Below, in pieces: positions 1-64,000 of a stretch of 64,000 nucleotides of DNA. Below the pieces are notes generated by a model. That model worked only from the letters and a program-made list of their open reading frames with translations. It did no database searches and was not told the DNA's origin. The translations under genes were made by a program, and so were the position numbers. The DNA is from a virus (lineage: Duplodnaviria > Heunggongvirae > Uroviricota > Caudoviricetes), in IMG/VR virus record IMGVR_UViG_3300022821_000011, positions 13,134 to 77,133 of that record, one strand, 5' to 3'. Within the stretch, counting starts at the first letter, position 1. Every line of letters starts with the position of its first letter.

Positions 1-5
1 AAAAA

Positions 6-82
6 TGGTGCCCCTGATGAGACTCGAACTCACAATCTTTTGCTTTTGAAACAAACGGGTCTGCCAGTTTCCCTACAAGGGC
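6..82 (-). tRNA. tRNA; anticodon loop TTCAAAA gives apparent anticodon CAA (Leu) but the variable arm is short (type I)
   Basis: Reverse complement folds as a cloverleaf. Acceptor GCCCTTG/CAGGGGC, T-arm GTGAG-TTCGAGT-CTCAT, anticodon stem TTTGT/GCAAA, 3' ACCA encoded. Confidence 0.6.
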
Positions 83-106
83 ATTAATTTAAGACCAAAA
101 CCAAAG

Positions 107-300
107 TTAATTCCAAACTTGATTCTTGACTTGAGTCATGACTTGATTCATGACTTGAATCTCGACTTGATTCAAGACTTGATTCAAGACTTGATTCCTT
201 ATTTGATTCCCGAGTTGACTTAAGACTTGATTCCAGACTTGATCACTGACTTGAGCCCAAACCTGAAACCTGACTTGATTTCTGACTTGATACTTTAAAT
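107..300. repeat. Array of about 16 degenerate 12-bp tandem repeats (GACTTGATTCNN)
   Basis: Direct reading shows a period-12 repeat. The minus strand encodes MKNLK-(xNQV)n, the 66-aa ORF 107..307. Confidence 0.8.
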
Positions 301-327
301 TTTTCATTTTATTTCATTTCTAAAAAA

Positions 328-402
328 TGGAGCGGGTGATGAGAGTCGAACTCACGACCATCTGATTGGCAACCAGAAGCTCTGCCACTGAGCTACACCC
401 GC
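328..402 (-). tRNA. tRNA-Gly (GCC)
   Basis: Acceptor GCGGGTG/CACCCGC plus CCA, D-arm TAGCTCAGTGGCAGAGC, anticodon loop TTGCCAA. Confidence 0.85.
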
Positions 403-785
403 ATTAAGCTATTAAATCTAGAAAAATAATAACCGGCCAAAATATAATAATATCTAAACTTACTACTACAGCTAAAGTCCAATCAAAAAAACTTCCTTTA
501 AAATCAATATATCCAGCTTTAATATCCTTATGTATAAATATAGCATGTTTACACCACACTATACAACCACACACCAAATAAATAATACCAGCTATCACCA
601 TTATTTTAAAACCTTTTTACCCTTAGCACTTAAGAAAAATCTATCACTTCCATCTATTATAAGTCGTTCTTTTTTTAACTTATCAATAAAATCGTTTGAC
701 ACAGTTGTTTCAACCATTCCATTCTGAATACGCTTTAACCAACGAATATGATCATCATTTAACATCGAGGTCCTCCTTTATTGAG

Positions 786-858
786 TGGTGGAGCTTGTCG
801 GAATCGAACCGACCACGCCAATCTTGCAAGGATCAACTGCTACCCATAGACAAGCCCC
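786..858 (-). tRNA. tRNA-Ala (UGC); G3:U70 pair present
   Basis: Anticodon loop CTTGCAA, T-arm GTCGG-TTCGATT-CCGAC, acceptor has a G3-T70 wobble. The D-arm is short. Confidence 0.7.
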
Positions 859-932
859 ATTAAACTCTCGGGGGAGATGATAGCTCTCCCCCTTCCTCAC
901 AAGACAGCTATCACACATCTTATGAGAGCAGA

Positions 933-1007
933 TGGTACTCGGTGAGAATTTTGAAATCCCGACCCTCTCGATGTAAGCGAGATGCTCTACCTCTGAGCTA
1001 ACCGAGC
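933..1007 (-). tRNA. tRNA-Val (UAC); unusual T-arm with a T53:T61 mismatch
   Basis: D-arm TAGCTCAGAGGTAGAGC, anticodon stem TCTCG/CGAGA, loop CTTACAT, CCA encoded. Confidence 0.75.
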
Positions 1008-1008
1008 G

Positions 1009-1533
1009 TTAATAAGTTGTTGACTTAACTGTTTTAATACAATCTGTCAAATAATATCCTATTTCTTTTGTTCCTTTAAGACCAACTTTAAGTTCTTCTT
1101 TCATTCCTGTAAACAATATCATTAATGAATTATTTTTAAATAGCTTATCAAAAGCTTTTGATAGACCTCTTAAAATTACAGCATTTTTCTTATAAACCTG
1201 AAAATCGGCATCAAGTTCTTCAAATCCATTTCCAAAAAATGATATTTTCAAATTTAATGTTTGACCAATTGCAGTTTTTGGCAAATTCCACCGGGGATTT
1301 AATACAGTAAGAGTCGTATATTGATCACCATTTCTTCGTGGAAAAATATTAAGATTAATACGGCTTCCGTCTTTCCAGGATGTGGAAATAACACATGACA
1401 TATCACTGCCTTTTTGGTGTCCAGTTATTCCCCAATCACCAGACGATGCACTATAAACTTTTTCGGCATTTGCTGCTGAAAAAGCTAACAAACACATAAC
1501 CGATGCTAATGCCAAACTCTTTAATTTATTCAT
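1009..1533 (-). CDS. Secreted hypothetical protein with an N-terminal signal peptide
   Basis: N-terminus MNKLKSLALASVMCLLAFSAANA is a signal peptide with an AxA cleavage site. Confidence 0.5.
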   Translation of the reverse strand: MNKLKSLALASVMCLLAFSAANAEKVYSASSGDWGITGHQKGSDMSCVISTSWKDGSRINLNIFPRRNGDQYTTLTVLNPRWNLPKTAIGQTLNLKISFFGNGFEELDADFQVYKKNAVILRGLSKAFDKLFKNNSLMILFTGMKEELKVGLKGTKEIGYYLTDCIKTVKSTTY

Positions 1534-1789
1534 GATTTAATATCCTTTATGTAATAGTGTACGCTCTATTTTTTCTAGCGCCTTCAATTTGATTAAGAAC
1601 AGATTCATCACACTTGCCATAGGTTTTTTGAACAACATATTTTATTGGGTCAGATTGTCTTGTTTCACCCAACATAACAGTAGCTCCTACAATAGCGCAG
1701 TGTTCTGGAATCCAAGAAATAGTATATTGATCTATTCCTCTAAGAAGACTACATTGAACATATTTATTATTTTCTTTCATAATAATCCT

Positions 1790-1818
1790 ATATTATATTA
1801 TTTCTGTGTTAATGTCAA
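1790..1818 (-). promoter_or_regulatory. Sigma70-like early promoter (TTGACA-17-TAATAT) upstream of ORF 1547..1780
   Basis: Plus-strand tgtcaa at 1813-1818, which is TTGACA on the minus strand. The -10 lies 17 nt downstream. Confidence 0.55.
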
Positions 1819-2516
1819 CTTTTATTTGCTAAAAACTTTTCATATGAAATTATTTCATTGCCCATCAGATTATCCATATCTAATTCAAACGTAGATAATT
1901 CATTTAAACATATAAATCTAGTATCTTCATGAAAATAATCAAAATCTACATGCCAATGACCAAAAATATGAATTTCTGGCTTGTGATGATAAAACATAGA
2001 ATTAAAAGCTTGTTGAGTTCTAGATGGAAAATCTAATTTATATCCACGATTTGCAGCCCATGCTAATTCATCTGATAAAAAATCAGGAGCTGTATGAGTG
2101 ATCATAACTCTTGGTTTTTCGTCAACAATTTTATCAATTAAAAGATCTAATTCTTTAATAGATAATTCTTCGTCTTCCCACCAATCATAACCTTCTGTTC
2201 TAAATGCTCGATCAATTGAAAGAGCGCCACCTATAAACATCATATCGTTTTCAATATGACCATCAGTTATACACTGAGAATGTCTAGAACACACAGATGG
2301 ATTATCATGATTTCCACGTATAAATCTATGATTTCCATTAACCATTATATCATATGGAGGATTAGGATGATAAAGATTTAAATTAAAAGCCTCTGCAATA
2401 TCTTCTCTTCTTTTAAATCCAACACCCATATCTCCCACTTGAATAGTATTAGAATATTGTTTAATTATATTTTTATAAGATCCAAATTTACCGTGAACGT
2501 CTCCAATAAGAATCAT
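1815..2516 (-). CDS. Calcineurin-like metallophosphoesterase
   Basis: Motifs GDVHG, GDMGVGF and GNHD. Confidence 0.7.
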   Translation of the reverse strand: MILIGDVHGKFGSYKNIIKQYSNTIQVGDMGVGFKRREDIAEAFNLNLYHPNPPYDIMVNGNHRFIRGNHDNPSVCSRHSQCITDGHIENDMMFIGGALSIDRAFRTEGYDWWEDEELSIKELDLLIDKIVDEKPRVMITHTAPDFLSDELAWAANRGYKLDFPSRTQQAFNSMFYHHKPEIHIFGHWHVDFDYFHEDTRFICLNELSTFELDMDNLMGNEIISYEKFLANKS

Positions 2517-3944
2517 TTATTTTTAAATCTTTCGTGTATTGCTGTTTGTTGTTCTATTGAAATAGAATTTTCAATATATTCCTGTATGTGATATGTATTT
2601 GTCGGGATTCTATAAATAGATGAAATTGACCTGTATGTTGACATGGAATTCAAATCACTGATTATATCATTTTGATAATTCATTAATCACCATATTCTTC
2701 TTTAATACATCCAATTATTCTATCAAAAGTTTCTTCGATAGCTTCTTCATCTACACCAAAATCATCTTCTAACATGTTCCAAATTTCTAGAAAATCATCT
2801 TCATGATCTTTCCAAAAATCATGTTTCTTATACCAATTTCTAAATGCTTTCATTATTTACTCACTTTAATTTTTTCATATGATATGAATATAAAAATTTT
2901 TGTTCTGCAGCCGATCCATTATCATTATTCCAATAATATAATTTAGTTTCTTTTGGAAGTTCATCAAACCATTTCCAAAAAGCTTTTATAAACTTATCGT
3001 CTTTATTTAGCTTTAAAAGAAAAGTGCTCATAATATCAAACAACCTCTTTGTTTTTATCGTTACACCATTTAATAGCAGATATCTGCTTATCGAAAACTC
3101 TTTTTCTAGTCCATAAGAAACATGAAAAACATGAGAAACTGATCCATAAAAAATTTTGCAAGGGACTCTACTATTAGCATATGAAACCAACTTCATATCA
3201 GCTCCAGACCCAACAGAAGTCCATTTTATTTCTTTATACATATGATTTTAAAATTGCTTCTACTGTTTTGTAATTTACATTTAAAATAGTTGATTGTGAA
3301 TATCTATTTTTAACAAAAGAATACGAATTACGAGAATCAAAAGTAATAACAATGTCCATCAGAATTACAAGAGAGTTTATTTTATTATTTTCTTGATCAA
3401 ATCGATTCTTATCAATTATTAAAACGTTGTCTAACCAGTTTCTCATCTTTCTTCTTCCCACTCACCAGCTGCTAAAAGCGCATTGCCAACTGGCCCCCAT
3501 TTTCTCGTATCACCGTCATATTTAAATAATAATTCATCTGATATTTCTCCTTCAATTAAACTATTATATTTTTTCATAGGCGCCAGACGGTGTGTTAGTC
3601 TCATAATATTTGTACCATCTTTTTTAAATTCAAAAGAATTTATGTAAGTTGATACCCACACATATTCTCTAAATTCATATGTTTCTGTGTTAATTAAACA
3701 CATATTTTTACGATCATATGGTGTTCCAATAACTATATCGTGAACATCTGTTATACTATTAAACACTCCAACAAATGAACGTTTTGGTGTATCTTGATCA
3801 AAGTCTGTGTACGTAAAAGCCATATACATAATAAAATACCTAATTAAAATAAAAAAATTCATTATTAATAAACGGTGTGCCACTCCGCGCGTCCAGAGGC
3901 CACTTTAAAGGAACATTAATTAGCGCGACGTCCTACCGAATTTT

Positions 3945-4020
3945 TGGTGCCCCCGGCTGGAATCGAACCAACGACCAAGCAGTTATGAGCTACCAGCTAC
4001 TACCACTGAGCTACAAGGGC
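3945..4020 (-). tRNA. tRNA-Met (CAU), or possibly Ile2/fMet
   Basis: Canonical numbering fits exactly. Anticodon stem GGTAG/CTGCT, loop CTCATAA, T-arm GTTGG-TTCGATT-CCAGC, CCA encoded. Confidence 0.8.
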
Positions 4021-4325
4021 TTTATTTCGATTTATTCGTTAGTTCCTTCAAGATAAGCCAAAAATTGATCTTTCCAGTCAAAATAATCATCAAATGACAT
4101 TGGAAACGAGGCATCTCCTCGAGATTTATTTTCTTCTATCCACATTTTTTCAAACGCGTCAACATTGTTTTGCAACTTAAGCATAAATTCTTTAAATTCC
4201 ATTATATTAATTCCTTCTCACTTTGATTTATTTGGTGGGCAGGGAAGCCGTGTAGTCACTTCCAGTCGGCAATCATTCCTCTCCGTTATACACTCGGAGC
4301 ATGCCCATAATATTTATCCTAAAAT

Positions 4326-4400
4326 TGGTGATCCGAGAGAATTTTGAAATCTCGTCACGCGGCTTAAAAGGCCGCTGCTCTGCCTCTGAGCTACCGGATC
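4326..4400 (-). tRNA. tRNA-Lys (UUU); T-arm with the same T53:T61 mismatch as tRNA-Val
   Basis: Acceptor GATCCGG/TCGGATC, anticodon stem GCGGC/GCCGC, loop CTTTTAA. Confidence 0.75.
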
Positions 4401-4810
4401 GTTGTTTTTATGTAATCTTTTTAAATTTTTCAAAAACAATAGTAGATGTTGCTTTTTCGCCTTCTCCATTTCGATATCTAGCTTTCCAAACATCTCCAGA
4501 CTCTTCACCCTGCCCATAAACTTCAATAAGAAGATGTGGAAAAGCTAATGATAAATCTAACAAATCTTTATCACAATCATACCATTTTGCTTCAGTAATT
4601 CTAAAATGTCCAGAACCATCAGCTATATTACAATGAAAACCATTTTCAAAAGTATATTGAATAGCCTTTTTTGCTTTAAATTCAAACCATTCGGCTTCAT
4701 CTTTGCCCTTAAGACCTGAAACACTAACTTCAAAATCGCTATAATAACCCACAATCAATTCCTTCCTAATTTAGAATATATAACATATCACATATTTATG
4801 GCAATGTCAA

Positions 4811-5335
4811 CTAATATTTTTTCTTATATTTCATAACATCATCTATATGAACTGGCATGTAATTAGTTTTTTCTACACATAAATTAATATGATTTAAAGA
4901 AAAACTTTCTTTTTCATGAATATGCCCATGCGCATTATATTCTACTTTTCTAAAAGAATCTGGCATGATTGGAACATGAGTAGCAAGAAAATTATGATCC
5001 TTGAACAATCTCCATACCACAATTTTACCAAATATATCATAAAGATTTTTATCTTTGCCATCATCATGGTTACCAAGAATTAATCTCTTTTTAAAAGGCA
5101 TGCTTTTTAACTGTTTAAGAGATGATTCTGATTTTTCTTTCGAAAAATATACATCACCAAGATGGTAAAGAGTATCACCAGCTTTTACATTATCTGTTAT
5201 ATTATCTAATATGCGCTGATTCATATGACTAAGAGAATCAAAACCAGGACGAATCAAATTATCATTTTCATCCACAAATTTCAAAATATTCTCGTGGCCA
5301 AAATGAGTATCTGATATAAACCATATATTTCTCAT
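4811..5335 (-). CDS. Calcineurin-like metallophosphoesterase, second paralogue
   Basis: Motifs ISDTHFGH, GDV and GNHD. Confidence 0.7.
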   Translation of the reverse strand: MRNIWFISDTHFGHENILKFVDENDNLIRPGFDSLSHMNQRILDNITDNVKAGDTLYHLGDVYFSKEKSESSLKQLKSMPFKKRLILGNHDDGKDKNLYDIFGKIVVWRLFKDHNFLATHVPIMPDSFRKVEYNAHGHIHEKESFSLNHINLCVEKTNYMPVHIDDVMKYKKKY

Positions 5336-5529
5336 TTAATCTCTCACATATAAACCATAAATTTCAACATTAAGATGCTCATCACCATCTTCTAAAATCT
5401 TCTGCTTTTCATTACTAGCATTCATATAATTTCTATGAATGCTAAAAATTCTCATGGGATTCAAGCGATAAACGACAAACATCATTTCTTTATCTGTATT
5501 TTCTATTAACATTATTCCTTAAAGCTTTC

Positions 5530-5815
5530 ATTTTAAGTAAATCTGGAATTGATTCTTGACTTGCCAACTGACTTGATCCCAGACTTGATCGCCGACTTGA
5601 TCATTGACTTGATTCCAGACTTGAACTCTTAAACTTTTCATATCAAAGCATTCCTGACTTGATTCCTGGCTTGAGTCCTGACTTGATTCCTGACTTGATT
5701 TTCGACTTGAGTCCAGACTTGAGTCACGACTTGATTCCAAACTTGATTTTCGACTTGATCGCTGACTTGATAATTGACTTGATAATTGGTTTGATCATTG
5801 ATTAGATTCTTTAAA
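5530..5815. repeat. Second array of 12-bp GACTTGATTCNN tandem repeats, paralogous to 107..300
   Basis: Same repeat unit. Minus-strand ORFs 5528..5740 and 5638..5823 encode MKNLKNL-(xxQV)n. Confidence 0.8.
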
Positions 5816-5900
5816 TTTTTCATACTAAATAATTACAAACTTGATTACCGACTTGAGTCCAAACTTGATCTCTAATGTTATTCTTTACACTTTTAATAAA

Positions 5901-5935
5901 TTACTCGATGATATAAAATATATAACATCGAGTAA
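5901..5935. promoter_or_regulatory. Perfect 10-bp inverted repeat (TTACTCGATG...CATCGAGTAA) overlapping the -10 of the promoter at 5917..5945
   Basis: Read directly; the spacer is 15 nt. Confidence 0.6.
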
Positions 5936-5945
5936 CTAATGTCAA
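5917..5945 (-). promoter_or_regulatory. Sigma70-like promoter TTGACA-17-TATATT, with a T4-late-like TATAAATA immediately upstream
   Basis: Plus-strand tgtcaa at 5940-5945 and tatttata at 5946-5953. Confidence 0.5.
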
Positions 5946-5954
5946 TATTTATAT

Positions 5955-6033
5955 TGGAGAGCCAGGTGGGGCTCGAACCCACGTAAGACAGAGATTAAGA
6001 GTCTCTCGCTACAACCGACTCAGCTACTGGCCC
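5955..6033 (-). tRNA. tRNA; probable anticodon CUU (Lys), with a 7-nt variable region
   Basis: Acceptor GGGCCAG/CTGGCTC, anticodon stem AGAGA/TCTCT, loop CTCTTAA, T-arm GTGGG-TTCGAGC-CCCAC, CCA encoded. Confidence 0.55.
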
Positions 6034-6038
6034 ATTTA

Positions 6039-6551
6039 TTATTTTCCGCTATTTCCATTACCGCCACCGCCATTACTAGACCCGCCGCCCTGGCCATTAT
6101 TCCCACCACCATTGCCGGTGCCTGGACCAGATCCGCCATTATTACCGCCGCCGTTGCCAGGATTACCAGCATTTCCATTACCATTACCAGGACCCGAGCC
6201 GCCGTTTCCATTTCCATTTCCGTTATCTGATCCAGATCCGCCGTTTCCATTTCCGTTATCTGATCCAGATCCGCTGTTTCCATTTCCGTTATCTGATCCA
6301 GATCCACCATGATCCGATCCACCGTTTCCGTTACCTGATCCACCGTTTCCGTTACCTGATCCGCCATGACCTGATCCACCATGACCATCACCATGACCTG
6401 ATCCACCATGACCTGATCCGCCATGACCCGATCCGCCATGACCTGATCCGCCATGACCTGATCCACCATGACCATCACCATGACCTGATCCACCATCTGA
6501 TCGAGAAGAAGAACCAAGGCCAATATTTCCGCCAACACCTTCACATCTCAA
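6039..6551 (-). CDS. Gly/His/Asn-rich low-complexity repeat protein (GGSGHGG repeats). It is in-frame with an upstream signal-peptide ORF (6561..6674) across a single TAG codon
   Basis: Translation from ATG 6674 gives MKNIIIMSAIILASSTSLAVASDYCDRLSTETGAFHIQ, then stop, then FELRCEGVGGNIG... in the same frame. Confidence 0.5.
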   Translation of the reverse strand: MRCEGVGGNIGLGSSSRSDGGSGHGDGHGGSGHGGSGHGGSGHGGSGHGGSGHGDGHGGSGHGGSGNGNGGSGNGNGGSDHGGSGSDNGNGNSGSGSDNGNGNGGSGSDNGNGNGNGGSGPGNGNGNAGNPGNGGGNNGGSGPGTGNGGGNNGQGGGSSNGGGGNGNSGK

Positions 6552-7521
6552 TTCAAACTATTGAATATGAAAAGCGCCTGTTTCAGTTGATAGCCTATCG
6601 CAATAATCACTAGCAACTGCTAAAGAAGTAGAAGAAGCCAAAATAATAGCTGACATTATAATAATATTTTTCATTTGTTTCACTTTCATTTGTTTAATTT
6701 TCACTTGTTTAATTTTAATTAATCGACGAAATCGCTAAGATTTGCTTTCCAATTATCAATCTTTCCATATTCATTAATATTCATAATAACATAATCGCCA
6801 TATCCAGGCCCACCTGGTGACATAGAACTAATAACATATGAATCATCCAATCTTTTAACTGGTACATTAATATCATCAAGAAGAGTATATACGCCAGCAT
6901 CACACACTTTATAATGTATCTTAGCTGTTTTTCCAGCTTCCCAATTTGTAATAATACCAGTTTCCAAATCGATGGTAGGTTCCCAGCAATCATTACGCCG
7001 ACATGGAATAAGAGAACCGTCTGTATCTTCTACTCCATTTACTTTACCATCCTCCCAATATCTAACTCCACACGAAGCTTTAAGATATTTCACATCTTTA
7101 ACTACGGTTTCTGTTATTTCAATTTTCATTATCTACAATCCATTCTATAAGTTGTTGTTTAGCTTCTTTGGTCATTGTAAAATTTAAAAATTCAGTTTGA
7201 GAATCTAATCGAATGTATAACTCACCATCATCTTCTTTTTCAATACTAAAGTCTGTAGAACTTCTAGGTCCATATACTATAAATTCTTTTTTACTTTTAA
7301 TAATATCCATATAATCTCATTTCATGTATTTTCGATGATCCACTTTTTAAGTTCTGAAAGTTCTCTTGGAGACAAATCAATAAGTTCTTCAGAACCTCCA
7401 ATATTAATTGTAACAAGTAAATTACCATCGTCACACATAAATAATTCTAAATCATCTCGAATATGCTTTTTAATAATAATTCTTTTGTTATTTTTAATAA
7501 TATCCATTTTATTCTCCAAAT

Positions 7522-7598
7522 TGGCACAGGCACCGGGGATTGAACCCGAAATATCAGCTCCACAAACTGAGGTGTTACCACATTACACTATACCTGCC
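7522..7598 (-). tRNA. tRNA-His (GUG), with an extra 5' G (-1) encoded
   Basis: D-arm GTGT-AATGTGGTA-ACAC, anticodon stem TCAGT/GCTGA, loop TTGTGGA, T-arm TCGGG-TTCAATC-CCCGG, CCA encoded. Confidence 0.7.
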
Positions 7599-7617
7599 TG
7601 ATTGTCAATCATTAATT

Positions 7618-7711
7618 TGGTACTCCCACCAGGATTCGAACCTGGGACGCTCTCTAATCTGGAGACGATGCTGAATATAAGTCAGGTGTTTTACCGCTAA
7701 ACTATGGGAGT
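7618..7711 (-). tRNA. Type II tRNA with a long variable arm; apparent anticodon UAU from loop CTTATAT, so identity is unclear (Leu, Tyr or Ser class)
   Basis: Acceptor ACTCCCA/TGGGAGT plus ACCA, T-arm CCAGG-TTCGAAT-CCTGG, 94 nt. Confidence 0.6.
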
Positions 7712-7716
7712 ATTGT

Positions 7717-7791
7717 TGGTGCCTGTGAGAAGAATCGAACTCCTAATCTACACGTTACAAAGGTGTTGCCTTACCATTCGGCTACACAGGC
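7717..7791 (-). tRNA. tRNA-Thr (UGU)
   Basis: Acceptor GCCTGTG/CACAGGC, D-arm GCCG-AATGGTAA-GGC, loop TTTGTAA, CCA encoded. Confidence 0.75.
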
Positions 7792-7843
7792 GTTATTCTT
7801 TTTTTAACTTTCATCATAATAATTTTCCTTAGTATTAACTATT

Positions 7844-10099
7844 TCAGGATTTCAGGATTTCAGGAACCGATGTTTTATTTGATACAAATTCAAATCCAAG
7901 ATCATCATCTTTTATGACTACCTTAACTTTACCACCATTCATCAACTTGCCAAACAAAACTTCTTCTGCAAGTGGTTGCTTGATGTATTTCTGTATCACT
8001 CGAGCCAATGGACGCGCTCCCATTTGTTCATCATAACCTTTTTCAGCCAACCAATCTCTTGCTTTATCTGAAAGGTCAATAATAATCTCTCTTTCAGAAA
8101 GCTGATTTTCTAATTGATTAACAAATTTATCAACGATGGTACGAACAATTTCTGGCGTTAGATGTGAAAAGCTTACAATTGAATCCAAACGATTTCTAAA
8201 TTCAGGAGCAAAAAGCATATTGATAGCTTCTATATCATCACCTTCTCTTTTGTTTTGAGTAAAACCAAAGGCCGAGGCTGCTAGATTTTGAGCACCAGCA
8301 TTTGTAGTCATAATCAAAATCACATTACGGAAATTTACTGTTTTTCCATTGTTGTCTGTCAACTGACCATTATCCATCACCTGCAATAAAATATTAAAGA
8401 TGGCCGGATGGGCTTTCTCGATTTCGTCGAGAAGGAGAACGCAGTGAGGGTTTTGATCTACACTATCTGTAAGCAATCCACCCTGATCGAACCCAACATA
8501 TCCAGGAGGTGCTCCAATAAGACGGGATACACTATGCGACTCCATATATTCTGACATGTCAAATCTAATAAGATTTACATTAAGAGAATCAGATAGCTGC
8601 TTGGCCACTTCAGTTTTACCGACACCAGTCGGACCCGAGAACAAATAACAGCCAACTGGCTTTTCCATTTCTCTCAATCCAGCTCTAGAAGTCATAATTG
8701 AAGAAACCAAAGCATCAATTGCACTATTTTGACCGAAAACAGATCTTTTCATTTCGCCGGCCAAATCTTTTAGCAAACTACGATCATCTTGAGATATATT
8801 CTTAGAAGGTATTCTTGCAATTTTTGCAATAATATTTTCAATATCAACTACTTCAATTATCTTTTTTCTTTTATCTTCAGTGAACAGCATTTGCGCTGCA
8901 CCAGACTCATCAATCACATCAATTGCTTTATCTGGCAACTTACGATCATGAATATATCTTGAAGATAATTCTACAGCAGATTTTATAGCATCTTCAGTAT
9001 ATTCAACCTTATGAAAATTTTCATATCGAGATTTAAGACCATTCAAAATCTTAATAGCGTCTGCAATAGATGGTTCTTTAACATCTATTTTTTGAAAACG
9101 ACGAACAAGAGCTTTATCCTTCTCAAAATGCTGACGATATTCAGCATATGTGGTTGAACCAATACATCTCAATTCACCAGAAGCCAATGCTGGCTTTAAC
9201 AAATTAGAAGCATCCATTGCTCCGCCGCCAGTTGCGCCGGCTCCAATTAACATATGAATTTCATCAATAAACATAATAGCATTATCATGTTCTTTAATTT
9301 CATTTATAACCGCTTTAATTCTTTCTTCGAAATCTCCACGAAAACGAGCTCCGGCCATCATAGCGCCAAGATCAAGTGAAAAAATCGTACAATCAGAAAT
9401 CACTTCTGGAACTGCTTTGTCAACAATCAATTGGGCTATACCTTCAGCAATTGCTGTTTTACCAACACCAGGATCACCAACAAACAATGGATTGTTTTTC
9501 TTTCGACGGCAAAGAACCTGAATTGTGCGTTCGATTTCTTCTTCTCTACCAATAAGTGGATCAATTTTGCCATCAATAGCTTTTTTATTCAGATCAACAC
9601 AATATTTATCAAGAGCAGATTCGTCGTCGCCTCGCATCATTTCTTCATTACCAACATATTCCATTTCTTTATCTGATTTAGAAATTGCATTCACTATATT
9701 TTCTCGAGATATTCCAAATTCAGTCAAAAGAGTAACAGCATAACTATCTTTTTCTGCAAAGAGAGCAAGAAGAACATCTGAACCATTTACTTGTTCTCTG
9801 CCAGAAGATTGAACCATCACAACTGCTCTTTGAATTACTCGTTGAGCTGAGGCAGTAGGTTCAGGAACTTTTGCTGTATTTGAAGATGAATTATTTGAAG
9901 AGTCTTGAATATACTTATCTAAAGATACGCGTAATTCTCCTATACTTATTCCACATTTTACTATTACAGAAGAAGAACTCTTATTGTCTGTAAGAGCAAA
10001 AAGAAGATGTTCAAGTGTTATATATTCATGAGACATATTAGTTGCTAAAACAACTGCATCATGAAATGTCTTTTCTAAATTTTTAGCAAACGATGGCAT
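7844..10099 (-). CDS. clpA: ClpA-like double-ring AAA+ unfoldase/chaperone (Clp N-domain plus two AAA+ modules)
   Basis: N-domain [10 protein letters not shown]; Walker A GDPGVGKT (D1) and GPTGVGKT (D2); 751 aa with no long ClpB-type middle domain; SD AGGAG. Confidence 0.8.
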
Positions 10100-10128
10100 A
10101 TGTATTACTCCTAATGTTGATAAATTAG

Positions 10129-10157
10129 ATACTATTCTATTCTATCAGAAATGTCAA
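10129..10157 (-). promoter_or_regulatory. Sigma70-like promoter (TTGACA, weak -10) between tRNA-Arg and the clpA-like gene
   Basis: Plus-strand tgtcaa at 10152-10157. Confidence 0.4.
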
Positions 10158-10165
10158 CATAAAAA

Positions 10166-10242
10166 TGGAGCTTCTAGCAGGATTCGAACCCGCGACACTT
10201 AGTTTCGAAAACTAATGCTCTGTCCAGCTGAGCTATAGAAGC
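10166..10242 (-). tRNA. tRNA-Arg (UCG)
   Basis: Acceptor GCTTCTA/TAGAAGC, D-arm TAGCTCAGCTGGACAGAGC, anticodon stem TTAGT/ACTAA, loop TTTCGAA. Confidence 0.8.
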
Positions 10243-10253
10243 ATAATTATTTT

Positions 10254-10317
10254 GGAAGTCCTTGAAAGCCACAGTTTTACCCATTTGGAACTATTTATGC
10301 TTTCAAGGACTTCAATG
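10254..10317. repeat. Conserved hairpin element, copy 1 (15-bp stem GAAGTCCTTGAAAGC with a 29-nt loop), abutting the 3' end of tRNA-Ser
   Basis: Near-identical copies occur at 11453..11510, 14900..14963 and 20983..21046. Each lies immediately 3' of a minus-strand tRNA or tRNA-like gene. Confidence 0.8.
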
Positions 10318-10404
10318 CGGAAGATGCGGGATTCGAACCCACGAAACTATTTGAAGTTTGACAGTTTAGCAAACTGCTGATTTAAGCCACTCATCCAATC
10401 TTCC
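10318..10404 (-). tRNA. tRNA-Ser (GCU), type II; CCA not encoded
   Basis: Acceptor GGAAGAT/ATCTTCC, anticodon stem GCAGT/ACTGT, loop TTGCTAA, T-arm GTGGG-TTCGAAT-CCCGC. Confidence 0.75.
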
Positions 10405-11452
10405 AATTTATTTTTATTTATTAAGATCTAAGGTTGCTGGAAAACCCTGCACTTCAAATTTAGTTATTTTACCTTGTTCTCTAGATTTATCTGATATTTC
10501 ATCAAACCAGGCAAACAAAATATAGTCTATATTATTTGGATCAATTTCAATTTCAAGTATAACTCTCATAGTGTATCCTAACTATAATTAATATATAACT
10601 TTTGATAATATTTTAACACTCCATCATTTTGGCTTATTAAATTTTTTACCATTTCTGGCAGCATTCGTTCAACTTTTTCATATTCGGTTATTTCTACTCC
10701 ACGACTTAAGAATATTCCAAAAATTTCTTCAAATTCTTTAATTGCTCTTTCTTCTGGAGTATTGATTGTTTCTAAATTAGAATAATCATCAGAATTTATA
10801 TAATCGCCAGGCTTTGGATTGGCTCTAGTAACTAAAACAGCTTTAGTCATACCTTCTCCAGTAGCATAATAATCTGAAAGTAAAAAATATATTTTATCCA
10901 TGAACCAAAAACCTCACTGCTATTTCTATTTTACCAAATATTTCTTCATAATTTGTACGAATCAATGATGTACTTATTGTTCCAAACTTAAAGTTATACA
11001 CTTTCCTACGGACATCATATTCAACATTTCCAATAACTACACTAGTTGATTTCATTATAAATCCTCCTTAATGCTATGAGATATTAAATCAACAACATTA
11101 TAAGAAATATATAAAAAATTAAAAATTGATTCTTCTTTTGATTCGATACTAATGTTAGTTGTATAAGATAAACAATATATATCTATCTTATTAAAAATAT
11201 CTCTACTAAGTAAACGCATTAATCACTCCTGCATAAATGTGATCAGTAATGTCATAATTCACATATATTTTTCCAGTGTGTGTATTATGTATTTGCGAAT
11301 TAAAAGAAACTTTTAAAAGTATTTCAGATTCAAAATGATAGTAAATAATATCAGATGTGTTTTTCATATTAAAACCTCAATTCTCTTGATATCTTAAGAC
11401 AAATTTCTTGATAAAAATCACGACACTTTGTTATATCAATTTTATTCATTTA

Positions 11453-11510
11453 GGAAGTCCTTAGCTTATAAACCCGTCGACGGATATTTATAAAACTAAG
11501 GACTTCAATG
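11453..11510. repeat. Conserved hairpin element, copy 2 (stem GAAGTCCTTAG/CTAAGGACTTC)
   Basis: Same family as 10254..10317. Confidence 0.7.
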
Positions 11511-11585
11511 TGCCGGAACGCTTGGTTTCGAACCAAGTTTTCTTCCTTATGAGGAAAGCGAGATAACCAATACCTCCCCGCCGGC
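11511..11585 (-). tRNA. tRNA-like, anticodon CAU. The acceptor 3' strand carries a 2-nt insertion (CG-TT-CCGGC against 5' GCCGGCG); possibly a degenerate or specialised tRNA
   Basis: D-arm GAGG-TATTGGTTA-TCTC, anticodon stem CTTTC/GGAAG, loop CTCATAA, T-arm CTTGG-TTCGAAA-CCAAG. Confidence 0.45.
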
Positions 11586-11836
11586 TTAAAATTTTATAGT
11601 ATATTATTTGCTTTAATATAATTATAAAGTAAGCTATGACTGATAATATAACTATCATATACTTTTCGAAGTTCAAAAGGCGCTCTCATGTTATTTCCAT
11701 CAATCCAATTAAGAACTGTTCGCTCTTTTTTATTATAAATGGTTGTAGATAATTTCATCATTTTGATAATCCTATGTAAAAACAGCGATAATATTAATAT
11801 ATCATCGCTGCTCTAAATTGTCAATTATAAAATGTA

Positions 11837-13297
11837 TTAAACTGCAATATCGTATCGCTCATTCATAATTGTTTTAAGCATAATAGCTTCAGGTGTCATA
11901 TTCTCCATATCAGAGCTAAGCACTGACTTAACAATAGTTGGAGAGAAACCAGAAACCATAGCTATACCACGATCGTCAAATCTAACTGGCACATCTGATT
12001 TTGCATTAAGATTCCAGAATACAATACCCGGCATAATATATCCAGCCATTTCATACTTATGACGAATCATTTCTACAGCTGAATGATCTAGATTTGCACA
12101 TTGATCAAACTGCATATCTGACATGATCATAATAACATCTGGCATATCTTCTTGTGGTACACTATGAGCTACAGCAAGATTAAGAACTTTATCAAAAGCA
12201 GCATGAAGATTTGTATTCATTGCCCATTTTGAACGCTTCATTTGATCTACTTTCTGAAGAATATCACCTCTAAGAGTAAGCAATTCAGGAGAACCAGAGA
12301 AAGTAAGGAATGTGTCCTTATAAACTCCGGTATTCTTATCAGCCAAATACAGGCCAAGAGACACTGAAACATCAAGACAAGTAACAGATGATTTGCTAGT
12401 ATGCCCACCCGCTAGAGTCATCATTGATCCAGAAACATCTACCATTGGAAGAATCTTTGCATCTCCAACAAAATTTGGAAGAGCTTTCCACTGAGCAGCA
12501 ATATGACCCTTTTCAACATTTGTATATCTTTGGTCATTATATATACTAGCCAGACCCTTAAGAACATCATAAGGATATACTGCTCCAGCATTTACTTTAA
12601 CACTCTCATCACCAGAAGTTAGCTTCTCAACATATTCTTCAAAATTAACAGAGTGACGATTAAAAGCCTTCTTATATCTAGCTGAAGCAAGAGAAGGAAC
12701 TTTGCTATAATCAATAGCATCCCATTCATTTGCACACATAAGTGTTTCAACAACCTTTGTAAGTTCTACAAGACGCTTACGATAAAACTTTGGAGTCCAT
12801 CCAAAATACTTACGAAGACTAACTGCCTTAGGACCTTTTCGTGGCATCCACTTAGCGCAAAGACCATTTCCATCATCAAGAGCTTTCTTAATAAGATCAT
12901 AAGCATAAGCCTTAACTGGAATGCTTTCAAAATCTACAAGAAGATCATCCCAACGGCCAATTTCCGGAGTCTTATCAATAAGAGCTTTAGCCTGATCTTC
13001 TGGCAAAAACTTCAAAATGTCACGATATATCTGACGTTCACCGCTTCCTTCACGAGCATCTCGAACCCACTGAGCAATACGCAAAGCGTACTCAGGATTC
13101 TCCACATGAGCCGCTGTGAAATCCGGCTTGATATTCTTCCCACGAGAAGCTCCGATCTTGAAAAAAAGATCTACATTCTTATTTGCAGAAGTAACACGAG
13201 ACTTCATACCATTTTCGGTACGGGCTTCTTGTTCTTGAATTGAATCAATAAACTTATTCATTTTCATTTTCCTTTCATCTGGATAATTGACCACCAT
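11837..13297 (-). CDS. rsr: Ro60-like protein (TROVE-like N-terminal region plus a C-terminal vWA domain with MIDAS motif VDVSGSM). The likely true start is MKMNKF, near 13270
   Basis: MIDAS DxSxS in LPMVDVSGSMM; overall size and architecture match Ro60/Rsr; SD AAGGAAA upstream of the internal ATG. Confidence 0.55.
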   Translation of the reverse strand: MVVNYPDERKMKMNKFIDSIQEQEARTENGMKSRVTSANKNVDLFFKIGASRGKNIKPDFTAAHVENPEYALRIAQWVRDAREGSGERQIYRDILKFLPEDQAKALIDKTPEIGRWDDLLVDFESIPVKAYAYDLIKKALDDGNGLCAKWMPRKGPKAVSLRKYFGWTPKFYRKRLVELTKVVETLMCANEWDAIDYSKVPSLASARYKKAFNRHSVNFEEYVEKLTSGDESVKVNAGAVYPYDVLKGLASIYNDQRYTNVEKGHIAAQWKALPNFVGDAKILPMVDVSGSMMTLAGGHTSKSSVTCLDVSVSLGLYLADKNTGVYKDTFLTFSGSPELLTLRGDILQKVDQMKRSKWAMNTNLHAAFDKVLNLAVAHSVPQEDMPDVIMIMSDMQFDQCANLDHSAVEMIRHKYEMAGYIMPGIVFWNLNAKSDVPVRFDDRGIAMVSGFSPTIVKSVLSSDMENMTPEAIMLKTIMNERYDIAV

Positions 13298-13400
13298 TGG
13301 TCTTAATTACTCGCTAATGCGAATAATAGGAATCGAACCTATTATTATTTTTGCTGAATTTATCCTATTCTAAACATCAGGTTCAGTTTGCTTTTTTTGA
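13285..13400 (-). ncRNA. Circularly permuted tRNA-like module, candidate YrlA-type Y RNA number 2, in the 5' leader of the Ro60-like gene. Order is T-arm, acceptor stem closed by an ATTA loop, then D-arm
   Basis: Minus-strand order: T-arm ATAGG-TTCGATT-CCTAT, then TATTCGC, ATTA, GCGAGTA, then D-arm GACC-AATGGTG-GTC. There is no 5' acceptor partner in the normal position. Confidence 0.5.
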
Positions 13401-13589
13401 TTACAAGTCAAATGCTTTAAGCTTGCGGAAATGAACCTATTTTTATTTCAACAGATTAGTTATCTACTTCTTATTTAATGTGGAGAAATCGAAGACCACT
13501 GCCATGTTTTGATGGTTTGCTGCAACTAATCTAAATTCTAATTTTTATCTAACTACTACTAATTTTTACTTAAATATTCAACAGATTGA

Positions 13590-13710
13590 TATTTGCTACC
13601 TGCTCTACCAACTGAGCTACCTCTCCATAGAAAATGGTGGAGAGGGTTGGACTTGAACCAACGACCAGGGATTTTCAAGATCATGCTTTGATTGCTGTAA
13701 TCAATCTAAT
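13590..13710 (-). ncRNA. Circularly permuted tRNA-like module, candidate YrlA-type Y RNA number 1. Order is T-arm, acceptor 3' strand plus ACCA, an 8-nt loop, acceptor 5' strand, then D-arm
   Basis: Minus strand reads GTTGG-TTCAAGT-CCAAC CCTCTCC ACCA TTTTCTAT GGAGAGG TA GCTC-AGTTGGTA-GAGC. The flanks carry GATTGAT/ATCAATC complementarity. Confidence 0.5.
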
Positions 13711-13882
13711 TCTATTTACTCTATTTGTTTATACTGGATCATCTTGGTTTTTTTTTCAACAAAAAATAAATGATTGCGGAACTGATCCAAAACTCTATTG
13801 CGTTTGTATTCAACAGGATTAACTTTGCTTTTTTGAAATAAAAGTTTGTTTGATTGCTGTAATAATCCTAAATTATGTATAT

Positions 13883-13911
13883 ATTATATTCTATTCATAT
13901 ATTGATGTCAA
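13883..13911 (-). promoter_or_regulatory. Perfect consensus sigma70 promoter (TTGACA-17-TATAAT) directed at the Y-RNA-like modules and the Ro60-like gene
   Basis: Plus-strand tgtcaa at 13906-13911. The -10 on the minus strand is TATAAT, 17 nt downstream. Confidence 0.65.
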
Positions 13912-13928
13912 CAAGTATTTTTAATTTT

Positions 13929-14003
13929 TGGTGGAAATGGCTGGAATCGAACCAACAAATGCTCAATTATCAGTTGAGTGCCTGGCCACTTGGCTTCACT
14001 TCC
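13929..14003 (-). tRNA. tRNA-Ile (GAU)
   Basis: Acceptor GGAAGTG/CATTTCC plus ACCA, anticodon stem CTCAA/TTGAG, loop CTGATAA, T-arm GTTGG-TTCGATT-CCAGC. Confidence 0.75.
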
Positions 14004-14019
14004 TTAATAAGCAGGATGG

Positions 14020-14200
14020 TGAGAGAAACTACCAACTTCTCTCACCTCGACATCTTGCGGATGTTTAATATTACTTGCGGTAATATTCTAGGACGTCCAG
14101 ACGCCCTGAAGTTTTTTTTGTCGGATTACTTATAAATCCGAGGGAACATGCGTGCATAGCCCTAGTCCACGGCATAATTATTAACGACTAAATTATACAA
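14020..14200. ncRNA. GC-enriched structured non-coding segment upstream of tRNA-Ile. It includes a 10-bp hairpin GGTGAGAGAA...TTCTCTCACC (14023-14051) and the hairpin TCGGATT...AATCCGA. Possibly a small stable RNA
   Basis: No plausible ORF, local GC well above the genome background, several perfect stems. Confidence 0.35.
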
Positions 14201-14899
14201 AAACGGAATGTTAACGCTATCTCTGCGGGTTCTTTTACCAGCCAGCGGAATGTCGGTGGCCGGTTTTATCATAAAATTTACAATTAATAATTTGTTCTGG
14301 TATTCTTTTAAGAACATCTTTTTTCATTTCATCTTCTGCTTGAATTCTAGAATTAAAAATGCCAAGTCTTATTGTTTTTGTATTTTGTTTAAATATTTTT
14401 TGTATAAACGAAGTTTCTTCATGTTTAATAATAGCATCTAAATATATTTTGCCTTCTATAGATTCAGATATAATATATTCTTTAACTAACATTAGTTTCC
14501 CCAATCAAAATAATTTGTGGCAGTTGTATATGTGCCACCACTAGTGCATGATGTATCATATATTGGTTGGAAAACGCTAGCAGATGTATAAGTAGCGGTT
14601 GATGTTACATAAATTGTAGGACCATTTCTTTGATCCCATCGTATATCAGTTATCTCTCCATCTTTAACTACTCTACAATGTTCATGCCCACAAGACGGAC
14701 ATTCAAGAACATGATTTCCATTTAAAGCAACATCTACAATAAATTGAACCCAATTATCGCAGCCATGACAATGAATTTCTTGTCTATGCTCAGTCTTCTT
14801 TTTAGGAAAAATCTTAGGTTTCCATTTAGGTTTTCTTAATGCCATAATCACACTTATTTTCTAATTTGTTTATTTTGTCTATGCTATATAATTCACTTA

Positions 14900-14963
14900 G
14901 GAAGTTCTTGAAAGTCATAGTTTTACCCATCTGGAACTATTTGTACTTTCAAGAACTTCAATG
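14900..14963. repeat. Conserved hairpin element, copy 3
   Basis: GGAAGTTCTTGAAAGT...ACTTTCAAGAACTTCAATG. Both stem and loop are homologous to copy 1. Confidence 0.75.
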
Positions 14964-15042
14964 CGGGGAAGACGGGAATCGAACCCGCTTTGCTTTCGCG
15001 TCACAGCGACAGTGTGGTAGCTACCCATTTGCCATCATCCCC
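14964..15042 (-). tRNA. tRNA-like. Canonical T-arm and acceptor; possible anticodon GUC (Asp) from loop CTGTCGC, with an extended variable region that contains a GAAA tetraloop
   Basis: Acceptor GGGGATG/CTTCCCC with one mismatch, T-arm GCGGG-TTCGATT-CCCGT. The anticodon arm is ambiguous. Confidence 0.4.
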
Positions 15043-15284
15043 ATTTATCTTTCTAAAATCACATAATCACCAAAATACTTATCAAAAGTTTCAACAAGAT
15101 TTTCATAATCTCCTGAAGTCATTTCTTCACGAATTGTACCAAAATCTAAATTTAATTCTTTTGCATATTGTTTTGCATAACCAAGAAGAACATATGCATT
15201 ACCATCTGGACCAGTCAAATCAATTACTATTTCAGCAGTCCTTTGTTTTTTTCTAATCATAATGTGTTTCCTTATTATGATGTT

Positions 15285-15313
15285 ACTATATACTGTGTTC
15301 TATATGGTGTCAA
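15285..15313 (-). promoter_or_regulatory. Sigma70-like promoter TTGACA-17-TATAGT for ORF 15045..15260
   Basis: Plus-strand tgtcaa at 15308-15313; SD AAGGAAA precedes the ATG at 15260. Confidence 0.55.
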
Positions 15314-15831
15314 CATCTTTTAGCAAGTCTATGGCTCTTTTTTTCCAGTCATCTCTTTGCCATGCTATTTTTTCTTGACTCAATTCATGATAATCATTTG
15401 CAATGAATTCTACAAATCGTCTATATTGATCATATTTAGCAAACCAGGCATGAGTTGGATGAACTTCACCGGTTGATATAATATGATAACACGGAAAACA
15501 TAAATTACCTATAAATCTACCTTCATTTTCATGATTTGTACAGCCATATGTAATGCATTTTTTAATCATTTGGTGATCTCACTATGGTTGACTGTTTTTG
15601 AATTAAAAGTAAACCATCTGAAATATCAAAATTCTTACCTTTGACGACACAATACAACTCACCAGAAATCATATTTTCATATGGAACTGAATTAAGACTA
15701 GCGCACTTTCTCATATTCATATTACTGTCCGAAAAATTTACAAGCAACACAAATAAAGAAAATAATAAAATTGCTGCTAATACAAAAGAAAGAAATTTAG
15801 AGTCCATAATCATAACAAAATCCTTAATTGT

Positions 15832-15907
15832 TGGTGCTCATGGTGGGATTCGAACTCACACTGATTAGTTCCTAAAACTAATGCCTCTGCCGTTGGGCTA
15901 CACGAGC
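15832..15907 (-). tRNA. tRNA with anticodon UAG (reads CUA, Leu) but type I architecture with a short variable arm
   Basis: Acceptor GCTCGTG/CATGAGC plus ACCA, D-arm GCCC-AACGGCA-GAGG, anticodon stem ATTAGT/ACTAAT, loop TTTAGGA. Confidence 0.6.
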
Positions 15908-15908
15908 G

Positions 15909-16346
15909 TTATTCTAAATATTGTTTCCATTCTTTGGCGAATGAACAGTTTCTAGCGCCTTTAAAAAGAGGGGCAATTTCTTCGTCTTTAAATCCAGCTA
16001 ATCCACACCCAATTCTTGTTACAAAATATTGTGGCAAAATTTTATTAAATACCATAAAGTCATCATTCGTAACTCTAATAAAATCATTTATATATTGAAC
16101 GACCTCATTAAGTGAAAGAGTTCTAATGTTATTATCTTTTGTTGGAATAGCATAAGATTTAAAATCTGGCTGCCATCCTATTCCTTTTCCATATTGAGCA
16201 CCAAATTTAGAAGCAGCTATTTTAGCTGCTCCCGCTCCGTGTATTCCGGCAAGATTTGAACCAAAGACCCAAACTTCTTTATTTTCTGGAAGTGTTCTGT
16301 CTTTATGATATTTAATCGTGCTGATATTCATCAATATCAATACCAT
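15909..16346 (-). CDS. Macro-domain-like protein (putative ADP-ribose binding or hydrolase)
   Basis: VFGSNLAGIHGAGAAKIA resembles the macro-domain Gly-rich motif (NAANxxLxxGGGVxxAI). Confidence 0.35.
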   Translation of the reverse strand: MVLILMNISTIKYHKDRTLPENKEVWVFGSNLAGIHGAGAAKIAASKFGAQYGKGIGWQPDFKSYAIPTKDNNIRTLSLNEVVQYINDFIRVTNDDFMVFNKILPQYFVTRIGCGLAGFKDEEIAPLFKGARNCSFAKEWKQYLE

Positions 16347-17364
16347 CTCTTGAAATAATTACTTTGACATGATCACCAAACACCATTTCCATCACATCAT
16401 TTTCTACTTTTCCAATAATTTTACAAAAATCACCAAAACTCTTTTTAAAACTATCAAGTTCTTTTACATCATAGCTAGACAAAAAAGATTCAATTTTGTC
16501 AATTGATTTTTGTGCATCAACTGTTGAAGAAGGATATGGCTTTAAATTATTTTCTCCATAATATGAAGAATATTCTCGGCCATGCCTGATTTTATATTCA
16601 TCCATATATGATTGTCTCCATGCTTCTGGGTCTTCTTCATATAATTTTGCGGCAGCATAGGCTTTTTTAGCAGACTTTAAGTTTTCAGATGTATATATTG
16701 CTGATCCTTCATAATCGCAATACTCATCAGAATAATCACCATCTTCATCAATATCACTATTAAGAGTAAAACCAATTTCATTAACACTAAATTCACATGA
16801 TTCACCATCATTAAAATATGGAGTGTATTGAGTCCAAAAAATATCATGCACAAAAGGATAATTTTCAAAAATCTCTTTAGCGCCACGTTCAATAATAACT
16901 TTTGATTGATCACTCATTTTACTTTTCAGAACACTTATTTGATCTGAAAGTTCATTAAAGTTTTTAGTCAAAGTTTCATAATCAATTTCCATTATATATT
17001 TCCTTAATCAGAGTTTAAATTCATTTTTTTAGCAAATGCTTTTTGACCTACTCCAAGCATCCACGGCTTAGGTTCTATAGTTTCAACCCAGTCTTCAATC
17101 GTTGGAATTATACCACCACAGTCCTCTTTTACGTGATCCTCTCCTATATCTCGAACAGAAATATCTTTCCCATCTGAATTTGAAATAGTGGTTCCAAAAA
17201 CCTGTTCGCATAGAAAAATTCCAAATGTATTATGAAGAATTGCTCTATGACCAAAATTAGCATATGCTGCTTTTGTACTATCAAACCAGTCATGAATAGG
17301 CATGTAATCGGCAATTTCACCGCCATATCTTTTAACCGAATTTTTAGCATGAATATATGGTTTA

Positions 17365-18093
17365 ATGATTTTTCTCCTTATAAATAAAAATAAAAGGTTA
17401 ATTATGTATTATACTATATACAAAACTACAAATAATGTCAATAATAAAATTTATATTGGTATGCATCAAACCAAAAATTTAGATGATGGATATATGGGTT
17501 CAGGACTTCTTTTAACCAAATCTATAAAAAAATTTGGCAAAGAAAATTTTAATAAAGAAATTCTTCACGTTTTTGATAATGAAGAAGAAATGAATCTTAA
17601 AGAAAAAGAATTAGTAAATGAAGAATTTTGTAATTCTAATAATAATTATAATCTGTGTCCTGGAGGTAATGGTGGGGCTATTAGAAAAGGAGCAATTCTT
17701 ACACAAGAAACAAAAAATAAGATTTCAAAAAATACTAAAAAAGCAATGGAAAATAAAGAAATTCGTTTAAATCTATCGAACAAAAGAAAATCTCGAATTA
17801 CAAAAGACGAAACTAGAAAAAAAATGTCTGAAAGAGTTTCTAATACAACTTGGATATATCATTATAAATCAAAACAGTCTAAAATGATTCAACAACACGA
17901 AAAAGAAAAATATTTAAATTCTAATAAATGGTTTTTGGGTCGTGGTTTTAAAGCAAAAGGAACACCTAAAAAAGTAATGCTTTATAACATTGAATATTCT
18001 TCATTAAAAGAAGCAGCAAAAGATGTAAACAAAAGTGATACTTGGGTTAGAAATCAAATTAATAATCCAAATATTATTGCAGAATATATCTAA
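17365..18093 (+). CDS. GIY-YIG homing endonuclease (Seg-like), plus-strand, embedded in the tRNA array
   Basis: YTIYKTTN...IYIGMHQT...DGYMGSG GIY-YIG core. This is one of the very few plus-strand genes and is analogous to T4 segB in the tRNA cluster. Confidence 0.7.
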
Positions 18094-18111
18094 TTATATT
18101 CTTCTATTAAA

Positions 18112-18187
18112 TGGTGCTCCTAAAAGGATTCGAACCTCTGACGCGTAAATCTTCAATCTACCGCTCTACCAACTGAGCTATAGAAGC
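18112..18187 (-). tRNA. tRNA-Phe (GAA)
   Basis: Acceptor GCTTCTA/TAGGAGC, D-arm TAGCTCAGTTGGTAGAGC, loop TTGAAGA. Confidence 0.8.
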
Positions 18188-18223
18188 ATTATAAAATATG
18201 TTAACTCAAACGTCAACAAAAAA

Positions 18224-18297
18224 TGGATCCCCCGGCTGGACTCGAACCAACATATTAAGCACCAAAAACTTGCGTCCTACCATTAGACGACAGGGGA
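18224..18297 (-). tRNA. tRNA-Gln (UUG)
   Basis: D-arm GTCT-AATGGTA-GGAC, loop TTTTGGT, T-arm GTTGG-TTCGAGT-CCAGC, CCA encoded. Confidence 0.65.
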
Positions 18298-18666
18298 ATA
18301 ATTATCCTGTACCATTTGTTTTTAAATCCCATATTGTATTTGACATAATATTTCTTAAACTAGTAATATCATGCAAATTAATATTATTAACATCTGACCA
18401 ACCTGGTAATATAGAAATAAAAGTAGTTCCGTTTTTTCTATGTTTCTTGTGAAACTAACCACATCGTCGCCTCCACACTATATAAAACATCAAGTTGTTT
18501 TTTATTAAGTGACTTAATCGTATTAAAATTAGCAGAAGTAAAAGAATAAAAAGAATAATATTTATCACTATGTTTTACATTCTTAATAAATTGTATTTGT
18601 TTATCAATATTATCATTAAAAGTATAATGAGCGCTAACAAACAAACTGTGTAATTGTTTCATATTT

Positions 18667-18741
18667 TGGATCTTCCATGTGGATTCGAACCACAACTATT
18701 TGAGTCAGAGTCAAAGGTTCTACCAATTAAACTACAGAAGA
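18667..18741 (-). tRNA. tRNA-Gln (CUG)
   Basis: Anticodon stem TTTGA/TCAAA, loop CTCTGAC, T-arm GTGG-TTCGAAT-CCAC, CCA encoded. Confidence 0.7.
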
Positions 18742-18742
18742 A

Positions 18743-19078
18743 TTATTCTACTAACGTGATTTTTACTTCACATAGTCCATCACAACCAATTTTCTTAGCA
18801 GCCGCTTCTGATAAATCTATAGATCTACCTTTTATAAAAGGACCTCTGTCATTAATTCTTACAATAACAGATTTTCCTTTAAATATAACTTTTATAAAAG
18901 TTCCAAAGGGTAATATTTTATGAGCTGCTGTATAAGCATTCTTATTAAATATTTCTCCATTAGCGGTAAGCTTACCATGAAATCCTGGACCATACCAAGA
19001 AGCAATAACAACTTTAGGCTTAGATAAAGAAACAGTTGTAAAAACAATCAAAAATAATATTGGTAAAATTAATCTCAT
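18743..19078 (-). CDS. RlpA-like double-psi beta-barrel (DPBB) protein with a signal peptide; a putative peptidoglycan-binding or lytic accessory protein
   Basis: [17 protein letters not shown]...INDRGPF...[12 protein letters not shown] matches the RlpA/DPBB family. Confidence 0.7.
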
Positions 19079-20111
19079 TTAAAACCTACAAAAATTTAAA
19101 TGGTGGAACTTTTCTTTTAACACTATGCTTTTTCATATATATCTTATATTCTTTTAGCTTTTTTTCATATAGCTTTATATTTTCATCATATTCATCAAGT
19201 TTATCTTTAATATAGATTTCAGCATGTTTTTCAGAATCAAACAATATATCTGAAACAAAATTTTTAGTATAATCAGAAACCTTAAACCACATACAAAAAA
19301 ATCCATAATTATATTCAATATTATATTTATTATAAGCAGTTTGATCATTTACAATTCTATATGATCGCTTGGTTGGCTTATACGGCTTTATTAATTTATT
19401 TGAACTCATAATTCTTTTATTATCCATTCTTCTTTGATTTCAAGTTCTAGACATATATATTCATCTGAATATTCATCATATTTAAATCGATAACCCCAGC
19501 GTTCTCCATCATTATCTCCTTCATCTGAAGAAAAACAAATATCGCCAACACATTTGTTTTCAATCAAAATGTCAATTGTTTCTGGAATGCTACTTAAAAA
19601 ATCCATATGTTCATTTGCGTCACTATCAAATTCAATAGTTTTTCTGTCAATATCATATGCAATAAAATGACCTTCTTTATTTACAACCTTATCAATTTTA
19701 TCAAAAACTTCTAATGACACTTTTACTGTATTCTTAACACAATTTATAGTCCACATAATCTATTCCTTTATATGCGATGAAATTATACTTTTTAAATGAT
19801 GATACAATGCAGTAGTTCCACTATGAAGATCATGATGCTTTTCTATATCATCGCAAAGATCATTTAATAAACACTCAGAAGTAAAGTTCAAATTTTTCCA
19901 ATTTGGAATTGGTGTATTATTGTCCATTAAATCGCTACTTTTCTTTTAAGTCGAACATCACCTTCATCCATATAATCATCACCAGCATATTCTGAAAAAG
20001 TTTTATATAGTTCATTCCAAACTACATCAATTTCACAAACAGTCATTTCTATATAAGTATGATCTGATGCTGGTACTAAAATAGTTTCTTTCATAATATA
20101 TTTCCTTTTAG

Positions 20112-20201
20112 TGGAGGAAGGAGCGGGATTCGAACCCGCGGAACCTTGCGGTTCGTCTGCTTTCAAAACAGAAGCCTTAAGCCAGACTCGGCCACCCTTC
20201 C
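20112..20201 (-). tRNA. tRNA-Ser (UGA), type II
   Basis: TGGCCGAGT...GG D-arm, anticodon stem TCTGT/GCAGA, loop TTTGAAA, variable hairpin GAAC-CGCAAG-GTTC. Confidence 0.8.
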
Positions 20202-20982
20202 AATATTATTTTACATTTAATTTTTCGAAAAGAAGTTTCCATTTTTCTTCTGGAGTTTCTGTTACAATAGCATTTACAATTTCAACTAATGTATCATGAT
20301 ATTTTTCTGGATGTCGAAAATAAAAACTTGCATATGTGCTATCAAACGAATCATCTTCATCATAATGATATAGAGGATGATCTCTCATTGCTTCGAAAAC
20401 TTCTTCATAAGCTTCTCTGTTTCCACCACCACATCTAGTATAAACAACAAGATGATCTTCTGTCAAATAAGCATCTCTAAATCTTCCAAAATCTACTGAT
20501 GTTAATTCTAAAACACCTAAAACCAATGGAGAAATTGCATTAACTCCAAATGTCATATTATATAAACTCATTTTATTAATCCAATGTCGTTGTAGTTTTT
20601 TTAAGTCTTATGTGAGAAACAGTCCAATTATTACTTTCAATAGTTTGTTTTATATCATTTTCAAATTCTTCAACTTCTTTATCATTTTTACAATTAAAAT
20701 TTCCAGAAAATTCATCCCCAGAGTCTTCAATAGTAACAATGAATGTATATGAGTCTGCCATAATATATCATCCTTAATAAATAAGAGACGTATCAGTTAT
20801 ACGTTCCATTAAATCAAATATAGCCCACGCTTGACAACCCAAACACATTGCTTCATGGCGATCACATCGATCACCATATATTTCTGTTAAAACTCTAGCC
20901 TGTTTATTAAGAGCTTCTTCTCTTAGGTTTCTAAGTTTCTTTTTTTTTCATTTTATATCCTTAATCGCTCATAAAGCATTTA

Positions 20983-21046
20983 GGAAGTCCTTGAAAGTCA
21001 TAGTTTTATCCATTTGGAACTATTAATACTTTCAAGGACCTCAATG
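20983..21046. repeat. Conserved hairpin element, copy 4
   Basis: GGAAGTCCTTGAAAGT...ACTTTCAAGGACCTCAATG. Confidence 0.75.
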
Positions 21047-21120
21047 TTGCGCCAGGTGGAATTGAACCAGCCGATTTCCGGATAATGAGTCCAGCGAGAT
21101 GACCTCTTCTCTACAGCGCG
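21047..21120 (-). tRNA. tRNA-like with anticodon CAU, a C1:A72 mismatch and T37 (initiator-like or degenerate)
   Basis: U8A9 present, D-arm GAGA-AGAGGTCA-TCTC, anticodon stem CTGGA/TCCGG, loop CTCATTA, T-loop TTCAATT. Confidence 0.45.
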
Positions 21121-21731
21121 TTACTTTTTTCTTTTTTAAGATAATCTTTTACATAATAATTTAATATTTCATCTGTGTTATGAATAGGTTTATGTGTTTT
21201 TTCAAAAGCTTTTTCTATTTTTCTTAATTTTAGAATTGTAGAACGTTTTGGCCTACCTGCTAATACTTTTTTAATAGACGATATTTCAAACACCGGATCT
21301 TTTGTTGAAGCATAAGCATATGGATAATTTCCAGTCCATATTTTAAAAGAACCAATATATAAATGCTCATATGAAGACTTACTATAAAAAATCAAATCAT
21401 TTTCTGCTGCTTTTATAAAAAAATCATCTAAAAGAGAATTATATTTATTATTCATTGACCAAAATCGTGGCGAACAAAGCTTTATTCTATCAAAAAATGT
21501 AAGTGGTTCAAATTGCATTATTTTTCCTCACGATGTTTAAAATCTCTTTTGAAGATATAATTTCACATTTATTTTCAATTTCACTAATTCTTTTCTTTGG
21601 TATATCATAATGATCTTTATGAAACCAACATTTTTTTATATTCAAATCAATAGCCATTTTATGAAGATTTTCTATTGAATATGGTATACAAACTAAATGT
21701 CTTTTTTTATCTGTATAATATTTCATTATGC

Positions 21732-21760
21732 ATTATATAATATGTTTTTTAGAATGTCAA
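21732..21760 (-). promoter_or_regulatory. Perfect sigma70 promoter TTGACA-17-TATAAT for ORF 21508..21726
   Basis: Plus-strand tgtcaa at 21755-21760. Confidence 0.6.
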
Positions 21761-21770
21761 CTAATAAATG

Positions 21771-21880
21771 ACCATTGCTAGATTCGAACTAACATTTTCC
21801 CATTCCTGGGATGCAATAACCACGGGTTCATATCTTCTACTGTCCGTGCACTCGATTATCATCAAAGCAGAACCGCCTTA
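21771..21880 (-). tRNA. tRNA-like fragment or pseudogene. The T-arm GTTAG-TTCGAAT-CTAGC and acceptor 3' strand are present, with no matching 5' acceptor
   Basis: Only the 3' half is recognisable. Confidence 0.3.
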
Positions 21881-22007
21881 TACTATCTGGTCATAATAAA
21901 TTATTATCTTTATAGTCTTTACTGAGACGTTCCCTTCTCGCTATTATACTATAAGTTATATTTTGTTCGAATTTGCCATATAACCAGCACCTCGAGATAA
22001 TAATAAT

Positions 22008-22084
22008 TGGTCTGTGTAGAGAGATTTGAACTCCCGACCCTTCACTCCCAAAGCGAATGCTCTACCAAGCTGAGCTACACACAG
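22008..22084 (-). tRNA. tRNA-Pro (UGG)
   Basis: D-arm TAGCTCAGCTTGGTAGAGC, anticodon stem TTCGC/GTGAA, loop TTTGGGA, T-arm GGGAG-TTCAAAT-CTCTC, CCA encoded. Confidence 0.8.
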
Positions 22085-22281
22085 TTAATTTGTTTTATTG
22101 ATATGAGGATTACCATTTTCATCAAAAACAATATTTGATGTAACTTCATACATTAAATCATAAAGTTTTTCTACTTCATCTTCTGTTAATTCAGGATATT
22201 GTTCTGTAATTTCATTTTTCTGATAACCATTGTGAAGATAATAATTAATTTGCTTTACCATAATATACAATTCCTTAAATT

Positions 22282-22388
22282 GGCGTCGGGCGGGGTATCG
22301 AACCTGAAGAACCGTGCCTATGCAGGCCTGCATTGTCTTCATTTTTTCCATTCGTCTTAGAGTCATGACTCCCTTCGACAGCGCCATG
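22282..22388 (-). ncRNA. Atypical GC-rich tRNA-like element of about 105 nt. It has a T-loop-like TTCGATA and palindromic arms, and overlaps the N-terminus of ORF 22085..22387
   Basis: Acceptor-like pairing GGCGCTG/CGACGCC; palindromes GAGTCATGACTC and ATGCAGGCCTGCAT; no canonical cloverleaf. Confidence 0.3.
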
Positions 22389-22765
22389 CCATACCCAACA
22401 TAATTTATCTAATACATAATTTATCTAATTCTAAATCTTCTCTACAATACAAATAATGCTTTTTTACTAAATTGAATTCTGGATGTTTTGATATCCACAT
22501 TCCAGTGTGTGGATCAAATTTATTCTTAAAAAAGTTATCTAATATAATAACTCTTTTTCTTCTTTCGTTATCATAATAATCTTCTAATGTTTCCATATCT
22601 TTATCTATTCTTAAAGATAATGAATCATATTCTTCATCTGTTATCATTGAATAAGATTCATATTCATATGAATATGCAGAAATAGATAAAATAATTCTAT
22701 TTCTTCTTTCTATGCTTCTTTGAATTGTAAAAAGATCTGACATTTATAATCTTTCTTATTTGATT

Positions 22766-22840
22766 TGGCACCGACTCTAGGATTCGAACCCAGACCTGAT
22801 GGCTTTGGAGACCATTGTACTGCCGTTATACTAAGTCGAT
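22766..22840 (-). tRNA. tRNA-Trp (CCA)
   Basis: Anticodon stem ATGGT/GCCAT, loop CTCCAAA, T-arm CTGGG-TTCGAAT-CCTAG, CCA encoded. Confidence 0.75.
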
Positions 22841-23678
22841 ATCTTTTGTTTGTAACGACAAGATAAAAGAAAATATAATTTCTCCAATATCTTCAATTAA
22901 ATCTATTTCATATTTTGAAGGAACTTTATCATAAAAATAATAATTCATTAAATCAATAGACGTATGCCTTTTCATTTTTTAATCTTCCCAATCATAATTT
23001 ATAACTTCAATAATCATATAATCTGGAGAACTGTGTTGATAGTTGCTGTTAATTTTTTTATCATACTCCAACAAATCTGTTTTAATAGCTTCATAAGCTT
23101 CTTCACGACTAGAATATCCACGATATTCGTCAAAAGTATTTTCTAAAGCTCCACCACCATATTCAATCAAACTCTTAGGAGTTTTTATCAAGCCATCTGA
23201 TGATATTTCTTTAATACAATATCTTTTATTCAATACATAAGTCATAATAAAATCCTAATCTAGAAATTCAAGTTCTTCTATTTCATAAGAAGTGTTTCCA
23301 TCGCCTATAGTTTTTCCAGCTAACATGTCCTTTATTTCGGAATCGCTAAAGCTATGATTCTTGACTTCTTCAAAAGATTTTTTTGTTGGAAAAGTTTTCC
23401 AAAAGGCAACTAAATCGGACTCACAATAATCAACCATATATCTTAAACCATAAAATTTTTTCATAATAACTTCCTTTTAATATAATCCCAGGGCGGGCAC
23501 TCACAATCTATATTACGTATTCACTTGTGTTCTAGCCGGGTACTACCGTGTTGCAACTTAGTCATTCCCTCACATCGCGTTGATGCTGCCTTGAGATTAA
23601 TTGGCTCTTAGGGCGATCATACGATCAACATCTTCTTCCTACGCTGGAAGCTGTTTTTACTTAAACTACCTAAAACTT

Positions 23679-23762
23679 TGGTGGGAAGATGCGGTTTCGA
23701 TCCACTCCCTATAAGGACGAGTTTTACAGACTCGATGCTAAAGCCATTAGCTTTATCTTCCC
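23679..23762 (-). tRNA. tRNA-Tyr (GUA), type II, with an odd T-loop ATCGAAA
   Basis: Acceptor GGGAAGA/TCTTCCC plus ACCA, anticodon stem CGAGT/ACTCG, loop CTGTAAA, variable hairpin TCC-TTATA-GGA. Confidence 0.6.
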
Positions 23763-23766
23763 AAAT

Positions 23767-23843
23767 TGGCTCCCAGCCCCGGTAACGATCCGGGCAGTGT
23801 CTGATTAACAGTCAGATGCGTTCACCATGCTCGCCCGCTGGAA
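23767..23843 (-). tRNA. tRNA-Asn (GUU)
   Basis: Acceptor TTCCAGC/GCTGGGA plus GCCA, anticodon stem TCTGA/TCAGA, loop CTGTTAA, T-arm CCCGG-ATCGTTA-CCGGG. Confidence 0.6.
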
Positions 23844-23980
23844 ATAATAAGTAGGATGCGAGTGGATTTGAACCAGAGAACCCTAACTCTCTTTTACTCG
23901 GTTGGAAATTTAGGGAAAAATCCAACATACCCACACCTGGGCATCCATAAATTCTGTATTAGTATAACACTATTTATCGT
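23844..23980 (-). ncRNA. Unassigned structured GC-rich RNA segment with a 6-bp hairpin GTTGGA...TCCAAC and a T-loop-like GGTTCAAATCC. It lies downstream of a TTGACA promoter at 23984-23989
   Basis: No ORF, high GC and multiple stems. It could not be folded into a canonical tRNA. Confidence 0.3.
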
Positions 23981-24095
23981 GTGTGTCAACAACAAAAATT
24001 ATTTTTCTATGCCGAAACCACTTGTACGATGCATTCGCATCCACGTACTGGACATATGCTGTCTTTATGCTTAGGAGACAGCCTCCTGTTAAATC

Positions 24096-24171
24096 TGGTA
24101 CCCACGAAGGGAATCGAACCCTTTTCTGAAGTGTGAAAAACTTCTATCCTAGCCAAGTAGACGACGTGGAC
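24096..24171 (-). tRNA. tRNA-Glu (UUC)
   Basis: Anticodon stem GAAGT/ACTTC, loop TTTTCAC, T-arm AAGGG-TTCGATT-CCCTT, CCA encoded. Confidence 0.7.
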
Positions 24172-24212
24172 ATAAAAAAACCCCGGCATTTCTACCGAGG
24201 GTTTTATATACA
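24172..24212. terminator. Hairpin flanked by an A-run and a T-run (AAAAAAACCCC...GGGTTTT), a bidirectional terminator-like structure
   Basis: Read directly; it separates the tRNA block from the next unit. Confidence 0.45.
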
Positions 24213-24397
24213 ATAAACTTATATAGCCTTAGTTTACTCTATACAACACCCTCAATTCCTGACACACGAAAATTATTCGAACTAAACGACCAATCGAGAA
24301 TATACATTTCTGTATGTTCCGGTTGTATATCGGTTAATGGATATGTTTTTATGCTAGTCATGTGAAAATTTGAGTTCCTTGTTTAAATTATTTATAT

Positions 24398-24426
24398 ATT
24401 ATATATATGATTTTATGCATTGTCAA
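24398..24426 (-). promoter_or_regulatory. Perfect sigma70 promoter TTGACA-17-TATAAT
   Basis: Plus-strand tgtcaa at 24421-24426; drives a small unlisted ORF (24240..24361). Confidence 0.6.
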
Positions 24427-25322
24427 CAACTATTTTTAAAAAATTATCTTCTAGATGGATTATCATTATCTAAAATTCTTATTATACGATCTAATCTTTT
24501 TTCAATACCTATAAGTTTTTCTTTACTTCTTTCGACATCTATTTTTTGTTTAGTTATTTCTTGTCTATAAAAGTCCTGTGTATTTTTAATAGATTGCAAT
24601 TTTTCATCTATTTTTTTCATTGGTTCAGCAATTTCTTGCTTTACTAATCTTTCAGTTTCTGCCTTAGCATAATATGAAATACTAGTAGATGCTGCCGTTA
24701 CAATCATTAATATAAGAGCAATGGTTTCCCAATAATTTTTTAACCAAACAGAAACTGCAGAAAAATACATAAGAATCTCCAAAAAGAATAGTGTTATATT
24801 GTATTTATTCTTTTTGGAAATTTAACTCTATCACGTTATCTTTTTTTGATTGTTCTATATTTTTATTTTTCTGAGTTGATATGGCTTTTTTATATTTAAC
24901 ATTTTCTTTATTAGATATTACAAATTGTGAAGAATCATTATCCCAAAATAAGCCATGAGTATCTCCAGCATCTTTAAGATAATTAGATGCTTCAGATAAA
25001 ATAGGATAAAAAATAGAATATTCTCCGGCAACCCAGGGTTCTACAACTTTATATAAAAAAGGATGAGTTTTCATATGATTGGCAGCACCTCCAGCATGAA
25101 CATATTTTCTTTTTGGATCTTCATCTTTCGCAGTTTTTTCTAAAAAGAAAAATAGATAAGATTCTATTCTTTCTGTATCTTTGGTTGCTATATAAGATAT
25201 ATCAGTTCTGCCAAGATATATCCAATCTTCTAAAGATACTCCTAACATTTTTCCAGTTTCAGATTCACGAACTTCAACTGAAAAAATATTAGAAAATATG
25301 TTTTTTACGCTTTTAAACATAA

Positions 25323-25859
25323 TTATTCTGTTTTAGCTCTTACTTCAAGTCTTGGAGTATCAATAACTAAAGGCAAAGAAGATACAAAAAACGCCATTTG
25401 ACCACCAACTTCAATTTTAGCGCCTGATGATGCATCAAAGAAATACCATTTATCACACCCAGCACCGCCATAATAAACACCATCAAGGGCTGGAGCAGGT
25501 CCTAATGGAGGATGACCTGATGAGCCACTTCTAGGATATGGCCTAACCGGAGGAGTAAGAGAAGTACAAATATTCACAGGAGCACTATCTGCTACATAAT
25601 ATCCAACATAACCAACACCAGGAAGCATCACATAAACATAATGTGTCTGATCTGGTTCATTTGCAGCTTCAACCCAACGAACAATACTTTTACGCGTAGT
25701 AAACTGCCTTACCTGAGGAACAGGAAGACTTTTAACAGCATTTTTCATATTTTGTTCTTGAATTCTAGTTCCAGTTCTAGTAGAGCTTTCTTCATAATTG
25801 CATCCCACCAAAAGCAAAGCTCCTAAAGAAAGAGCAGCTATAGTTTTAAAATTAATCAT
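25323..25859 (-). CDS. Lipoprotein (signal peptide plus lipobox LLVGC)
   Basis: N-terminus MINFKTIAALSLGALLLVGCNYE. Confidence 0.6.
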   Translation of the reverse strand: MINFKTIAALSLGALLLVGCNYEESSTRTGTRIQEQNMKNAVKSLPVPQVRQFTTRKSIVRWVEAANEPDQTHYVYVMLPGVGYVGYYVADSAPVNICTSLTPPVRPYPRSGSSGHPPLGPAPALDGVYYGGAGCDKWYFFDASSGAKIEVGGQMAFFVSSLPLVIDTPRLEVRAKTE

Positions 25860-27540
25860 ATTATAAATTCCTTGTTAACAATTTGTTTTTGAACCATTGT
25901 ATGTATCTAACATTATATTTCGAGGCAAATTAGAATCTTTAAATCTACCAGATGTATATGCTTTGTTAGAATCAGCATTATATTCTGCTATCTTAGAAGC
26001 TCGCTGAGAAGCTAAACCGGCCACATTAGTAAGAACCATCCTCTTCATATCATCAGTGAGTTCTTGAGCCAAAAGAGATTTTTGCTCATCAATTTTAAAT
26101 TCAACAGCTTTAATTGATGCGCACAAATTATGAAAATGGTCATATGTATATCTACGATTTGCTCCAGATTCAATTTGGACTTCTGCATTTACAGCTCCTC
26201 TAAATGGAGCTAGTAAATAAGTAAGCCCACCAGATATTCCAGTAATAAGCAAAAATAAACAGATGATGCAAACAATAGCAAAAGCGGTCCAGCCAAACAT
26301 TTTTAGCATTATAATTCCTTTCAATTATTAAAATTAATTTTTTTCTAAATATAATGGAGTTATATCTAAATCGATTCCATTCTTAAAATAAGAAGTTTTC
26401 TTATAAGATGATTCTGCTATCTTTTTAGAAGAATATATCTTTTTCGTACGGTGATTGCCGTATCGATCTCCAGTAGTTACTGCTTTACCAAATTCATCAG
26501 TTAAAGCATATCCAATAATATGTAATTCTTTTTTAATCATAATATAACCCTTAAATAAATTTAGACCAACCTTCTTTTCTCATTTCGTCTTTTAATTTTT
26601 CCAACTTATTATCAGTATATTTATTTAAGAAATATAGTGAAACAGCCATAGACAATATAAAACAAACAAAAAATAATGTCATAGCAACCCAAAAAATTGC
26701 ATGAAACAAAGCACTAATATATACAACTCCAAGAGAAATAACAAAAGACAAAATAAAACTATATGGAGACCAATCAATTAACTTTATTTTCTTTTTTGTA
26801 TATTCAAGACTAAACTCGCAAGAAATACCAGAATGAGAATTTAATATCAAAACGCACAACTCTTCTCGATTTGGTATATGGCCATCTGCAACATTATGAA
26901 TTAAATCAAGAACAGCATCGCCGGTCCAAGATTCAGCTTCTGACAATTCTTCTTTAAGAGTTTTATCGGCCACTTACTGAATCCTCCAATGGACACATTA
27001 TAGGAATACCGTTATCATCTTTATCAAAACTATTGATATTACATCCTAATAGCTCACAAAACTTTTCTGGTTTAGCGTGCATAACAAGCTCTCTATCCAT
27101 ATGAGGACATTCATCACATGATGTTATATAAACTATTGCTTTTTTCATTGTTGGTGTTCCCTGTAAGCTTCGCAACCTTCACAAATAATATATGGAAAAG
27201 AAACATGGTATTGACCACAACTCTCACACATATTTTCATTATGATATTCTTCTTTTAATTTTAAAATATCATATATCATATCACCTGGATATAAAGCTTT
27301 AAGATATTTCTTACCTTTTGGTGTAAGAGAAGCTTTATATGATGTTAGATTTTTTGATCTTCTTATCAGCTTATGCTCTACCAAAATTGTAAACATAGTA
27401 TGTCCAGTAGTATATCCAAAAGCATATTTTGTAACACCTTCATCAATAACTTGTCTAGGAGACACACTTCCAAAATTAGCATTTGCATGAACTTTTTCAA
27501 CTTCAAAATCTGATATAATATCTTCTGGAAGTGTTACATG

Positions 27541-27633
27541 CTTCATTTATTTCTTCTCTTCAAACGAGCCCGCCGTTTTTTAGATCCAATCTTTCTTCGA
27601 CCTTTTCTTGGTCTATTTTTATGCGGATGTGCC
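27541..27633 (-). CDS. Small, highly basic 30-aa peptide (MAHPHKNRPRKGRRKIGSKKRRARLKRRNK); unlisted because it is under 60 aa
   Basis: ATG at 27633, read in the minus frame. Confidence 0.3.
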
Positions 27634-28060
27634 ATCAATTAATCACTTTCCACTCTGTAACAGAATCCTTACGAAAACTTCTCCATGCACTTTTATCCAA
27701 ATCCCAAACATTCATAACATTTGGCGAAGTTGTATTTCCACCAACCGGATGACTCTCGACAGGAATATTATCCATATTAAGAGTACACTTCATAATTCTA
27801 TCGGAACCGTCTTTTTTAACAAATGAAACGGTAACATTACCCAATTCAAGGGCCTTTTCAAACTTTTCAATATCAAACATAGTATATCCTTTCACTATTT
27901 TATTATAATATATCACAAAAAAGAGATATTGTAAATAGGCTATTTAATTATTTTTCTATACGAGGAAAAATAACAAATTTCAAAATCAAAAAACCAATAA
28001 TATATCCAACAATAAAACCAATTGTAGATTTCACAGTCGGTATTGCTAAAATTTCTAACA

Positions 28061-29398
28061 TTATAGCTTAGCCCTTTCTCTAACTTCTTCAAATGTGGTT
28101 TCATTATACATATAACCATGTGAATATCTTTTCTTAAAAGAGCTATTTGTAATAAGACCAGCCTTAGATGCTTTTGAGCGATCTGTGATTGGATCTTTCT
28201 TTACATCAAACCAAACAACACCATTATACGATGCAGAACTAGTTTTCATTGCAAAGCTTAGATCATCTCTATTTACTTTTTGAAGCAAACCACCGCCCAT
28301 ACCAAAGGCCCAATTTTCTACACTAATTCCTCTATCTATAAGCTCTTTCACACATTCACGAATAGTATCAATATTGCATCCATCGCCCTGAATCGCACGA
28401 ACGCAGTCTTCAAAAACGATAAAACCTTTATTGTTAACAGTATAATTATCAAACGATTTAAGAATTCTTTCAGAAACCTGGCCAATCATCGATGAAATTG
28501 GACTGCCACTATCTGGTCTAATCACAAGAGTTCCACCAGAATTACGAACTTTTTCTTTCAACTTATTACCCCACCCTTCGGTGATTGCTTCCCAGATGTT
28601 ATAACTATCTGATACGCAAGAATAAAGAGCGTTGGTTTTTGCATAAGTATCTAAAAAATGTTCAAACATTTCATATTCACGGTCCTTGCCCCAACAAGTT
28701 ACAGTCGAATGCTCACTAGCAGGAATAGAAAAACCAGCCATATCTTCACCATAATATACTTTGGCAGCTTCTAAAGCTTCGACTGTATCGGTTCCCATAA
28801 AGTTAATCAAATGAGCCATGCCGCCCAATGCAGCTGATTCGCCAGAAGTCGCTCCCCTACCGCCAAAGTCATGTAACTTAAACGCGATCTGGCCATCTGG
28901 ATCATCGCACGATTCTTGCAAACCAGCATATATAATCTTTTTTACTTCACGTGACACAGTCGCTACAGTTGATGGATACCATATTGCTCTATGGAGCGCA
29001 GTTTCAATAAAGGCTGGAAGCCATGGAAACCTATCATCTGCGTTTCTTACTTCTAGAAGAGGTGTTCCCAATGGAACTACGGTGCCTTCGTCGATAGCAG
29101 AAATTTGAATAGGAAGAAAACCATCAAACTCATTAACGATTATGTCCCATCCTTCTCTATCAAAAGGAAGGCCATGAGCAGTAATTCTCTTTTCTGCATA
29201 ATCAATATCTTCTTTTACAATTGGATCTAATAGATATTCTTTTAGATATGATTGCAGGCCAAAGTAAACCATAGAATCAAACTTATTTGATTTTCTTCCT
29301 TCGAGATATGAACTCATATACTTGATATTAGGATCAATAAGTTTTGAATGAGAAAATTTGTAACTGTCTGTAGATAAAATAAAATTTCTTTTTAGCAC
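28061..29398 (-). CDS. nadV: Nicotinamide phosphoribosyltransferase (NadV/Nampt)
   Basis: MLKRNFILSTDSYKFSHSKL... NAPRTase family; 445 aa. Confidence 0.8.
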   Translation of the reverse strand: MLKRNFILSTDSYKFSHSKLIDPNIKYMSSYLEGRKSNKFDSMVYFGLQSYLKEYLLDPIVKEDIDYAEKRITAHGLPFDREGWDIIVNEFDGFLPIQISAIDEGTVVPLGTPLLEVRNADDRFPWLPAFIETALHRAIWYPSTVATVSREVKKIIYAGLQESCDDPDGQIAFKLHDFGGRGATSGESAALGGMAHLINFMGTDTVEALEAAKVYYGEDMAGFSIPASEHSTVTCWGKDREYEMFEHFLDTYAKTNALYSCVSDSYNIWEAITEGWGNKLKEKVRNSGGTLVIRPDSGSPISSMIGQVSERILKSFDNYTVNNKGFIVFEDCVRAIQGDGCNIDTIRECVKELIDRGISVENWAFGMGGGLLQKVNRDDLSFAMKTSSASYNGVVWFDVKKDPITDRSKASKAGLITNSSFKKRYSHGYMYNETTFEEVRERAKL

Positions 29399-29731
29399 TG
29401 TAATAACTCCTATTACGTTTATGTTTAAATTTTTACCACCACCAATGAATTAAAACATCTCCAGTGATACTGCATTTTTTAAAATAATCAGAAATAATTG
29501 GATATTCTTCAGACAATTCTGCCTCATCCCAACTAAAATAATAATAATCATTTCCAAGTTCATGATCTTGCCATAATCTTTTAACTTCTTCTTCAACTTC
29601 TACTGGACAATCCGTCCACTGAGCATCAAAAACAAGTTTTGCACTAAATGCAGATGGTATATTACTACTATCTACTTCCTGCCATTTGTTAGTTTTATGT
29701 ACGTGGGCAGTAGTTCTTCCTGAATATTTTA

Positions 29732-30811
29732 TCATAATTTCACCATATCATCTATTATATCAAAGTGATCTTCAAAAATAACACCTCTATCGAGATCATT
29801 AAGAGGAATCCATTTCGCTTTTGCAGCATCATCAGAACCTTTTACTTTTGGAAGTTCTTGCATATCCGTCAAATGAATATAATGAGCATGCGTTATAGTT
29901 CTTCCACGCTGAGATCTATATGGATCATCATACACTTTAACTTGTTTAATTGATCCACGAAGAACGGCCGCAGGAACTTTAATTTTTGTTTCTTCTCTTA
30001 GCTCTCTAATCATAGCATCTTCAATAGTTTCAAATTGATTGATGAAACCACCAGGGATTGCTAATTGACCAAGACCAGGCATCGCGCCGCGTTCAATCAT
30101 AAGAATATGACCAGATTGAACCACTACTGCATCTACAGTATTAAAAGTTGGAGGGAACGGTGAATGAGACCAACTTTTCTTATATGAAATCAAATGCTCA
30201 TTTTCAGCTCTTATATATTCAAAGTCTTTTGGGTTTTCTTCAGCCCAGCTTTCAAGATATTCAACTACTGCTATTGGCATCTCAGCAGCTCTTCTTGGAA
30301 ACATAAGAGTCCAAGGATTAAACAAATCTTCTCTAACAGTTGTAGCATCAAGAACTACATATTGTTCAACATTTTCACTTCCCCATTGAGGAAATAAATT
30401 AAGATAAAAAGATGAATGATCTTTTGCGTGACCAATCAATCCAATTTTTGTGGGTCCGGCTTTCCATTTTTTATTAATGATATGATTGACTTGACCTTGA
30501 ATACTAGAAACCCACTTATCTAAATTATAAGTATAATCTTCTTGATATGCAAAATCTATAGCAGAACTATAAGCAGCAACACGATCAAATAAATCAGTGC
30601 CTCTAGTTATTTCCATCATAGAATCAAGAATCATTTGTTTTCTTTCTTGACTAGTCCAAGGGTTACGTAATGATCTAGGCTGGTTGTGCGAGCCCAATAC
30701 TATAATAATTTTTTCGGAAAGTTCTAGTGCTCTTCTGATAACATTTAAATGTCCATTGTGCACTGGCTGAAATCGGCCTATAAAGACCAGATAATCGTAT
30801 TTGTATGACAT
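29732..30811 (-). CDS. nadM: Bifunctional NMN adenylyltransferase (NadM-type) plus Nudix ADP-ribose pyrophosphatase
   Basis: FIGRFQPVHNGHL nucleotidyltransferase motif and Nudix box IRELREETKIKV. A T4-late-like TATAAATA sits 38 nt upstream, with SD AAGGGAG. Confidence 0.8.
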   Translation of the reverse strand: MSYKYDYLVFIGRFQPVHNGHLNVIRRALELSEKIIIVLGSHNQPRSLRNPWTSQERKQMILDSMMEITRGTDLFDRVAAYSSAIDFAYQEDYTYNLDKWVSSIQGQVNHIINKKWKAGPTKIGLIGHAKDHSSFYLNLFPQWGSENVEQYVVLDATTVREDLFNPWTLMFPRRAAEMPIAVVEYLESWAEENPKDFEYIRAENEHLISYKKSWSHSPFPPTFNTVDAVVVQSGHILMIERGAMPGLGQLAIPGGFINQFETIEDAMIRELREETKIKVPAAVLRGSIKQVKVYDDPYRSQRGRTITHAHYIHLTDMQELPKVKGSDDAAKAKWIPLNDLDRGVIFEDHFDIIDDMVKL

Positions 30812-30848
30812 GTAAAGACTCCCTTTATGAATGTCGGTGGTTATAATT

Positions 30849-30856
30849 TATTTATA
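30849..30856 (-). promoter_or_regulatory. T4-type late promoter TATAAATA upstream of nadM-Nudix
   Basis: Plus-strand tatttata. Confidence 0.4.
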
Positions 30857-30864
30857 TTCTATTT

Positions 30865-31353
30865 TTAGAGGCTTGTCAATAGCGAAAACAACATATCTTC
30901 ATATGTTGAATAGATATAATAGCCAAAATGGTCGGCAGTTATTTTAATATTTCCATAACGAAAATAGTCTCTAGGGCAATTGATATAACTGCTCTTTCCA
31001 AGAGACATAACAAGTCCCAACTCTAAAAGAGTTATAGGTGAAATAGAATCTCTTTCAAAATTAAACACCACACGATTAGCTGAAATTATATGATTTAGCT
31101 CCCATGTTACTTGATCATTAAATGGAGAACCAGGAAGAGGATCATGCTCGAGATTTTCATTCCAATTTTTGACTCTTGGATTCAAAATATCAATTTCCAT
31201 ATCATCTTTAAAATTGGTTTTACACAAATCAGCTATAATTTCTGATTGCCAATCAAATGCTTTTACGTTTTCAATAGTTCCGGCCAAAAAAATAGATATC
31301 GCATTATGGCGAATACCTTGATCGGTTTCTGGTGTTATTACTTTAATTTTCAT
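30865..31353 (-). CDS. Hypothetical protein; possibly nucleoside 2-deoxyribosyltransferase-like
   Basis: SIFLAGTIE motif only; the call is weak. Confidence 0.25.
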   Translation of the reverse strand: MKIKVITPETDQGIRHNAISIFLAGTIENVKAFDWQSEIIADLCKTNFKDDMEIDILNPRVKNWNENLEHDPLPGSPFNDQVTWELNHIISANRVVFNFERDSISPITLLELGLVMSLGKSSYINCPRDYFRYGNIKITADHFGYYIYSTYEDMLFSLLTSL

Positions 31354-31558
31354 TATATATTCATTCCTTCAGTACCAAACCCATCATTAGATTCAATATC
31401 AATCAATGCATCTAATAATCCATCTTCAATTAAATAATCTATTAGTTCAGGATCAGAGTCGACAAGCTTTTTCAAATTATCTAAAATTAATTTAAACTTA
31501 TCGACTCTTGCTTCTTGTGTGAAGAATGAATACTGTTCTTTGTATTCATAAATATTCA

Positions 31559-32425
31559 TTACTTATTAACATCCAAGAATGGAACCGTTCCACCAGGAAG
31601 AACAGTAACCGGAGTCACTCCATTCCAACGTTCGGCTTTTGTCAATTCAACGATCATTGGATTTTGACTAATAGCCTTACCTTTAGCATCAATAGCAGAA
31701 GCTTCTGCAACACCACGAAGTCTAATAGCATCTGCTTCAGCAGTAGCTTTAGCGACCACGGCCTTAGCTTCAGCATCAGCTTTAATCACAGTAATTTCAG
31801 CTTCAATTTTCTGTCGTTCGGCAGTTTGACGAACACGCTCAACTTCAACCTCTTCCTTCATCCGAGATTCGATTGAAAGCTCATATGCATCTGAAAAATC
31901 AATATTTTCAATTTGCACAGATACTACTTCAACAGGACCTTTGATAATATCAGCTGTTCGCTCTGTGATCTTAATGGCCATTTGCTCTCTATTCTGAACT
32001 GCAGAAACAGCAGTATATTGACCAAACACGACTTTAATAATTTCAGGCAGCTTTCGATCAAGCAATCGAGCGACCATATTATCTTCAGTCTGGAATTGCC
32101 TATAAAGCATTTCAACTTTATCAGCGGGAATTTTATAAGTCACCGATACTTGAAGATTAGCTGGTTGCTGATCTCTAGAATATGCCGGCATGGTTTCCCA
32201 AAGCCTGGCTTTTGTTTGTAGTGAAATAACATTCACATCTTCAATCCATGGAGTTTTAAATCCAAGACCTGGATTAGCAATCGATTGAAAAGCTCCATTT
32301 CGAAGAACTACTCCACGTTCTGTTTCATCAATAGTGTACCACGAACCAAAAGTTACTGTCACTACCGCCATAAAAACAGCCAACCCAAAAACGGCCGACA
32401 TTACAGATTTAATACTATTCATCAT
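31559..32425 (-). CDS. SPFH/band-7 (prohibitin/HflC-like) membrane protein
   Basis: N-terminal transmembrane segment plus an SPFH core, then a charged Ala/Glu-rich helical C-terminus. Confidence 0.75.
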   Translation of the reverse strand: MMNSIKSVMSAVFGLAVFMAVVTVTFGSWYTIDETERGVVLRNGAFQSIANPGLGFKTPWIEDVNVISLQTKARLWETMPAYSRDQQPANLQVSVTYKIPADKVEMLYRQFQTEDNMVARLLDRKLPEIIKVVFGQYTAVSAVQNREQMAIKITERTADIIKGPVEVVSVQIENIDFSDAYELSIESRMKEEVEVERVRQTAERQKIEAEITVIKADAEAKAVVAKATAEADAIRLRGVAEASAIDAKGKAISQNPMIVELTKAERWNGVTPVTVLPGGTVPFLDVNK

Positions 32426-32569
32426 TTTTTTCCTTGTTATTTACATCATTTTTAATTTCAATATTATCCCATAACCACTTTAACCCAAGATAAAATAATC
32501 CTGCAGCCACAAGCAATCCAATAAGTAAAAAGGTTTTCATTTTATATCCTATATCATTTGATAATTAGT

Positions 32570-32598
32570 ATTATATAAGGTGCATTAACAAATGTCAA
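32570..32598 (-). promoter_or_regulatory. Perfect sigma70 promoter TTGACA-17-TATAAT
   Basis: Plus-strand tgtcaa at 32593-32598. Confidence 0.6.
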
Positions 32599-32601
32599 CC
32601 T

Positions 32602-33360
32602 TTATTTTGCAGTAAGTGCATCCCACGAAACAGGAAACAGTTCACTAATAATTTTTCCAACATCTTCAGCTAACCACTGAGATTCTTTTTGAGCATGAGA
32701 ATCAATTCTTTGATTATAATATCTGGCATAAGAGGCAAGATTGCCGGTCCATATCCAATTGACTTCCACTCCCTGAGGAAGAACAAATCTAGCTTGCTCT
32801 GGACAAATTCTATCATCGATCATTTCGATATAAAGGTCAATTGCTGATTTGCACGATGAGATATAACGATCAATGAACCTTGATGAATTTTTATGTTTTT
32901 CACCAGATCCTTGCTTCTTATCTCCAATTGGAGCTGATCGTAAATATTCGGGGATATATAATTGTGGTATGGACCTAATGTACCGCCTAGATTCTTCACT
33001 TTCTGTAAATCCTTGTTTGTGCTTAAAACACTGTGTTCTAATTGGAACAGGAGCTTTCATTCTAAGAGTAATAGCAGTATGAGTAAAAGGTACCCAATGT
33101 TTTGCCATATGTGTTAGAGAATTTAAAGCATGTTCTATTTTAATAGAATCATATTCATTAATTATTTCAGAAATTAATGAAGACCATTCTTTTTTAGTAC
33201 ATCCTCTTCCAAGAAAATCAATGAGCCTTTTATCTGCATCTTTGAGTTTTTTTGCTTCATCTGAAACTACTTCCCATGTTGAAACATTAGCGAAAGAAAC
33301 TCTTGCTGCATTTACGACAGACAAATCCGTTCCCATATGATCTACATATTCTGCTTTCAT
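32602..33360 (-). CDS. thyX: ThyX-like flavin-dependent thymidylate synthase (diverged signature KHKx7SxxSRRY in place of RHRx7S)
   Basis: FTHTAITLRMKAPVPIRTQCFKHKQGFTESEESRRY aligns with the ThyX RHR...SQQSQRY core. Confidence 0.55.
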   Translation of the reverse strand: MKAEYVDHMGTDLSVVNAARVSFANVSTWEVVSDEAKKLKDADKRLIDFLGRGCTKKEWSSLISEIINEYDSIKIEHALNSLTHMAKHWVPFTHTAITLRMKAPVPIRTQCFKHKQGFTESEESRRYIRSIPQLYIPEYLRSAPIGDKKQGSGEKHKNSSRFIDRYISSCKSAIDLYIEMIDDRICPEQARFVLPQGVEVNWIWTGNLASYARYYNQRIDSHAQKESQWLAEDVGKIISELFPVSWDALTAK

Positions 33361-33966
33361 TTTAATGCTACCCTTACAAGAGCTACTCTATTTAAATTAG
33401 AATAAGCCATATCATTTGCTCTATCTCGTGTTTCATAAAAACACGGATTTGATTGCAATTTAAATTTTTTGATTTTTTCTTTTTTCCAATTAGGTAATCC
33501 TTTTGGATTATAAACATTAATCCAAGCAGATTTTGGAACAGTATTACTCATTTCACCTATTTCAATCATCATCGTTTACCACTTATTATATTAGCATAAT
33601 ATTTTATTAATTCATTTTGTTTGTTTATATCTTGTGTAGAAACAGCATGATACCACCTAGAATCTTTCGATAAAAGAAACATTAATCTTAACAACCAAAA
33701 ACAAAACGACATACAATATACAAAAAATAATGAAGAAAATAATATAATAAAAAAATCAATCATTTAAATTTGGCTCTGTATCACATGGGATATCGTTGTA
33801 TCTATCGACTTTTGGTGTTTCTGGAGCTTCTGTCCATAAAGTATATGCATACTCTGGATGATTAATATAATCCTTCTTAGGAAAATCATAAATCATATCT
33901 TTTGTATCTTCTCTCCACATAAGAATCTTACGATCTGGAGCAGATTTTATATCTTGCCATATAACT

Positions 33967-34458
33967 TTATATGACATTTTTAACCCACTCTCTTGGATAA
34001 TCTGTTACAATAGCTCCAATTGAATCTCTATATTTTTTCTTATCAACTCCACATAAATGTTGCCGATCATAATAACCATGTTCTTCTGGATGAAGCATTA
34101 TAGTAAGATAGTCATATTGCGCAGAATCGCCCTCGTTCATAATAGTCCAACCTCTAGAAGAAATAGAATATGAATCATTTACCATACAATAATAATGTAA
34201 GTCTCTGCTTCTCATAAGCTTAATAGCATCAAAATTATCAGCTCTTATTAAAAGCTGATATTTATATTGCTGAAGAAAATCAAAAGAAAACTTTCTTGTT
34301 TGATGATTTGGATTTTTACCATAAAGAATTCCATCGACAGCATATACATCTATAGCAACATAAAATTTCTCGGATAAAGCTTCTTTAACTCTAGAAGGAT
34401 CGTTTTCCCATTCTAGATCTTTTCCATTTAAGTTTCCGCGATGTGAATATATTTTCAT
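33967..34458 (-). CDS. Hypothetical protein; possibly a glycerophosphodiester phosphodiesterase-like fold (HRG motif near the N-terminus)
   Basis: MKIYSHRGNLNG. Confidence 0.25.
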   Translation of the reverse strand: MKIYSHRGNLNGKDLEWENDPSRVKEALSEKFYVAIDVYAVDGILYGKNPNHQTRKFSFDFLQQYKYQLLIRADNFDAIKLMRSRDLHYYCMVNDSYSISSRGWTIMNEGDSAQYDYLTIMLHPEEHGYYDRQHLCGVDKKKYRDSIGAIVTDYPREWVKNVI

Positions 34459-34587
34459 ATGGAGTCCTATAATTTATAAATGAAACAGCCGATTTATAAT
34501 TTAGAATTAAAGGTATTTTAACCGACGCTATAGTCCGTAGACAAAGGTTGCGATGGTGTACCAGTCCTGCTCGGCTGTTCCAATTTT

Positions 34588-34661
34588 TGGAGCGGGTGAA
34601 GGGAATCGAACCCTCATCAACAGTTTGGAAAACTGTGGCTCTGCCATTGAGCTACACCAGC
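34588..34661 (-). tRNA. tRNA-Gly (UCC)
   Basis: D-arm TAGCTCAATGGCAGAGC, anticodon stem ACAGT/ACTGT, loop TTTCCAA, CCA encoded. Confidence 0.8.
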
Positions 34662-35794
34662 TTGAATTATATAATATACTATATTTTCGGAATTGTAAAC
34701 ATATCTTTTTCGTCTATAATTTGAACGTGCAAAGTTCCATGTCCTTCATTTCCAAAATATAATTTTCTTAATTCGCCAGATTCAATATCTAGAACTGCTT
34801 TGATTTGAGTTCCAATGATTTTAATTTTATTATCTTCATATTTTAAGATAATATTTTCTGATTTATTAATATTTGCCATTTATGATTCCTCTATTAAGTT
34901 TTGATAATAGGTCATTTCATCTTTCAAATGAAGTCTTTGTATTTTCATTTTTTTCAATTCTTCGTCTTTAAAAGAATTATAAAAATTTTGTATTTTTAAA
35001 TCAATAGATTTATGCTTTTCTTTAAGATAATCATAATATACTACCAGATATTTATAATTCTCTGGAGTGTTCTTACCAATTTTTTCGTTATCTTTTTTCA
35101 ACATATTTTTTATCTCCTTATTTAAATGGATCATATTCTTCTATATAGTCTACAAAGTCTTCTTCGAAAAATTCACCTCCTATTACTGTTTTGTGTTGAT
35201 TAATATTAGTTGATAAATTTGGAGATATAACATTGTGCTTCTCCAAACTATTTTGTAGCAATTGAGGTTCTTGCTTTTTCCAAAACCTAACCATTCCAAT
35301 TGATTGTTTTAATCTTAGACTTAGACTGTGTTTTTTTCCTTCAAATCTAGATCCAAAATCCACATTATCATATACACCAGCTTCCCAATTTTTCTTTACT
35401 GTTTTTTTTCTTTTTAATTTGGCTTCTGGAGTATGAGCAGCTTTTGCAAGTTTTTTTCTGCAATGCTTCTCATATATATCTTTATTTCTTTTTTTTAATT
35501 TGGCATAATTATCACTGCCATCTGGATTCTTACTACAATATAAATGGTGTTGTTTCTTATCAACTTTTTGTTCACACCATTTGCAATAATATTCATTAGT
35601 CATTATAATACATTTCTAATTGTCTGTATACAAAATAGGAGAAGAAATACGTATTTCTTCTCCATCTTATTTGTATTAGCTAAACAATCCTGAAGCCCAT
35701 GCCCAGAATGTTTCAGCCCAAGCTGGGCGCTTTAGGACAAACCATCCTAAAAACAATCCAACCATAAAAACTATTGATAGTGTTACTAATTCCA

Positions 35795-36805
35795 TTACCT
35801 GTCACTCCCTTGTTTACGTGTTCTTACACCTTTATTTATCTGTGCTAATGAAACAGATTTTTGTCCCTGGGCACCTTTATAATTTGATTTATAACCAGAA
35901 TTCTGTTTCTTTGCTACTTTTTTAACCTGTTTAGTTGTATTAGAAGTAGATCTACTTGGCATAATATTAGTAGGTCTAGATGCTCTAGAAGTAGCTGCTT
36001 TAACATCATTTGTAGATGGAGCTGCATAATTATCTGGAGTAGGACTATTTGATACTGGTACTGCTGCTGCTGTTGGAGCAGGTGATCTAGAACGATTTGG
36101 CGTTCTATCTCTTCCAATATTAGCTACTCTAGATGCCTTTTCGCGGGCCACGCGTTTAGCTACTTCTGTATTAGATAATGTTCTTGCAGCATTATCTCTA
36201 ATTTTTTGATCTGTTCCATTATCAACACCGGGATGCTGATCTCCAGGTGGGGCATTTCCAGCTATACCTCTTGGTGGAGCTTGCATACGCCTACTTTGTA
36301 ATCCTGGCCTTGGTGTAGTTGCTGGTGGAACTGCTGTAGGAGCTCTAACTGTCTTTTGAAGACCATCATTACTAGCATCTGGTCCTTGCTTACCTGGCAT
36401 ACCAGAAAATGGTGGTTTGCCGTTAGTTGCAGGTGCTCCTGACGAAGTAACACGCGAATTTGTTTTGGTTGAAACCGGCCCTCTTACAGGAACAGCAACT
36501 CTATTTTGGCCAGCTACATTTCGAGCATCTGATGCAGTTGTATTATTATTATCTTTTATAGCTTTATCAACAGCATCTCTAGTTGAAGTAGCTGGTTTAA
36601 CTGGTTTTGTTTTAATTGGGTCACGATTTAATGGTGATGTTTTACTATTAGTGCCTGAAACTTCAGCTTTCTTAGCTCCATTTAATTTTTTCATAATATT
36701 AGAAAAAATATTACTAATTAAATCATTTGCACCCTGTTCTTTAAGATACTTTGGGCTAGACATCAAAGTTTTTAATATCTTTTTAGAATAATCTTCTTTA
36801 GTCAT
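35795..36805 (-). CDS. Low-complexity Ser/Thr/Pro/Ala/Asn-rich protein
   Basis: Compositional bias only. Confidence 0.4.
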   Translation of the reverse strand: MTKEDYSKKILKTLMSSPKYLKEQGANDLISNIFSNIMKKLNGAKKAEVSGTNSKTSPLNRDPIKTKPVKPATSTRDAVDKAIKDNNNTTASDARNVAGQNRVAVPVRGPVSTKTNSRVTSSGAPATNGKPPFSGMPGKQGPDASNDGLQKTVRAPTAVPPATTPRPGLQSRRMQAPPRGIAGNAPPGDQHPGVDNGTDQKIRDNAARTLSNTEVAKRVAREKASRVANIGRDRTPNRSRSPAPTAAAVPVSNSPTPDNYAAPSTNDVKAATSRASRPTNIMPSRSTSNTTKQVKKVAKKQNSGYKSNYKGAQGQKSVSLAQINKGVRTRKQGSDR

Positions 36806-36964
36806 TGTAATATGTCTCCAACATTCTTCTGATGCATTCTTCTATTGATTGCTCTATGGCAGGTATTCCAAGCTGTCTAAAATGTTCTATTGCTTCATCA
36901 GTCAACTCAAGAGTTCCAGTTTTTTCGTTATCTTCACCTTTATCAAATATTATAGTTATATGCA

Positions 36965-38047
36965 TTATGTATTATCTTTCGGTGCTTTCATAGATGAAAA
37001 TTTCTTTATTTTCTTTTTGGCTTTATCTTCGCCAGATGTTTCATCACTTTTAGATTTATCAGCAAAAGCATCATAAGCCTGTGGTTTTTGTTGTTCTGGC
37101 TGAGTATTTTCCGGCTTAGGTTGTGAATCAGCAGTTGTTTGTTTATCTTTTGTTAGACCACGACCGAATCTGAATCTTGGTTTAAATGTTCTATTATCAT
37201 TACTCTTTACTGCCTTTTTTTCATATTCACGACCGACAAGGTCACGAACTGTTCTTTGTCCAGTTCTCCAATTATCGTGTCTAACTCTAAGATTAAACTT
37301 ATGTGGCCCAGTTTCTCTTCCATTTTCATCTTTTCTTCTAAGAAAACCTGCCTGCAATGAAAAAGTTCCGGTGCTTCCAAGACTATGAGTTAACAAATCT
37401 ACATGACCTACTGTTCCCAAAGCTTTTTTAATACCACCAGCCGCTTTATCTGTATATTCTCTATCTTTATCAACAACAGTACCAGCATGTCTAGCAATAT
37501 GGCCTGCAATTTTAGAAAGACCTCCTACTAAAGCTTTACCGGCTGCTCCAACTGCAGCCTCATCCATTTGAATTAAATCAGACTCAGACTCAACTTCTTC
37601 TTTTTTCATCTTATCATCATATTTCATATGTTTTAAATGAGCGCCAAGTGTATTAGAAACCCCTGCATCAATATTAGTTTTTCCATCTTTATGATGGAAA
37701 TGATAAAAATGCTTCCCATCATTATCAATATAATATTCATGATTAGCTCTACCTTTAGCTGGATGAGACAATACCGTATATTCATCAGTAGTTTTATCAT
37801 CAACACCATGCTTCTCATGCCATCCACGATTTTTTAATCTATTAATCATATGATGAGCAGCAGAATTATCAGGACCGGGTTTACTTTCTTCTAATTTCTT
37901 ATAATTAGATTTTCCAGTGCTGTCTCTTATATTCTTAACTTCTTTAGCAGCTTCAACCGAAGTTTTTGACACTCGAGTTGATTGAAAAGGCGAAACATAA
38001 TCCTGTTGATTATCTAAAAATTTTGAATATTTATCCATGCCACTCAT
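36965..38047 (-). CDS. Hypothetical 360-aa protein with a T4-type late promoter, likely a late gene
   Basis: TATAAATA (plus-strand tatttata at 38076-38083) lies 28 nt upstream of the ATG. Confidence 0.45.
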   Translation of the reverse strand: MSGMDKYSKFLDNQQDYVSPFQSTRVSKTSVEAAKEVKNIRDSTGKSNYKKLEESKPGPDNSAAHHMINRLKNRGWHEKHGVDDKTTDEYTVLSHPAKGRANHEYYIDNDGKHFYHFHHKDGKTNIDAGVSNTLGAHLKHMKYDDKMKKEEVESESDLIQMDEAAVGAAGKALVGGLSKIAGHIARHAGTVVDKDREYTDKAAGGIKKALGTVGHVDLLTHSLGSTGTFSLQAGFLRRKDENGRETGPHKFNLRVRHDNWRTGQRTVRDLVGREYEKKAVKSNDNRTFKPRFRFGRGLTKDKQTTADSQPKPENTQPEQQKPQAYDAFADKSKSDETSGEDKAKKKIKKFSSMKAPKDNT

Positions 38048-38078
38048 TGAAAGAATCCTTTATAATGTTTTCTTTTAT

Positions 38079-39458
38079 TTATACAAGAACATCATTAAAC
38101 TTCTCTTTATCAAATTTTTGACCAAATTCTGTATCATCAAAAACAGGGCCATCCATAATATCTTGAGCTGAACCCTCAACATCATAAAGTCTCATCTTTG
38201 GCCTGTCTACACCAATCACAAATCTTCTATACATTGTAGGATCTGCATATCTATTTTTAAGTTGTTTTACAATAATTTGATTCATTTCTTGTAATTCTTC
38301 TGTTGAAATCAAAGCAAACATCAAATCAGCTGTTGCTGGTAAACCAAAACTTTCTGATGTGTCAGTAAGATCAATATCAGATGAGTTATATCCACCTCTA
38401 GTAGTTTGAGTTGCTGTTACTACTGGCACATTACATTCAACAGCGAGCCCTCTTAATTCTTCAGCAATAGCTTTTACATATGTATATGAATTAGCATTAG
38501 AGCCTTGTTTAATCCTTGATGAAATACATATATTCAAATAATCAATATAGATAATATCTGGTATAAAATTTCTTTTTGATTTCAACTCATTCAAAAGAGC
38601 TCTAAAATGAGCTGCTCCGGCAGAAGCAGTTGGATATTCTTCAATTATTAGTCTACCTATAGACTTTTCTTTTATTTTATCAATTCTTTTTTGATAAATA
38701 GATTTTGGTATTGTTTCAAAATCAGTAATAGGAATATCTAAAAGATTGGCGTCAATTCTTTCACCAATCTTTTCTTCTGACATTTCTAAAGTAATATAAA
38801 GAACATTTTTTCCCTGAATAAAATTTGCTGCTGCGCAATGACACATAAACAAACTTTTGCCAACCCCAGTTCCTGCCAAAATAACATTAAGAGATTTTCT
38901 TGATAAACCACCTCTTGTTATTTTATTAAAATAATCTAAATCAAAAGGAACTTTTTCTTCTTTTCTATGATAAAAATCAAATCTATCATCAGAATCTTCA
39001 ATATAATCATGCCCAATAGAATTATTGAACGATACGCCAAGTGCATCTGATAAAAGTTGAGGAATTGCTCCTTTTAATAGACCATCTTTTTTCTCTTTTT
39101 CATCAATAATAGAAATAGAATTCATAATAGCATTATACAATGCTTTTTCTTGACAAAAATTCTCAGTAGTATCAAGAAGCCATTGAGAATCATTTTCACT
39201 CTCGCTTGGTTTAAAATGTTCTAATTCTTCTACGATTTCATAATAAAGATTTTCTGGCAGCCCTTCTTTTCCAGATATATCAACTTTTAATGCTTCAATA
39301 GAAGGTGGTTGATTATATTTTCCAATATAAGAATTTAATATATGAAAAATTGCTTTATATTTTCTATCAGAAAAATATTCATCTTTTAAATGCGGTATTA
39401 CTTTTCTAGAATAATCTTTATTAAAGATTAAATTTGATAGTATTGTTCTTTCTAACAC
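38079..39458 (-). CDS. gp41: Replicative DNA helicase, T4 gp41-like (DnaB family)
   Basis: Walker A ILAGTGVGKS; DnaB C-terminal domain motifs. Confidence 0.8.
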   Translation of the reverse strand: MLERTILSNLIFNKDYSRKVIPHLKDEYFSDRKYKAIFHILNSYIGKYNQPPSIEALKVDISGKEGLPENLYYEIVEELEHFKPSESENDSQWLLDTTENFCQEKALYNAIMNSISIIDEKEKKDGLLKGAIPQLLSDALGVSFNNSIGHDYIEDSDDRFDFYHRKEEKVPFDLDYFNKITRGGLSRKSLNVILAGTGVGKSLFMCHCAAANFIQGKNVLYITLEMSEEKIGERIDANLLDIPITDFETIPKSIYQKRIDKIKEKSIGRLIIEEYPTASAGAAHFRALLNELKSKRNFIPDIIYIDYLNICISSRIKQGSNANSYTYVKAIAEELRGLAVECNVPVVTATQTTRGGYNSSDIDLTDTSESFGLPATADLMFALISTEELQEMNQIIVKQLKNRYADPTMYRRFVIGVDRPKMRLYDVEGSAQDIMDGPVFDDTEFGQKFDKEKFNDVLV

Positions 39459-39662
39459 TCATTTTCACTTTCCATAGCTTTAGCATACTTTCTAATATAC
39501 CTCATAAACAAAATAGCTTTATCTTTTGCATTAAATGTTGCATTTCCTATATCAGAAATCGGTACAGGAAAGATAAAACCCTTTTCTGTATTATACCACA
39601 ATTCACCATCTCTGTAATATAAAAATGTAACTACTTGATCATTATTTACATGATCTTTTATA

Positions 39663-40223
39663 TTAATCTTCTTCATTTTCCAACTCATCTTCTATTACTT
39701 CTTCATCATTAGACATTATATTACCAGTTCCAATCGCATACTTATTGTAAATATGTTCTTTGAAATCTGTATTTTCAAATAGATTCTTCCAAAATCTAAA
39801 GTTTGTTTTAATATCTTTTTCTAACATAGGTTCACCGATTAACTCTCCAGTATTTTTATTTACTGCTTGAAGACCATTAGATCTACTAATCTTTACTTTT
39901 GTTAAATATCCACCATCTACAGCTGTTTCTGATAATCCAGAATATTTACTAATGCCACCATCAAAATTGACGGTAATAGGAATTTTTGATTTTTCTTTTA
40001 CAAATCTAGATTTTTCAACGTTAATTATGAAATTGTACCCAGCCAGAGCTTTATCAGAATCCTTTTCTTGTTGTCTACCTATGATCCATACAGTATCAGC
40101 AGAATACATCACTCCAGTATTATGAGTAATGGCTCCATTTTCTAAAGCATAGTGTTGTACATCTTCTACAGATATATCATATACATTTTTGTTTCCCACA
40201 CTTTTAACACTTTTAATTTTCAT
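39663..40223 (-). CDS. uvsX: Split-intein C-terminal half (about 35 aa ending ...VQHYALENGAITHN) fused to the UvsX C-extein (TGVMYSADTVWIIG...)
   Basis: Intein block G (HN) followed by a +1 Thr. The C-extein aligns with T4 UvsX from TGPMYSADTV onward. Confidence 0.75.
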   Translation of the reverse strand: MKIKSVKSVGNKNVYDISVEDVQHYALENGAITHNTGVMYSADTVWIIGRQQEKDSDKALAGYNFIINVEKSRFVKEKSKIPITVNFDGGISKYSGLSETAVDGGYLTKVKISRSNGLQAVNKNTGELIGEPMLEKDIKTNFRFWKNLFENTDFKEHIYNKYAIGTGNIMSNDEEVIEDELENEED

Positions 40224-41067
40224 TCTTTTTACACCTTTCGTTGTGCCATCTTTTTATATTTCCAACAGTACTTTCTATTCCACAAATAAAACAGACTTCT
40301 CTTTTTTGTTTAATAGAAGAAGGATTTTTCCAAACAGACAAATCATATTTCTCTATATCTTTAATTTTTATTCTAATGCATCTTCCATCTTGTATGTTTT
40401 TTAACATAAGAAAACCTTTTCTTCCTATCTTTTTTTTATGTTCTTCTGATTTAGGAATGCCCATTCTATCTAAACTCATTTTTAATTTTACTTCTTTGGA
40501 ACGAACGCTTCCTAAATTTTTATTAGATATGAGTTTTTTTGTTTTTTTAGAATGTTTTTTTCCATAAAATGGATTTTTTTCTCCTGATATATTATTAGAT
40601 ATAGATGCTTTATGTTCTTCACTCAGCTTCCTGCCTTTTGTCACACCTACCCACTCATTATTTAAAACTCTAGGATGATCTCTTGGAAGTCTTGCAATTT
40701 TTCCAGTCTCTAGATTTTTATATGTAGCATAATTTGAATCTAAATAATTACTAATAGTCGCAATCGATTTATTAAAATATTCAGGTGATGCGACAACACC
40801 ATAAAAAATGTGAAGTTCTTTTTCCTTTTCTAAACACTTTTCGTATGAATCAAAACTTTCTAAAATTTCTATTTCATAATCACAGTATTCAACTATATTT
40901 TTGTATTCTGGATCACAAGAGGATCCAAAATATTCGTTGTTTCTAGAATCATAAATTTTATTATTTCTAATAATACAATTAGATTTGCTTCCAATATACC
41001 TGTTTGGAAATCTATTTCTATCAATTTTAATTAAATAGACTATATTGCTATATCTGCTGTGTAACAT
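40213..41067 (-). CDS. Free-standing GIY-YIG homing endonuclease with NUMOD3-like repeats, inserted between the two uvsX split-intein halves
   Basis: VYLIKIDRNRFPNRYIGSKSN...YFGSS GIY-YIG core; repeated SEEHKxxIS NUMOD-like motifs. It is in a different frame from both uvsX pieces. Confidence 0.7.
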   Translation of the reverse strand: MLHSRYSNIVYLIKIDRNRFPNRYIGSKSNCIIRNNKIYDSRNNEYFGSSCDPEYKNIVEYCDYEIEILESFDSYEKCLEKEKELHIFYGVVASPEYFNKSIATISNYLDSNYATYKNLETGKIARLPRDHPRVLNNEWVGVTKGRKLSEEHKASISNNISGEKNPFYGKKHSKKTKKLISNKNLGSVRSKEVKLKMSLDRMGIPKSEEHKKKIGRKGFLMLKNIQDGRCIRIKIKDIEKYDLSVWKNPSSIKQKREVCFICGIESTVGNIKRWHNERCKKNEN

Positions 41068-41999
41068 ATATCGGTTCCTTTTTTGTTGGTGCCGATATTT
41101 ATTATTCTGGTGTTTTCTACTAAATTCTTGGCTTCAATCCATCCATCAGATGTTAAAAATCTATGATCGTGTGATACAGTACATTTATGTCCATCATCAA
41201 ATTCAATTTCATAACACTCTTTAAATCCTTCTTCTAATGTCTGAGGGTTCCAAGTGTGTGTTACTTTTTTATTACCTTCTAATGTTTCAACAAAATCATC
41301 AATAGTTATATTTTCAATAGATTTTAAACCATTAGCAGTCAATATCTTAGTGCCTTCTACAACACATCCGCCACTAACAACTTCTCTACTATACATTTCC
41401 AATGATTTATACGTATGGTTCACAACCATCATTGGAATATCTTTTAAAGTAAGGTGTGGAGTTATCATTCTAAATAAAGATTTCATGGCTTTGGCTCTAG
41501 TCATATCAGCTACAACTTTTCCATCTAATGCATCATCAATTTCTTTTCTAGATGCTAAATTACCAATCGAATCTATTATAATACAAGCTTTATCACCACG
41601 CTCTAAACCATTTAACTGAGTCATCAAATCATGCTTAAGTTTTTCAATATCTGTAATTGGTGTATGAACAGTTCTTATTTTATCTGTTTCAAAAGAATCG
41701 AAATAAGATTCTGGAGTTCCAAATTCTGAATCATAAAACAAAATAGCTCCTTCTGGATATTGCTTTTGATAAGCTGAGCCAATTAAAAGAGAAAAAGCAG
41801 ATTTGAAATGCTTTGATGGACCGGCTAATACTGTAAGGCCAGGAGAAAGTCCTCCATCAATTCTGCCAGATAAAGCAACATTAACCATTGGCACTGGTGT
41901 TGGAATCATATCTTTCTTACCGTATACTTTTGATTCAGTAAGAATTGCAGTTTCTTTAATAGTAGAGTTTTTTAAAAGTTTTTTTACGAGTTCGTTCAT
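41040..41999 (-). CDS. uvsX: UvsX N-extein (aa 1-211, RecA-like) fused to the split-intein N-terminal half (starts CVVEGTKILTANG...)
   Basis: MVNVALSGRIDGGLSPGLTVLAGPSKHFKS is strongly T4 UvsX-like. The extein ends ...VVSGG, followed by Cys1 of the Hint domain. Confidence 0.8.
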   Translation of the reverse strand: MNELVKKLLKNSTIKETAILTESKVYGKKDMIPTPVPMVNVALSGRIDGGLSPGLTVLAGPSKHFKSAFSLLIGSAYQKQYPEGAILFYDSEFGTPESYFDSFETDKIRTVHTPITDIEKLKHDLMTQLNGLERGDKACIIIDSIGNLASRKEIDDALDGKVVADMTRAKAMKSLFRMITPHLTLKDIPMMVVNHTYKSLEMYSREVVSGGCVVEGTKILTANGLKSIENITIDDFVETLEGNKKVTHTWNPQTLEEGFKECYEIEFDDGHKCTVSHDHRFLTSDGWIEAKNLVENTRIINIGTNKKGTDICYTADIAI

Positions 42000-42272
42000 T
42001 TAATTTCCTTATTCATTAAGCAATAACAATAATTCTTTTTTATATTTTTCTAATACTTCTTTTCTATTTGGCCAATGTATATATGGCTTATCATCATCTT
42101 TCATAAGTTTTTCTATTAATGGCATTATCATTTTTTCTATTTTAAATAATTTATTAGTTGTTTTAACTCGTTTATCATTTAATTCTTTTTCTTTATTTGA
42201 TACTGCTTCTAAATTTGTTTCATCTATAGCAGAAAAACCAAAATCCCAGTCATCATCTTTCATTATTATATC

Positions 42273-44786
42273 CTATCCAAAAAATTCATCTAATGTCGCA
42301 GTTTTTTCAAGCGTCCATCCAATACTTGTTGTTATTTTTTTCACTGGATTTGCAAATGATTTATCAAATTGCTTATCATAATCAATGAATGATGTTAACC
42401 CAAATTCTTCAGGCAATTCTCCATGAGTTCCAATAACATTTTCATGTAGAGGATTTGGTACTTTAAGATAACAATATTTTATTTTATCACCACTCTTAAT
42501 CTTTTCCACTTTATTAGAAAGATTATGATCATCTACCATTTTATTATAAAGAATAGATGCTCTAACATGCATTGGAGTTCCAGTTCTATATAACTTAGCA
42601 GAATCAGCATATTCATTTATATTTTTAACTCCACTTGGAGTTGCAACGTCTTCAAAATTCATGCTGTTAAAATCTGTTTTAAAATTGGATATGAAATTCC
42701 AAAGCTTTTTCTGATCATCTTCCATTATAATTTTAATAGCATCTTTTATTTTGTCACGACATTTCATTGGTGTAGATGATCTAACAGATTCAATCCCTTT
42801 AATTTTAAGTACTGGTTCTGATAATCTAACTCCTTCATCATCAAACACATTCAAAACATATTTCTTTTTAGCTGTCCATATACCTCGATTAGCTATACAC
42901 TCTCTTTTCATATGCATCATTTGTTCATATGCGTTCATGACATCTGCTAATTCTTCATAGCTCTTGTCGATAAAAGGTATTATTTTCTTTTTACAAGAAA
43001 CATCAATAAAGTCTATAATTTCTTCTGTACTTTTTTCTGAACAGACTCTATTTACAAGCTCTTCGAAATTAACATATATTGAATCTGTATCAGCAGCAAT
43101 AACATAATCTTTATCTGTATTCAAAACCTTATTTAGATACTTATTAATTCTATTATCAATCCATTTTGTAGATAATTGTCCTGAAGAAGTTATAGCTTCT
43201 GCTAAAGCAAGAGAAAACCATCTAAAATATTCATTCGATAAAGCGCCATAAGCCGAGTTTAAAATAATCTTTTTTGCTAATTGCATATTATGATATTTAG
43301 AAATTTCATATTTGTACTTTGGATCTTTAGTTGTTTCATATAATCCTTTTGCTTCAATCATAAGTTCTTTGTATCGTTTACGATCATCATACATTTTTTT
43401 CATAAGTATTGGAAGAAAGCCAGACTTATCTTTTTTAAAGAAACAGCCATTTGGTGTAAAAGTTTGATTATTACTAAATGCTTTTACTACATCTTGGTAT
43501 TTCTCTAATTTTCCATCTATTATTTCGTCTAAAATTGATGAATTGTCTCTAAATTTAGGATCATAACTCGCTAATGTTTCTGGAGATATATTGTATTGCA
43601 TGATTAAATGCGGATACAGCGAGTCAAGGTCAAAAGAGCCAACCCATTTATACATACCAGGAATTGGTTCTTTAACATAGCCGCCCTCGATTTGATAGCT
43701 CTTAGTATTCTTCATATTATGAGGAATGACTATATTAGAATCTCTCAAATGATTGTGGATAATAGTGTCCCACATTCTAACTGATGTAAAAGCATCTAAA
43801 TAATTTGTAAGAGTCTCATATGCGATTGTAAAAATCTGAGAAAGAAAATTCAGCTTTTCATCTAATCTATAAACAAGATCAACGTCATGAATATTATATT
43901 CAATAAATTTTTGATAATTGTTTTTATATAAACTTTGAAGATCGCCATATTCAGAATAATCTATTTTTCTCTCACCAAGTTCGACTTGAGCTATAAAATC
44001 TAGTTTATACGATTCTTGGTTTTTAAAACTAAACTTTTTATAAACTTGCAAATAATCAAGAGTAGAAATACCAGCTAATATATAACACTGACTTATATCA
44101 TCAATATAACTATTATTAACTTCATCTAAAATTCTCCATGGTGAAAGCTCTTCGGCTCTATCATAACCAAGAATTCTAGTAATTCTATTAACTAAATATG
44201 GTATATCAAAAAATTCTATATTCCAACCAGTAACTACATCTGGAGAATAATATGGAGAATTCCAAACTTTAAGAAATTTATCTAATAAATCAGCTTCATC
44301 TGCACATTTTATATAACGAACATTTGGTTTATGCTCTTTATAATCACCACAGCCAAAAACAACAACATGATCTTTTTTACGCAAAGATATAGCAGTCACT
44401 TCTTTATTTGCTGTTTTAATATTTGGAAAACCGTCATCAGAAACAGTTTCAATATCAATTGTAACAATAGAAATATCGTTAGTATTATATTTTATATTTG
44501 AATATGAATCATAAAGATAATTATATAAGTAATGACTATAGCCATATATTTTAAAACTATCTACATCATTATATTTTTTAATGAAATTACGGGCATCATA
44601 GATAGTATCAAAATCGATTCTGTCTACGTTTTCACCAAATAATGTTTTGTATTTAGATTCTTTTTTTGTAGGAACAAAAAAGTAAGGTTTAAACTTAATT
44701 TTCTTTTCTACTTTATTTCCGTTTTTATAACCTTTAACAAGTATATAATTTTTATGTTGGAATACATTAGTATAAAATTCAGACAT
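42273..44786 (-). CDS. gp43: Family B DNA polymerase (T4 gp43-like)
   Basis: Exo I DIETVSDDG, pol motif A DLDSLYPHLIMQ, motif B KIILNSAYGAL, motif C YVIAADTDSIYV; SD AAGGAAG. Confidence 0.9.
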   Translation of the reverse strand: MSEFYTNVFQHKNYILVKGYKNGNKVEKKIKFKPYFFVPTKKESKYKTLFGENVDRIDFDTIYDARNFIKKYNDVDSFKIYGYSHYLYNYLYDSYSNIKYNTNDISIVTIDIETVSDDGFPNIKTANKEVTAISLRKKDHVVVFGCGDYKEHKPNVRYIKCADEADLLDKFLKVWNSPYYSPDVVTGWNIEFFDIPYLVNRITRILGYDRAEELSPWRILDEVNNSYIDDISQCYILAGISTLDYLQVYKKFSFKNQESYKLDFIAQVELGERKIDYSEYGDLQSLYKNNYQKFIEYNIHDVDLVYRLDEKLNFLSQIFTIAYETLTNYLDAFTSVRMWDTIIHNHLRDSNIVIPHNMKNTKSYQIEGGYVKEPIPGMYKWVGSFDLDSLYPHLIMQYNISPETLASYDPKFRDNSSILDEIIDGKLEKYQDVVKAFSNNQTFTPNGCFFKKDKSGFLPILMKKMYDDRKRYKELMIEAKGLYETTKDPKYKYEISKYHNMQLAKKIILNSAYGALSNEYFRWFSLALAEAITSSGQLSTKWIDNRINKYLNKVLNTDKDYVIAADTDSIYVNFEELVNRVCSEKSTEEIIDFIDVSCKKKIIPFIDKSYEELADVMNAYEQMMHMKRECIANRGIWTAKKKYVLNVFDDEGVRLSEPVLKIKGIESVRSSTPMKCRDKIKDAIKIIMEDDQKKLWNFISNFKTDFNSMNFEDVATPSGVKNINEYADSAKLYRTGTPMHVRASILYNKMVDDHNLSNKVEKIKSGDKIKYCYLKVPNPLHENVIGTHGELPEEFGLTSFIDYDKQFDKSFANPVKKITTSIGWTLEKTATLDEFFG

Positions 44787-44814
44787 TCACTTCCTTTACT
44801 TCAGCTTTACTTAT

Positions 44815-44843
44815 ATTATAATAAAAAAGACAGTAAATGTCAA
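44815..44843 (-). promoter_or_regulatory. Perfect sigma70 promoter TTGACA-17-TATAAT upstream of the DNA polymerase gene
   Basis: Plus-strand tgtcaa at 44838-44843. Confidence 0.6.
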
Positions 44844-45074
44844 TGTTAATTAGCTGATTTTACAACAAATCTTTGCTTTGGTCTAACAGAAAGAGTATGG
44901 TTTAAAACTACTTTTCCTCTATAAGTAGAAGTAATGGTAATTTTACGAACACCATTAGGAACGGTATAATAAGATTGAGCACATTTCTTTGCTGCTGAAG
45001 CTATTTCAGGAACCATCATATATCCAAACATCACAGACACTAATATAAGTAATGTATTTTTCATCTTTGTTGTC

Positions 45075-45470
45075 CTACTTCTTTTTTCCTATTGTGTATT
45101 TTGCTACTAAATTCCAGTTAGTTTTATCACTAAAAGGAATTATTTTTATTTGATTCATAGTCGCTAATGGCTCAGTTATAGACTCTGGATTAACTACATC
45201 TAGTAACTTCCATTCTTCAAGAAGCTTAATAATAGTATTTCTTCTTGCTACATCGTTTTCATCAAAGTTAGCTTCATTACCGTCTAAAAGAAATAATTCT
45301 TTAAAATGTGTAATAAAGTATTTTTGGCGTTTATGTAAAATATGGCATGATTGATATAAGGTATCTGTTTTTCTAGATGCAATACCAATTCTTGTCAACG
45401 TTTCTTTTATCTTCAAGAAGTCTTCGTCATTCTTTAATGTAACTTCTATTAGAGAATCTACTATATTCAT
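45075..45470 (-). CDS. regA: RegA translational repressor
   Basis: IEVTLKNDEDFLKIKETLTRIGIASRK...LYQSCHILHKRQKYFITHFKE matches T4 RegA closely. Confidence 0.85.
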   Translation of the reverse strand: MNIVDSLIEVTLKNDEDFLKIKETLTRIGIASRKTDTLYQSCHILHKRQKYFITHFKELFLLDGNEANFDENDVARRNTIIKLLEEWKLLDVVNPESITEPLATMNQIKIIPFSDKTNWNLVAKYTIGKKK

Positions 45471-45865
45471 TTTGAAACTCCACCTGTTCTTATTGCTTTT
45501 TTTATTTGTTTCAAATCATCGTCAGAAAGAAAAGCCATGATTTCTAATGTTTTTTTATGATTAACTTTAAAGAAGTTTTTCACCATATCAATATCATCAT
45601 CTTTTTGTTTCTTCAACCAAACATGTTTTCTACTCATGCTCCTGATGTTATTTATAAAATACGAATACTGCATATGATGATCTAAATCTCCATGCATATT
45701 CATCTCATTAGCATATAGAATACTATCAGCATAAAACGACAAAGCTCTATTTGTCAAAAATGGATTATAGTTTTTTTCAGAAGCTTCTTTGTCATCAGAT
45801 GTATCAATAAGATGCTTTTTAGTTTTAAGAATACTTGTTACATAATCAAAAGGATTTTCACTCAT
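45467..45865 (-). CDS. Probable clamp-loader small subunit (gp62 position), diverged
   Basis: Assigned from the synteny regA-62-44-45 only. Confidence 0.35.
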   Translation of the reverse strand: MSENPFDYVTSILKTKKHLIDTSDDKEASEKNYNPFLTNRALSFYADSILYANEMNMHGDLDHHMQYSYFINNIRSMSRKHVWLKKQKDDDIDMVKNFFKVNHKKTLEIMAFLSDDDLKQIKKAIRTGGVSK

Positions 45866-46036
45866 TATATAATCCTTCTGTTTTTTCTACCATGTATTCC
45901 ATAAACTTTTCACAATCATCACATACAAATTTGCTAATAGTTATAGACTTATCATTTTCATCTAGAACTTTCATTTCAAGTTTAGCTGGATCAGACGACT
46001 GAATTATTTCTTTACATATAAAACACTGTCTAGAAA

Positions 46037-46987
46037 TTATTTCCATTCTAACTCCACCATCATTTGTGTAAGACACGCAGCAAGATTTATTTCTTGATCT
46101 GCTACAAAAGCAGCTTTATATTGGTATTCACCAATGATTAAAACGAGTGGAGGGATGCTGGATGGCTTAATATAATCATATGCCATATCATAGAACTTAC
46201 GAAATATCGAAGTAGTATCTATATCAGAATTATCACTAACCCATTTTCTCATGTTTGTAAAATTTTTAGTTTTCAATGATTCTATAAGAATCTTAAAATT
46301 ATCTTCAGACACATTAATAAAAATACCTGAATCGATACTACCATTAACAGAATATCTCTGCAACTCGTTAATGACTCTTCTCCAATCTGGAAAATGAACA
46401 TTAACTAATTCAGCTACTGTAGCTTTATCATATGATATATTTTCACTATCTAAAATTCCACAAGCTTTTTTGAAAAATTGAGATGCTATTTTTGGTTTGT
46501 CTGATTTTTCAATTCTAAAAGGTATTACACTGCATCTAGACTGAAGTGGTTTTAAAATTCTATTAATAAAATTGCATGTGAGAATAAATCCACAATTCTT
46601 CGAATACTCTTCCATAAAATTACGAAGGGCAGGCTGAAAACTATTGGGATTTAAATAATCTGCCTCATCAAGAATAACATATTTTCGACCACCCTGAAAC
46701 GAAACAGAAGAAGCAAAATCAGATATCTCATTCCTAAGTGTATCGATATTGCCACTCAATGATCCATTGATAACTATATAGTCACATCCTATTTCTTCTA
46801 ACATTGCTCTAGCGATTGTAGTTTTACCTACACCAGAACCACCTGCTAAAAGCAAATTTGGAACTTGTTTATCATCAACGAATTTTTGAAAAGTCTTTTT
46901 TAAATCTTCAGGAAGTACGGTGTCCTGTACACGATGTGGCCTATATTTTTCGGTCCACACAAGTTCTTTCATAATATTGTTCATCAC
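46037..46987 (-). CDS. gp44: Clamp loader large subunit (T4 gp44-like, RFC family AAA+)
   Basis: WTEKYRPHRV...LLAGGSGVGKTT. Confidence 0.85.
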   Translation of the reverse strand: MMNNIMKELVWTEKYRPHRVQDTVLPEDLKKTFQKFVDDKQVPNLLLAGGSGVGKTTIARAMLEEIGCDYIVINGSLSGNIDTLRNEISDFASSVSFQGGRKYVILDEADYLNPNSFQPALRNFMEEYSKNCGFILTCNFINRILKPLQSRCSVIPFRIEKSDKPKIASQFFKKACGILDSENISYDKATVAELVNVHFPDWRRVINELQRYSVNGSIDSGIFINVSEDNFKILIESLKTKNFTNMRKWVSDNSDIDTTSIFRKFYDMAYDYIKPSSIPPLVLIIGEYQYKAAFVADQEINLAACLTQMMVELEWK

Positions 46988-47398
46988 TTATCCTAATCAT
47001 TTTATATATTTTTTAATTTCTGCAGAAAGTTCTTCATCAATAATTTTTATTAATTCTTTTTCTGCTCTATCATTTGGATCTATAACCTTACTTAAATTAT
47101 ATTCACATTTAAAAAATCTTTTTCTATTATTTTCAAACATATAAAATCTTACTTTTGGTATAAAACTTTCTTCATCAACACCATGTATTGAATAAATATC
47201 TATACCATCTATTTTTTTATATAAAGTATTATTCATTTGTTATCATACAGTTCATCAGTAATAGATTTTCTAATTTCTTCACCAATCTGCTCATTAGAGC
47301 AATCTAATAATTCTCTAATTGATATATCAATAGTCAATTCAACATTTGGTTCAAATGTTGTTTCTTTAATGTATTTACTAAAATTTGTAATCTTCATT

Positions 47399-48058
47399 TT
47401 ATTCTTCATATTTAGATTGCGCTTCTGTTGCAACCCAATAAACAATAGAATTCGATTTAAACTGCGAAATACCTTTTGATGATAAACTTACTTCATAATC
47501 ATTATTCATAAGCTTGAGATTTTCTGCTTTAAAAATCATATTAAAAGCTTTTTCTGTTACACCAACAGCAATAGAAAAAGAATCTGAAGAAGAAGACTTA
47601 TTATTCATGGCTTTAACATAAATTGTACCATCTTCGCCAACAATCGACATCTCAGGAACCTTAAGAACAGATAATGCTCTTTGCACTTTATTTAAATCAT
47701 CACTTGTAAGATTAAATACAATATCTACTGAAGGAAGACTCACTTCTTTATTAGGAGGAGAAATAACCATCGTTGGGTCTGTGTATACATATCTAATAGC
47801 TTTTTTATTTTCACTAATTTTCATATGATCATCAAAAAATTCAATTTCAGGATCACCAAAAAGACTCATTGCCCCAAGAAATTTTGATACTTCATATACA
47901 GCAAAATCCTTTGGAAAACTATCATCTATAGTTGCTTTAGCAAATATAGTTTTTTGTGGAGAAATAGTAGAAAGAACATTACCAGCTTTTACTGATAATG
48001 ATGGATTAATAGTCGCAAAGTTTTTAAGTATACTAAGCGTATTTTCAGAAATTTTCAT
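47399..48058 (-). CDS. gp45: Sliding clamp (T4 gp45-like)
   Basis: MKISENTLSILKNFATINPS is similar to gp45 MKLSKDTTALLKNFATINSG. Confidence 0.8.
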   Translation of the reverse strand: MKISENTLSILKNFATINPSLSVKAGNVLSTISPQKTIFAKATIDDSFPKDFAVYEVSKFLGAMSLFGDPEIEFFDDHMKISENKKAIRYVYTDPTMVISPPNKEVSLPSVDIVFNLTSDDLNKVQRALSVLKVPEMSIVGEDGTIYVKAMNNKSSSSDSFSIAVGVTEKAFNMIFKAENLKLMNNDYEVSLSSKGISQFKSNSIVYWVATEAQSKYEE

Positions 48059-48367
48059 ATTTTATGCACTCCATTTTTTAAAAAAATTCGACCAAATATT
48101 AGTTTTTTCATTTTTATATTCTATATCTAATATCAATGGCCAAACTAAACCATTCAAATTATAAATCATTACACCACTGTTTCCCACACCAGCAAAAGCA
48201 GCATCATATCCATCAAACCAAGATGTAATAGTATTGCCTATTGCTTCTCTATCACCATCTTTTTCAATAATAAATTTTCTATTCTTAGATTTTATTATAT
48301 CATGATAAGCTTTATTTGTCAATACTTTAAGCTTTTTCTTTTCTTTTGTCATTATATAAGTATTCCT

Positions 48368-49186
48368 TTATTCTATTTTAGAACTAGATAAATCTTTTGT
48401 AGATCTATTTGTTTTCTTCTTTAACTGACTTGGATCTGCTGTTGCAGAAGCTCCAATAGAAGCTAAATCTTGTAACGACCCTCCAAATATATAAGTGCCA
48501 ACGTGATTCATCTTCATCCATGGGCAGAACCAGACTTTACCACCTGCTTTTTGCACATCATAACAGAAAAGATAATCCTCAGATAAATATCTTCTAGAAT
48601 CTGGATCAATTGCAGCCTGGAAGAACATATGAATTTCTCTATCACCACTAAAGTGTTCTGTTCTAACATGATCTGGTTTATAGCTTTTTTCTGGATAAGA
48701 CTTCATATAATCTTCAAATGTTTTACGTCTGATCATCATGAAACCAGTTCCAATTTCTAAAACTTCTACTGGCTTATGAAGAGAAATCGAACCACTGCCC
48801 TGTTTTGGATTAAATACATAATCACCAACATACTTTTCAAGAACATTTGGGTCATCATCAGCAACACCACGATCTACAGCAAGTTTAATTTTTTCCCACG
48901 AAATACACTTCTTCGGATATGGCCCACCAATTACATCATATTCTGATTCGTCAGTCTGAAGAGCTAAAAGAGCTAATACATCTTTTGGATCAAATCCAAT
49001 GTCAGAATCGATAAACATAAGATGAGTCGCGCCAGATCTCATGAATTCATCACAACAATAATTTCTTGCACGAGTGACAAGAGATTCATTAAAAAGAAAA
49101 TACATCTGTAATGGAATTTGATATTGGGCGCACATAGCAGAAAGATCTGCAATCGATCTAGCAAACATTCCTGCACAATTTCCCAT
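48368..49186 (-). CDS. Putative GT-A-fold glycosyltransferase (DxD motif in LMFIDSDIGF)
   Basis: Motif-level only. Confidence 0.35.
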   Translation of the reverse strand: MGNCAGMFARSIADLSAMCAQYQIPLQMYFLFNESLVTRARNYCCDEFMRSGATHLMFIDSDIGFDPKDVLALLALQTDESEYDVIGGPYPKKCISWEKIKLAVDRGVADDDPNVLEKYVGDYVFNPKQGSGSISLHKPVEVLEIGTGFMMIRRKTFEDYMKSYPEKSYKPDHVRTEHFSGDREIHMFFQAAIDPDSRRYLSEDYLFCYDVQKAGGKVWFCPWMKMNHVGTYIFGGSLQDLASIGASATADPSQLKKKTNRSTKDLSSSKIE

Positions 49187-49544
49187 TTATATTCGCATAG
49201 ATTCGTAATATCTATACCGCTTTCGCTGCTTTATATTGCTATAAAGATTAGACTATATCTTCATCCCAATTTATTGGGAGCTGGGCGCTTCGAAAACCAT
49301 GTACTTGTTTTCTACTCCTTTCGGATAGTCGTTGAACCTTCCATTTTTCAATGGCTTGGCTGCTGATAATCCACGCGGGACGTCCCAGCAATTCACCCAG
49401 TTATCATCTTTAAATTACTTTAAAGTGAGGCAGATTTACCATACATAGGAGTTGCAATGAACAATTTCTTTTTTCTTAATTCTTCAATTGGAACTTTTAA
49501 TTGAAATCCTTGATTTGGTGCTTGTTCTTCTTTTTGTTCTTCAC

Positions 49545-49895
49545 TCATTCTTTTTTATTCCCTAAGTTATTTACATCATGGTTGTGTAATTGTATCATTG
49601 TGTAATGAATAATTTTTAAAAGATCATTACGATTATACCCAGCTTTTCGCCCATATCTTTGAGCATATTTTAAAATATTTCCCATACAAAAACCAGTGCC
49701 GTGACCGGAGTCCAAAATGAACTCCGTGGCTTGATACTTGTTTGAAGAATAATGTTCTTGATAAGTTGAGTCAACATATTGTTGCATCTCATCAATATAT
49801 TTATTCTCATTATATTTGTAATTTGGGGATTCGTCTGGAAATATCGTAAATTTGATTCCAGGTTTTGTTGTTTTATTCATTTCATCATCTTTCAT
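49545..49895 (-). CDS. DUF3310-like phage protein, with a T4-type late promoter TATAAATA 18 nt upstream
   Basis: Plus-strand tatttata at 49913-49920. Confidence 0.4.
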   Translation of the reverse strand: MKDDEMNKTTKPGIKFTIFPDESPNYKYNENKYIDEMQQYVDSTYQEHYSSNKYQATEFILDSGHGTGFCMGNILKYAQRYGRKAGYNRNDLLKIIHYTMIQLHNHDVNNLGNKKE

Positions 49896-49924
49896 AATAA
49901 AGTCCTTACAAATATTTATATAGT

Positions 49925-50629
49925 TTAGGCTGAAGCTTTAGAAGTACTTGTATTTTTATTTTTCACAAGTTCTTTTCTATCAGAATCGCTATATATTGCG
50001 TCCATCTTTGCTGCGGCAGATCCTACTGAAGCAGAAGAAGCAGCAAAAGCCGAATTTCTAGAAGCAAGATCACTAAATGTACCTCTCAAATTAGACTTAT
50101 TAAATGTAGCAGAATAATCGCCTTTAAAACCATAATTCATACCAGCAGCAAAGCCATCTTGATCAGCACCAAGATAAATCATAAGCCAATCATCATTTTC
50201 TTTCTGAGAAATAAGCTTCTTAATATCATCAGCCTTAAATTCCTTAGAATGATTTTCATGGCCATCTGTTATTACGACAAAAGCTACAGCTTCATTCTTT
50301 TCAAGCTTTACTTTCTTATCAATAAACTTAATTGATTCGCCAATAGCATCAAACAAGTTTGTCATACCATTTGGTTGATATTCATCAACATGTCTCTTAG
50401 CTTCTGTTGGTGAAACACATTCACAGACATTTTTGATCTTATCACCTTCAAAGAATGTAATAGATACTGATGTGCTTTCTTGGTCAACCGATGTCAAATA
50501 CTCATTAAGAGCTTCTACTGTTTGATTTCTATCAGCCATCATAGATCCAGACTCATCTACAACTAAATGAGCATATAGTTTACCAGTGTTCTTTTTAATT
50601 AATTTTGCCATTATTTTTTCCTTATTCAA
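49925..50629 (-). CDS. vWA-domain protein (MIDAS VVDESGSM ... NGMTNLFDAIG)
   Basis: DxSxS ... T ... D MIDAS residues. Confidence 0.65.
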   Translation of the reverse strand: MNKEKIMAKLIKKNTGKLYAHLVVDESGSMMADRNQTVEALNEYLTSVDQESTSVSITFFEGDKIKNVCECVSPTEAKRHVDEYQPNGMTNLFDAIGESIKFIDKKVKLEKNEAVAFVVITDGHENHSKEFKADDIKKLISQKENDDWLMIYLGADQDGFAAGMNYGFKGDYSATFNKSNLRGTFSDLASRNSAFAASSASVGSAAAKMDAIYSDSDRKELVKNKNTSTSKASA

Positions 50630-51830
50630 AAAATGTTTCTAGTGTGTTTTGTTTTTCATTCCAATTATCATGAGACTTATTCAAATTACTTTGAAATAAG
50701 TAATCTGTCTCGATGAATTCACGATTACCATCAATCACATTCTTTATTTCTGTTGCCATATCCTTTGATGTTTTATAATGAACATTTTGGCAAATGTGAT
50801 TAACCGATTTAGTTGGATTTAATAGCTCAAAATCAGCTGGTAAACCCATAATAGTCATTGCTTCTCTATATGTTATATAGCGATCTTCATATGGATGAGT
50901 CAGAACATTTGGATAATGCCCAACAAAAGCTCCAATATAATCTTTTGGTATAATAGTTCCCCTTCTCATAATATTACCGCCGGCTGCTAATTTATGAAAT
51001 TTTCTATTACATTTTGGAACTTCTCTATCATATCCATTTTTAGCCATCCATTCTCCAACAACATCATATGTATAACCGGCTCTTTCGATTAAAGACTCTA
51101 TATCATTTCCTCTAACATTCTTTGTTTCAAGAACATCAAAAAACTCACGATGAGTTATGCCACCATGTATTTCTTCTAACATATATCTATAATATGGATC
51201 ATCTTTTGATGGTGTTTTAGAGTTGATTGGCTCCATCTGAAAATTGCTAGTAACACCAGTAATAACATCTTCAATTTTATCATGGGGTCTATTAAAATAT
51301 TGAAGCAGTGGTGTTTTTTCTCCAAATTCTTTTTTGTTCCAAAAGAAATAAAACGATCTTTTTCTGAATTGAGGAACACCATGTAATATATTTTTAGTTA
51401 AATATAAACTCATTCCATAACCATTCTTAAGAGAAATATCTCTTAATTTATCAAGCATGAATTTACCAATCTTCCCTGCTAGCGCTGGGGCATTCTCACC
51501 CCAGAACACTAGTGGCTTTACCTCGCCTAAAACATAATTAGCAGTCTTTTCCATCCATTGATTATTTTGATTATCTTCTCCAGCTTTATGATGATATTGA
51601 CTTAGACCAGCGCATGGACATACTGAAGAAACAACATCAATTGGATAAGGAAAAGAGCCACCTTTATCAAGAAGATAATAAGGAACTTCATTATTATAAT
51701 AATTTAATAAATGAGATTCATTTGCTTCAAATGGTGAATAACTTAAAATATACTCAGGTCTATTTCCCCACACTTCATCAGAAGCTAGAACTTCTCCTCC
51801 TATAAGTGGTATTATACTAGCGTGTTTCAT
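50622..51830 (-). CDS. C5-cytosine-DNA-methyltransferase-like protein
   Basis: Motif I-like IPLIGGEVLA (compare LFAGLGGFRLA), motif IV-like SVCPCAGLSQ (compare GFPCQAFS), motif VI-like WGENAPAL (compare ENV). Confidence 0.45.
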   Translation of the reverse strand: MKHASIIPLIGGEVLASDEVWGNRPEYILSYSPFEANESHLLNYYNNEVPYYLLDKGGSFPYPIDVVSSVCPCAGLSQYHHKAGEDNQNNQWMEKTANYVLGEVKPLVFWGENAPALAGKIGKFMLDKLRDISLKNGYGMSLYLTKNILHGVPQFRKRSFYFFWNKKEFGEKTPLLQYFNRPHDKIEDVITGVTSNFQMEPINSKTPSKDDPYYRYMLEEIHGGITHREFFDVLETKNVRGNDIESLIERAGYTYDVVGEWMAKNGYDREVPKCNRKFHKLAAGGNIMRRGTIIPKDYIGAFVGHYPNVLTHPYEDRYITYREAMTIMGLPADFELLNPTKSVNHICQNVHYKTSKDMATEIKNVIDGNREFIETDYLFQSNLNKSHDNWNEKQNTLETFFE

Positions 51831-52924
51831 ACAAATAAATCCTCTAATGTAGATCTTTCAATTCCATTATATTCTAACCCCTGCCAATATGGATAATATT
51901 CTCTAGATATATGAACAGATTTTGGTTTTTCCATTACTTTAAAATCCATCTCTCCTTCTGCATTATAAAATTCAGGAGTTATCCATTCTTTAATTTTGAT
52001 ATCTGTTCCTTTAGTGCTAATACACAATCTCTCTTTAAAATATTTACGTGCGGTATCCCTGTTTTCCCACGAGCCATAATATGATGTCCCATTGTAATGG
52101 CCGCTTTTTGGGATATTTCGTCGTGTATTTTCAATAGGAAGTAATTCATAGATGGCTTTAGTTTCATATTTCATCTCACTTACTTGTTTTACATAACGAT
52201 CTACTAAATTATTTACAGCAGCTTTCATATCATCAAATCTACATATATGATGTCTTATATCGATATTACCAAAATAAAATTCTACATGATTTATTCCAGG
52301 CTCAATAAAGGACTCAAGTCCCATTTCAAGGGCGCCATGGAGTGTTTTATAAGGAACTGAATTTATATTCCATCCTGGCCTATACATGCATATAGCATGG
52401 CTATCTCCAACAACTAACTTATCCCATGGACCTTTTGGTTTAATAACAATAGCTCTTTTTTGCATTTCTCTTAAATTGGCGACATCGACTTCAAGAAATT
52501 CTTTTATAATTCCTTCTTTGCCGTGCTTGTTTTCGAAATGGTTAAGCTTATTTTCAAGCATTGTAGCATAATCTGGCATATTATAATCAATGGAATAAAC
52601 TTCTCCTTTAAACCATGATATATTTCTAATATTATATGCGTGTGGAAATTCTCTAACACCACCAAAGAAATTCAAATCAGTAGAATCAGCTTTACGGTCG
52701 TTTCCATGATACATGTATAATCTATCATATTTATTAAAGTCTTCGGTTTTGTTTTCTTCTTTAGCCTTCTCTCCTTGCACGCTAGGTCTTGAAAGACTAA
52801 CTGTTATATCATCACAATGTCTACTTTGTTTAAGCAAGTCTGCATATATAACTCCTTGTGCAGCTCTATGACTTGCTAACTGAAACGATATTGGAATAAA
52901 TGGAGCGGCAATAACTGATTTCAT
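51827..52924 (-). CDS. Hypothetical 365-aa protein in the modification cluster
   Basis: No recognisable motifs. Confidence 0.3.
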   Translation of the reverse strand: MKSVIAAPFIPISFQLASHRAAQGVIYADLLKQSRHCDDITVSLSRPSVQGEKAKEENKTEDFNKYDRLYMYHGNDRKADSTDLNFFGGVREFPHAYNIRNISWFKGEVYSIDYNMPDYATMLENKLNHFENKHGKEGIIKEFLEVDVANLREMQKRAIVIKPKGPWDKLVVGDSHAICMYRPGWNINSVPYKTLHGALEMGLESFIEPGINHVEFYFGNIDIRHHICRFDDMKAAVNNLVDRYVKQVSEMKYETKAIYELLPIENTRRNIPKSGHYNGTSYYGSWENRDTARKYFKERLCISTKGTDIKIKEWITPEFYNAEGEMDFKVMEKPKSVHISREYYPYWQGLEYNGIERSTLEDLFV

Positions 52925-52933
52925 ATCAAATCC

Positions 52934-54016
52934 TTATACAAAAAAACTATCTAATGTGGACCCACTCTTTTTTTCTTCTATTTGACTAGCAATATCAAAA
53001 AATGAATCAAAGGTTAATGGAAGCATTCTTTTTTCTTGAGCTTTTGGATTATCTTTAATTCCTAAAAAGCAATTAAATTGACAGAAGGTTATTTCAGTTC
53101 CAAATGTAGTTAATTTACCACCACGTTCTAAATTATTTTGAAACCAAAATAAGTCAGAATCTTTTAAATCAAAAAACTCATACTGATGTTTCTTAACAGA
53201 CACAATAAATTTTTCCATTATAGAATTATTTGAAAACTTAACATCTGGAAAAACGAACTCAAGACCTCTTTTTGCTCCTGGACCAACTAAACAATAATCT
53301 TCATCTTCATCTATATGAGAAAGATCTATACTTCTAGAAAAATTACAGGGAGGATGATAAGAAAAATAAGGACCTATTCCACGATGCTGTAAAAGCCAAT
53401 CACAGACATCTTTAAGTTTAGATTCTGGATTTTGAACCACATCACTCATTCCCTGTCGATCTAGTTCTTCTATCCATCTTATCATATGAGATAATTTAAA
53501 TGGAGCTTCTTCATTTTGCTCTTGAATTCTAACAAAATTTCTTGCTGCTGTTTGAAGACTTGTTTGGAGCTGAGTAGCTCCCCACACTTTAGTCTTAAAG
53601 CGATTTTCATCTAAATTTTTATTGATAAAATCATAATATTCTTCATGTTTAGAATATTCATCAAAATTTATAATATTTGAATAATCAGAAGAATCTGTAG
53701 CCACTAAAGTTAGTGTTGGCATCCCAACAAATTTAACAGCCATAGCATTTAAAATTTTGTTTTTCATAGAAGTTTCTTGATTAAAAACAAAATTTTCTAA
53801 CCAAAAAACTTCAGCATGTTTAGATCTATTTGGATTCCAATATGAAACAGCTGGTCTCATAGCAGATCCAAATAAATCTGAAACATCATACTCTTCTAAT
53901 CTATTTGATTCTCTTAGATATTCTCGTTTAAAGAAATCGATAACCCAATCTCTAAAATAAGAAAAATTATCAGCATTTTTAAAAGAATTTAATTCTGATA
54001 AGTTAAATGTATTCAT
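52934..54016 (-). CDS. Hypothetical 360-aa protein in the modification cluster
   Basis: No recognisable motifs. Confidence 0.3.
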   Translation of the reverse strand: MNTFNLSELNSFKNADNFSYFRDWVIDFFKREYLRESNRLEEYDVSDLFGSAMRPAVSYWNPNRSKHAEVFWLENFVFNQETSMKNKILNAMAVKFVGMPTLTLVATDSSDYSNIINFDEYSKHEEYYDFINKNLDENRFKTKVWGATQLQTSLQTAARNFVRIQEQNEEAPFKLSHMIRWIEELDRQGMSDVVQNPESKLKDVCDWLLQHRGIGPYFSYHPPCNFSRSIDLSHIDEDEDYCLVGPGAKRGLEFVFPDVKFSNNSIMEKFIVSVKKHQYEFFDLKDSDLFWFQNNLERGGKLTTFGTEITFCQFNCFLGIKDNPKAQEKRMLPLTFDSFFDIASQIEEKKSGSTLDSFFV

Positions 54017-54019
54017 ATA

Positions 54020-54436
54020 TTAAAATGGTACTTCATTAACATTATATGATAAATCATCATCTGTTTCAATATGTTCTCGATTTCCGATCATAACAACTTT
54101 ACTTTTATTTGGCATAATTTTTCTAACTTCATCTGCCTGAATCGGATCATCTTCAAAATGATAAACGACACAAACACCAATCTCATATAAATGTTTAAGA
54201 GTTTTGGCTTTATGTTCTCCAGATGAAAGTCTACCATAGAGAACATCTGTTCTTGATAAAGGATTAAAGAATACAAAGTTATTTATACCTCTTCCTCGAA
54301 GCATACTGAGAGTTTCATCTTTTTGTTGATAAGATCTTCCGGTAACAATAATATCATCTGGGCCAGGTCTTAAACCTTCATGTTGAGCACCCATAAAAAT
54401 AACTCCGTCTATATCATAACTATTTAATGTAATCAT
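54020..54436 (-). CDS. Small HAD-superfamily phosphatase-like protein
   Basis: Motif I YDIDGVIF (DxDGx). Confidence 0.5.
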   Translation of the reverse strand: MITLNSYDIDGVIFMGAQHEGLRPGPDDIIVTGRSYQQKDETLSMLRGRGINNFVFFNPLSRTDVLYGRLSSGEHKAKTLKHLYEIGVCVVYHFEDDPIQADEVRKIMPNKSKVVMIGNREHIETDDDLSYNVNEVPF

Positions 54437-55713
54437 TATTCATAATCCGTTTGTGATGATTGAAAAGTATAATCTAAATTATCAGCTTTTGGATTGTTTA
54501 AAACCAACTGTTTTTTAGTAAGACTAGTAAGTTCTCTTCTTGCTAAAGCATCACACTCAAATTTAGCATCTTCTGTCTTGAGTTGAAGAGGCGGGGTTTT
54601 CTGAGTCCAAGCTGAAGGACCTCTTAAGTATCCAACGACTCCAAGTTCAGAAGCCACCTTACAAAATCTAATAGCAGATATTACAACTCCACCGGAATTT
54701 GGAGAATCTTGAACAGATAATCTAGCAGTCAATTCATATCTGGCCCCACCAAATCCATAAGCAATAATATCAAAATTGGCTATCTTATTATCAGTTCCAA
54801 TATATTCTCCGCCAGGTTTTTGCATAACTGTTAATGATGGGCCTGCAAATAAAGTCATACCAGCAATAGATTCATCTCTTACAGAATTTTGACCCTTTAA
54901 AACATTTTCTTTTGAAATATGCTTATCATGAAGTCTATATTCTTTAGCCATATTAAGAAAATCGCAATTGGCTGTTCTACCAGTTCTTATTCCTTCTTGG
55001 CCCTGAGTTGAGCCAGAGGCCATATTAGTCTGAATATGTTGTGTAACCAACAGCCCAGAATCTAACATTGCTCCCTGAAGAACTTCTGATAATCTAGAAG
55101 CTCCCCAAGCCGATCTCATATCATTACCAACAATAGTTAATCCTTTGTCAATAAATTTTTGTTCAATTCTCTTTGTTGTCTTTGTATCAATAAGAGTTGG
55201 TATGCAATTTACAAAATGAACTCCAGCTTCTAAAGCTGCATCAACATAAAACTTAGTTGCCTTTTCAGATCCAACTGGAAGATAATTAACTAACACATCT
55301 ACTTCATATTTTTTTAAAATATCTACAATATCATCATATGATTTTGCTGATTCAGCCCCAGTTCTAAAAGAAACTGCTTCTGGATATTCCAACATATGTG
55401 GTGCAATTCCATCTAATTCTGGGCCAGAATAAACCATTGCATTTTTAGATACACAAGTATCATCAATAGTTTCAACATGATCCATTGCGCAATTTGGTTT
55501 TGCTCTAAGAGCTACAGATAGATGTCTGTTTACTTTTCGCCTATCAACATCGAATCCAACTACAAATTGAAGATCATTAACAGTATAACCTCCAATGTCT
55601 GAATACATTAATCCAACTTTATCTTGTGGATTTTGTATATAGTATTGAACACCTTCTACTAGGGATTTAGCACAGTTTCCTGCGCCAATAATTCCAACTT
55701 TAATTTTTGACAT
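54436..55713 (-). CDS. ino1: myo-Inositol-1-phosphate synthase homologue (Ino1/MIPS family)
   Basis: N-terminal Rossmann signature VGIIGAGNCAKSLVEGVQYY matches the MIPS GxGNCASSLVQGVxYY motif; size 425 aa. Confidence 0.75.
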   Translation of the reverse strand: MSKIKVGIIGAGNCAKSLVEGVQYYIQNPQDKVGLMYSDIGGYTVNDLQFVVGFDVDRRKVNRHLSVALRAKPNCAMDHVETIDDTCVSKNAMVYSGPELDGIAPHMLEYPEAVSFRTGAESAKSYDDIVDILKKYEVDVLVNYLPVGSEKATKFYVDAALEAGVHFVNCIPTLIDTKTTKRIEQKFIDKGLTIVGNDMRSAWGASRLSEVLQGAMLDSGLLVTQHIQTNMASGSTQGQEGIRTGRTANCDFLNMAKEYRLHDKHISKENVLKGQNSVRDESIAGMTLFAGPSLTVMQKPGGEYIGTDNKIANFDIIAYGFGGARYELTARLSVQDSPNSGGVVISAIRFCKVASELGVVGYLRGPSAWTQKTPPLQLKTEDAKFECDALARRELTSLTKKQLVLNNPKADNLDYTFQSSQTDYE

Positions 55714-55777
55714 ATTGTTCTCCTTTATATCAGTTTTTTACGTGGCAATTTGTCTGGAGCAGAGTAGGCCACAAATA

Positions 55778-56266
55778 TTACTCTTTAGTGTCTGCATATT
55801 TAATAATAATCACTTCAATATTTGATTCATTATATAATTTCTCAGATTTTAACCATTCTTCGTTCCAATGATCTGATTTATAAATATCTTCTTCTCTTAT
55901 TACAACTGTATTTATGCCAGATTGAATAATAGACAAAGCACATTTTGAACATGTAGGAAGACCACACGAATAAAGCGTAGAATCTTTTAAAGAAACTCCA
56001 ATCAAATTCGCATTATGCATTGCATTTAATTCAGCATGAATAGTCAATCCATATTTAACTTCTCTATTATTTAGTCTTTCCTCGGTATCATCAATTCCTC
56101 TTGGAAACCCATTATAACCAGTTGATAATATCTGGCCTGTTTCTGGAAACACTACTACAGCACCTACACAAGTAGACGGATCTTTACTCCATGTTGAAAC
56201 AGACTTAGCAAGATTCATATATCTAATATGCCATTTTAAACTAGTGTACATACTTATCACCAACAA
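55778..56266 (-). CDS. cd: dCMP deaminase
   Basis: HAELNAM plus the PTCSKCA zinc-binding motif. Confidence 0.8.
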   Translation of the reverse strand: MLVISMYTSLKWHIRYMNLAKSVSTWSKDPSTCVGAVVVFPETGQILSTGYNGFPRGIDDTEERLNNREVKYGLTIHAELNAMHNANLIGVSLKDSTLYSCGLPTCSKCALSIIQSGINTVVIREEDIYKSDHWNEEWLKSEKLYNESNIEVIIIKYADTKE

Positions 56267-56421
56267 AAAATAAAAGTTTAGACGCGCTTAATATCGCTAC
56301 TCCTGATATTTGAAAATACATAATTGATAAAGATAATGAATAGTGTATAAGCACATATTTTCCAATTGGAATTATTAAATAACCATTCAATAAAATAAGT
56401 AAAAGTATTACAATTATAACT

Positions 56422-57150
56422 TTAATCATTTCCCCACACTTTCTCATATTCTTCTTTTGTTATACTAGAAAGTCTAAGTTTATCCCAGGCTTCAACCATC
56501 CAAAAATGTTTTTCATAAATATGAAGAGAACCAACTTGCCAAATAATTTTATGAGAAGTGAGACGCAATGAAGTTGAAACCAAACCAGCTACATAATCCT
56601 GCCAAGCATAATCATTACGATAGCCAAACACCACATCATTGCTTCTCATTTGTACAATAACAACAAGCTCGTCATTTCTTATGAGATATTGAACAGTATT
56701 TGTACAAATAAAATCTGACATTCCATCTCTATTATAATCAGTATGCATAGTAGGTCTAGTATATATCATAATAGCTCTACGAGAATCTGGATTTAATCTT
56801 AATTCTTTTACTACATTCCAATACTGAGCACCATTATGATGAGTACAATTATTTGAATCAGACCAAACACACCAACCATAATTAGAATTAATTTCTCCAG
56901 ATGGCGTAGAAACACTTTGCCAAATAGCTGGAACTTTTCCTTCTATATCATCAACATTGAGAGACATACTATTATACCAATTTAGCTCTCTTTTAATATA
57001 CTCATGATTTAACGGTCCAAATATTAACGGCTCATTAGCTTCGAAAGAAGCTCCTTGAATTTCAAGAGTTTTAACGCTGGTTTTATCTATAACAAAATTT
57101 TCATTTGCTAATTCATCTGAAAATGAATTTCTAATATATTCTACATTCAT
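56422..57150 (-). CDS. gp42: dCMP hydroxymethylase (T4 gp42-like)
   Basis: VIDKTSVKTLEIQGASFEANEPLIFG...EINSNYGWCVW...NPDSRRAIMIYTRP...GMSDFICTNTVQYLIR...MRSNDVVFGYRNDYAWQ...GSLHIY is near-collinear with T4 gp42. Confidence 0.9.
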   Translation of the reverse strand: MNVEYIRNSFSDELANENFVIDKTSVKTLEIQGASFEANEPLIFGPLNHEYIKRELNWYNSMSLNVDDIEGKVPAIWQSVSTPSGEINSNYGWCVWSDSNNCTHHNGAQYWNVVKELRLNPDSRRAIMIYTRPTMHTDYNRDGMSDFICTNTVQYLIRNDELVVIVQMRSNDVVFGYRNDYAWQDYVAGLVSTSLRLTSHKIIWQVGSLHIYEKHFWMVEAWDKLRLSSITKEEYEKVWGND

Positions 57151-57643
57151 GTTTTTTTCCTGTTCAGAAAATCTCTATCATCTTGCTGGCCTTCTATTTT
57201 ACCACGAGAATAAGAGACAAAAAATGAAGCATAATTAATTAAGTCTTTAGCAGAATCTTCAAGAGATTCAAAATTTTGGCTATAAAAAGAATCGTGTTCC
57301 ATTGCTTCCATCACAGATTTAATACGAAGCATTTTAGCATGCATTATTTCATATATTGTCTTACATCCAGTTGGATAGTAATCTGACTGAAGAATAGTTG
57401 ATTTATCATTTTGATAATCAGCAGATTTTGCTCTCTGAGTTTCTATACACTCTCTTAATATTTCTATAGATTCTTTTTCTTGTACTAAATCAGGCGATTC
57501 TTTTTCTCCTGAATCTCTATCTTTTTGAAGCACTTTAATATACCTTCCATCTTTATCTCTAATAAAAGAAGCACTCAACAAATCTTCTTCGTTACAATAA
57601 TTATTCTTTATATCATCTTTATACATTATAACACATCCTATAC

Positions 57644-58273
57644 TTATTGTAAATTGTTTTCTATTCTTATTATTGTCTGCATGCGTAATAAATCAGCGGC
57701 AATATCATGTGTACATAAGTGTTTAACAAAACTATCTTTAAAGTCATCTGTTACAAAATCATCTCTTGTATTAGAATCTTCTCCAAATTTAGTCATGATC
57801 CAAGTTCTTATATCTCTTACTTGCCAATACTTAAGAATATTACTCACTGAATTATCTATAGTTGCTTTTGAAAGCATGACATCAAGAACAATTGGGTCAT
57901 AACTATTACCACGGGTCCAACTATATTTAATTGGTTTATATTTTTTTAAGTATTCTTCAAAACTCGTAATGAATTCATTTAAATCAAGATCATCTGAAGA
58001 TGGTGTTAACTGTTTTCTAGCATCTGACGGAAGACCTTTCCACCACTTTAATGAATCCTTATCTAGAATATAATTGTGATTTTTAATAATCTTTTCAAAA
58101 TCTAGTTTTTCATAAAAACATTCACTCACAATTTCTTTAAATTGATATGGATCATTACTAACAAATCTATTTCTATCAAAACAAAATGCTGCCAAACAAA
58201 CGGGTGCGGCAGTCATAGAATTATTTCCTACTGTTTCAAAATCATAAATTACATCCATTTTTATTGTTTCCAA
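57644..58273 (-). CDS. dexA: Exonuclease A (T4 DexA-like, DEDDh)
   Basis: VIYDFETVG, SYDPIVLD, WQVRDIRT and HDIAADLL parallel T4 DexA. Confidence 0.8.
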   Translation of the reverse strand: METIKMDVIYDFETVGNNSMTAAPVCLAAFCFDRNRFVSNDPYQFKEIVSECFYEKLDFEKIIKNHNYILDKDSLKWWKGLPSDARKQLTPSSDDLDLNEFITSFEEYLKKYKPIKYSWTRGNSYDPIVLDVMLSKATIDNSVSNILKYWQVRDIRTWIMTKFGEDSNTRDDFVTDDFKDSFVKHLCTHDIAADLLRMQTIIRIENNLQ

Positions 58274-59034
58274 CTTGAGGTTGATAAATCATATAAAGCA
58301 TTAATAATTTCTGGCTCATTATATGACATCACTTTTGTCATTTTAGAAAGTGGATACATTCTAGTTTCTTGACCTTTGTCATACCCAAATCCAGTTACTA
58401 CATCATATTTTTTGTCTTCGGCATAATATACATTAATAACTTCATCTCTTGCAGCAGGATTATTAATAAAATAAAGTTCATCACAAGTATCTGCTTTATA
58501 CCATTGAGATGTTTCTAATGGCATAGAATTATATTTTCTTATTACGGTTCTAAGTTTGCATTCAATTTTAAGTGGAACGCCAGCTTTTTCTGCTATAATA
58601 TCTTTATGCATGTCATATTGATTATCACTATATGATATATTTAAATAAAAAGGAGAACTTTCAAGATAGTTTAAAACAAGTTCTTCTCCTATACTTCCGG
58701 CTTTTGTAATTTTTTCTTTTCTATCCATACTTAAATCCTTAATAATATTTTATCATTAAATTCTTTTCTTATTTTATCTCTTTTTTGTGGTACTTCTGTT
58801 TCTAAATTTACTAATTTCCAAGATACATCATAACCAATTACTTTTGGCATAAAAAATCCTGCTAAATTAGTTTTTTTATAGATAGAATGAGCATATAACA
58901 AACTTCCACAAATACATCTAACTTCACCTTGGCGAACTTCTTTTTTCTCAAAAGACTCTAATTGTGAAGAAAAATAATTCACAACCGAATACGTTATATC
59001 ACCTTCTTTATAAAATACTGTTGTTGTCATTAAT

Positions 59035-59490
59035 TTAATCCTTTGTTGGATACACACACTCATCAACACAATCATATCCATCACAGCCATCACACATTTC
59101 GCGTAAAAGACCATAATTACCAGTATGATCAGGAGCTACCCAATCATCTGGCTTCATAAGATCTGGAAGTCCGAGTGGATTAGGTCTTCCTTCTTTAATG
59201 CCAACAGTTTTTGACATATTAGCTCTTAACACCTCATCCCATGCTTTATAAGCATCTACAGTAAACGAATCTAAAGTTCCTATAGCAACCACACATATAT
59301 CAACAAGGGCATCTACGACTTCTTCTGGATTGTCTTTATTATCTTCTAATTCGTTTAATTCTTCACGAATAAAATCTATACGAAACTGTAAAAAAGTATT
59401 AAGAGTTTCTTTATCCATTTGTTTTATAGTAGAATGAACATTATAATGTCTATGCATTTCATTAATATCTTTTACCCAATCTTCACTCAT
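59035..59490 (-). CDS. MazG-like nucleotide pyrophosphohydrolase (T4 gp56 dCTPase/dUTPase-like)
   Basis: EEVVDALVDICVVAIGTLDSF...AWDEVLRANMSK aligns with gp56 EIKFELVDIFHFVLNMFVGLGMN...YLKNKENFARQ. Confidence 0.65.
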   Translation of the reverse strand: MSEDWVKDINEMHRHYNVHSTIKQMDKETLNTFLQFRIDFIREELNELEDNKDNPEEVVDALVDICVVAIGTLDSFTVDAYKAWDEVLRANMSKTVGIKEGRPNPLGLPDLMKPDDWVAPDHTGNYGLLREMCDGCDGYDCVDECVYPTKD

Positions 59491-60110
59491 TTATTTCTCC
59501 TTAATAAGGTATCAAACAAAGAAAACTTACTAGAAGATTCATCATATTTTCTTTGGCTTTCCCATAATTGTTGTTGTAACATATGAATAGTATTTCTTGC
59601 ATCAGCAAGAGATTCTCTTAATTGAGAATTTTCTTTTTTCAAAAGATTAAAAATTTGTTCGTCTTCTGGAGGATCAGTAATTGGCATTTAGTCAAGTCCA
59701 AGAATAGTTTTTATTATTCCTCTTTTCTTTGGAGCATTTAAAACTACAGAATTATAATTAGATATTGCATCTTTTGCTAATTTAAACTTTTCGTTCAATG
59801 ATGTACAATAATCATCAGTACCTTCAATAAATTTAATATCATTATCATCTAACAAAATATCTAATTTATTAGAAATAGAATAATTAACAAGAGCAACAGA
59901 ATTATCTAACGATTGCAATGTAGAATGTATGCTATAAAAAAAATTTGAAATAACAGGACTTGATGCTAAATCATAATCAGATTTAAGTATTTTTACTTCT
60001 AAATCATCAACAATGCTTGATATAACATTAGTGACAATTTTTAAATTATTTAAAATATGTGTTTTTTCATTTTGTTTTTTAATCACAATTTGCATAATAT
60101 ATTTCCTTTA

Positions 60111-60660
60111 TTAAAACCAAAATGGTTGTTCTCGTTTAGTCCATACCATTTTAAATGATTCTTGTTTAGATCTATAATAATTTCTATATGTTGCTATAGT
60201 TTGACCTGGAACAACACAATCTGTTTTATCACCAACAGCTATAACATACGACTGCTGCTGTGATATAACAAATGGAATATTTTTTGGAAAATTAGATAAT
60301 GGATCTAAATACTTTTCAAGAGCACGGTGCTTTTCATATCTAAAAGTATATTCTTTTATAAGAGATTTAAAATGATCAAATAGCCATTTATAGTTATCTT
60401 CACAGTCTCTAACCCAAATTGAGCATGGATGATTTACATGACATGGCTTCATTAAAACATTTTCTCTTTCATCAGAAAGAGACCAATAATCTATCATTCT
60501 TTTTCCAGATTTAGATTGGATTTTTGTTTTAACACCATCTAAAACACGATGAGCAGTAGAGAGCATTTGTGCTGACTCTACTGCCATTTTTAGGACATGT
60601 TTATCGCACTGATATTGTGCGGCTTTTTGTGGGGAATCATCAAGTATAAAAATATTCATT
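60111..60660 (-). CDS. Hypothetical protein. The likely true start is MNIFILDDS at 60660, preceded by the promoter at 60666..60694
   Basis: TTGACA-17-TATTAT ends 5 nt before this ATG. Confidence 0.4.
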
Positions 60661-61113
60661 ATGTAATAATAACATACTATAAAGCAAATGTCAATTATAA
60701 ACTTCAACTATTATATAATAATCTTTATTCATATTCTTAACAAAAGCATTCACTTCATCTTTAGTTTTAAATATCGCTTTTTCAAAAGTAGCTTTATCAG
60801 ATCCACTTAAAATCCAAATCCAACTATCTTCAAACTTTACTTTGATATTGTATGCCATCTATCTTTTACCACTATTGTCTGTTCATAATTCAAATAGCCA
60901 AGATGGCTTTTTATCCATTCAATTAAATCATTATCTATTGTTATGTGATTATCTTTAATCACTTTACTAAAAACTTTTTTAACTGATGGATCCATCGAAC
61001 ACTCCCTTATTTTAAACAATTAAAATAAAAATACTAATGGTGTTGCTTCAAGATTATGATTCTTTATAGACTTACTATCTGTATTTCTACAGCGCTCACC
61101 ATTAGTATTTATT

Positions 61114-61189
61114 TGGAAGCCACGCAGGGAATCGAACCCTAAGCATCGGGATTGAAAGCCCTAGCCAACCCTGTTGTTAAGACGCGGCC
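61114..61189 (-). tRNA. tRNA-like. Canonical T-arm TAGGG-TTCGATT-CCCTG plus CCA; possible anticodon UUC; the D-arm and acceptor are degenerate (the 5' region forms the hairpin GTTAAG...CTTAAC instead)
   Basis: Loop CTTTCAA; weak acceptor pairing. Confidence 0.35.
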
Positions 61190-62129
61190 TTAACTTGTCG
61201 CCAACTTGAAATAGCATTGGCATCAGTATTATGATATTCATTACCGCCATATTTAGAAACCATATCGGCAATTTTCTTATCGAGTCCATATTCCCATCCA
61301 TGAGTTGATTGCTCAACCCTCAGATATGGCATTCCTTTTAAATAAGCCCTTGCTACATGAGTAGCTCTAGCTTCTTTTCGAACAACATTATCGCGATGGT
61401 TTTTAAGATTTTCAAACTGAGCAAAATGTTCATTATAATACTCATATCCAACACCAATTTTACGAAAATATTTCTTCTGCTTATTTTCTTCTTTTCTGAT
61501 AATTTTTGTTTCTTCAGAAAGAGTTTTGAATTTAACTTTTAGTTCAATAGACATTTTTAATTCCTTTGTTAATATAAATTATTTGTTTGATTCGCTTGAT
61601 TCATACAAAGAAAACGGGGGTGATCTAATTGGATATTCAGTTCATATCTATACTCTTTCTTAATTAATATTTACCAACATTAGTAGAAATTCTAGAATAA
61701 TATTCATTAGTTTCTGTACTTCTTAATTCAGATTCTGTCACTGATCTTCCGCAATCAGGACATTTCCAACAATCTATAAATCCTATATCATCTTTATTGG
61801 CATATGGAGTAAACATTGGTCTAACTCCATCTTCAATTGAGGAATTTAAAGCAAACCCCTTTTTCATTTTAGTTCCACATTTATCACAACTAATCATAAA
61901 AATCTCTTTTATTATAAATTATCACTTCTAATTATATCTGATCGCCGCAAAGTCCACGTGCCAGAGATTATCTATCCGTTAAGACTTTATATGCTCATAC
62001 TTTTTCTACTCTTGCATACCAAGCGTGATAATTTATATGGCTTTGGGTGGCTCACTTTCAGAACGACTTTCAGTCTTGCAAAACCTAATTATCTAACCAT
62101 CTTCACAAAATTAGTGATATCCTATTATA

Positions 62130-62500
62130 CTTGATCAAAATAAATTATTAGACGAACCCAAACTAAATTTATTGGAGTATTCTGTTGCTAGGCTACTCCA
62201 GGCCCCAGTACTCTAGTTTCTAATCCACAAAGGGATCAGGCAGCAAGAGCCAAAGGTGCAAAGTTATCGTTTGCGTTTAGTTTCTAGCCAGTCGGCCAAC
62301 CAGTTAACTCCAGTTACTCATTACGCACCCAATCGATCCCAGTTCATCCCCATCAAAAGAAGTGCGACCTTTGTGCACCAAGTCTTTTCAAACACCAATA
62401 GAATATTCTAGCACTTCTTTTGGTGGAGATGGGCGGATTCGAACCGCCGTGTTAAGTGTTTTTTGTTTCCTTCAACGTCAACATATTATTTATATCACAT
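62130..62500 (-). ncRNA. ssrA: Two-piece (circularly permuted) tmRNA gene. The acceptor piece (T-arm GGCGG-TTCGAAT-CCGCC, CATCTCC, ACCA) lies upstream of the coding piece (5' GGGGATGAACTGGGATCGA...). Tag reading frame 62274..62236 is GCA AAC GAT AAC TTT GCA CCT TTG GCT CTT GCT GCC TGA, giving ANDNFAPLALAA
   Basis: The 5' GGGGATG pairs with the 3' CATCTCC. A D-loop analogue GGGATCGA is present. The tag ends ALAA followed by a stop. A 10-bp hairpin AAAGAAGTGC...GCACTTCTTT lies between the pieces. The promoter is at 62489..62517. Confidence 0.65.
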
Positions 62501-62517
62501 TATTTGTTTGGTGTCAA
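62489..62517 (-). promoter_or_regulatory. Sigma70-like promoter TTGACA-17-TATAAA driving the tmRNA
   Basis: Plus-strand tgtcaa at 62512-62517. Confidence 0.5.
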
Positions 62518-62519
62518 CA

Positions 62520-63047
62520 CTTATTTAGTTATCTTTAATAATGTATCACCAATTAATTCTTTTTTTGAAAAAAATTGAACACTCCAATCATAATAAAATT
62601 CTCTTCCACGATAATCATGAATAAAGATCAATGGATTCTTTTTTGTAGATTTTATAAAAATTGTAGCTAATGTAGCAGCCCTAGCTATACCATCTACAAA
62701 AACAAATCAGAATCCCATATATCAAATTTAGGATTTATATAATGATCTAAACCGCAAGCCATTTCTTCGTTTGGAGTTGCAAATTTATAAAAATCAATAT
62801 CAACATTTAATTTAAACATTGTATATGAATAGTTCTTTTTTGGTTGTTCTTTTAATTTTTTGCTAACAATAGAATACCATTCTGGATTATGCTCTATTGA
62901 ATATAAAAATTGGGTGTCTTTAAGTTGTTTTAAAAACCATAAAGTAGACCCACCAGATCCCCATTCGACTATTTTAGCATTATCAGGAAGCGCTTTTAAA
63001 GAATTTTCTAAATAATCTAATTCATTGTTTCTCATCAATGGAATCAA
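62520..63047 (-). pseudogene. Class I SAM-dependent methyltransferase-like gene interrupted by a frameshift near the T-run at about 62700
   Basis: ORF 62694..63047 carries VEWGSGGSTLWF (motif I). The alternate frame continues ...DGIARAATLATIFIK...IFIHDYRG. Confidence 0.4.
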
Positions 63048-63095
63048 TGGCGTTTGTTTTTTATCAAGTAAATATGTATTAATTAAAATCCTTAT

Positions 63096-63947
63096 TTATT
63101 TAAGGTCAATACTTTTTTCTTCAAATTGAGCTACAAAAGGTATAGTTTTAAGTTTTCCTTTTCTCATAACTTCAACCCAAAATACTTCATCTTTTTCTAA
63201 CATAGAAAGATTAATCAATACATCAGTCATATTAAGTATTTTTCCGTTTGTAGCAGAAGAATATGATGATATAATTCTAACTAATCTATCACCTTTTTCA
63301 AGTCCATATATACTAGCAGGACTTTCTGGCATGATATTAAGAACATATAAATCACCATCTTCTTTTTCTTTAAGAGAAATACCAAGCTTAAACCAGTATA
63401 CTGAGTTAAATTTTGTAAGTTGTCTAATTACTTTTTGAACAAAATCTCCAGTTAAAGAAAAACCATATGATCCTCCAGGTCTAGCCAGCATTCTTGAATT
63501 CATACCAATCACACGCCCATTATAATCTAGTAATGGACCGCCAGAATTACCCTGATAAATTTTAGCATCTACCTGAATAAAATACTGTGGTGTTTGATCA
63601 ATTCGTCTATTTAAAGCAGATATAATTCCTCTAGATACAGAATATTCAAGACCCCATGGATGGCCAAAAGCCCAAATTCTTTGTCCTAATTTTAAATTTT
63701 CTGATGGAGAAAAAAATAGCTTTTTCCACTTTTCTTCATTTTTATATAAATTCCATTCATTAATAGCAACAATAGCTATATCACTTGAAATATCGCTTGC
63801 AATAACCTTTGCTTTATATTTTTTATTTGATTTACTATTTTTAACATAAATAAAAGTAGCACCATTAACAACATGCTCATTTGTAATTATAACATTATTA
63901 TCAATGAAAAATCCAGTTCCTAATCCTCTGGCTTCTTTATCTCCCAC
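63096..63947 (-). CDS. HtrA/DegP-like trypsin-fold serine protease with a C-terminal PDZ domain
   Basis: Catalytic TNEHVV (His), GNSGGPL (Ser) and a PDZ-like C-terminus. Confidence 0.75.
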   Translation of the reverse strand: MGDKEARGLGTGFFIDNNVIITNEHVVNGATFIYVKNSKSNKKYKAKVIASDISSDIAIVAINEWNLYKNEEKWKKLFFSPSENLKLGQRIWAFGHPWGLEYSVSRGIISALNRRIDQTPQYFIQVDAKIYQGNSGGPLLDYNGRVIGMNSRMLARPGGSYGFSLTGDFVQKVIRQLTKFNSVYWFKLGISLKEKEDGDLYVLNIMPESPASIYGLEKGDRLVRIISSYSSATNGKILNMTDVLINLSMLEKDEVFWVEVMRKGKLKTIPFVAQFEEKSIDLK

Positions 63948-64000
63948 AGTTTTTGTGGAATATACTACAACAACGCCATCAATAGTTTCTTCGACTATAT

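Follow-up and report, generated by a model that had tools for sequence, protein, structure and literature searches.

Transfer RNAs with a UAU anticodon read AUA as isoleucine without lysidine in tilS-lacking bacteria such as Mycoplasma mobile (PMC3575796) and a tilS-deletion suppressor of Bacillus subtilis (PMC3919564). The type I tRNA-Ile(UAU) of tilS-lacking bacteria faces the same problems as the phage tRNA considered here, namely recognition by IleRS and misreading of AUG; the E. coli IleRS prefers LAU over UAU 360-fold (PMC3575796). In these bacteria the tRNA has four arms and the solution lies in proteins, as an Arg at the wobble-contacting position of IleRS and an adapted ribosome, whereas the solution proposed for the phage UAU tRNA would lie in the tRNA, as a second arm with GAU.

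UAU is combined with a long variable region, as in the phage family, in the nematode nev-tRNA(UAU) (Hamashima et al. 2012). The nev-tRNAs are derived from tRNA-Leu, whose identity elements they keep, and receive Leu (PMC3333845). The phage family, by contrast, shows a Leu-type D-arm in only 1% of its members and an extra arm with an anticodon-like 7-nt loop and a 5-6-nt 3' spacer, and AUA stands for Ile in the phage studied here. The allo-tRNAs (Mukai et al. 2017) share with the UAU family irregular, long variable arms and an occurrence in Acidobacteria, Proteobacteria and phages, and UAU is a predominant anticodon among them. However, they have an 8/4 or 9/3 acceptor/T branch, mostly G73 or U73 and a Ser-like identity, while the UAU family combines a 7/5 branch with A73 (101 of 102 two-hairpin UAU tRNAs among the matches listed), with a normal D-arm in the copy studied here; this separation follows the published description of the allo-tRNAs. 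The UAU allo-tRNAs were judged to be largely inactive in translation (Mukai et al. 2017), and acidobacterial allo-tRNA(UAU) variants, whose architecture differs from that of the UAU family, were inactive or toxic in E. coli (Mukai et al.). Some cellular copies of the UAU family might also be non-translational.

Free-standing anticodon-arm mimics are bound by synthetases, for example the thrS operator (PMC9976931). In the E. coli thrS operator and the yeast AspRS mRNA, an off-position hairpin copies the anticodon loop, as proposed for hairpin 2 of the phage tRNA, and is read by the anticodon-binding domain of the synthetase according to tRNA identity rules. These mimics regulate translation of the synthetase mRNA, whereas hairpin 2 forms part of a tRNA, the aminoacylation of which it is proposed to serve. 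Like the short-arm Leu tRNAs reported below, the tRNA-Leu of animal mitochondria and minimalist constructs of the E. coli tRNA-Leu have no long arm, and LeuRS still charges them by way of A73 and tertiary elements of the D and T loops. Such tRNAs are of organellar or engineered origin, whereas the phage class is natural, has bacterial hosts, is common (89 of 208 in our sample) and retains a class II-type D-arm.

The tRNA Array of the Phage

The window, which is the whole stretch of 64,000 nucleotides that was analysed, comes from a divergent T4-like phage with a GC content of 32% and contains 26 tRNAs. A sequence-only reading had flagged five of them as non-canonical, while allowing that they might be folding artefacts. 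The coordinates and anticodons of all five were reproduced by ARAGORN (Table 1), and ARAGORN and Rfam returned the same loops and arms, including the short arms of the Leu tRNAs, the long variable region of the UAU tRNA and the U53:U61 T-arms. All five score between 54.7 and 60.8 bits against an Rfam tRNA model threshold of 29 bits, whereas three other ARAGORN calls in the window fall below it. Since the predictors assigned no other loops or arms and marked no gene as marginal, the non-canonical description stands, and these scores, with the minimum-free-energy fold of the UAU tRNA, refute an origin as folding artefacts. Each oddity recurs in unrelated contigs, with 89 unique short-arm Leu tRNAs, at least 102 unique two-hairpin UAU tRNAs and U53:U61 in 5 of 1,809 unique viral tRNAs (0.3%, all five on one scaffold), so that chance within a single sequence accounts for none of them. 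The flagged genes are probably working and selected tRNA genes, and appear to be neither misfolds nor agents of codon reassignment. By a slight balance of probability, we favor a joint account in which the short-arm tRNAs are leucine tRNAs, the UAU tRNA carries a hairpin 2 that IleRS would read, and the Val and Lys tRNAs share a transplanted elbow module.

Table 1. Positions of the tRNAs and tRNA parts discussed, in window coordinates.
Feature	Position	Strand	Evidence
tRNA-Leu(CAA), 77 nt, no long variable arm	6..82	-	ARAGORN; Rfam 58.1 bits
tRNA-Val(UAC), non-canonical elbow	933..1007	-	ARAGORN; Rfam 55.1 bits
tRNA-Lys(UUU), same elbow as tRNA-Val(UAC)	4326..4400	-	ARAGORN; Rfam 55.1 bits
Predicted five-arm tRNA, anticodon UAU, 94 nt	7618..7711	-	ARAGORN; Rfam 60.8 bits; minimum-free-energy fold
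5-nt spacer GCGUC, hairpin 2 to T-stem	7646..7650	-	Family spacer lengths; BLAST
Hairpin 2, putative tRNA-Ile(GAU) anticodon-arm mimic, UCUC-CAGAUUA-GAGA	7651..7665	-	Loop conservation; stem covariation
Hairpin 1, decoding anticodon arm, CCUGA-CUUAUAU-UCAGC	7670..7686	-	ARAGORN
tRNA-Ile(GAU), ordinary type I	13929..14003	-	ARAGORN; Rfam 56.6 bits
tRNA-Leu(UAG), 76 nt, no long variable arm	15832..15907	-	ARAGORN; Rfam 54.7 bits

Architecture and Conservation of the UAU tRNA Family

The UAU tRNA lies 5 nt from an upstream tRNA-Thr(UGU) and 20 nt from a downstream tRNA-His. It has a 7-bp acceptor stem, a 5-bp T-stem, A73, an encoded CCA and a 24-nt variable region, and its minimum-free-energy fold is a five-helix cloverleaf. 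In hairpin 1, the anticodon UAU is located at 7677-7679 in a canonical loop with C32, U33 and A37, while the loop of hairpin 2 (7655-7661) carries GAU at 7657-7659, and the third pair of its stem is a C-G equivalent to C29-G41. The spacer matches an ordinary type I variable loop in length and in its xxGUC form, and hairpin 2, spacer and T-arm together give a gapless BLAST match to the anticodon arm, variable loop and T-arm of the tRNA-Ile(GAU) of phage wV8. As predicted from these features, the UAU tRNA is a five-arm tRNA and not an ordinary class II tRNA, and its extra arm is an anticodon-arm look-alike. It had been described as a type II tRNA with UAU: the anticodon was borne out by the ARAGORN loop CUUAUAU, while the type II label was not, given a spacer of 5-6 nt as against 1-2 nt in Leu and Ser tRNAs. 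The anticodon-arm resemblance of the extra arm went unnoticed in that description.

The two-hairpin UAU tRNAs form a large and apparently undescribed family, for which no published description was found; the family counts are those among the matches listed, and the sequences are not phylogenetically independent. Among these matches, 102 of the 104 unique long-arm UAU tRNAs contain the second hairpin, with a spacer to the T-stem of 5 nt in 71 and 6 nt in 28 of the 102, and all 102 carry UAU in hairpin 1, whose stem pairs vary freely with complementarity kept. Hairpin 2 has a covarying 4-bp stem and the loop Y-A-GAU-N-A, and stands 5-6 nt before the T-arm, which is the usual place of an anticodon arm. 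The A, G, A and U of this loop and its final A are invariant across 46 distinct hairpins among the matches listed, and the stem covariation reaches 0.641 compared with 0.157 for shuffles (none of 500 reaches the observed value) and at most 0.167 for slid controls. The coupling to UAU was observed from both sides among the matches listed, as a search with CAGATTA and the T-arm, leaving the anticodon unconstrained, yielded UAU in 90 of 97 tRNAs, and a search with the UAU loop only yielded hairpin 2 in 20 of 22 unique sequences. In the tRNAs compared, the anticodon-like extra loop was seen with no anticodon other than UAU.

A C-G pair at the 29:41 position was found in 95% of hairpin 2 sequences, compared with 26% for hairpin 1, 40% for phage tRNA-Ile(GAU) and 11% for non-Ile tRNAs, and position 38 is always A in hairpin 2 but differs between members in hairpin 1. 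The family was detected in cultured phages of Lactobacillus, Sinorhizobium, Synechococcus and Aeromonas, and also in Acidobacteriota and Rhodobacteraceae genomes. One UAU-family scaffold combines a Sec-like 4-bp D-stem and tetraloop with a 6-bp anticodon stem.

Proposed Role of the Second Hairpin

The determinants of E. coli tRNA-Ile include C29-G41, the anticodon loop and A73, and bacterial IleRS relies strongly on t6A37 (PMC9976931). Hairpin 2 keeps the IleRS determinants G34, A35, U36, A38 and C29-G41, and has neither U33 nor a purine at 37, both of which are needed for ribosomal decoding. We infer that the most likely mechanism is the supply of a GAU signal to IleRS by hairpin 2. Hairpin 1 is a normal anticodon arm and would read AUA, a major codon in a phage of this GC content; a typical bacterial IleRS discriminates about 360-fold against the UAU anticodon, and hairpin 2 would present to it the GAU signal missing from UAU. 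This signal would lead to charging of the UAU tRNA with Ile, which in turn would make AUA decodable by the phage without host TilS or lysidine. IleRS may read hairpin 2 via flexible linkers, or with hairpin 2, instead of hairpin 1, stacked beneath the D-stem. If true, the AUA solution sits in the tRNA, suiting a phage that depends on whichever IleRS its host has.

Against such reading by IleRS, the position 37 equivalent in hairpin 2 is usually U, although hairpin 1 does have U36-A37. Class I synthetases, to which IleRS belongs, leave the tRNA exposed to solvent on its variable-region side, so that an unusual geometry would be needed to read hairpin 2. Some UAU tRNAs of phage contigs are of type I and lack hairpin 2 (3 of 10 in protein-anchored loci), so hairpin 2 is not universally required. 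Nearest-neighbour typing of the UAU tRNA body was, moreover, only weakly Ile-like.

We consider it possible but unlikely that hairpin 2 is a handle for a factor other than IleRS. The factor might be an enzyme that modifies U34, so that AUA and not AUG is read, or a host toxin against which hairpin 2 acts as decoy or shield, such as an anticodon nuclease or Ile-tRNA acetyltransferase recognising the tRNA-Ile anticodon arm. There is indeed a second UAU-specific problem, namely misreading of AUG by the unmodified anticodon on E. coli ribosomes (PMC3575796); toxins acting on Ile-tRNA are known (PMC6125619), sequence-specific loop conservation fits any base-specific binder, and a position-37 equivalent other than A leaves hairpin 2 without the t6A determinant of IleRS. 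However, the bases conserved in hairpin 2 match published IleRS determinants, a decoy would need no exclusive coupling to the UAU anticodon, no candidate enzyme consistently adjoins the UAU-family tRNAs, and the spread over phages of four bacterial lineages points to a nearly universal partner.

It is very improbable that hairpin 2 is the true decoding arm, reading AUC and AUU by GAU with hairpin 1 inserted, or that both arms decode. Such a role would suit its place before the T-arm, which is that of a canonical anticodon arm, and its alignment to a normal tRNA-Ile(GAU) anticodon arm. However, position 33 never holds U, being A or, in S-SKS1, C; position 37 usually does hold U, and the stem is only 4 bp long. 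The loop of hairpin 1, by contrast, is a canonical Y32-U33-UAU-R37, with UAU holding in the sample that was unselected for it (the 90 of 97 listed), and ordinary tRNA-Ile(GAU) genes are present in the same arrays; that of the window provides for AUU and AUC, making the UAU tRNA unnecessary for these codons.

Codon Meaning and tRNA Identity

The sequence-only reading had suggested identity switching, to be checked against the use of UUG, CUA and AUA. Alignment columns of homologous proteins were counted as conserved if they held at least 15 homologues with a consensus of 60% or more. Of 41 such columns with AUA, 27 had Ile as the consensus; Leu was the consensus in 28 of the 32 columns with UUG and in 6 of the 7 with CUA. 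Judging by this codon-by-codon comparison, AUA is Ile and UUG and CUA are Leu, with no recoding in the phage, and identity switching is unsupported. AUA accounts for 34% of the Ile codons and for 25.5 per 1000 codons overall, a frequency at which any non-Ile misreading would be proteome-wide.

A class II UAU tRNA charged by LeuRS, SerRS or TyrRS, placing a non-Ile residue at AUA through a switch like that of the nev-tRNAs or allo-tRNAs, is therefore disfavoured, and we give it very little credence. It would accommodate the long variable region and A73, which is common to Leu and Tyr tRNAs, has a precedent in the Leu-charged nev-tRNA(UAU) (PMC3333845), and drew on an early small test of 19 sites in which AUA aligned equally with L, V and I. 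Over the 41 conserved columns, however, AUA matches Ile as often as AUU (67 of 89) and AUC (9 of 14) do. Bacterial SerRS requires G73 and bacterial TyrRS reads a GUA anticodon (PMC9976931), neither of which the UAU tRNA has, its A73 in particular arguing against SerRS; the near absence of a Leu-type D-arm from the family and a 3' spacer unlike that of genuine class II arms also count against such an identity.

Short-Arm Leu tRNAs

The tRNA-Leu(CAA) has the D-arm GGG-AAACUGGCAGA-CCC, a 5-nt variable loop AGAUU (U48) and A73, and the tRNA-Leu(UAG) has the D-arm GCC-CAACGGCAGA-GGC, G37, a variable loop UCAGU of 4-5 nt (U48) and A73. A14, A15:U48, G18G19, A20a and A73 are present in both, the complete LeuRS identity set, which leaves the proposed identity switch of these tRNAs without support; the long variable arm is dispensable for E. 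coli LeuRS (PMC9976931). Both appear to be true leucine tRNAs from which the long variable arm has been lost. With these determinants kept in a D-arm with a 3-bp stem, they are predicted to be charged with Leu and to decode UUG and CUA, and related Leu codons via wobble.

A total of 208 unique Leu-anticodon tRNAs were obtained from the viral contigs sampled, 89 with short and 119 with long arms, and 88 of the 89 short-arm tRNAs carry A73. The Leu-type D-arm was found in 69% of the short-arm and 83% of the long-arm Leu tRNAs, compared with 0-18% in most other type I isotypes, Cys being the exception (49%). Short-arm Leu tRNAs also occur in the cultured phages wV8, S-SRM01 and S-SKS1, and no published description of this phage class was found.

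A Shared Elbow Module in the Val and Lys tRNAs

The T:T mismatch noticed earlier in the T-arms of tRNA-Val(UAC) and tRNA-Lys(UUU) is confirmed by ARAGORN as U53 opposite U61 in both. The tRNA-Val(UAC) has the D-loop AGAGGUA and the T-arm GGGAUUUCAAAAUUCUC (GGGAU-UUCAAAA-UUCUC, 944-960), with U53 at 956 and U61 at 948, and the tRNA-Lys(UUU) has the D-loop AGAGGCA and the T-arm GAGAUUUCAAAAUUCUC (GAGAU-UUCAAAA-UUCUC, 4337-4353), with U53 at 4349 and U61 at 4341. The U53:U61 pair is also kept by a related Lys(UUU) of L373, although the acceptor stem of that tRNA has diverged. It is hardly credible that hairpin 2 is a leftover of anticodon-arm duplication without function, and that the short Leu and U53:U61 tRNAs are decaying pseudogenes: phage tRNA arrays are mosaic with fast turnover, and three further ARAGORN calls did fall below the Rfam threshold, but the five flagged genes score well above it, identity elements are preserved in the short Leu tRNAs, Lys(UUU) genes that have diverged still share U53:U61, and hairpin 2 combines an invariant loop with many compensatory stem changes across four phage-host lineages and two cellular groups. 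The Val and Lys(UUU) tRNAs instead seem to share a transplanted elbow module, consisting of the AGAGGYA D-loop and the U53:U61 T-arm. The closest relative of the tRNA-Val(UAC) (L169, 83% identical) has a canonical T-arm, and the module is probably a rare, swappable one that recurs on several isoacceptors of related contigs.

Architecture and family of the tRNA with anticodon UAU

The tRNA with anticodon UAU in the window was found to be a member of a widespread family of five-arm tRNAs that carry a conserved mimic of the anticodon arm of tRNA-Ile in their variable region. A sequence-only reading had described this gene as a type II tRNA; its loop CUUAUAU (anticodon UAU) was recovered, together with a variable region of 24 nt, but the type II label gave way to membership in the five-arm family. 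The first hairpin (hairpin 1, CCUGA-CUUAUAU-UCAGC) is a canonical anticodon arm with UAU, and the second (hairpin 2, UCUC-CAGAUUA-GAGA, with C-G as the third stem pair) fits the family pattern of a covarying stem of about 4 bp and a loop of Y-A-G-A-U-N-A. A 5-nt spacer (GCGUC) leads into the 5-bp T-stem, the acceptor stem has 7 bp, position 73 is A, and the minimum-free-energy fold is a five-helix cloverleaf.

The family was delimited by two scans. A forward scan of IMG/VR for CTTATAT followed by a T-arm 20 to 45 nt on yielded at least 22 unique long-arm UAU tRNAs, and among the matches listed 20 of the 22 harbor a second hairpin with a 7-nt loop of CAGAUUA, CAGAUAA, UAGAUAA or UAGAUGA. In the reciprocal scan, for CAGATTA 8 to 16 nt before a T-arm with the anticodon left free, 90 of 97 ARAGORN tRNAs with the pattern among the matches listed combined a long arm with UAU, while the other seven were incidental matches, mostly with CAGATTA inside the anticodon arm. 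The two scans agree, so hairpin 2 and the UAU anticodon are coupled in both directions. Loci picked by protein anchors alone contained six two-hairpin UAU tRNAs, three of type I and one of another long form. No anticodon-like extra loop was observed on other anticodons among approximately 3,000 tRNAs surveyed, where the other occasional long arms carry GNRA or UUCG tetraloops.

Among the matches listed, 102 unique members were obtained, all of which have the UAU anticodon and 101 of which have A73. Their hairpin 2 stems usually have 4 bp. Between the two hairpins lie 1 to 7 nt, and the gap from hairpin 2 to the T-stem measures 5 nt in 71 members and 6 nt in a further 28. An alignment of 46 distinct hairpins from these matches in fixed 5+7+5 windows revealed that the A, G, A, U and last A of the hairpin 2 loop are invariant, and that the inner four stem pairs are paired in 78–100% of cases with 3–25 double-sided changes each. 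The covariation score was 0.641, against 0.157 in shuffles (none of 500 reached the observed value) and at most 0.167 in slid controls. Pairing of the hairpin 2 loop with the T-loop (GAUU with AAUC) or with the anticodon loop was rejected, since no covariation was detected: T-loops of UUCGAAU, UUCGAUU, UUCGAGU, UUCAAAU and UUCGACU all occur with an unchanged CAGAUUA, and anticodon-loop variants do likewise. The architecture of the UAU tRNA and its placement in the family are held with high confidence. Textbooks restrict long variable regions in bacteria to the tRNAs for Leu, Ser and Tyr, a rule that the five-arm family corrects. A literal search of open-access full text found no description of a two-hairpin tRNA(UAU).

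Coordinates of the features discussed, in the window unless a related contig is named
Feature	Position	Strand	Remarks
tRNA-Leu(CAA)	6-82	(-)	Variable loop AGAUU
tRNA-Ala(UGC)	786-858	(-)	ARAGORN only; aberrant D-arm; below Rfam threshold
tRNA-Val(UAC)	933-1007	(-)	
tRNA(CAU)	3945-4020	(-)	Could be tRNA-Ile2
tRNA-Lys(UUU)	4326-4400	(-)	
tRNA(UAU)	7618-7711	(-)	94 nt; five arms
tRNA-Met(CAU)	11512-11583	(-)	ARAGORN only; mismatched acceptor stem; below Rfam threshold
DUF7788/DUF2828 protein	11837-13297	(-)	486 aa; mid tRNA array
tRNA-Leu(UAG)	15832-15907	(-)	Variable loop UCAGU
GIY-YIG endonuclease-like ORF	17365-18093	(+)	Sole large plus-strand ORF; inside minus-strand tRNA array
tRNA(CAU)	21046-21120	(-)	C1xA72 mismatch, an initiator-tRNA trait
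tRNA-Asn(GUU)	23767-23843	(-)	T-loop AUCGUUA instead of UUCRANY; missed by Rfam
DNA-modification gene region	32602-33360	(-)	
ORF flanking the intron	48368-49186		
Group I catalytic intron	49229-49448	(-)	Rfam 83.8 bits
ORF flanking the intron	49925-50629		
DNA-modification gene region	50622-54016	(-)	
tmRNA, two-piece (permuted), alpha-proteobacterial type	62145-62513	(-)	Tag peptide ANDNFAPLALAA
Long-arm tRNA(CCA), contig L169	5801-5889		G73; Ser/Tyr-like D-arm
Long-arm tRNA(CCA), contig L272	492-580		G73; Ser/Tyr-like D-arm
Long-arm tRNA(CCA), contig L187	307-394		G73

Codon meaning and comparison with known tRNAs

Five tRNAs of the array (UAU, both Leu, Val and Lys) had been flagged as non-canonical, with the suggestion that they could be identity-switched or modification-dependent decoders, or else folding artefacts. 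ARAGORN reproduced all coordinates and anticodons, and Rfam scores of 54.7–60.8 bits against a threshold of 29 indicate real genes; with both predictors backing all five, the artefact explanation falls away. The possibility of identity-switched decoders was weighed against codon meaning, with 25 window proteins compared by tblastn with fetched viral loci and columns kept at ≥15 homologues and ≥60% consensus. AUA makes up 34% of the Ile codons and occurs at 25.5 per 1000 codons. Of the 41 columns with AUA, 27 have Ile as the conserved residue, eight Leu and four Val; this is close to both AUU (Ile in 67 of 89 columns) and AUC (9 of 14). UUG coincided with conserved Leu in 28 of 32 columns and CUA in six of seven. 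An earlier two-protein test of AUA at 19 sites (L 23%, V 23%, I 22%) is superseded by the 41-column test. The genome therefore uses standard codon meanings, and none of the five tRNAs serves to reassign a codon; what had been observed is confirmed, and its interpretation is borne out for the non-canonical structures and not for switched identity.

Known kinds of UAU or AUA-reading tRNA were also considered. tRNA-Ile2, with CAU converted to lysidine by TilS, is excluded by the anticodon, which is UAU. A nev-tRNA-like molecule, with UAU charged with Leu, was rejected on the absence of Leu identity elements together with the AUA columns; in the window UAU tRNA the D-stem has 4 bp and the D-loop 7 nt, and 1% of the family members among the matches listed show a Leu-type D-arm. 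Identity with the allo-tRNA(UAU) described by Mukai et al. (2017) was rejected as well. Allo-tRNAs combine an 8/4 or 9/3 acceptor/T branch with G73 or U73 and a Sec-like D-arm in which a long stem bears a tetraloop (Mukai et al. 2017). A D-arm of Sec-like form is found in one sub-scaffold of the family. Judged against that published description, the family is set apart by its 7/5 branch and A73; in the window molecule ARAGORN gives a normal D-arm, and both ARAGORN and the minimum-free-energy fold give an acceptor stem of 7 bp and a T-stem of 5 bp. The tRNA-Ile(UAU) of M. mobile resembles the family in the codon decoded, but there the adaptation lies in the synthetase, whereas in the family it would lie in the tRNA itself.

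Resemblance of hairpin 2 to the anticodon arm of tRNA-Ile

A BLAST comparison of a family member with deposited phages returned an ungapped match to an ordinary 76-nt tRNA-Ile(GAU) of Felix O1-like phages. In this match hairpin 2 lines up with the anticodon arm and the 5-nt spacer with the variable loop, while T-arm falls on T-arm and acceptor strand on acceptor strand (hairpin 2 and spacer UCCC-CAGAUUA-GGGA-GCGUC in the family, UCCC-CUGAUAA-GGGA-ACAUC in tRNA-Ile(GAU)). Hairpin 2 thus occupies the usual place of the anticodon arm, and its loop is that of tRNA-Ile(GAU) save at positions 33 and 37. In E. coli, Ile identity is set by the anticodon loop and A73 together with three pairs, C4-G69, 12:23 and C29-G41 (PMC9976931). 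Among the matches listed, C-G at 29:41 was found in 95% of hairpins 2, where neighbouring pairs vary freely, against 26% of hairpins 1 of the same molecules; the corresponding values were 40% in phage tRNA-Ile(GAU), 60% in type I phage tRNA-Ile(UAU) and 11% in non-Ile type I phage tRNAs. In the listed family members, A38 is likewise invariant in hairpin 2 and variable in hairpin 1. Hairpin 2 never has U33 in these members and usually has U at position 37, which argues against a role in ribosomal decoding, while the loop of hairpin 1 is canonical (Y32-U33-UAU-R37). The loop CCGAUUA of Synechococcus phage S-SKS1 indicates that GAU can be kept despite a change at position 33.

In nearly all bacteria, AUA decoding relies on a dedicated essential enzyme, TilS. 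It is needed because IleRS charges plain UAU poorly and because such an anticodon also misreads AUG. In kcat/Km, the IleRS of E. coli favours LAU over UAU by a factor of 360, owing to a Trp conserved in tilS-containing bacteria, and unmodified UAU misreads AUG on E. coli ribosomes (PMC3575796). A phage seeking a TilS-independent AUA decoder would have to use the host IleRS. We infer that hairpin 2 would supply the GAU, A38 and C29-G41 signal to IleRS, while hairpin 1 would decode AUA on the ribosome. Either hairpin might stack under the D-stem at a five-way junction. Synthetases are able to bind free-standing anticodon-arm mimics, such as the thrS operator (PMC9976931). Three points count against recruitment of IleRS in this way: t6A37 is a strong determinant for bacterial IleRS (PMC9976931) and hairpin 2, without A37, cannot carry it; IleRS, a class I synthetase, would have to reach an arm in the variable region; and type I UAU tRNAs without hairpin 2 exist.

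Charging by IleRS, with hairpin 2 contributing to recognition, is supported indirectly by the meaning of AUA as Ile and by the match of hairpin 2 to IleRS determinants. Typing of the UAU tRNA body by nearest-neighbour isotype with anticodon loops masked was only weakly informative and carries no weight here. Confidence is good that the UAU tRNA would have Ile identity and moderate that hairpin 2 would act by recruiting IleRS. That this is a tRNA separating identity (IleRS reading the GAU arm) from decoding (the ribosome reading the UAU arm), giving AUA = Ile without TilS or lysidine and with the host synthetase unmodified, in phages of many bacterial lineages and some bacteria, is a tentative proposal, to which we give somewhat less than an even chance. 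If true, it would be a third solution to AUA decoding, in the tRNA rather than in enzymes and widespread in phages, and a natural uncoupling of the identity signal from the decoding anticodon, which is a goal of genetic-code engineering.

Distribution of the five-arm family

Members of the family were detected in five cultured phages, namely Lactobacillus phage LpeD, Sinorhizobium phage Phosso, Synechococcus phages S-SRM01 and S-SKS1, and Aeromonas phage 1233. The Phosso record annotates it as tRNA-Ile(tat), and in the other four of the five records examined the two-hairpin tRNA is unannotated, which makes the family relevant to annotation. A scan of prokaryotes with one genome per species yielded at least 73 ARAGORN-confirmed copies, chiefly from Acidobacteriota and Rhodobacteraceae. 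Those of Acidobacteriota (Pyrinomonadaceae, Acidobacteriaceae, Terriglobales) often lie inside arrays of 20–38 tRNA genes per 8 kb, and very dense arrays that include the two-hairpin tRNA(UAU) were seen at loci L401, L411 and L504 among others. Some Acidobacteriota copies have irregular acceptor stems (AGUGGAGGGGCC...), and these arrays may be connected with the 'polycistrons of irregular tRNAs' described by Mukai et al. (2017). Copies from Rhodobacteraceae (Ruegeria, Roseovarius, Sulfitobacter) are mostly solitary, and the ORFs around solitary Ruegeria and Roseiterribacter copies matched only a GNAT acetyltransferase and, weakly, one integrase in Pfam and PHROGs. The Clp-like ATPase adjoining the UAU tRNA proved a poor anchor for finding relatives: the 40 loci scanned, out of 80 recovered with it, contained almost no tRNAs.

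Short-arm tRNA-Leu

The two leucine-anticodon tRNAs (CAA and UAG) do have variable loops of 5 nt each, as had been read from the sequence, and the long variable arm of canonical type II tRNA-Leu (a stem-loop of >10 nt) is absent from both. Both maintain the Leu anticodon, A73, A14, A15:U48, G18G19, A20a and a 3-bp D-stem, and so they are Leu tRNAs by identity elements though not type II by architecture. The elements A14, A15:U48, G18G19, A20a and A73 are reported to be essential for E. coli LeuRS, which can do without the long arm (PMC9976931). Fetched viral loci contained 89 short against 119 long unique Leu-anticodon tRNAs, with A73 in 88 of the 89 short ones. A class II-style D-arm, defined by a 3-bp stem and a loop of ≥10 nt, was present in 69% of short and 83% of long Leu tRNAs, against 0–18% in most other type I isotypes, with Cys as an exception at 49%. 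Short-arm tRNA-Leu was also found in the cultured phages wV8 (Felix O1-like), S-SRM01 and S-SKS1. In contigs whose UAU tRNA is near-identical, Leu(CAA) and Leu(UAG) have the long arm, so short and long forms are interchangeable within mosaic arrays. This phage class is an exception without earlier record, and a literal search of open-access full text found no description of phage type I tRNA-Leu.

U53:U61 elbow of tRNA-Val and tRNA-Lys

The T-arm that tRNA-Val(UAC) and tRNA-Lys(UUU) had been noted to share was verified as GRGAU-UUCAAAA-UUCUC, with U53 opposite U61 in both genes in place of the canonical G53:C61 closing pair, which is absent. In 1,809 unique viral tRNAs, G53:C61 closes the T-loop in 98.5% and U:U in only five (0.3%). 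The five have anticodons for Thr, Asn, Asp, Trp or Lys, and they have in common the D-arm GCUCAGAGGCAGAGC and a T-arm of GAGAU-UUCGAAA (or AUCGUAA)-UUCUC, like the window Val and Lys. Since the Val(UAC) of the related contig L169, 83% identical to that of the window, has a canonical elbow, the D-loop and T-arm must have been swapped as a unit. In the Lys(UUU) of contig L373, U:U is retained though the acceptor stem has diverged. Judged by these comparisons, the elbow is a conserved, transplantable module and not decay.

The tRNA array and its phage

A total of 26 tRNA genes and a tmRNA were predicted in the window by ARAGORN, all on the minus strand, and Rfam supports 23 tRNAs, the permuted alpha-proteobacterial-type tmRNA and a group I intron. 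The G+C content is 31.7%. The larger ORFs encode replication proteins (family-B DNA polymerase, gp44-type clamp loader, DnaB/gp41-type helicase), ThyX, NAMPT and NMNAT-Nudix, a Clp-type ATPase, a C5 methyltransferase and a 5-hmdU DNA kinase. Identity of the DNA polymerase to its counterparts does not exceed 48% in T4-like cyanophages and is about 54% in the best IMG/VR contigs, and megablast of the first 16 kb found no related deposited phages save for one 75-base match over a tRNA-Gly gene. The window comes from a T4-like phage that is divergent and has a large array of tRNA genes. The tmRNA scored 94.5 bits as tmRNA_permuted and 88 bits as alpha_tmRNA, and its type suggests that the host is an alphaproteobacterium with low G+C.

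The group I intron probably interrupts a phage gene. Together, ThyX, the C5 cytosine methyltransferase and the protein bearing a 5-hmdU DNA kinase helical domain, encoded in the two DNA-modification regions, suggest hypermodification of its own DNA by the phage. Relatives of the DUF7788/DUF2828 protein occur in at least 260 viral contigs, with tRNA arrays at many of those loci, and the protein may have a tRNA- or RNA-related role. The GIY-YIG ORF may be a homing endonuclease that adds to the mosaicism of the array.

No tRNA-Tyr or tRNA-Cys was found in the window (array span 1-24171), where the Tyr codon UAU occurs at 45 per 1000 codons; the first gene lies 5 nt from the left edge, so the array probably runs on beyond the window. 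Three CAU tRNAs occur in all. The Ala(UGC) and Met(CAU) genes might represent pseudogenes or additional tRNAs of irregular form. The unusual T-loop of tRNA-Asn(GUU) was also observed in 21 unique viral tRNAs of the fetched loci and may be another recurrent phage variant. In the related contigs L169, L272 and L187, long-arm tRNAs with the Trp anticodon CCA, which may have Trp or Ser identity and whose variable arms carry GNRA tetraloops and not anticodon-like loops, occur alongside an ordinary type I tRNA-Trp.

Follow-up and report, generated by a model that had tools for sequence, protein, structure and literature searches.

Two loci in a 64,000-nt stretch of tailed-phage DNA (the window) consist of tandem 12-bp repeats that can be read as small proteins. 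The first-pass annotation offered two readings of them: genes for tetrapeptide-repeat mini-proteins, or iteron-like DNA sites whose reading frame is open by chance. Here we ask which of the two the arrays are, and to what larger system they may belong.

Repeat arrays and mini-genes in the window

Repeat arrays were borne out at both loci: the 12-bp unit GACTTGATTCNN runs in register at 107..300 and 5530..5870, where the minus strand reads x-[N/D]-Q-V, and TRF reports period-12 arrays at 117..243/127..291, 5570..5624, 5650..5783, 5741..5801 and 5834..5868. With ≤1 mismatch allowed, the window contains the sequence GACTTGATTC 23 times, where shuffles give 5.75 +/- 2.4, and 20 of the 23 occurrences fall within the two array loci. 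In the proposed unit (R/W/K/L)NQV, the Q-V pair (CAAGTC) is indeed near-invariant, whereas the second residue is not fixed as N, being mainly N in the window and also D, T, Y, S, I, F or A.

Two of the three minus-strand genes called earlier, mini-genes A (MKNLKYQV...) and B1, stand as annotated (Table 1). The third, an MKNLK gene at 5528..5740, does not: its mechanical start is a TTG, in a different frame of the upstream array, and the true gene begins at 5641 (B2, MKSLRVQV...). With this start corrected and its ATGA overlap recognized, locus B is no single array, comprising instead two genes in different frames and a third, start-less remnant. The TGA of this remnant overlaps the B1 ATG, its KSVKN fits the family N-terminal consensus MKSVK[NKD]QV, and one population contig carries TGT>TGG; it is probably a pseudogene or a gene with a non-AUG start. 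B1 has an in-frame 24-bp (2-unit) deletion in one population contig, and its C-terminal tail RNQVRNALI is common to paralogues of the main cluster outside the window. Mini-gene A has a gene call in JGI contigs and is unchanged in sequence in 8/8 population contigs.

Table 1. Features in and around the two repeat loci (window coordinates)
Feature	Position	Strand	Description
tRNA-Leu	6..82		bounds the mini-gene A spacer
Mini-gene A	107..307	-	66 aa: MKNLK + 15 x-[N/D/..]-Q-V tetrads
tRNA-Gly(gcc)	328..402	-	20 nt upstream of mini-gene A start
Mini-gene B2	5528..5641	-	37 aa, MKSLRVQVWNQV...QIYLK; ATG overlaps B1 stop as ATGA
Mini-gene B1	5638..5823	-	61 aa, MKNLKNLI...RNQVRNALI
Remnant mini-ORF	5820..5897	-	IKSVKNNIRDQVWTQVGNQVCNYLV (IKSVKNNIRDQVWTQVGNQV...); ATT in place of relatives' ATG
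10-bp inverted repeat	5901..5935		TTACTCGATG / CATCGAGTAA; straddles -10 element; read from sequence
Putative sigma-70-like promoter	5917..5945	-	TTGACA-17-TATATT; directly upstream of cluster B; consensus match

Neighbours of the arrays in the window are tRNAs, phosphoesterases and small ORFs. Mini-gene A occupies the 245-bp spacer between tRNA-Gly and tRNA-Leu, and a tRNA-Lys precedes cluster B; the adjacency to tRNAs noted earlier therefore holds here, but not as a general rule, as 30/40 related loci have no tRNA. Promoter elements had likewise been placed next to each array. Cluster B has one, a putative sigma-70 promoter that is the best promoter-like match (11/12) in positions 1..6600 of the window, and the inverted repeat around its -10 element is a possible operator. 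Mini-gene A, on the other hand, has no promoter-like site of its own and is thus probably co-transcribed with the tRNAs. Obvious Shine-Dalgarno sequences are absent from the mini-genes.

Evidence that the arrays are coding

Stop codons were counted in a diverse set of 53 arrays, detected by their hexamers alone in other viral contigs. None of the 1,369 spacers between CAAGTC hexamers contains a stop in frame with Q-V, where ~126 were expected (P ~1e-57), so that stops are strongly avoided in the sole frame in which the variable bases could make them. Moreover, the arrays have the outlines of genes: the ORFs begin with ATG and share the N-terminus MK(S/N)(V/L)K, and 205 distinct mini-ORFs (median 61 aa, 10 units) have the consensus start MKSVK[NKD]QV and mostly close with short non-repeat tails of 4-8 aa, only 5 of them ending at a stop in phase with the repeat. 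ATGA overlaps join successive genes 31 times in other viral contigs and at 8/8 tandem junctions in the window's phage, including all 7 of an eight-gene cluster outside the window. Q-V is written array-wide by differing synonymous hexamers in different lineages, and the same repeats also stand inside long ORFs, flanked by an N-terminal domain on one side and the Pfam domain DUF6745 on the other.

Judged by these reading-frame features, the arrays are protein-coding, and they represent a widespread, undescribed mini-gene family. The reading as real repeat mini-proteins is supported by a frame that is unbroken in relatives, by gene-like starts and ends, and by translation of the repeats within long DUF6745 proteins. 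The decoys or low-complexity binders suggested alongside it were guesswork; what the data point to is a link between the mini-proteins and a specific pair of partner genes, one for DUF6745 and one for a 115-aa protein.

Fused and split DUF6745 systems

An exhaustive HMMER search (phmmer) with the 66-aa mini-protein A returned 462 matches at E <= 1e-3, the best at E = 4.5e-36. The top matches are 350-550 aa long and aligned in their repeat region, and DUF6745 was present in 45/57 of those scanned; by this similarity, the mini-gene repeats are homologous to the central repeat module of DUF6745 proteins. Such fused proteins, for example gp38 of the Mycobacterium prophage prophiGD102-1 and many metagenomic phage and bacterial proteins, carry the unit x-[D/N/A]-Q-V/L as in the mini-genes, occur in the same phage lineages and have repeats that are likewise predicted to be helical. 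The window mini-genes differ in having neither an N-terminal nor a DUF6745 domain, and in being free-standing, multi-copy and accompanied by a repeat-less DUF6745 gene. DUF6745 has no assigned function, and we found no paper mentioning it, although the family has a Pfam entry (PF20530).

None of the three window mini-proteins has a Pfam match, and profile HMMs made for both terminal domains (N and C) of seven DUF6745 proteins matched nothing in the 64-kb window. The link to DUF6745 nevertheless predicted a repeat-less DUF6745 gene outside it, which was then found at 14129..15094 of contig L347, 3.6 kb past the left window edge and encoding 321 aa. Next after this gene come an adjacent, conserved 115-aa partner (phrog_27831-like) and then eight tandem mini-genes (L347 16819..18254, about 6.2-7.7 kb beyond the left window edge), and the DUF6745 gene, the 115-aa gene and the mini-genes all share one contig and strand in the early/tRNA region. 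The phage carries at least 11 mini-genes, of which those in the window are outlying members, not adjacent to the DUF6745 gene but 3.6 kb (array A) and 9 kb away.

This arrangement recurs. At loci selected for their arrays, the distance between repeat-less DUF6745 genes and mini-ORF arrays is 0-2,900 bp (mostly <1.4 kb), the strand being the same without exception, and fused DUF6745 genes have no mini-ORF arrays. In a reciprocal sample of 80 DUF6745 loci chosen independently of arrays, Q-V mini-ORFs occur on the same strand within 6 kb of 38/66 repeat-less genes versus 1/14 fused genes (Fisher P = 7e-4). Fusion and splitting thus almost never coincide. A Q-V mini-ORF is absent within 6 kb at 28/66 repeat-less loci; one further locus has x[ND]AT mini-ORFs in place of Q-V, and Microcystis phage MaMV-DC has the DUF6745/115-aa pair without repeats nearby. 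The 115-aa partner gene adjoins DUF6745 in 73/80 loci, on the same strand except in one case; its product belongs to no Pfam family and contains His, Asp and Glu residues that never vary (SETGHxH, DTHE).

Variation and nucleotide-level constraint

Over 129 units of this phage, the entropy per position amounts to 1.2-1.6 bits at tetrad nucleotides 1-5 and 0-0.2 bits at nucleotides 6-9 and 11, the unit DNA consisting of a contiguous 7-bp constant core (TCAAGTC) and a 5-bp variable block. At the protein level, the first two tetrad residues vary, and synonymous change is almost nil. In the family at large, W or R stands at position 1 in 47% of units. A diversity-generating retroelement was rejected: a Pfam scan of 20 window ORFs turned up no reverse transcriptase, the adenines of CAA are (near-)invariant (129 and 126 of 129), all four bases vary at positions 1-5, and the arrays are stable between population contigs. 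Furthermore, CAA and GTC are both used far above local codon usage in the arrays, with GTC accounting for 87% of Val codons versus 27% in neighbouring genes, and for 88% versus 6% in the window's phage. Weighing conservation of the frame against that of the DNA, as proposed in the first-pass annotation, hence cuts both ways: the frame is kept and synonymous Q-V hexamers dominate the arrays of some lineages, but CAAGTC is kept more strictly than local codon usage would predict. This over-conservation hints at a nucleotide-level role or constraint for which the protein model offers no explanation.

The arrays could accordingly be conceived as primarily cis-acting DNA or RNA, iteron-like binding sites for a phage protein (possibly DUF6745 or the 115-aa partner), with the open frame secondary or in a dual role. 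One hexamer dominates per genome, and CAAGTC is dominant in 30/44 independently sampled loci even though their DUF6745 proteins are only ~40% identical; the codon excess and the contiguous core point the same way. Like the iterons of plasmid and phage origins, the arrays are tandem direct repeats, homogeneous within a replicon and differing between replicons. Unlike iterons, they are ORF-constrained and form several clusters of separately initiated genes, with neither an adjacent initiator gene nor a GC-skew shift, the skew being uniformly negative across the 64 kb. The arrays also avoid stops, have defined starts, tails and ATGA couplings and shift phase at every gene junction, and in fused DUF6745 proteins the repeats are necessarily translated. 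In addition, synonymous hexamers and other tetrads (xSAV, xDNL, xNAT, xDQL) substitute in some lineages, and a 12-bp spacing is out of step with the DNA helical repeat. We consider it unlikely that this is the primary nature of the arrays.

A probable detached helical module

The arrays are probably mini-genes for helical x-[N/D]-Q-V proteins (37-66 aa) that represent a detached DUF6745 repeat module acting with a DUF6745/115-aa core. AlphaFold2 models mini-protein A as a single helix (residues 2-65, pLDDT 89.8), albeit from a single sequence and hence with a bias toward helix, and the mini-proteins are predicted to form one long alpha-helix. In the model of a fused protein (P0061), the N- and C-terminal domains are confident (pTM 0.81) and the repeats form two consecutive helices. 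Related phages and bacteria hold the repeat module in cis, fused between the N-terminal domain and DUF6745, and in the split arrangement of this phage the mini-proteins would supply the same helical arm in trans. It is only from gene fusion/fission and adjacency that we infer a physical interaction of the mini-proteins, which would work together with DUF6745 and the 115-aa partner. Within the helix, Q-V may provide the scaffold, with a fast-diversifying binding surface made up of both hypervariable residues, the first of which is W or R about half the time, while the arrays could lengthen, shorten and homogenise via slippage and recombination between units and paralogues.

The same gene arrangement might suggest that the mini-ORFs are RiPP-like precursor or substrate peptides modified by DUF6745 and/or the 115-aa protein, since they are multiple small genes in tandem, conserved at the N-terminus and hypervariable in the body, beside two conserved proteins, and the invariant His, Asp and Glu of the 115-aa protein could bind metal. 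Borosin systems, to which the fused and split states could be compared, do exist in both forms, and known autocatalytic RiPP fusions have their substrate at a terminus. The repeats of fused DUF6745 proteins, however, lie between two domains modelled as one body rather than at an end; moreover, searches of Pfam, PADLOC and PHROGs found no known maturase family, and neither protease nor exporter was seen at the inspected loci, which makes this reading quite unlikely.

It is very unlikely that the mini-proteins act alone, with DUF6745 uninvolved, as mimics or poisons of host xDQV-linker proteins or as W/R-rich membrane-active peptides. In its favour, bacterial proteins of many phyla commonly have [ST]DQV repeats as interdomain linkers, host proteins with helical xDQV linkers including SLFN_AlbA_2/HATPase_c_4 proteins and Fic proteins with Fic-like_C, and position 1 has its high share of W or R. 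Nevertheless, the host linkers are near-perfect S/T-D-Q-V without W or R, the mini-proteins have no hydrophobic segment or signal peptide, and it would go unexplained why mini-ORFs accompany repeat-less DUF6745 genes so strongly and on the same strand, and why they and the fused state exclude each other. Finally, it is scarcely credible that the arrays are decaying, non-functional minisatellite remnants of a former fused DUF6745 gene: one window copy has lost its ATG, many copies are skipped by gene callers and copy number differs among contigs, but stops are avoided and starts and tails conserved in hundreds of copies, even among phages that share only ~40% identity in DUF6745, and non-synonymous changes greatly outnumber synonymous ones, where neutral decay would give the reverse.

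Comparison with known repeat proteins

Pentapeptide-repeat proteins (Qnr, MfpA) resemble the mini-proteins in repeating at a short period and in having a hydrophobic position and a D/N that is conserved; identity with this family (PF00805) was rejected given a period of 4 rather than 5 and no Pfam match, and the predicted fold is a helix, not a beta-helix. In type IC restriction specificity subunits (EcoR124I versus EcoR124II), the central conserved region carries TAEL tetrapeptide repeats. These are no more than an analogy, both being 12-bp, 4-aa helical repeats with a copy number that fixes how far apart two domains lie. Unlike the mini-genes, TAEL has only 2-3 identical copies, no hypervariable positions and a place within a DNA-recognition subunit. 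In PADLOC, the repeat region matched a type I specificity model weakly, and the mini-proteins matched no defence system.

Another parallel is mycobacteriophage Tweety gp54 (also Che8 gp57 and PMC gp51), an (A-A-x-x)n protein that acts as a mutationally tunable counter-defence against Phrann gp29/gp30 (PMC2884959, PMC9262239). Both are early-region phage genes with a 12-bp unit, two invariant and two variable residues and copy number that shifts by whole units, and in gp54, as in the present units, codon positions 1-2 vary and third positions are invariant (PMC2884959). In gp54 the invariant residues are A-A, at positions 1-2, and here they are Q-V, at positions 3-4. In addition, gp54 is a single gene whose translation has unique N- and C-terminal domains flanking the repeats, without visible DUF6745 similarity, whereas the window proteins have no flanking domains and come from a mini-gene array.

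By analogy with gp54, we speculate that the module may serve early host takeover or counter-defence. A bolder version, possible though doubtful, is a split combinatorial specificity system in which a dozen rapidly diversifying helical mini-proteins would plug in trans into the DUF6745/115-aa core and retarget it, much like specificity-subunit swapping, with CAAGTC conservation reflecting a dedicated nucleotide-level mechanism that homogenises scaffold codons or diversifies variable ones.

Repeat arrays and mini-genes

At 32% GC the window is rich in AT, and it is phage-like. Its 26 tRNA genes and one permuted tmRNA all lie on the minus strand, and its protein-coding genes include a family B DNA polymerase, a gp44-like clamp loader, a DnaB-like helicase, a ClpB-like ATPase and genes for NAD salvage. 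Period-12 arrays occupy positions 117..291 and 5570..5868, and 20 of the 23 window occurrences of GACTTGATTC (at most one mismatch; 5.75 in shuffles) fall within these two loci. The minus-strand unit, NNG-AAT-CAA-GTC, translates as x-N-Q-V; QVWNQVLSQLGNQIR is an example of a predicted mini-protein peptide. The arrays and minus-strand repeat ORFs described by the first-pass annotation were borne out at both loci, but the gene limits needed correcting: its ORF at 5528..5740 is the 37-aa gene extended mechanically into the upstream array, where it runs through a different frame.

Contigs from the window-phage population are 99.97-100% identical, a closeness that limits what they can show, and their arrays are unchanged save for one 24-bp (two-unit) deletion and one SNP, therefore giving no sign of ongoing hypermutation. 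In a synteny comparison, relatives whose flanking phosphoesterase is 33-65% identical had no arrays at the orthologous position.

Coordinates of the repeat genes and other features. Positions are those of the window unless a locus is named; L347 is an 80.7-kb contig of the window-phage population (ENA k141_847635; window coordinate = 10602 - x).
Feature	Position	Strand	Remarks
Mini-gene A	107..307	-	66 aa
Mini-gene B2	5528..5641	-	37 aa; ATG overlaps upstream stop as ATGA
Mini-gene B1	5638..5823	-	61 aa
Remnant mini-ORF	5820..5897	-	25 codons; ATT in place of ATG
Inverted repeat TTACTCGATG/CATCGAGTAA	5901..5935		10 bp
Candidate sigma-70-like site	5945..5917		TTGACA-17-TATATT
Gly/His/Asn-rich repeat ORF	6039..6551	-	GSGHG and GSGNGNG units; DNA periods 15, 21, 33
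tRNA-Ile(tat)	7618..7711	-	94 nt
Auxiliary genes	28061..30811 and 50622..54016		NAMPT, NMNAT-NUDIX fusion (NAD salvage), C5-cytosine-methylase-like protein, 5-hmdU DNA kinase helical-domain protein
Permuted tmRNA	62145..62513	-	Tag ANDNFAPLALAA
Repeat-less DUF6745 gene	L347 14129..15094	As arrays	321 aa; 3.6 kb downstream of mini-gene A
115-aa gene	L347 15116..15463	As arrays	About 4.5-4.9 kb past left edge of window
Eight tandem mini-genes	L347 16819..18254	As arrays	ATGA overlaps at 7/7 junctions
Free x-[N/D]-A-T mini-ORFs	L402 5508..7617		Around a repeat-less DUF6745 gene
tmRNA of an otherwise unrelated IMG/VR contig	L081 10108..10508		Tag ANDNFAPLALAA
Core pair of Microcystis phage MaMV-DC	L429 161142..162676		115-aa-like ORF162L and repeat-less DUF6745 ORF161L

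Coding genes or DNA elements

The unit is by construction open in three frames, and its variable bases can create stops in the Q-V frame only (the common TGG turning into TAG or TGA). A search for four GACTTG hexamers at 12-bp spacing matched at least 120 IMG/VR contigs, and 53 loci with diverse spacers, found through the hexamers alone, were used to count stops. From positional base frequencies, about 126 of the 1,369 spacers would be expected to hold a stop in the Q-V frame, and none did (P ~1e-57). The sole stops, ten in all, fall in three monotonous arrays, of which two come from giant-virus bins. For the window by itself, with 2.7 stops expected, stop avoidance is no more than suggestive (P = 0.06).

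Translation of the array loci yielded 205 distinct mini-ORFs with a median of 61 aa and 10 units, up to 10 of them per locus. They share the N-terminal consensus M-K-S-V-K-[N/K/D]-Q-V and end in non-repeat tails of mostly 4-8 residues, the stop being in phase with the repeat in five ORFs only. Position 1 of the tetrad is W in 24% of units and R in 23%, and position 2 is D in 32% and N in 25%; position 3 is Q, as fixed by the search pattern, and position 4 is V in 93%, otherwise I or L. The commonest junction between mini-ORFs is a 4-nt ATGA overlap (n = 31), and such overlaps probably couple translation inside clusters; no Shine-Dalgarno sequences are evident at the mini-genes.

GC skew shows no inflection across the window, Rfam recovered tRNAs only apart from a sub-threshold chance mir-434 match on the array, and no reverse transcriptase occurs among 20 window ORFs scanned. 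Given these results and the stop avoidance and gene-like organization, the arrays are coding, and the proposal that they are real repeat proteins is supported. The competing suggestion of iteron-like DNA sites is unsupported as their primary nature, set against the coding constraint and the lack of a GC-skew inflection, though a dual nucleotide-level role beside coding is possible given the over-conservation of one hexamer. Diversification by a diversity-generating retroelement was rejected, no reverse transcriptase having been found in the ORFs scanned.

That hexamer encodes Q-V. Synonymous drift, proposed earlier as a check on coding, appears as array-wide differences between lineages: CAAGTT in L193 (36/36 units), CAAGTA in L195 (38/39 units), CAAGTG in L165, CAGGTT in L180, CAGGTC in L139 and CAGGTG in GC-rich loci, GC-rich genomes leaning to CAGGTC or CAGGTG. 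The DNA motif is therefore variable and the Q-V dipeptide invariant; however, a single hexamer prevails in each genome, and CAAGTC is over-conserved. In the sample L350-L427, chosen independently of arrays, CAAGTC prevails in 30 of 44 loci, GTC makes up 87% of Val codons in arrays versus 27% in neighbouring genes, and the CAA share is 93% versus 42%. For the window phage, GTC accounts for 6% of Val codons in long ORFs versus 113/129 (88%) in arrays, and AGG for 6% of Arg codons genome-wide versus 6/8 in arrays. Across most split-type arrays, in which the mini-ORFs are separate genes, CAAGTC codes Q-V whatever the local codon usage. Candidate causes are concerted evolution combined with a recent spread by horizontal transfer, a role at the nucleotide level, or an effect specific to the codons. 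Avoidance of stops in the other frames was also considered and, by reasoning, does not account for the preference for CAA over CAG and GTC over GTA or GTG.

A three-part cassette

Comparison of the array region with GenBank phages by megablast and blastn returned a tRNA match or nothing, low-complexity filters probably hiding the arrays, and tblastn with the 66-aa protein gave a single match. A word-indexed protein search found no homologues of the mini-proteins, whose exact sequences are absent from the collection; Pfam and PHROGs gave weak or spurious matches only, and PADLOC none. Gene callers skip most mini-genes, which are consequently largely missing from protein databases. Exhaustive HMMER comparison of the 66-aa protein with 1.84 billion representative proteins (E <= 1e-3) produced 462 matches (best 4.5e-36), the top 150 nearly all 280-600 aa long. 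DUF6745 (PF20530) was present in 45 of 57 matches scanned, with the architecture N-terminal domain (LTxEQ..RDxWL..GLS..SP) - (x-[D/N/A]-Q-V)n - DUF6745. A Mycobacterium abscessus prophage protein has the identical architecture with x-D-Q-L units. Fused DUF6745 proteins also occur in bacterial and archaeal genomes. Nothing was found in the literature on DUF6745, the repeat strings or the cassette.

Among loci selected for arrays, fused DUF6745 genes carry 5-82 repeat units and no separate mini-ORFs nearby, and in about 20 loci repeat-less genes (N-terminal domain and DUF6745, ~290-325 aa) have same-strand tandem mini-ORFs at a distance of 0-2,900 bp. Because this sample had been chosen for arrays, a reciprocal one of 80 loci was drawn, by two DUF6745 C-terminal peptide motifs, out of 215 confirmed relatives. 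Same-strand Q-V mini-ORFs lie within 6 kb of 38 of the 66 repeat-less genes, mostly within 1 kb, versus 1 of the 14 fused genes (Fisher P = 7e-4), and the lone fused exception is probably misclassified. Some loci negative for Q-V hold other tetrads, fused xSAV (L356, L412) or fused xDNL (L373), and free mini-ORFs of another tetrad type occur at L402.

A gene of ~115 aa adjoins the DUF6745 gene in 73 of the 80 loci and, with a single exception, shares its strand. Its product has invariant AQG, SETxHxH and D.H motifs, commonly a RRQREYxPEG tail, and matches phrog_27831 but no Pfam family. The arrays prove to be the visible end of a cassette with three parts, the 115-aa protein, the DUF6745 protein and the mini-proteins; its repeat module may be missing, fused or split. 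IMG/VR holds more than 215 DUF6745 loci and more than 120 array loci, and the cassette is nearly absent from cultured phages, with four distinct ones among 50,697 GenBank records. In the cultured cyanophage MaMV-DC the core pair is flanked by the DNA polymerase and uracil-DNA glycosylase genes, and there are no repeat ORFs up to 3 kb away.

No DUF6745 gene lies in the 64-kb window; the predicted cassette core was found outside it, on L347. With the eight mini-genes there and the window copies, the phage carries no fewer than 11 intact mini-genes and 129 units; the two clusters in the window are outlying ones. The 321-aa DUF6745 protein recurs on 16 contigs, the longest 150 kb. Between L347 and a second contig, L349, which ends within the main cluster, the third mini-gene differs; the L349 version resembles a recombinant of L347 paralogues 3 and 8 and could reflect real recombination or short-read assembly collapse.

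Predicted structure and repeat evolution

In the AlphaFold2 model of the 66-aa protein, residues 2-65 form one helix (pLDDT 89.8), a prediction made from a single sequence and hence helix-biased. For P0061, a fused DUF6745 protein modelled from a 60-sequence alignment (mean pLDDT 86.6, pTM 0.81), the model is confident for the N- and C-terminal domains and less so for the repeats, whose two consecutive helices (76-102 and 105-141) we read as a putative helical hairpin arm on a globular body. We conclude that the core pair is older than the repeat module. The mini-proteins are best explained as a multi-copy, hypervariable helical family, the detached repeat module of the conserved 115-aa/DUF6745 cassette.

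In bacterial and archaeal genomes (bacterial loci L227-L346, e.g. L231, L251), near-perfect [S/T]-D-Q-V repeats of 5-11 copies form a linker before Fic-like_C (PF21247), in SLFN_AlbA_2/HATPase_c_4 and Fic proteins of many phyla, often as CAA-GTA or CAA-GTC even where the genome is GC-rich. The tetrad thus serves generally as a helical linker motif, its W/R-rich hypervariable form being the one tied to DUF6745.

Over all 129 units of the window phage, entropy in bits at nucleotide positions 1/2/3 is 1.57/1.36/1.16 for codon 1 (x), 1.22/1.55/0.07 for codon 2 (N/D), 0/0/0.18 for codon 3 (CAA) and 0.78/0.20/0.65 for codon 4 (GTC); amino-acid-changing differences at residues 1-2 thus lie many-fold above synonymous ones.

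Expression signals and other features

Cluster B (5530..5870) lies directly behind the best candidate sigma-70-like site of the first 6.6 kb, as judged by consensus match, and the inverted repeat straddling the -10 element of this strongest promoter-like site is a possible operator. Mini-gene A starts 20 nt after tRNA-Gly and ends 24 nt before tRNA-Leu, and from this close setting is probably part of the tRNA transcript; tRNA linkage as a general trait of arrays was rejected.

The Gly/His/Asn-rich repeat ORF is 170 aa in most population contigs and 141 aa in one. Insertion or an intron may account for the excess size of the unusually long tRNA-Ile(tat). Permuted tmRNAs are typical of Alphaproteobacteria. 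The L081 tmRNA has two Q-V mini-ORFs ~200 bp upstream, and its tag, identical to that of the window phage, suggests a shared host group. The methylase-like and 5-hmdU DNA kinase-domain proteins suggest modified DNA bases.

Implications

To our knowledge, Tweety gp54 is the sole tested phage tetrapeptide-repeat protein. Its similar pattern of variation, with an amino-acid-changing excess at variable residues as in the window-phage units, was described by Pham et al., who interpreted it as selection favouring variation (PMC2884959); later work showed that gp54 is a counter-defence protein and that escape mutants tune it via repeat number (PMC9262239). By analogy, the cassette may serve in counter-defence or host takeover. 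The cassette is common among uncultured phages, its fused and split forms predict a concrete protein-protein interaction, and the extreme excess of amino-acid-changing variation at two residues in every four points to an arms race between phage and host.

Follow-up and report, generated by a model that had tools for sequence, protein, structure and literature searches.

An in-frame amber codon in a probable secreted-protein gene of a marine T4-like phage

Layout of the locus

The window analysed here is a 64,000-nucleotide stretch of phage DNA; the features of the locus lie on its minus strand. A short ORF starts at ATG 6674 and reads MKNIIIMSAIILASSTSLAVASDYCDRLSTETGAFHIQ for 38 codons (6674-6561) before ending at TAG (6560-6558). 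Past this codon the same frame stays open for 172 Gly/His/Asn-rich codons (6557-6042, beginning FELRCEGVGGNIGLG...) and closes at the tandem stops TAA TAA (6041-6036). A tRNA-Lys(CUU) gene (5955-6033) begins 2 nt beyond these stops, which places the gene within the context of a tRNA-precursor transcript. A sequence-only reading of this DNA had described an in-frame TAG between a signal-peptide ORF and a Gly/His-rich domain; this layout is confirmed.

The upstream end consists of a leader of 15-nt tandem repeats (6669-6720; about 3.5 copies of AAACAAATGAAAGTG-like units), which yields three in-frame starts (GTG 6704, ATG 6689 and ATG 6674) and encodes the Lys-rich n-region MKVKQMKVKQMKN. Repeat copy number varies among contigs, with a 15-nt indel and ORF variants of 48 and 43 aa. 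Positions 6612-6674 encode MKNIIIMSAIILASSTSLAVA, a predicted Sec signal peptide that would be cleaved after A-V-A. The prediction is based on inspection and on homologue N-termini, with the n/h/c layout and the A-V-A/S cleavage motif judged by eye rather than by a predictor.

The mature protein would open with the 17 residues SDYCDRLSTETGAFHIQ (6561-6611), among them the first cysteine of a pair (TGC, 6602-6600). The amber codon (6558-6560) has the context CAA TAG TTT in all contigs examined. The second cysteine (TGT, 6545-6543) lies on its other side, and TAG thus falls inside the Cys-Cys loop. This cysteine stands at the start of a linker (6195-6557) composed of Gly/His repeats, (GGSGHG)n, followed by Gly/Asn/Asp repeats, (GSGSDNGNGNG)n. 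The linker is predicted to be disordered and carries an 87-nt in-frame length polymorphism (6410-6496). A conserved C-terminal module, GPGNGNGNAGNPGNGGGNNGGSGPGTGNGGGNNGQGGGSSNGGGGNGNSGK (6042-6194), also occurs in secreted proteins of phages and Alphaproteobacteria.

The downstream part contains no in-frame ATG or GTG. Its sole canonical start is TTG (6549-6551), two codons past TAG and a possible re-initiation site; it lacks an SD core, which is present in 40 of the 72 other genes. This bears out the earlier claim that the repeat domain has neither ATG nor SD of its own. The signal-peptide ORF likewise has no SD. The other two frames are shut within about four codons of TAG, so the halves can be joined only by in-frame readthrough; +1 and -1 frameshifting are ruled out from the sequence. 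A frame-2 reading (DQVMA..., like the nearby xxQV-repeat genes) is also rejected, since substitutions relative to homologues fall on frame-1 third positions. An apparent frameshift in an xxQV gene at 5638-5641 is actually the point where two small genes in tandem overlap by ATGA.

A family with a conserved Gly/Asn-rich tail

Two adjacent ORFs share a frame by chance with a probability of 1/3. The present case goes beyond chance frame-sharing because homology places both halves in one gene family; the two ORFs are one ancestral gene. The earlier view of signal peptide and Gly-rich domain as a single gene cut by TAG is upheld, as homologues have the same architecture in one uninterrupted ORF.

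The family is defined by a near-invariant tail of about 50 aa (GPGNGNGN...GSGPGTGNGG..NNGQG), common to 21 representative proteins, 9 IMG/VR loci and 57 bacterial loci. The module follows the pattern GPGNGNGNxGNxGNGGGNxxGSGPG[TS]GNGGxNNGQG, which this phage's gene matches. Uninterrupted homologues occur in viral contigs and in Alphaproteobacteria (mostly Ruegeria). Viral homologues contain signal peptide, Cys pair, Gly-rich linker and tail within a single ORF, and 33 of 41 distinct bacterial members have a hydrophobic, signal-like N-terminal segment. FecR and Flp/Fap are other N-terminal domains occurring in the family. A Cys pair soon after the signal peptide (C-x8-12-C) is common in homologues.

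Two groups of phage contigs are especially informative. Firstly, the homologue on L111/L145 has an N-terminus (MKKFSIIFIASLALSTSSALA/SDGC, the slash marking cleavage) similar to the signal peptide at 6612-6674, and its N-terminal stretch ...ASLALSTSSALASDGC resembles ...AIILASSTSLAVASDYC in this gene. Secondly, L117/L118 encode an intact 163-aa homologue inside a tRNA-rich region with a tRNA directly after it; in L117 this is a tRNA-Leu 13 nt past the stop, the same layout as here. The gene lies in or beside a tRNA region in at least two further phage lineages (L116 and L117/L118).

Like the rest of the family (phage contigs L111-L119; Ruegeria and other Alphaproteobacteria), this gene has the signal peptide, Cys pair, Gly-rich disordered linker, tail and basic C-terminus; like L117, it adjoins a tRNA inside a phage tRNA region. 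It differs in its unusually His-rich linker, (GGSGHG)n, and in a longer Cys loop (18 positions versus about 8-12). It is also the sole member seen with an internal stop. The C-terminal module is present, as are the Cys pair and the Gly-rich low-complexity linker that follows; the signal peptide is in frame but cut from the tail by TAG 6558-6560, and all parts form one polypeptide only upon readthrough. No homologue compared has a stop at this position, and all are uninterrupted; within the family TAG is present only in near-clonal copies of this phage.

Substitutions in the tail are concentrated at third codon positions. Compared with L117, 35 of 36 residues are identical and third positions are changed in 24 of 36 codons, with a single non-synonymous change; compared with L102, mismatches number 6/4/31 at codon positions 1/2/3. 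This pattern indicates that the tail has historically been under strong purifying selection in frame 1. GC content of the Gly-rich ORF by codon position is 0.65/0.69/0.24; its GC3 is like that of other genes of this phage (0.17-0.21) and unlike that of the homologues (0.48-0.71).

The family is not represented in curated collections. Neither half nor the fused product matches Pfam, PHROGs or NCBIfam; there is no Pfam or NCBIfam model for the tail family, and a profile search against PDB sequences gave no match. AlphaFold2 (17-sequence alignment) gives a pLDDT of 49.7 and no secondary structure. Megablast and blastn searches of INPHARED with the locus returned no relative, the single match being to the tRNA-Lys. 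A protein homology search with the Gly-rich ORF was dominated by low-complexity candidates; it did not recover the query and returned two tail homologues. Further family loci were found by a degenerate DNA pattern. The upstream 136-aa neighbour is too widespread to serve as a synteny marker.

The N22 segment of CsgA is Gly/Asn-rich. A curli (CsgA-like) substrate of phage CsgGF pores, an idea drawn from PMC9004378, was considered for this gene and rejected, as no called gene from about -9 kb to +9 kb around the window has a CsgG or CsgF Pfam match.

Fixation and decoding of the TAG

The TAG is genuine and fixed in this phage population. The window shares it, without any difference, with L091, L092/L096, L093, L094, L095, L099 and L110 (8 distinct contigs in all), which represent 8 distinct samples: two JGI metagenomes (3300031227 and the source of Ga0222640) and six ENA assemblies. 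A 62-aa query spanning the junction, searched against a protein collection of about 5.8 billion clusters, matched only the cluster of the truncated 48-aa ORF; all four members of that cluster (on about 16 contigs) terminate after ...FHIQ, and the search found no uninterrupted allele of this gene.

Polymorphism hints that constraint on the gene is now relaxed. Across 9 contigs there are 7 SNPs in 8.4 kb, 5 of them within this gene (these counts are tiny, and repeats are prone to assembly error). Both SNPs in the Gly-rich domain are non-synonymous: AAC>AAA (N>K) and GGC>CGC (G>R, at a conserved tail position). The N-terminal part carries a further S>P variant, and the few SNPs of the gene in these 9 contigs include no synonymous variant.

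The TAG is most likely the mark of a recently broken gene in a marine T4-like phage rather than of a new decoding trick. The preferred explanation, with a probability of roughly 0.55, is a young nonsense pseudogene in which the downstream part has not yet decayed. The intact gene would encode an exported, intrinsically disordered glycine-rich protein, with a predicted layout of signal peptide, short two-Cys loop, Gly/His and Gly/Asn repeats and the conserved GN-rich C-terminal module of about 50 aa; the gene belongs to an uncurated family of large marine phages and Alphaproteobacteria. Ribosomes would normally stop at TAG, since the standard code applies and the tRNA island contains no amber-suppressor tRNA. 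The product would be a 38-aa precursor, leaving a 17-aa peptide once the signal is cleaved, and the Gly-rich domain would be neither made nor exported in meaningful amounts. The gene is presumably inactive at present; its product is likely to be periplasmic or surface-located.

Several observations count against a pseudogene. Firstly, the downstream part shows no decay: its 172 codons are intact with no frameshift or additional stop, TAATAA is kept and the three-base periodicity is sharp. If this is a pseudogene, it must therefore be very young. Secondly, the TAG arose before at least two length polymorphisms, the indels of 87 and 15 nt, and every sample has it; its persistence while the population spread would also be explained by a tolerated or useful stop. 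Both repeat-length alleles are in frame; as the repeat units have lengths divisible by three, this counts only weakly. The sequence-only reading had listed a recent nonsense mutation among its explanations; a nonsense mutation, presumably recent, is the best fit.

Functional readthrough at low frequency is possible, though unlikely. Expression would be tuned down, with a minority of ribosomes making the full exported Gly-rich protein and the majority the short signal-peptide product. TAG could be decoded by a near-cognate tRNA (the phage tRNA-Gln(CUG), for example) or by a suppressor in the unscanned genome or the host. This fits the intact downstream ORF with its strong coding periodicity and double stop, and a TAG that is fixed in all samples and older than the two indels. 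It also fits the Cys pair that straddles the stop, as the family layout is restored only in a readthrough product, and readthrough is the sole way of joining the halves with the other frames closed.

The tRNA complement argues against efficient suppression. The sequence-only reading had counted about 30 tRNAs and raised suppression by one of them; the window contains 26 tRNAs and a tmRNA, with 2-3 further tRNAs just past its left end. ARAGORN and Rfam searches covered the window, 19.5 kb overlapping and passing its left end and 10 kb past its right end, and found no CUA anticodon. The scan amounts to about 83 kb, including the whole tRNA island, of a genome that is probably larger than 140 kb; none of the 28-29 tRNAs in it has a CUA anticodon, and suppression by a phage tRNA from the window or about 10 kb past each end is not supported. 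Within this range the locus combines uninterrupted homologues with the absence of a suppressor tRNA, the combination expected of a simple pseudogene. The phage does encode both tRNA-Gln(UUG) and tRNA-Gln(CUG), which would favour readthrough; however, the L117 phage has both of these and an intact homologue, and the tRNAs are therefore uncorrelated with the stop.

Other features also argue against readthrough. TAG is the normal terminator of 9 of 73 long minus-strand ORFs, including the DNA polymerase (42273), and efficient suppression would extend all nine; at the polymerase it would fuse the protein to the next gene. A further possible sign is that the 126 nt around and after TAG show no significant stimulatory RNA structure (z = -1.15; context CAA-UAG-U). 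In E. coli, a U following UAG is a strong termination context, although this may not hold for the host here. No relative has a stop at this position, and the current polymorphisms are all non-synonymous. Bypass of the T4 gene 60 type is rejected: CAA precedes TAG, no further CAA follows within about 100 nt, there is no coding gap and the frame is continuous.

Two working cistrons are an improbable alternative. The upstream ORF of 38 aa (or 43-48 aa) would make a small membrane or secreted peptide in its own right; ribosomes ending at TAG would start again at TTG 6551, 6 nt further on, and produce a cytoplasmic Gly-rich protein without a signal peptide. The spacing of two codons suits termination-reinitiation coupling, gene callers annotate precisely these two ORFs, the downstream one is intact, and tight coupling is found elsewhere in the genome, as in the ATGA overlap at 5641-5638. 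Against this, the family is overwhelmingly exported, with signal peptide, Cys pair and tail in one polypeptide; a cytoplasmic form would forfeit one cysteine and its cellular location. The TTG also lacks the SD found at 40 of 72 genes, and the short ORF has no stand-alone homologue.

A more novel reading, in which the amber codon is a retained regulatory device rather than damage, is improbable. In this T4-like marine phage, which uses the standard code, a single TAG just after the signal peptide could throttle or time the making of a disordered Gly/His-rich protein for export. The level of readthrough could be set by phage tRNA supply (e.g. near-cognate tRNA-Gln(CUG)) or by a suppressor not yet seen. 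Separately, the GN-rich tail would define an undescribed extracytoplasmic module, present in alphaproteobacteria as well as in their large phages; conservation this extreme points to a putative specific binding partner.

Genome-wide reassignment of TAG (code-15-like, with late genes containing in-frame TAGs) is very unlikely and is effectively refuted for this window. An AT-rich, tRNA-rich genome does match the starting conditions for phage recoding proposed in bioRxiv 10.1101/2021.08.26.457843. Against this, ORFs fill the window and all long ones are intact under the standard code (code 11), TAG terminates the nine ORFs noted above, and the scanned 83 kb contain no suppressor tRNA. A count of in-frame stops found no other interrupted gene in the 64 kb.

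A sequencing or assembly artefact at 6558-6560, perhaps through base modification or nearby repeats, is hardly credible: the gene is rich in repeats, and a 5-hmdU DNA kinase-like enzyme of the phage suggests modified thymidines, but a modified T still reads as T. The 8 distinct contigs, which come from separate samples and from two assembly pipelines, do not differ at TAG or in the unique, non-repetitive sequence on either side of it, and a junction scan with NNN in place of the stop gave no other allele. The sequencing error suggested earlier is thereby set aside.

Significance and comparison with known systems

As a broken accessory gene, the finding carries little weight. It does serve as a caution for annotation: the annotated 48-aa and 170-aa ORFs ought to be joined and marked as a single interrupted gene. 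The gene also brings to light a Gly/Asn-rich C-terminal module, uncurated and very strongly conserved, that is carried by secreted proteins of Ruegeria, other Alphaproteobacteria and large marine phages. Should the TAG prove to be read through, a standard-code phage would offer a rare natural example of amber gating confined to one gene, with a bearing on how stop-codon recoding begins; a regulatory TAG would then be a single-gene forerunner of the recoding that gut phages are known for.

Programmed readthrough produces extended proteins in the Qbeta A1 coat extension and in retroviral gag-pol. The present gene is alike in having a short product with a potential C-terminal extension in the same frame. 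It differs in that relatives do not keep the stop, neither a stimulatory context nor a stimulatory structure is detected, and the short product is little more than a signal peptide.

In T4 gene 60, translational bypassing depends on matched take-off and landing codons that flank a non-coding gap. The resemblance here is that of a T4-like phage with UAG right after a sense codon within a gene. In contrast to gene 60, matching take-off and landing codons are absent, the coding sequence is ungapped and the frame is the same on both sides of the stop.

PMC9523058 and bioRxiv 10.1101/2021.08.26.457843 describe phages that recode TAG to Gln (genetic code 15) and carry suppressor tRNAs of their own. 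Like these, the present phage has an AT-rich genome with many tRNAs and a gene that contains an in-frame TAG. Unlike them, it has one such TAG rather than many and no tRNA-CUA in about 83 kb, and TAG still terminates its genes, including the DNA polymerase. The recoded phages are gut crAss-like or Lak phages, whereas this one is T4-like and of a marine alphaproteobacterial host lineage.

Compared with an ordinary amber pseudogene or natural amber mutant, the gene is unusual in showing no decay downstream and in having a stop fixed in all sampled populations. It is alike in that one stop splits a gene with uninterrupted homologues, the scanned sequence holds no decoding apparatus and current polymorphisms are non-synonymous.

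The interrupted gene

The sequence-only reading placed an in-frame TAG between a signal-peptide ORF and a Gly-rich domain; re-reading the minus strand confirms this layout. The signal-peptide ORF starts at ATG 6674 and opens MKNIIIMSAIILASSTSLAVASDYCDRLSTETGAFHIQ; by inspection only, its N-terminus is Sec-like: the n-region contains Lys, and a hydrophobic core and an A-V-A|S motif follow. Upstream, two more in-frame starts lie in a 15-nt tandem repeat (6669-6720, minus strand). After the amber codon (6560-6558, minus strand), the same frame continues for 172 codons, running from FELRCEGVGGNIGLGSSSRSD through (GGSGHG)n and (GSGSDNGNGNG)n to a Gly/Asn tail. This Gly-rich ORF is closed by a tandem stop, TAA TAA (6041-6036, minus strand), 2 nt from tRNA-Lys(CUU). 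The GC content of the gene region is 52%, compared to 31.7% for the genome; this is explained by its glycine codons.

Each homologue in the viral contigs is one uninterrupted ORF, in which a signal peptide (or lipoprotein signal) and a Cys pair (C-x8-12-C) precede a long low-complexity Gly-rich linker and a conserved C-terminal module of ~50 residues, the tail. The two cysteines of the phage gene flank the TAG, one on each side. The proposal that the two halves belong together is thus borne out: they are one gene. Frameshifting is unable to link them, since both remaining frames are shut a few codons from the TAG.

The Gly-rich frame was under long-lasting selection. Compared with homologous locus L117, 35 of 36 tail residues are identical despite differences at 24 of 36 third codon positions; mismatches at codon positions 1/2/3 number 6/4/31 against L102 and 6/5/31 against L104, two further homologous loci. 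GC at the three codon positions of the 172-codon ORF is 0.65/0.69/0.24; the third-position value resembles the phage's other genes (0.17-0.21), unlike the homologues (0.48-0.71). The gene has thus been in this AT-rich lineage long enough to ameliorate, with its Gly/Asn codons kept. The codon-position patterns of substitution and GC rule out both an alternative frame (DQVMA...) and a non-coding repeat.

Explanations for the amber codon

Looking up the proteins of neighbouring genes by exact match led to near-identical contigs of this phage population in JGI and ENA metagenomes; one additional contig came from a DNA scan that left the stop codon open (NNN). The TAG is present in 8/8 distinct contigs spanning the site (L091, L092/L096, L093, L094, L095, L099, L110). 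With 7 SNPs in 8.4 kb across nine contigs, the population is nearly clonal. Fixation of the TAG is uninformative on long-term conservation of the stop. The TAG is older than two indel polymorphisms.

The most economical reading is the ordinary one that an accessory gene has acquired a real amber mutation, and a young nonsense pseudogene is somewhat favoured (probability about 0.55). The sequence-only reading had tied this outcome to uninterrupted relatives and the lack of a suppressor tRNA, and this combination is found in the sequence reachable. No CUA-anticodon tRNA is present in the window, in a 19.5-kb locus that overlaps and passes its left end or in the 10 kb beyond its right end, a scan that takes in the entire tRNA island plus tRNA-free margins; suppression by a phage tRNA is therefore not upheld. 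The SNPs provide a weak second line: five of seven fall in the gene, which is about 8% of the aligned length, and none is synonymous, though repeat-associated assembly noise may have added to these counts. Within the Gly-rich domain, each of the two SNPs changes an amino acid, in one case an otherwise conserved tail glycine, and the N-terminal part has an S to P variant. This contrasts with the tail's historical 24:1 synonymous:non-synonymous ratio. Against a pseudogene, the downstream ORF shows no decay, and the TAG predates the two indels and is universal in the sampled population.

Functional low-level readthrough would fit an undecayed downstream ORF but is unlikely. There is no unusual RNA structure around or after the TAG (z = -1.15), and in E. 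coli a UAG followed by U is terminated efficiently, although the host of this phage may differ. Gene-60-type hopping is ruled out, as the CAA before the stop has no downstream match.

Slightly more doubtful is an arrangement of two cistrons with re-initiation at TTG 6551, the sole canonical start in the Gly-rich ORF. As previously noted from sequence, this domain lacks its own ATG or Shine-Dalgarno sequence: no in-frame ATG or GTG occurs downstream of the TAG, and the TTG has no Shine-Dalgarno core, which is present in 40/72 other genes.

An artefact at the TAG is highly improbable: a 62-aa junction query against a collection of ~5.8 billion clusters found no uninterrupted allele, matching only the truncated ORF cluster (4/4 sequence variants stop at ...FHIQ), and with the TAG in all contigs the proposed sequencing error is excluded. 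Genome-wide recoding is equally remote, as no other gene in the window is interrupted by an in-frame stop and TAG is the ordinary terminator of 9/73 long minus-strand ORFs, including the DNA polymerase, where readthrough would fuse the enzyme with the next gene.

The phage and its gene content

The window is a portion of a T4-like phage. Its gp43 DNA polymerase is 48% identical to cyanomyovirus gp43; also encoded are the gp45 clamp, the gp44/62 clamp loader, RegA and a gp41-like helicase, with all genes on a single strand. No close relative was found in INPHARED. A permuted two-piece tmRNA of alphaproteobacterial type (62171-62521, minus strand; tag peptide ANDNFAPLALAA) points to an alphaproteobacterial host lineage; such tmRNAs are known in Melnitz-like phages and pelagimyophages (PMC9004378). 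About 5 kb past the window's right end (L107:5119-5496) is a 125-aa RF-1/GGQ-domain-only peptidyl-tRNA hydrolase protein (ArfB/PrfH-like), which lacks codon-recognition domains and so has no bearing on TAG decoding. With the tmRNA, it suggests that the phage may bring its own ribosome-rescue kit.

The phage is tRNA-rich as proposed, with 26 tRNAs in the window instead of about 30. The set in window 1-34661 plus the overlapping contig L096 covers all amino acids but Tyr, and it includes pairs for rare codons ending in G (Lys CUU, Gln CUG, Leu CAA) in a 32% GC genome. At 94 nt, tRNA-Ile(UAU) (7618-7711, minus strand) exceeds the usual length of type I tRNAs and may contain an insertion or intron. 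Strain variant L100 has altered gene content and tRNA-Arg(UCU) left of the window. A full-length, 751-aa ClpA/ClpB-like AAA+ unfoldase (7844-10099, minus strand) lies within the tRNA region.

Other minus-strand features include an NAD salvage module (28061-30811) of a NAMPT-like phosphoribosyltransferase and a bifunctional NMN adenylyltransferase/NUDIX protein. A group I intron (49229-49448; Rfam RF00028, 83.8 bits) lies between ORFs 48368-49186 and 49545-49895, possibly two exons of a single split gene. Adjoining 5-hmdU DNA kinase-like (52934-54016), thymidylate-synthase-like (56422-57150) and dCMP-deaminase (55778-56251) genes, with ThyX and a C5 DNA methylase encoded elsewhere in the window, suggest that the phage DNA may contain hypermodified thymidine. 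Two tandem small (xxQV)n genes of 12-nt repeats (5528-5823; 61 and about 37 aa), overlapping by ATGA at 5641-5638, weakly match PHROG 5189; a strong sigma-70-like promoter match (TTGACA-17-TATATT, 5945-5917) is immediately upstream.

The Gly-rich family

Searching with the Gly-rich ORF gave two proteins with nearly identical C-terminal ~50 residues; a profile search extended this to 21 members among 1.84 billion representative proteins. A degenerate DNA pattern for the tail found 9 loci in IMG/VR and 57 in bacterial genomes, chiefly Ruegeria, with others in Labrys, Microvirga, Brucella pecoris, Hyphomicrobiales and a few Synergistales. The common module is GPGNGNGNxGNxGNGGGNxxGSGPG[TS]GNGGxNNGQG...NGGGG.GN, usually with a basic last residue. 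Ruegeria genomes each carry several paralogues, and single proteins in bacterial and IMG/VR loci (L122-L178, L111-L119) contain 2-4 tandem copies. Alternative N-terminal domains (FecR, Flp/Fap) occur, and 33/41 distinct bacterial members have a hydrophobic, signal-like N-terminal segment.

No model or relative of the tail was found in Pfam, NCBIfam, PHROGs or the PDB, and AlphaFold2 predicts disorder. The intact product is probably an exported, disordered Gly-rich protein, whose invariant GN-rich C-terminal module is presumed to bind a specific partner in the envelope. The (GGSGHG)n linker is unusually His-rich in this phage (10 His residues), which suggests possible metal binding. CsgGF pores are reported in related phages (PMC9004378); a role for Gly-rich proteins as their substrates is unsupported, as no csgG/csgF was found in the window or in about 9 kb to either side of it. 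The novelty lies mainly in this uncharacterised protein family.

The protein of IMG/VR loci L111/L114, labelled viral, is also encoded on a chromosomal contig of Brucella pecoris (L145); the two loci may represent prophage or host DNA that was misclassified. The N-terminus of this protein, MKKFSIIFIASLALSTSSALA|SDGC..., is visibly like that of the phage, MKNIIIMSAIILASSTSLAVA|SDYC.... Contigs L117/L118 (162 and 119 kb) encode an intact 163-aa homologue, followed after 13 nt by tRNA-Leu in a tRNA-rich region; the gene in the window has a tRNA-adjacent position of the same type.

Follow-up and report, generated by a model that had tools for sequence, protein, structure and literature searches.

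Why should four copies of a conspicuous hairpin sit at the 3' ends of tRNA genes in a phage tRNA cluster, and what would they do there? The window in which they lie (the whole stretch of DNA analysed, 64 kb) is T4-like, with homologues of gp43, gp44 and gp45, and comes from an AT-rich, aquatic phage distant from T4 itself. A sequence-only reading of the region had suggested a tRNA 3' processing or termination signal, a target site at which tRNA genes are shuffled by some mobile or recombination system, or part of a larger tRNA-fusion ncRNA. The second of these comes closest, although the hairpin appears to be an expression leader of a homing endonuclease gene (HEG) and not a target site. Each element is probably the leader at the 5' end of a free-standing, SegB-type GIY-YIG HEG cassette lodged in a tRNA CCA end.

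The four copies, labelled W1 to W4, are 58-64 nt long and lie on the minus strand, which is the tRNA sense (Table 1). A covariance model built from the family described below finds exactly four matches in the 64 kb window (10245-10318, 11444-11511, 14891-14964 and 20974-21047; 68-72 bits, E ~1e-14), and these are the copies that had been reported. The stem that all four were said to share is 15 bp long in W1, W3 and W4, which indeed have the 29-nt loop in common as well, but only its lower 11 bp (GAAGUCCUUAG/CUAAGGACUUC) recur in W2, where the upper part differs. Every copy begins, as had been claimed, with a C directly after the discriminator base of a minus-strand tRNA, in the form acceptor-N73-CAUUGARG. 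Predicted folding energies range from -24.9 to -27.3 kcal/mol (z-scores -5.3 to -6.6; 0 of 200 shuffles fold as well), and the predicted shape is a 15-bp stem plus an inner stem of 5-6 bp with an asymmetric loop, minimum-free-energy and family consensus structures alike being one unbranched hairpin. The stem of W3 differs from that of W1 by two compensatory changes, C-G to U-A twice, and W4 has one G.U pair, formed only in minus-sense RNA. CAUU is paired with AAUG or AGUG in the predicted folds of W2, W3 and W4, the start codon is gone from W1, and AAGGA is found in the 3' arm of the window hairpins. The loop was also considered as coding sequence (MGKT.../MDKT...), a reading rejected on the grounds that the substitutions are non-synonymous and compensated in the stem.

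Table 1. Hairpins, linked tRNAs and associated features, in coordinates of the window
Feature	Position	Strand	Remarks
tRNA-Ser(gct)	10317..10404	-	no encoded CCA; N73 = G, then CAUUG...; Rfam 52.8 bits
W1 leader hairpin	10254..10317	-	directly after tRNA-Ser(gct); 15-bp stem
W1 octamer CATAAATA	10299-10292	-	late-promoter-like
W1 AAGGA in 3' arm	10263-10259	-	
tRNA-Arg(tcg), downstream of W1	10242-10166	-	11-nt gap, no ORF
tRNA-Met(cat)-like	11512..11583	-	no CCA; aberrant acceptor/T-stem junction; 27.0 bits, below gathering score
W2 leader hairpin	11453..11510	-	after tRNA-Met(cat); CAUU predicted to pair with AAUG
W2 octamer, exact TATAAATA	11492-11485	-	
W2 ATG	11449-11447	-	opens 26-codon ORF only
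Small ORF after the 26-codon ORF of W2	11367-11206	-	ATG 2 nt past preceding stop
tRNA-Asp(gtc)	14963..15042	-	no CCA; 80 nt; U.U mismatch 6:67; long variable region; 34.5 bits
W3 leader hairpin	14900..14963	-	after tRNA-Asp(gtc)
W3 octamer TACAAATA	14945-14938	-	
W3 GTG	14896-14894	-	opens 5-codon ORF
Exact TATAAATA of window HEG	17379-17386	+	17 nt before ATG
SegB-like GIY-YIG HEG	17404..18093	+	only intact one in window; antisense to tRNAs
tRNA-Phe near window HEG	18112-18187	-	CCA end 18 nt from HEG stop codon
tRNA-Met(cat)	21046..21120	-	no CCA; C1:A72 mismatch; 37.6 bits
W4 leader hairpin	20983..21046	-	after initiator-like tRNA-Met(cat)
W4 octamer TATTAATA	21028-21021	-	
W4 ATG	20979-20977	-	opens 8-codon ORF

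The tRNAs to which the hairpins are attached are set apart by what they lack. The window holds 26 tRNAs, CCA is encoded in 22, and the other four are exactly the hairpin-linked ones, a point absent from the earlier reading. Three of these four had been called non-canonical, and their Rfam scores are indeed low (27.0 for the tRNA-Met before W2, matched at 11513-11583 and under the gathering score of 29; 34.5 for the tRNA-Asp; 37.6 for the tRNA-Met before W4, matched at 21047-21120; at least 49 for the other 23, tRNA-Ser(gct) at 10318-10404 among them). The acceptor defect ascribed to the last of them, however, we take to be no defect at all but the initiator-type C1:A72. This mismatch is a hallmark of bacterial initiator tRNA, and the gene that carries it consequently looks like one for an initiator. 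Any tRNA without an encoded CCA must be cut and given one, and the four would presumably acquire theirs post-transcriptionally.

The concern that the copies might not be conserved beyond the window is settled by their relatives, since the same element recurs in other T4-like phages, aquatic and uncultivated, where it lies between a CCA-less tRNA and a SegB-like GIY-YIG HEG. In the family it consists of N73-CAUUGAA, a covarying stem, TATAAATAG, the returning stem and CCUAAUG. Loci with both element and HEG (L136, L155c, L155d, L155e, L183, L234 and L261, the L numbers denoting loci of relatives) have ORFs of 187-213 aa that start MFYTVYKITN..., match PHROG 314 'homing endonuclease' (E 1e-37 to 6e-43) and, in their first 87-91 residues, share 50-66% identity with the window HEG (tblastn E 1e-26 to 3e-34). 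Pfam GIY-YIG and SegE_GIY-YIG matches of the HEG ORFs fall just under the cut-offs, and in 900 phage records the tblastn matches coincide with annotated Seg-like HEGs. A same-strand tRNA ends no more than 110 nt upstream of 54 of 72 unique HEG loci and is CCA-less in 50 of those 54. Viewed from the tRNAs (1081 unique), a HEG start lies within 130 nt of 66 of the 148 without CCA as against 8 of the 933 with it (odds ratio 93, p = 1.8e-54). The outer helix covaries, 13 of 14 pairs changing on both sides (a level reached in 0 of 500 shuffles), and G.U pairs are confined to the tRNA-sense strand. The predicted start-codon pairing of CAU(U) with (A)AUG is found also in L136, L261 and many other HEG loci. 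The covariation of the L155 copies gives no support to a pseudoknot in which CAUU would pair with AAUG in the loop.

How the element reaches a tRNA can be seen where occupied and empty sites are available side by side. At the empty sites L137 and L138 the sequence runs tRNA-Ala...CCA-CCA-TT-next tRNA; at the occupied site L136 it runs ...CCA-C-ATTGAAAG, leader, HEG, two tRNAs, ...CA-CCA-TT-next tRNA, with flank identities of 98.7% for L137 and 94% for L138. Leader, HEG and two tRNAs have inserted exactly into the CCA of tRNA-Ala, and the junction lies inside it. The same pattern is known from T4, where the segB region is polymorphic among related phages and takes tRNA genes along (PMC2330249). 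T4 SegB has GGTTCRANTCC as its recognition motif and cleaves immediately behind CCAR, and the target of the SegB-like enzyme would likewise be the T-loop and CCA end of tRNA genes (PMC2330249). Insertion would turn CCA into CA plus leader, removing the CCAR cleavage determinant of SegB-type enzymes, which would explain why exactly these tRNAs are CCA-less. The comparison also bears on the idea of a palindromic repeat of MITE or REP type that spreads autonomously and lies next to tRNAs by chance. Such a repeat would account for several copies per genome that are similar within one genome, but it is scarcely credible here: the L155 copies have very different stem sequences within one genome, fully compensated, which recent transposition would not give; the position is fixed next to N73 and the 3' end at the start codon; and the leader comes and goes with the HEG.

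What the leader might do is suggested by the octamer TATAAATA, the T4 late-promoter consensus. Taken over the entire window it shows no enrichment (15 sites against an expected 15.5), and minus-strand sites show a weak preference for ORF starts (4 of 11 within 60 nt, against 14% expected). Upstream of HEGs, by comparison with an expectation of 0.0085 occurrences per locus, an exact copy is found within 70 nt of the start at 40 of 72 loci, and a copy with at most one mismatch at 56 of 72, clustered at -25 to -50. The octamer is present at the same position in all four window hairpins, exact in W2 and with one mismatch in W1, W3 and W4, and of the sigma-70-like promoter matches in the region the top six by strength lie, without exception, upstream of tRNA-leader units and on the minus strand. 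The T4 paradigm suggests a two-stage switch. Early read-through transcripts from the tRNA would fold the leader into the long hairpin, in which the 5' arm would pair with the Shine-Dalgarno-containing 3' arm and the CAU next to N73 with the AUG; with both paired, the endonuclease would not be translated early. The putative late promoter would lie in the unpaired upper part of the hairpin, and late transcripts, beginning inside the hairpin and lacking the 5' arm, would hence be translatable.

Precedents for such an arrangement are well described. A late promoter lies inside the hairpin that sequesters the ribosome-binding site (RBS) of I-TevI, I-TevII, I-TevIII, segB and mobE (PMC2988022), and at segB the hairpin occludes Shine-Dalgarno and AUG (PMC2330249). 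The window leaders appear to resemble the switches of I-TevI, I-TevII, I-TevIII, Aeh1 mobE and T4 e and soc, where the RBS is sequestered on early read-through and late transcripts, owing to the position of the late promoter, are made without the 5' arm (PMC2988022). Unlike these, their 5' arm starts right behind the tRNA discriminator, and a residual 'CA' forms part of the anti-start-codon. The closest likeness is to T4 tRNA-Ile, which has no CCA and is followed 41 nt further on by segB, the intervening hairpin (GAACATAAATA/TATTTATGTTC) holding the ATG: like the family, this locus combines a CCA-less tRNA, a hairpin at once, a (C/T)ATAAATA octamer, start-codon pairing and a GIY-YIG ORF beginning MFY..YKITN. 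The window hairpins are longer (58-64 nt, where T4 has 41 nt), possess a separate inner stem and carry the octamer unpaired in their upper part rather than in the 5' arm, and whereas segB follows the hairpin in T4, no endonuclease gene comes after W1-W4. A cultured T4-like phage, Klebsiella phage KP182 (Jiaodavirus), offers a similar case: its annotated Seg-like GIY-YIG endonuclease is preceded, at a distance of 64 nt, by a tRNA-Met that lacks CCA, and a hairpin lies in the gap, although this leader has a different sequence and a TATAAT-type box, without TATAAATA.

Promoter, Shine-Dalgarno and start-codon pairing together account for all the conserved nucleotides of the element, and this weighs against a primary role as a tRNA 3' processing or termination signal. 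A terminator scan found no U-tract terminator at W1-W4, the hairpins being followed by CCUAAAUG or CCAAAAUAA, and Rfam, searched at gathering thresholds and at E <= 10, returned no family above threshold and no ribozyme on them; its sole match was mir-974, a microRNA-precursor family and generic hairpin, which reached 21.9 bits on W4 (E 2.5) where the gathering score is 90. The larger tRNA-fusion ncRNA likewise finds no support. A more specific version of the processing idea gives the hairpin a main role in RNA processing or stability, for instance as a substrate of RNase III, for which phage T7 offers a precedent, or as an RNase P minihelix-like one. The tRNA 3' end would by such means be freed for trimming and CCA addition. 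Its predicted shape is compatible with an RNase III site (~20 bp of dsRNA, internal loop): a stem that totals ~21 bp and is interrupted by an asymmetric internal loop stands immediately 3' of N73, and a U precedes the helix's first G-C pair. The need of CCA-less tRNAs for cutting and CCA addition points the same way, as do the HEG-linked tRNAs of the relatives, which are well formed (52-72 bits) and so presumably used. We nevertheless regard this as improbable, given that the stem sequence varies freely and the only conserved unpaired bases are those of the promoter octamer, that start-codon and Shine-Dalgarno pairing explain the 5' CAU and the purine run of the 3' arm, that at the empty sites the tRNA-Ala in question has a plain CCA end and no hairpin behind it, and that so few CCA-bearing tRNAs (the 8 of 933) have a HEG start nearby.

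A self-cleaving ribozyme that frees the tRNA 3' end would be in the right place, as minimal HDV-like theta ribozymes of gut phages lie directly after CCA-less phage tRNAs (PMC10879173). It is very improbable all the same: no Rfam ribozyme family matches at E <= 10, the unbranched hairpin has neither the nested P1/P1.1/P2/P3 pseudoknot nor the J4/2 cytosine of an HDV-like fold, no conserved nucleotides remain unexplained, and the link is to a downstream endonuclease, not to RNA cleavage. A manual fit of P1/P2/P3 to an HDV-like or theta fold also failed and left a plain hairpin.

Returning to the endonuclease leader as the preferred reading, the genes that should follow W1-W4 are missing. With seven HEG proteins (tblastn, E <= 50) no HEG remnants beyond chance appear behind any copy, and a profile of 55 HEG 5' ends (nhmmer) finds in the window only the intact gene at 17404. 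The codons after W3 resemble YTIYKITN by eye, a likeness that is not claimed as a remnant, both searches having found none. Because of this absence W1-W4 are to be regarded as orphan leaders and not as active members, and their HEG origin is therefore read from leader homology alone. Megablast of the region against cultured phages matches only the HEG (~17400-17590), to T4-family seg genes (segB/segD). Elsewhere in the cluster, the ORF at 11837-13297 matches DUF2828/DUF7788 in Pfam, and a Ro60 identity is rejected for it. Exact-pattern scans with the window stem gave at least 119 loci in viral contigs and 3 in metagenomes, all of them chance matches, and in neither was a close relative of the window phage found. 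HEG loss or incomplete homing would probably have left them as solo leaders. Two solo leaders among the relatives appear from their sequence to be decay intermediates: in L155a ~41 nt from the start of the HEG survive (85% identity), and in L155b the next tRNA follows directly, as in W1.

The missing genes and the lack of window-wide TATAAATA enrichment speak against the orphaned-leader account, and two further observations sit uneasily with it. All four window copies are solo, although elsewhere such leaders are a rarity (some 3-4 in roughly 70), and three of the four octamers are one base off TATAAATA. Perfect stems with compensatory changes among solo copies also hint at selection on the hairpin itself. 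The solo hairpins might thus have been exapted and kept for their own sake, either as cleavage-immune tRNA alleles without CCAR or as late promoters or translational gates for what lies downstream, where the tRNA-Arg after W1 and the small-ORF operon after W2 are candidates. We judge this somewhat unlikely. The perfect 15-bp stems of solo copies, the two compensatory double changes between W1 and W3, the single G.U pair of W4, an intact HEG within the same genome, the ATG of the next ORF only 2 nt past the stop of the short ORF after W2, and the preference of SegB for cutting after CCAR (PMC2330249) are all in keeping with it; but the compensatory changes may have arisen while HEGs were still attached, the promoter octamer is imperfect in three of four copies, and the poor scores of three of the four linked tRNAs may be a sign of decay. 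A bolder version, which we hold to be unlikely, is that the orphan leaders are selected 'immunity scars', alleles resistant to SegB-type cleavage in which CCA has been replaced by CA plus hairpin and which still serve as late promoters for downstream genes. They would protect against the resident HEG and co-infecting phages, and may arise systematically, through homing-associated repair synthesis that breaks off at the strong palindrome, which, if so, would explain why W1-W4 are solo yet structurally perfect.

The result accounts for the striking repeat of this tRNA cluster as well as for its four CCA-less tRNAs: repeat and CCA loss are traces left by homing endonucleases on the move at tRNA 3' ends, and no new RNA-processing device need be invoked. 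Both the leader switch and the tRNA-Ile/segB arrangement are already known from T4, and the window copies add to a known type. As theta ribozymes occupy the same context in gut phages, caution is warranted, and not every structured element after a CCA-less tRNA should be taken for a processing ribozyme. For annotation a simple rule follows: where a phage tRNA without CCA is succeeded by a TATAAATA-bearing hairpin, and this in turn by an ATG, the order is the mark of a Seg-type cassette or of the scar it left. More broadly, the survey, with its 72 HEG loci, 1081 tRNAs and one clean occupied/empty pair, carries the T4 segB paradigm to many uncultivated aquatic T4-like phages.

ARAGORN places 26 tRNAs and a tmRNA in the window, all of them minus-strand genes. 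When each tRNA is inspected with its flanks, 22 prove to carry an encoded CCA at the 3' end, and the four that lack it are exactly those preceding the hairpin element. At all four junctions the acceptor stem and discriminator base (N73) run straight into the element (acceptor-N73-CAUUGARGUYC). A repeat finder recovered the family (D1, D5), and a covariance model, built later than the initial detection, finds precisely these four copies (W1 to W4) in the whole 64 kb at 68-72 bits; four copies directly 3' of a tRNA discriminator, as the sequence-only reading had it, are thus confirmed as real and not chance. Three of the element-linked tRNAs have the lowest tRNA scores of the window (27.0, 34.5 and 37.6 bits), and one of these, with a C1:A72 mismatch, looks like an initiator tRNA. 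Elsewhere in the window, a tRNA-Ile(tat) of 94 nt has an extra arm unusually long for its type.

Given that theta ribozymes, which are minimal HDV-like ribozymes, lie at precisely the 3' terminus of CCA-less gut-phage tRNAs (PMC10879173), a processing ribozyme was the obvious first lead. The location is alike; the double pseudoknot is not, as the element cannot be drawn as one, and an HDV-like ribozyme was rejected. The element folds instead as one unbranched hairpin: the lower stem (11-15 bp) leads through an asymmetric internal loop into an inner stem (5-6 bp), which is closed by the apical loop. For W1-W4 the long hairpin has folding energies of -24.9 to -27.3 kcal/mol per copy and z-scores of -5.3 to -6.6. 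Rfam, even at E <= 10, holds no family for it, the only match being a sub-threshold microRNA precursor (a generic hairpin) on W4. W1 and W3 differ by two compensatory double changes, and one G.U pair of W4 would turn into a C.A mismatch if the opposite strand were the one that folds. The element is therefore structured as RNA, in the tRNA sense. Stems wholly different among copies (GAAGUCCUUGAAAG, GAAAGACUCUGCUG, GAAGUCUCCGGAUG, GGGAUUCCCAUUUG, GAAAUCCCCGAUUG, GAAACCUCGAUUUG) always keep their pairing. Of 14 outer pairs, 13 are changed on both sides and the observed covariation is reached in 0 of 500 shuffles, in a model-based alignment that is fitted to the structure and hence favours it.

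Exact-sequence scans for the element gave chance matches only. Relatives were retrieved via a neighbouring 486-aa ORF, ARAGORN was run on 80 loci, and CCA-less tRNAs were listed. The element, whose conservation the earlier reading had left to be checked, occurs in these phages after tRNA-Ala (locus L136), after five different tRNAs (L155, copies a-e) and in divergent form (L183), with further loci from a pattern scan (L207, L213, L234, L248, L261, L274). Conserved features are limited to four (see table); in predicted folds CAU(U) pairs with (A)AUG and the purine run is buried. The octamer TATAAATA, the T4 late-promoter consensus, has one mismatch in each of W1, W3 and W4. The window itself is T4-like, with homologues of family B DNA polymerase, gp44 clamp loader and gp45 clamp.

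Positions of the element, its neighbours and other features (window coordinates unless a related locus is named)
Feature	Position	Strand	Detail
W1	10254..10317	minus	then tRNA-Arg after 11 nt
W2	11453..11510	minus	then 26-codon ORF, its stop 2 nt before ATG of next small ORF
W3	14900..14963	minus	then 5-codon ORF
W4	20983..21046	minus	then 8-codon ORF
tRNA-Ser(gct)	10317-10404	minus	CCA-less, element-linked
tRNA-Met(cat)	11512-11583	minus	CCA-less, element-linked
tRNA-Asp(gtc)	14963-15042	minus	CCA-less, element-linked
tRNA-Met(cat)	21046-21120	minus	CCA-less, element-linked
C-A-U-(U)	directly after N73		conserved part
(G)UAUAAAUAG	upper loop, 5' side		conserved part
AAGGA, GAGG, GGAG or GGGGA	3' arm		conserved part, purine run
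CCUAA then start codon	3' end		conserved part
Promoter match	11824-11796	minus	upstream of W2 unit
Promoter match	15313-15285	minus	upstream of W3 unit
ORF after W4	20770-20952	minus	ATG, run of nine A, stop after 6 codons
Intact endonuclease gene	17404-18093	plus	region 17365-18093; exact octamer 17379-17386
tRNA-Phe	18112-18187	minus	
tRNA-Ile(tat)	7618-7711	minus	
YrlA-like match	13572-13694	minus	relatives: L127 536-646, L140 1220-1337
DUF2828/DUF7788 ORF	11837-13297	minus	vWA-type
NUMOD3-motif ORF, intein-like match	40213-41067, 41040-41999	minus	
Group I intron	49229-49448	minus	Rfam 83.8 bits
Base-modification gene set	50622-57150	minus	
tmRNA	62145-62521	minus	relative: L296 1846-2187
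NAD salvage genes	28061-30811		NAPRTase, NMNAT-Nudix
Occupied site	L136 11689-12500		
Empty sites	L137 about 11690, L138 about 9692		
Solo leaders	L155 3252-3370 and 4982-5050, L291 4822-4960		

At L136, L155c/d/e, L183, L234 and L261 the element's start codon is that of a 187-213-aa ORF (MFYTVYKITNNINGKYYIGKH... at its N-terminus), and these ORFs are homing endonucleases. They match PHROG 314 (E 1e-37 to 6e-43) and annotated Seg-like endonucleases in 900 cultured phage records, score just under the Pfam GIY-YIG and SegE_GIY-YIG cut-offs, and are homologous to the only intact homing endonuclease gene (HEG) of the window, a SegB-like GIY-YIG gene whose DNA matches segB/segD of T4-type phages. 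That gene is antisense to every window tRNA and has its own exact octamer; its stop codon and the CCA end of tRNA-Phe are only 18 nt apart, so that it, too, adjoins the 3' end of a tRNA, though in inverted orientation and without loss of the CCA.

Alignment of HEG proteins fetched 80 loci (72 unique), and in 54 of the 72 a same-strand tRNA ends <=110 nt upstream of the HEG; 50 of these 54 tRNAs are CCA-less, with 16 different isoacceptor types covered. Among 1081 unique tRNAs, an HEG starts within 130 nt of 66/148 CCA-less vs 8/933 CCA-bearing ones (odds ratio 93, Fisher p 1.8e-54). The octamer lies <=70 nt upstream of the HEG start exactly in 40/72 loci and with <=1 mismatch in 56/72, against an expectation of 0.0085 per locus, clustering at -25 to -50. 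N73-C-AUAG, N73-C-AUAA and N73-C-AUUG are the junctions seen most often, and leaders of a second type have N73-CC-CUUGAGUC, small hairpin, octamer, Shine-Dalgarno sequence in that order. The HEG-linked tRNAs of relatives are well formed (52-72 bits) and presumably used, with CCA added post-transcriptionally.

One clean occupied/empty pair is available, its cassette comprising leader, HEG and two additional tRNA genes: the flanks of L136 are 98.7% identical in L137 and 94% in L138, and ~806 nt are absent from both. The empty site reads tRNA-Ala ...GGCATTCCA-CCA-TT-GGGGG (next tRNA), the occupied one ...GGCATTCCA-C-ATTGAAAG, leader, HEG, two extra tRNAs, ...GTCAGCA-CCA-TT-GGGGG. The insertion point lies inside the CCA of tRNA-Ala, the cassette carrying tRNA genes along with the endonuclease. 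By this comparison, the leader is gained or lost jointly with the HEG. Of the roles first suggested, a link to a mobile or recombination system comes nearest, the element being the cassette's leader rather than its target site; RNA processing is unsupported as the main role.

The T4 SegB site spans 27 bp and includes the T-loop motif GGTTCRANTCC, with cleavage mostly right after CCAR; segB and several tRNA genes are missing from phages T2L, RB1 and RB3, and the segB Shine-Dalgarno sequence and AUG are predicted to lie hidden in a stable hairpin (PMC2330249). T4 tRNA-Ile (...GGGTCA-TATTTTGAGAACATAAATACTC...) is CCA-less, segB starts 41 nt on (ATGTTCTATTAC...), and in the leader GAACATAAATA pairs with TATTTATGTTC. 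T4 shares the order of CCA-less tRNA, hairpin and Seg-type HEG with the relatives' element loci, as does Klebsiella phage KP182. A review discussing late promoters describes a general switch, naming I-TevI, I-TevII, I-TevIII, segB and mobE, in which the position of the late promoter keeps the inhibitory structure out of late transcripts (PMC2988022). On this paradigm and the sequence features, the leader hairpin would occlude HEG translation early and transcription would start inside the hairpin late. In this region the top six sigma-70-like promoter matches all lie on the minus strand, which would fit early read-through transcription of tRNA and leader.

Other features of the window deserve mention. 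A DUF2828/DUF7788 ORF is preceded at short distance by a sub-threshold match to YrlA (Y RNA-like family; 40 bits vs gathering score 69, E 4e-6), and this pairing recurs in relatives. There, CCA-less pseudo-tRNAs called by ARAGORN and then a conserved GTTCAGCA motif adjoin this ORF, the pseudo-tRNA lying upstream of it in L127, L139 and L140 and just downstream in L177 and L182; tRNA-like ncRNA and protein may form a conserved module. The replication module holds more mobile DNA, namely a group I intron, a NUMOD3-motif ORF and a weak intein-splicing-domain match beside the family B DNA polymerase. The tmRNA, also found in a relative, is two-piece, permuted and of alpha-proteobacterial type (tag peptide ANDNFAPLALAA), which suggests an alpha-proteobacterial host. 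DNA base hypermodification is suggested by ORFs resembling a C5-cytosine methylase and a thymidylate synthase and by a 5-hmdU DNA kinase helical domain, and NAD salvage genes are present.

No HEG stands behind any of W1-W4, and neither tblastn nor an nhmmer profile of HEG 5' ends finds a remnant there. After W4's A run a long ORF (KKKLRNLREEALNKQ...) continues in another frame, which points to a sequencing error in the homopolymer or else to a slippery site. Among relatives, solo leaders follow CCA-less tRNAs in L155a, where ~41 nt of the HEG start are kept at 85% identity, in L155b, where the next tRNA follows, and in L291; these cases document that an HEG can be lost while its leader stays. 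The element is genuine, conserved and structured, and it is the leader that SegB-type homing endonuclease cassettes carry at the CCA ends of tRNAs, a known kind of element that occurs here in a distant aquatic T4-like phage and in an orphan state. That all four window copies are solo with stems intact is unusual; they may be simple scars, aborted-homing products, or copies kept as alleles immune to cleavage or as late promoters.
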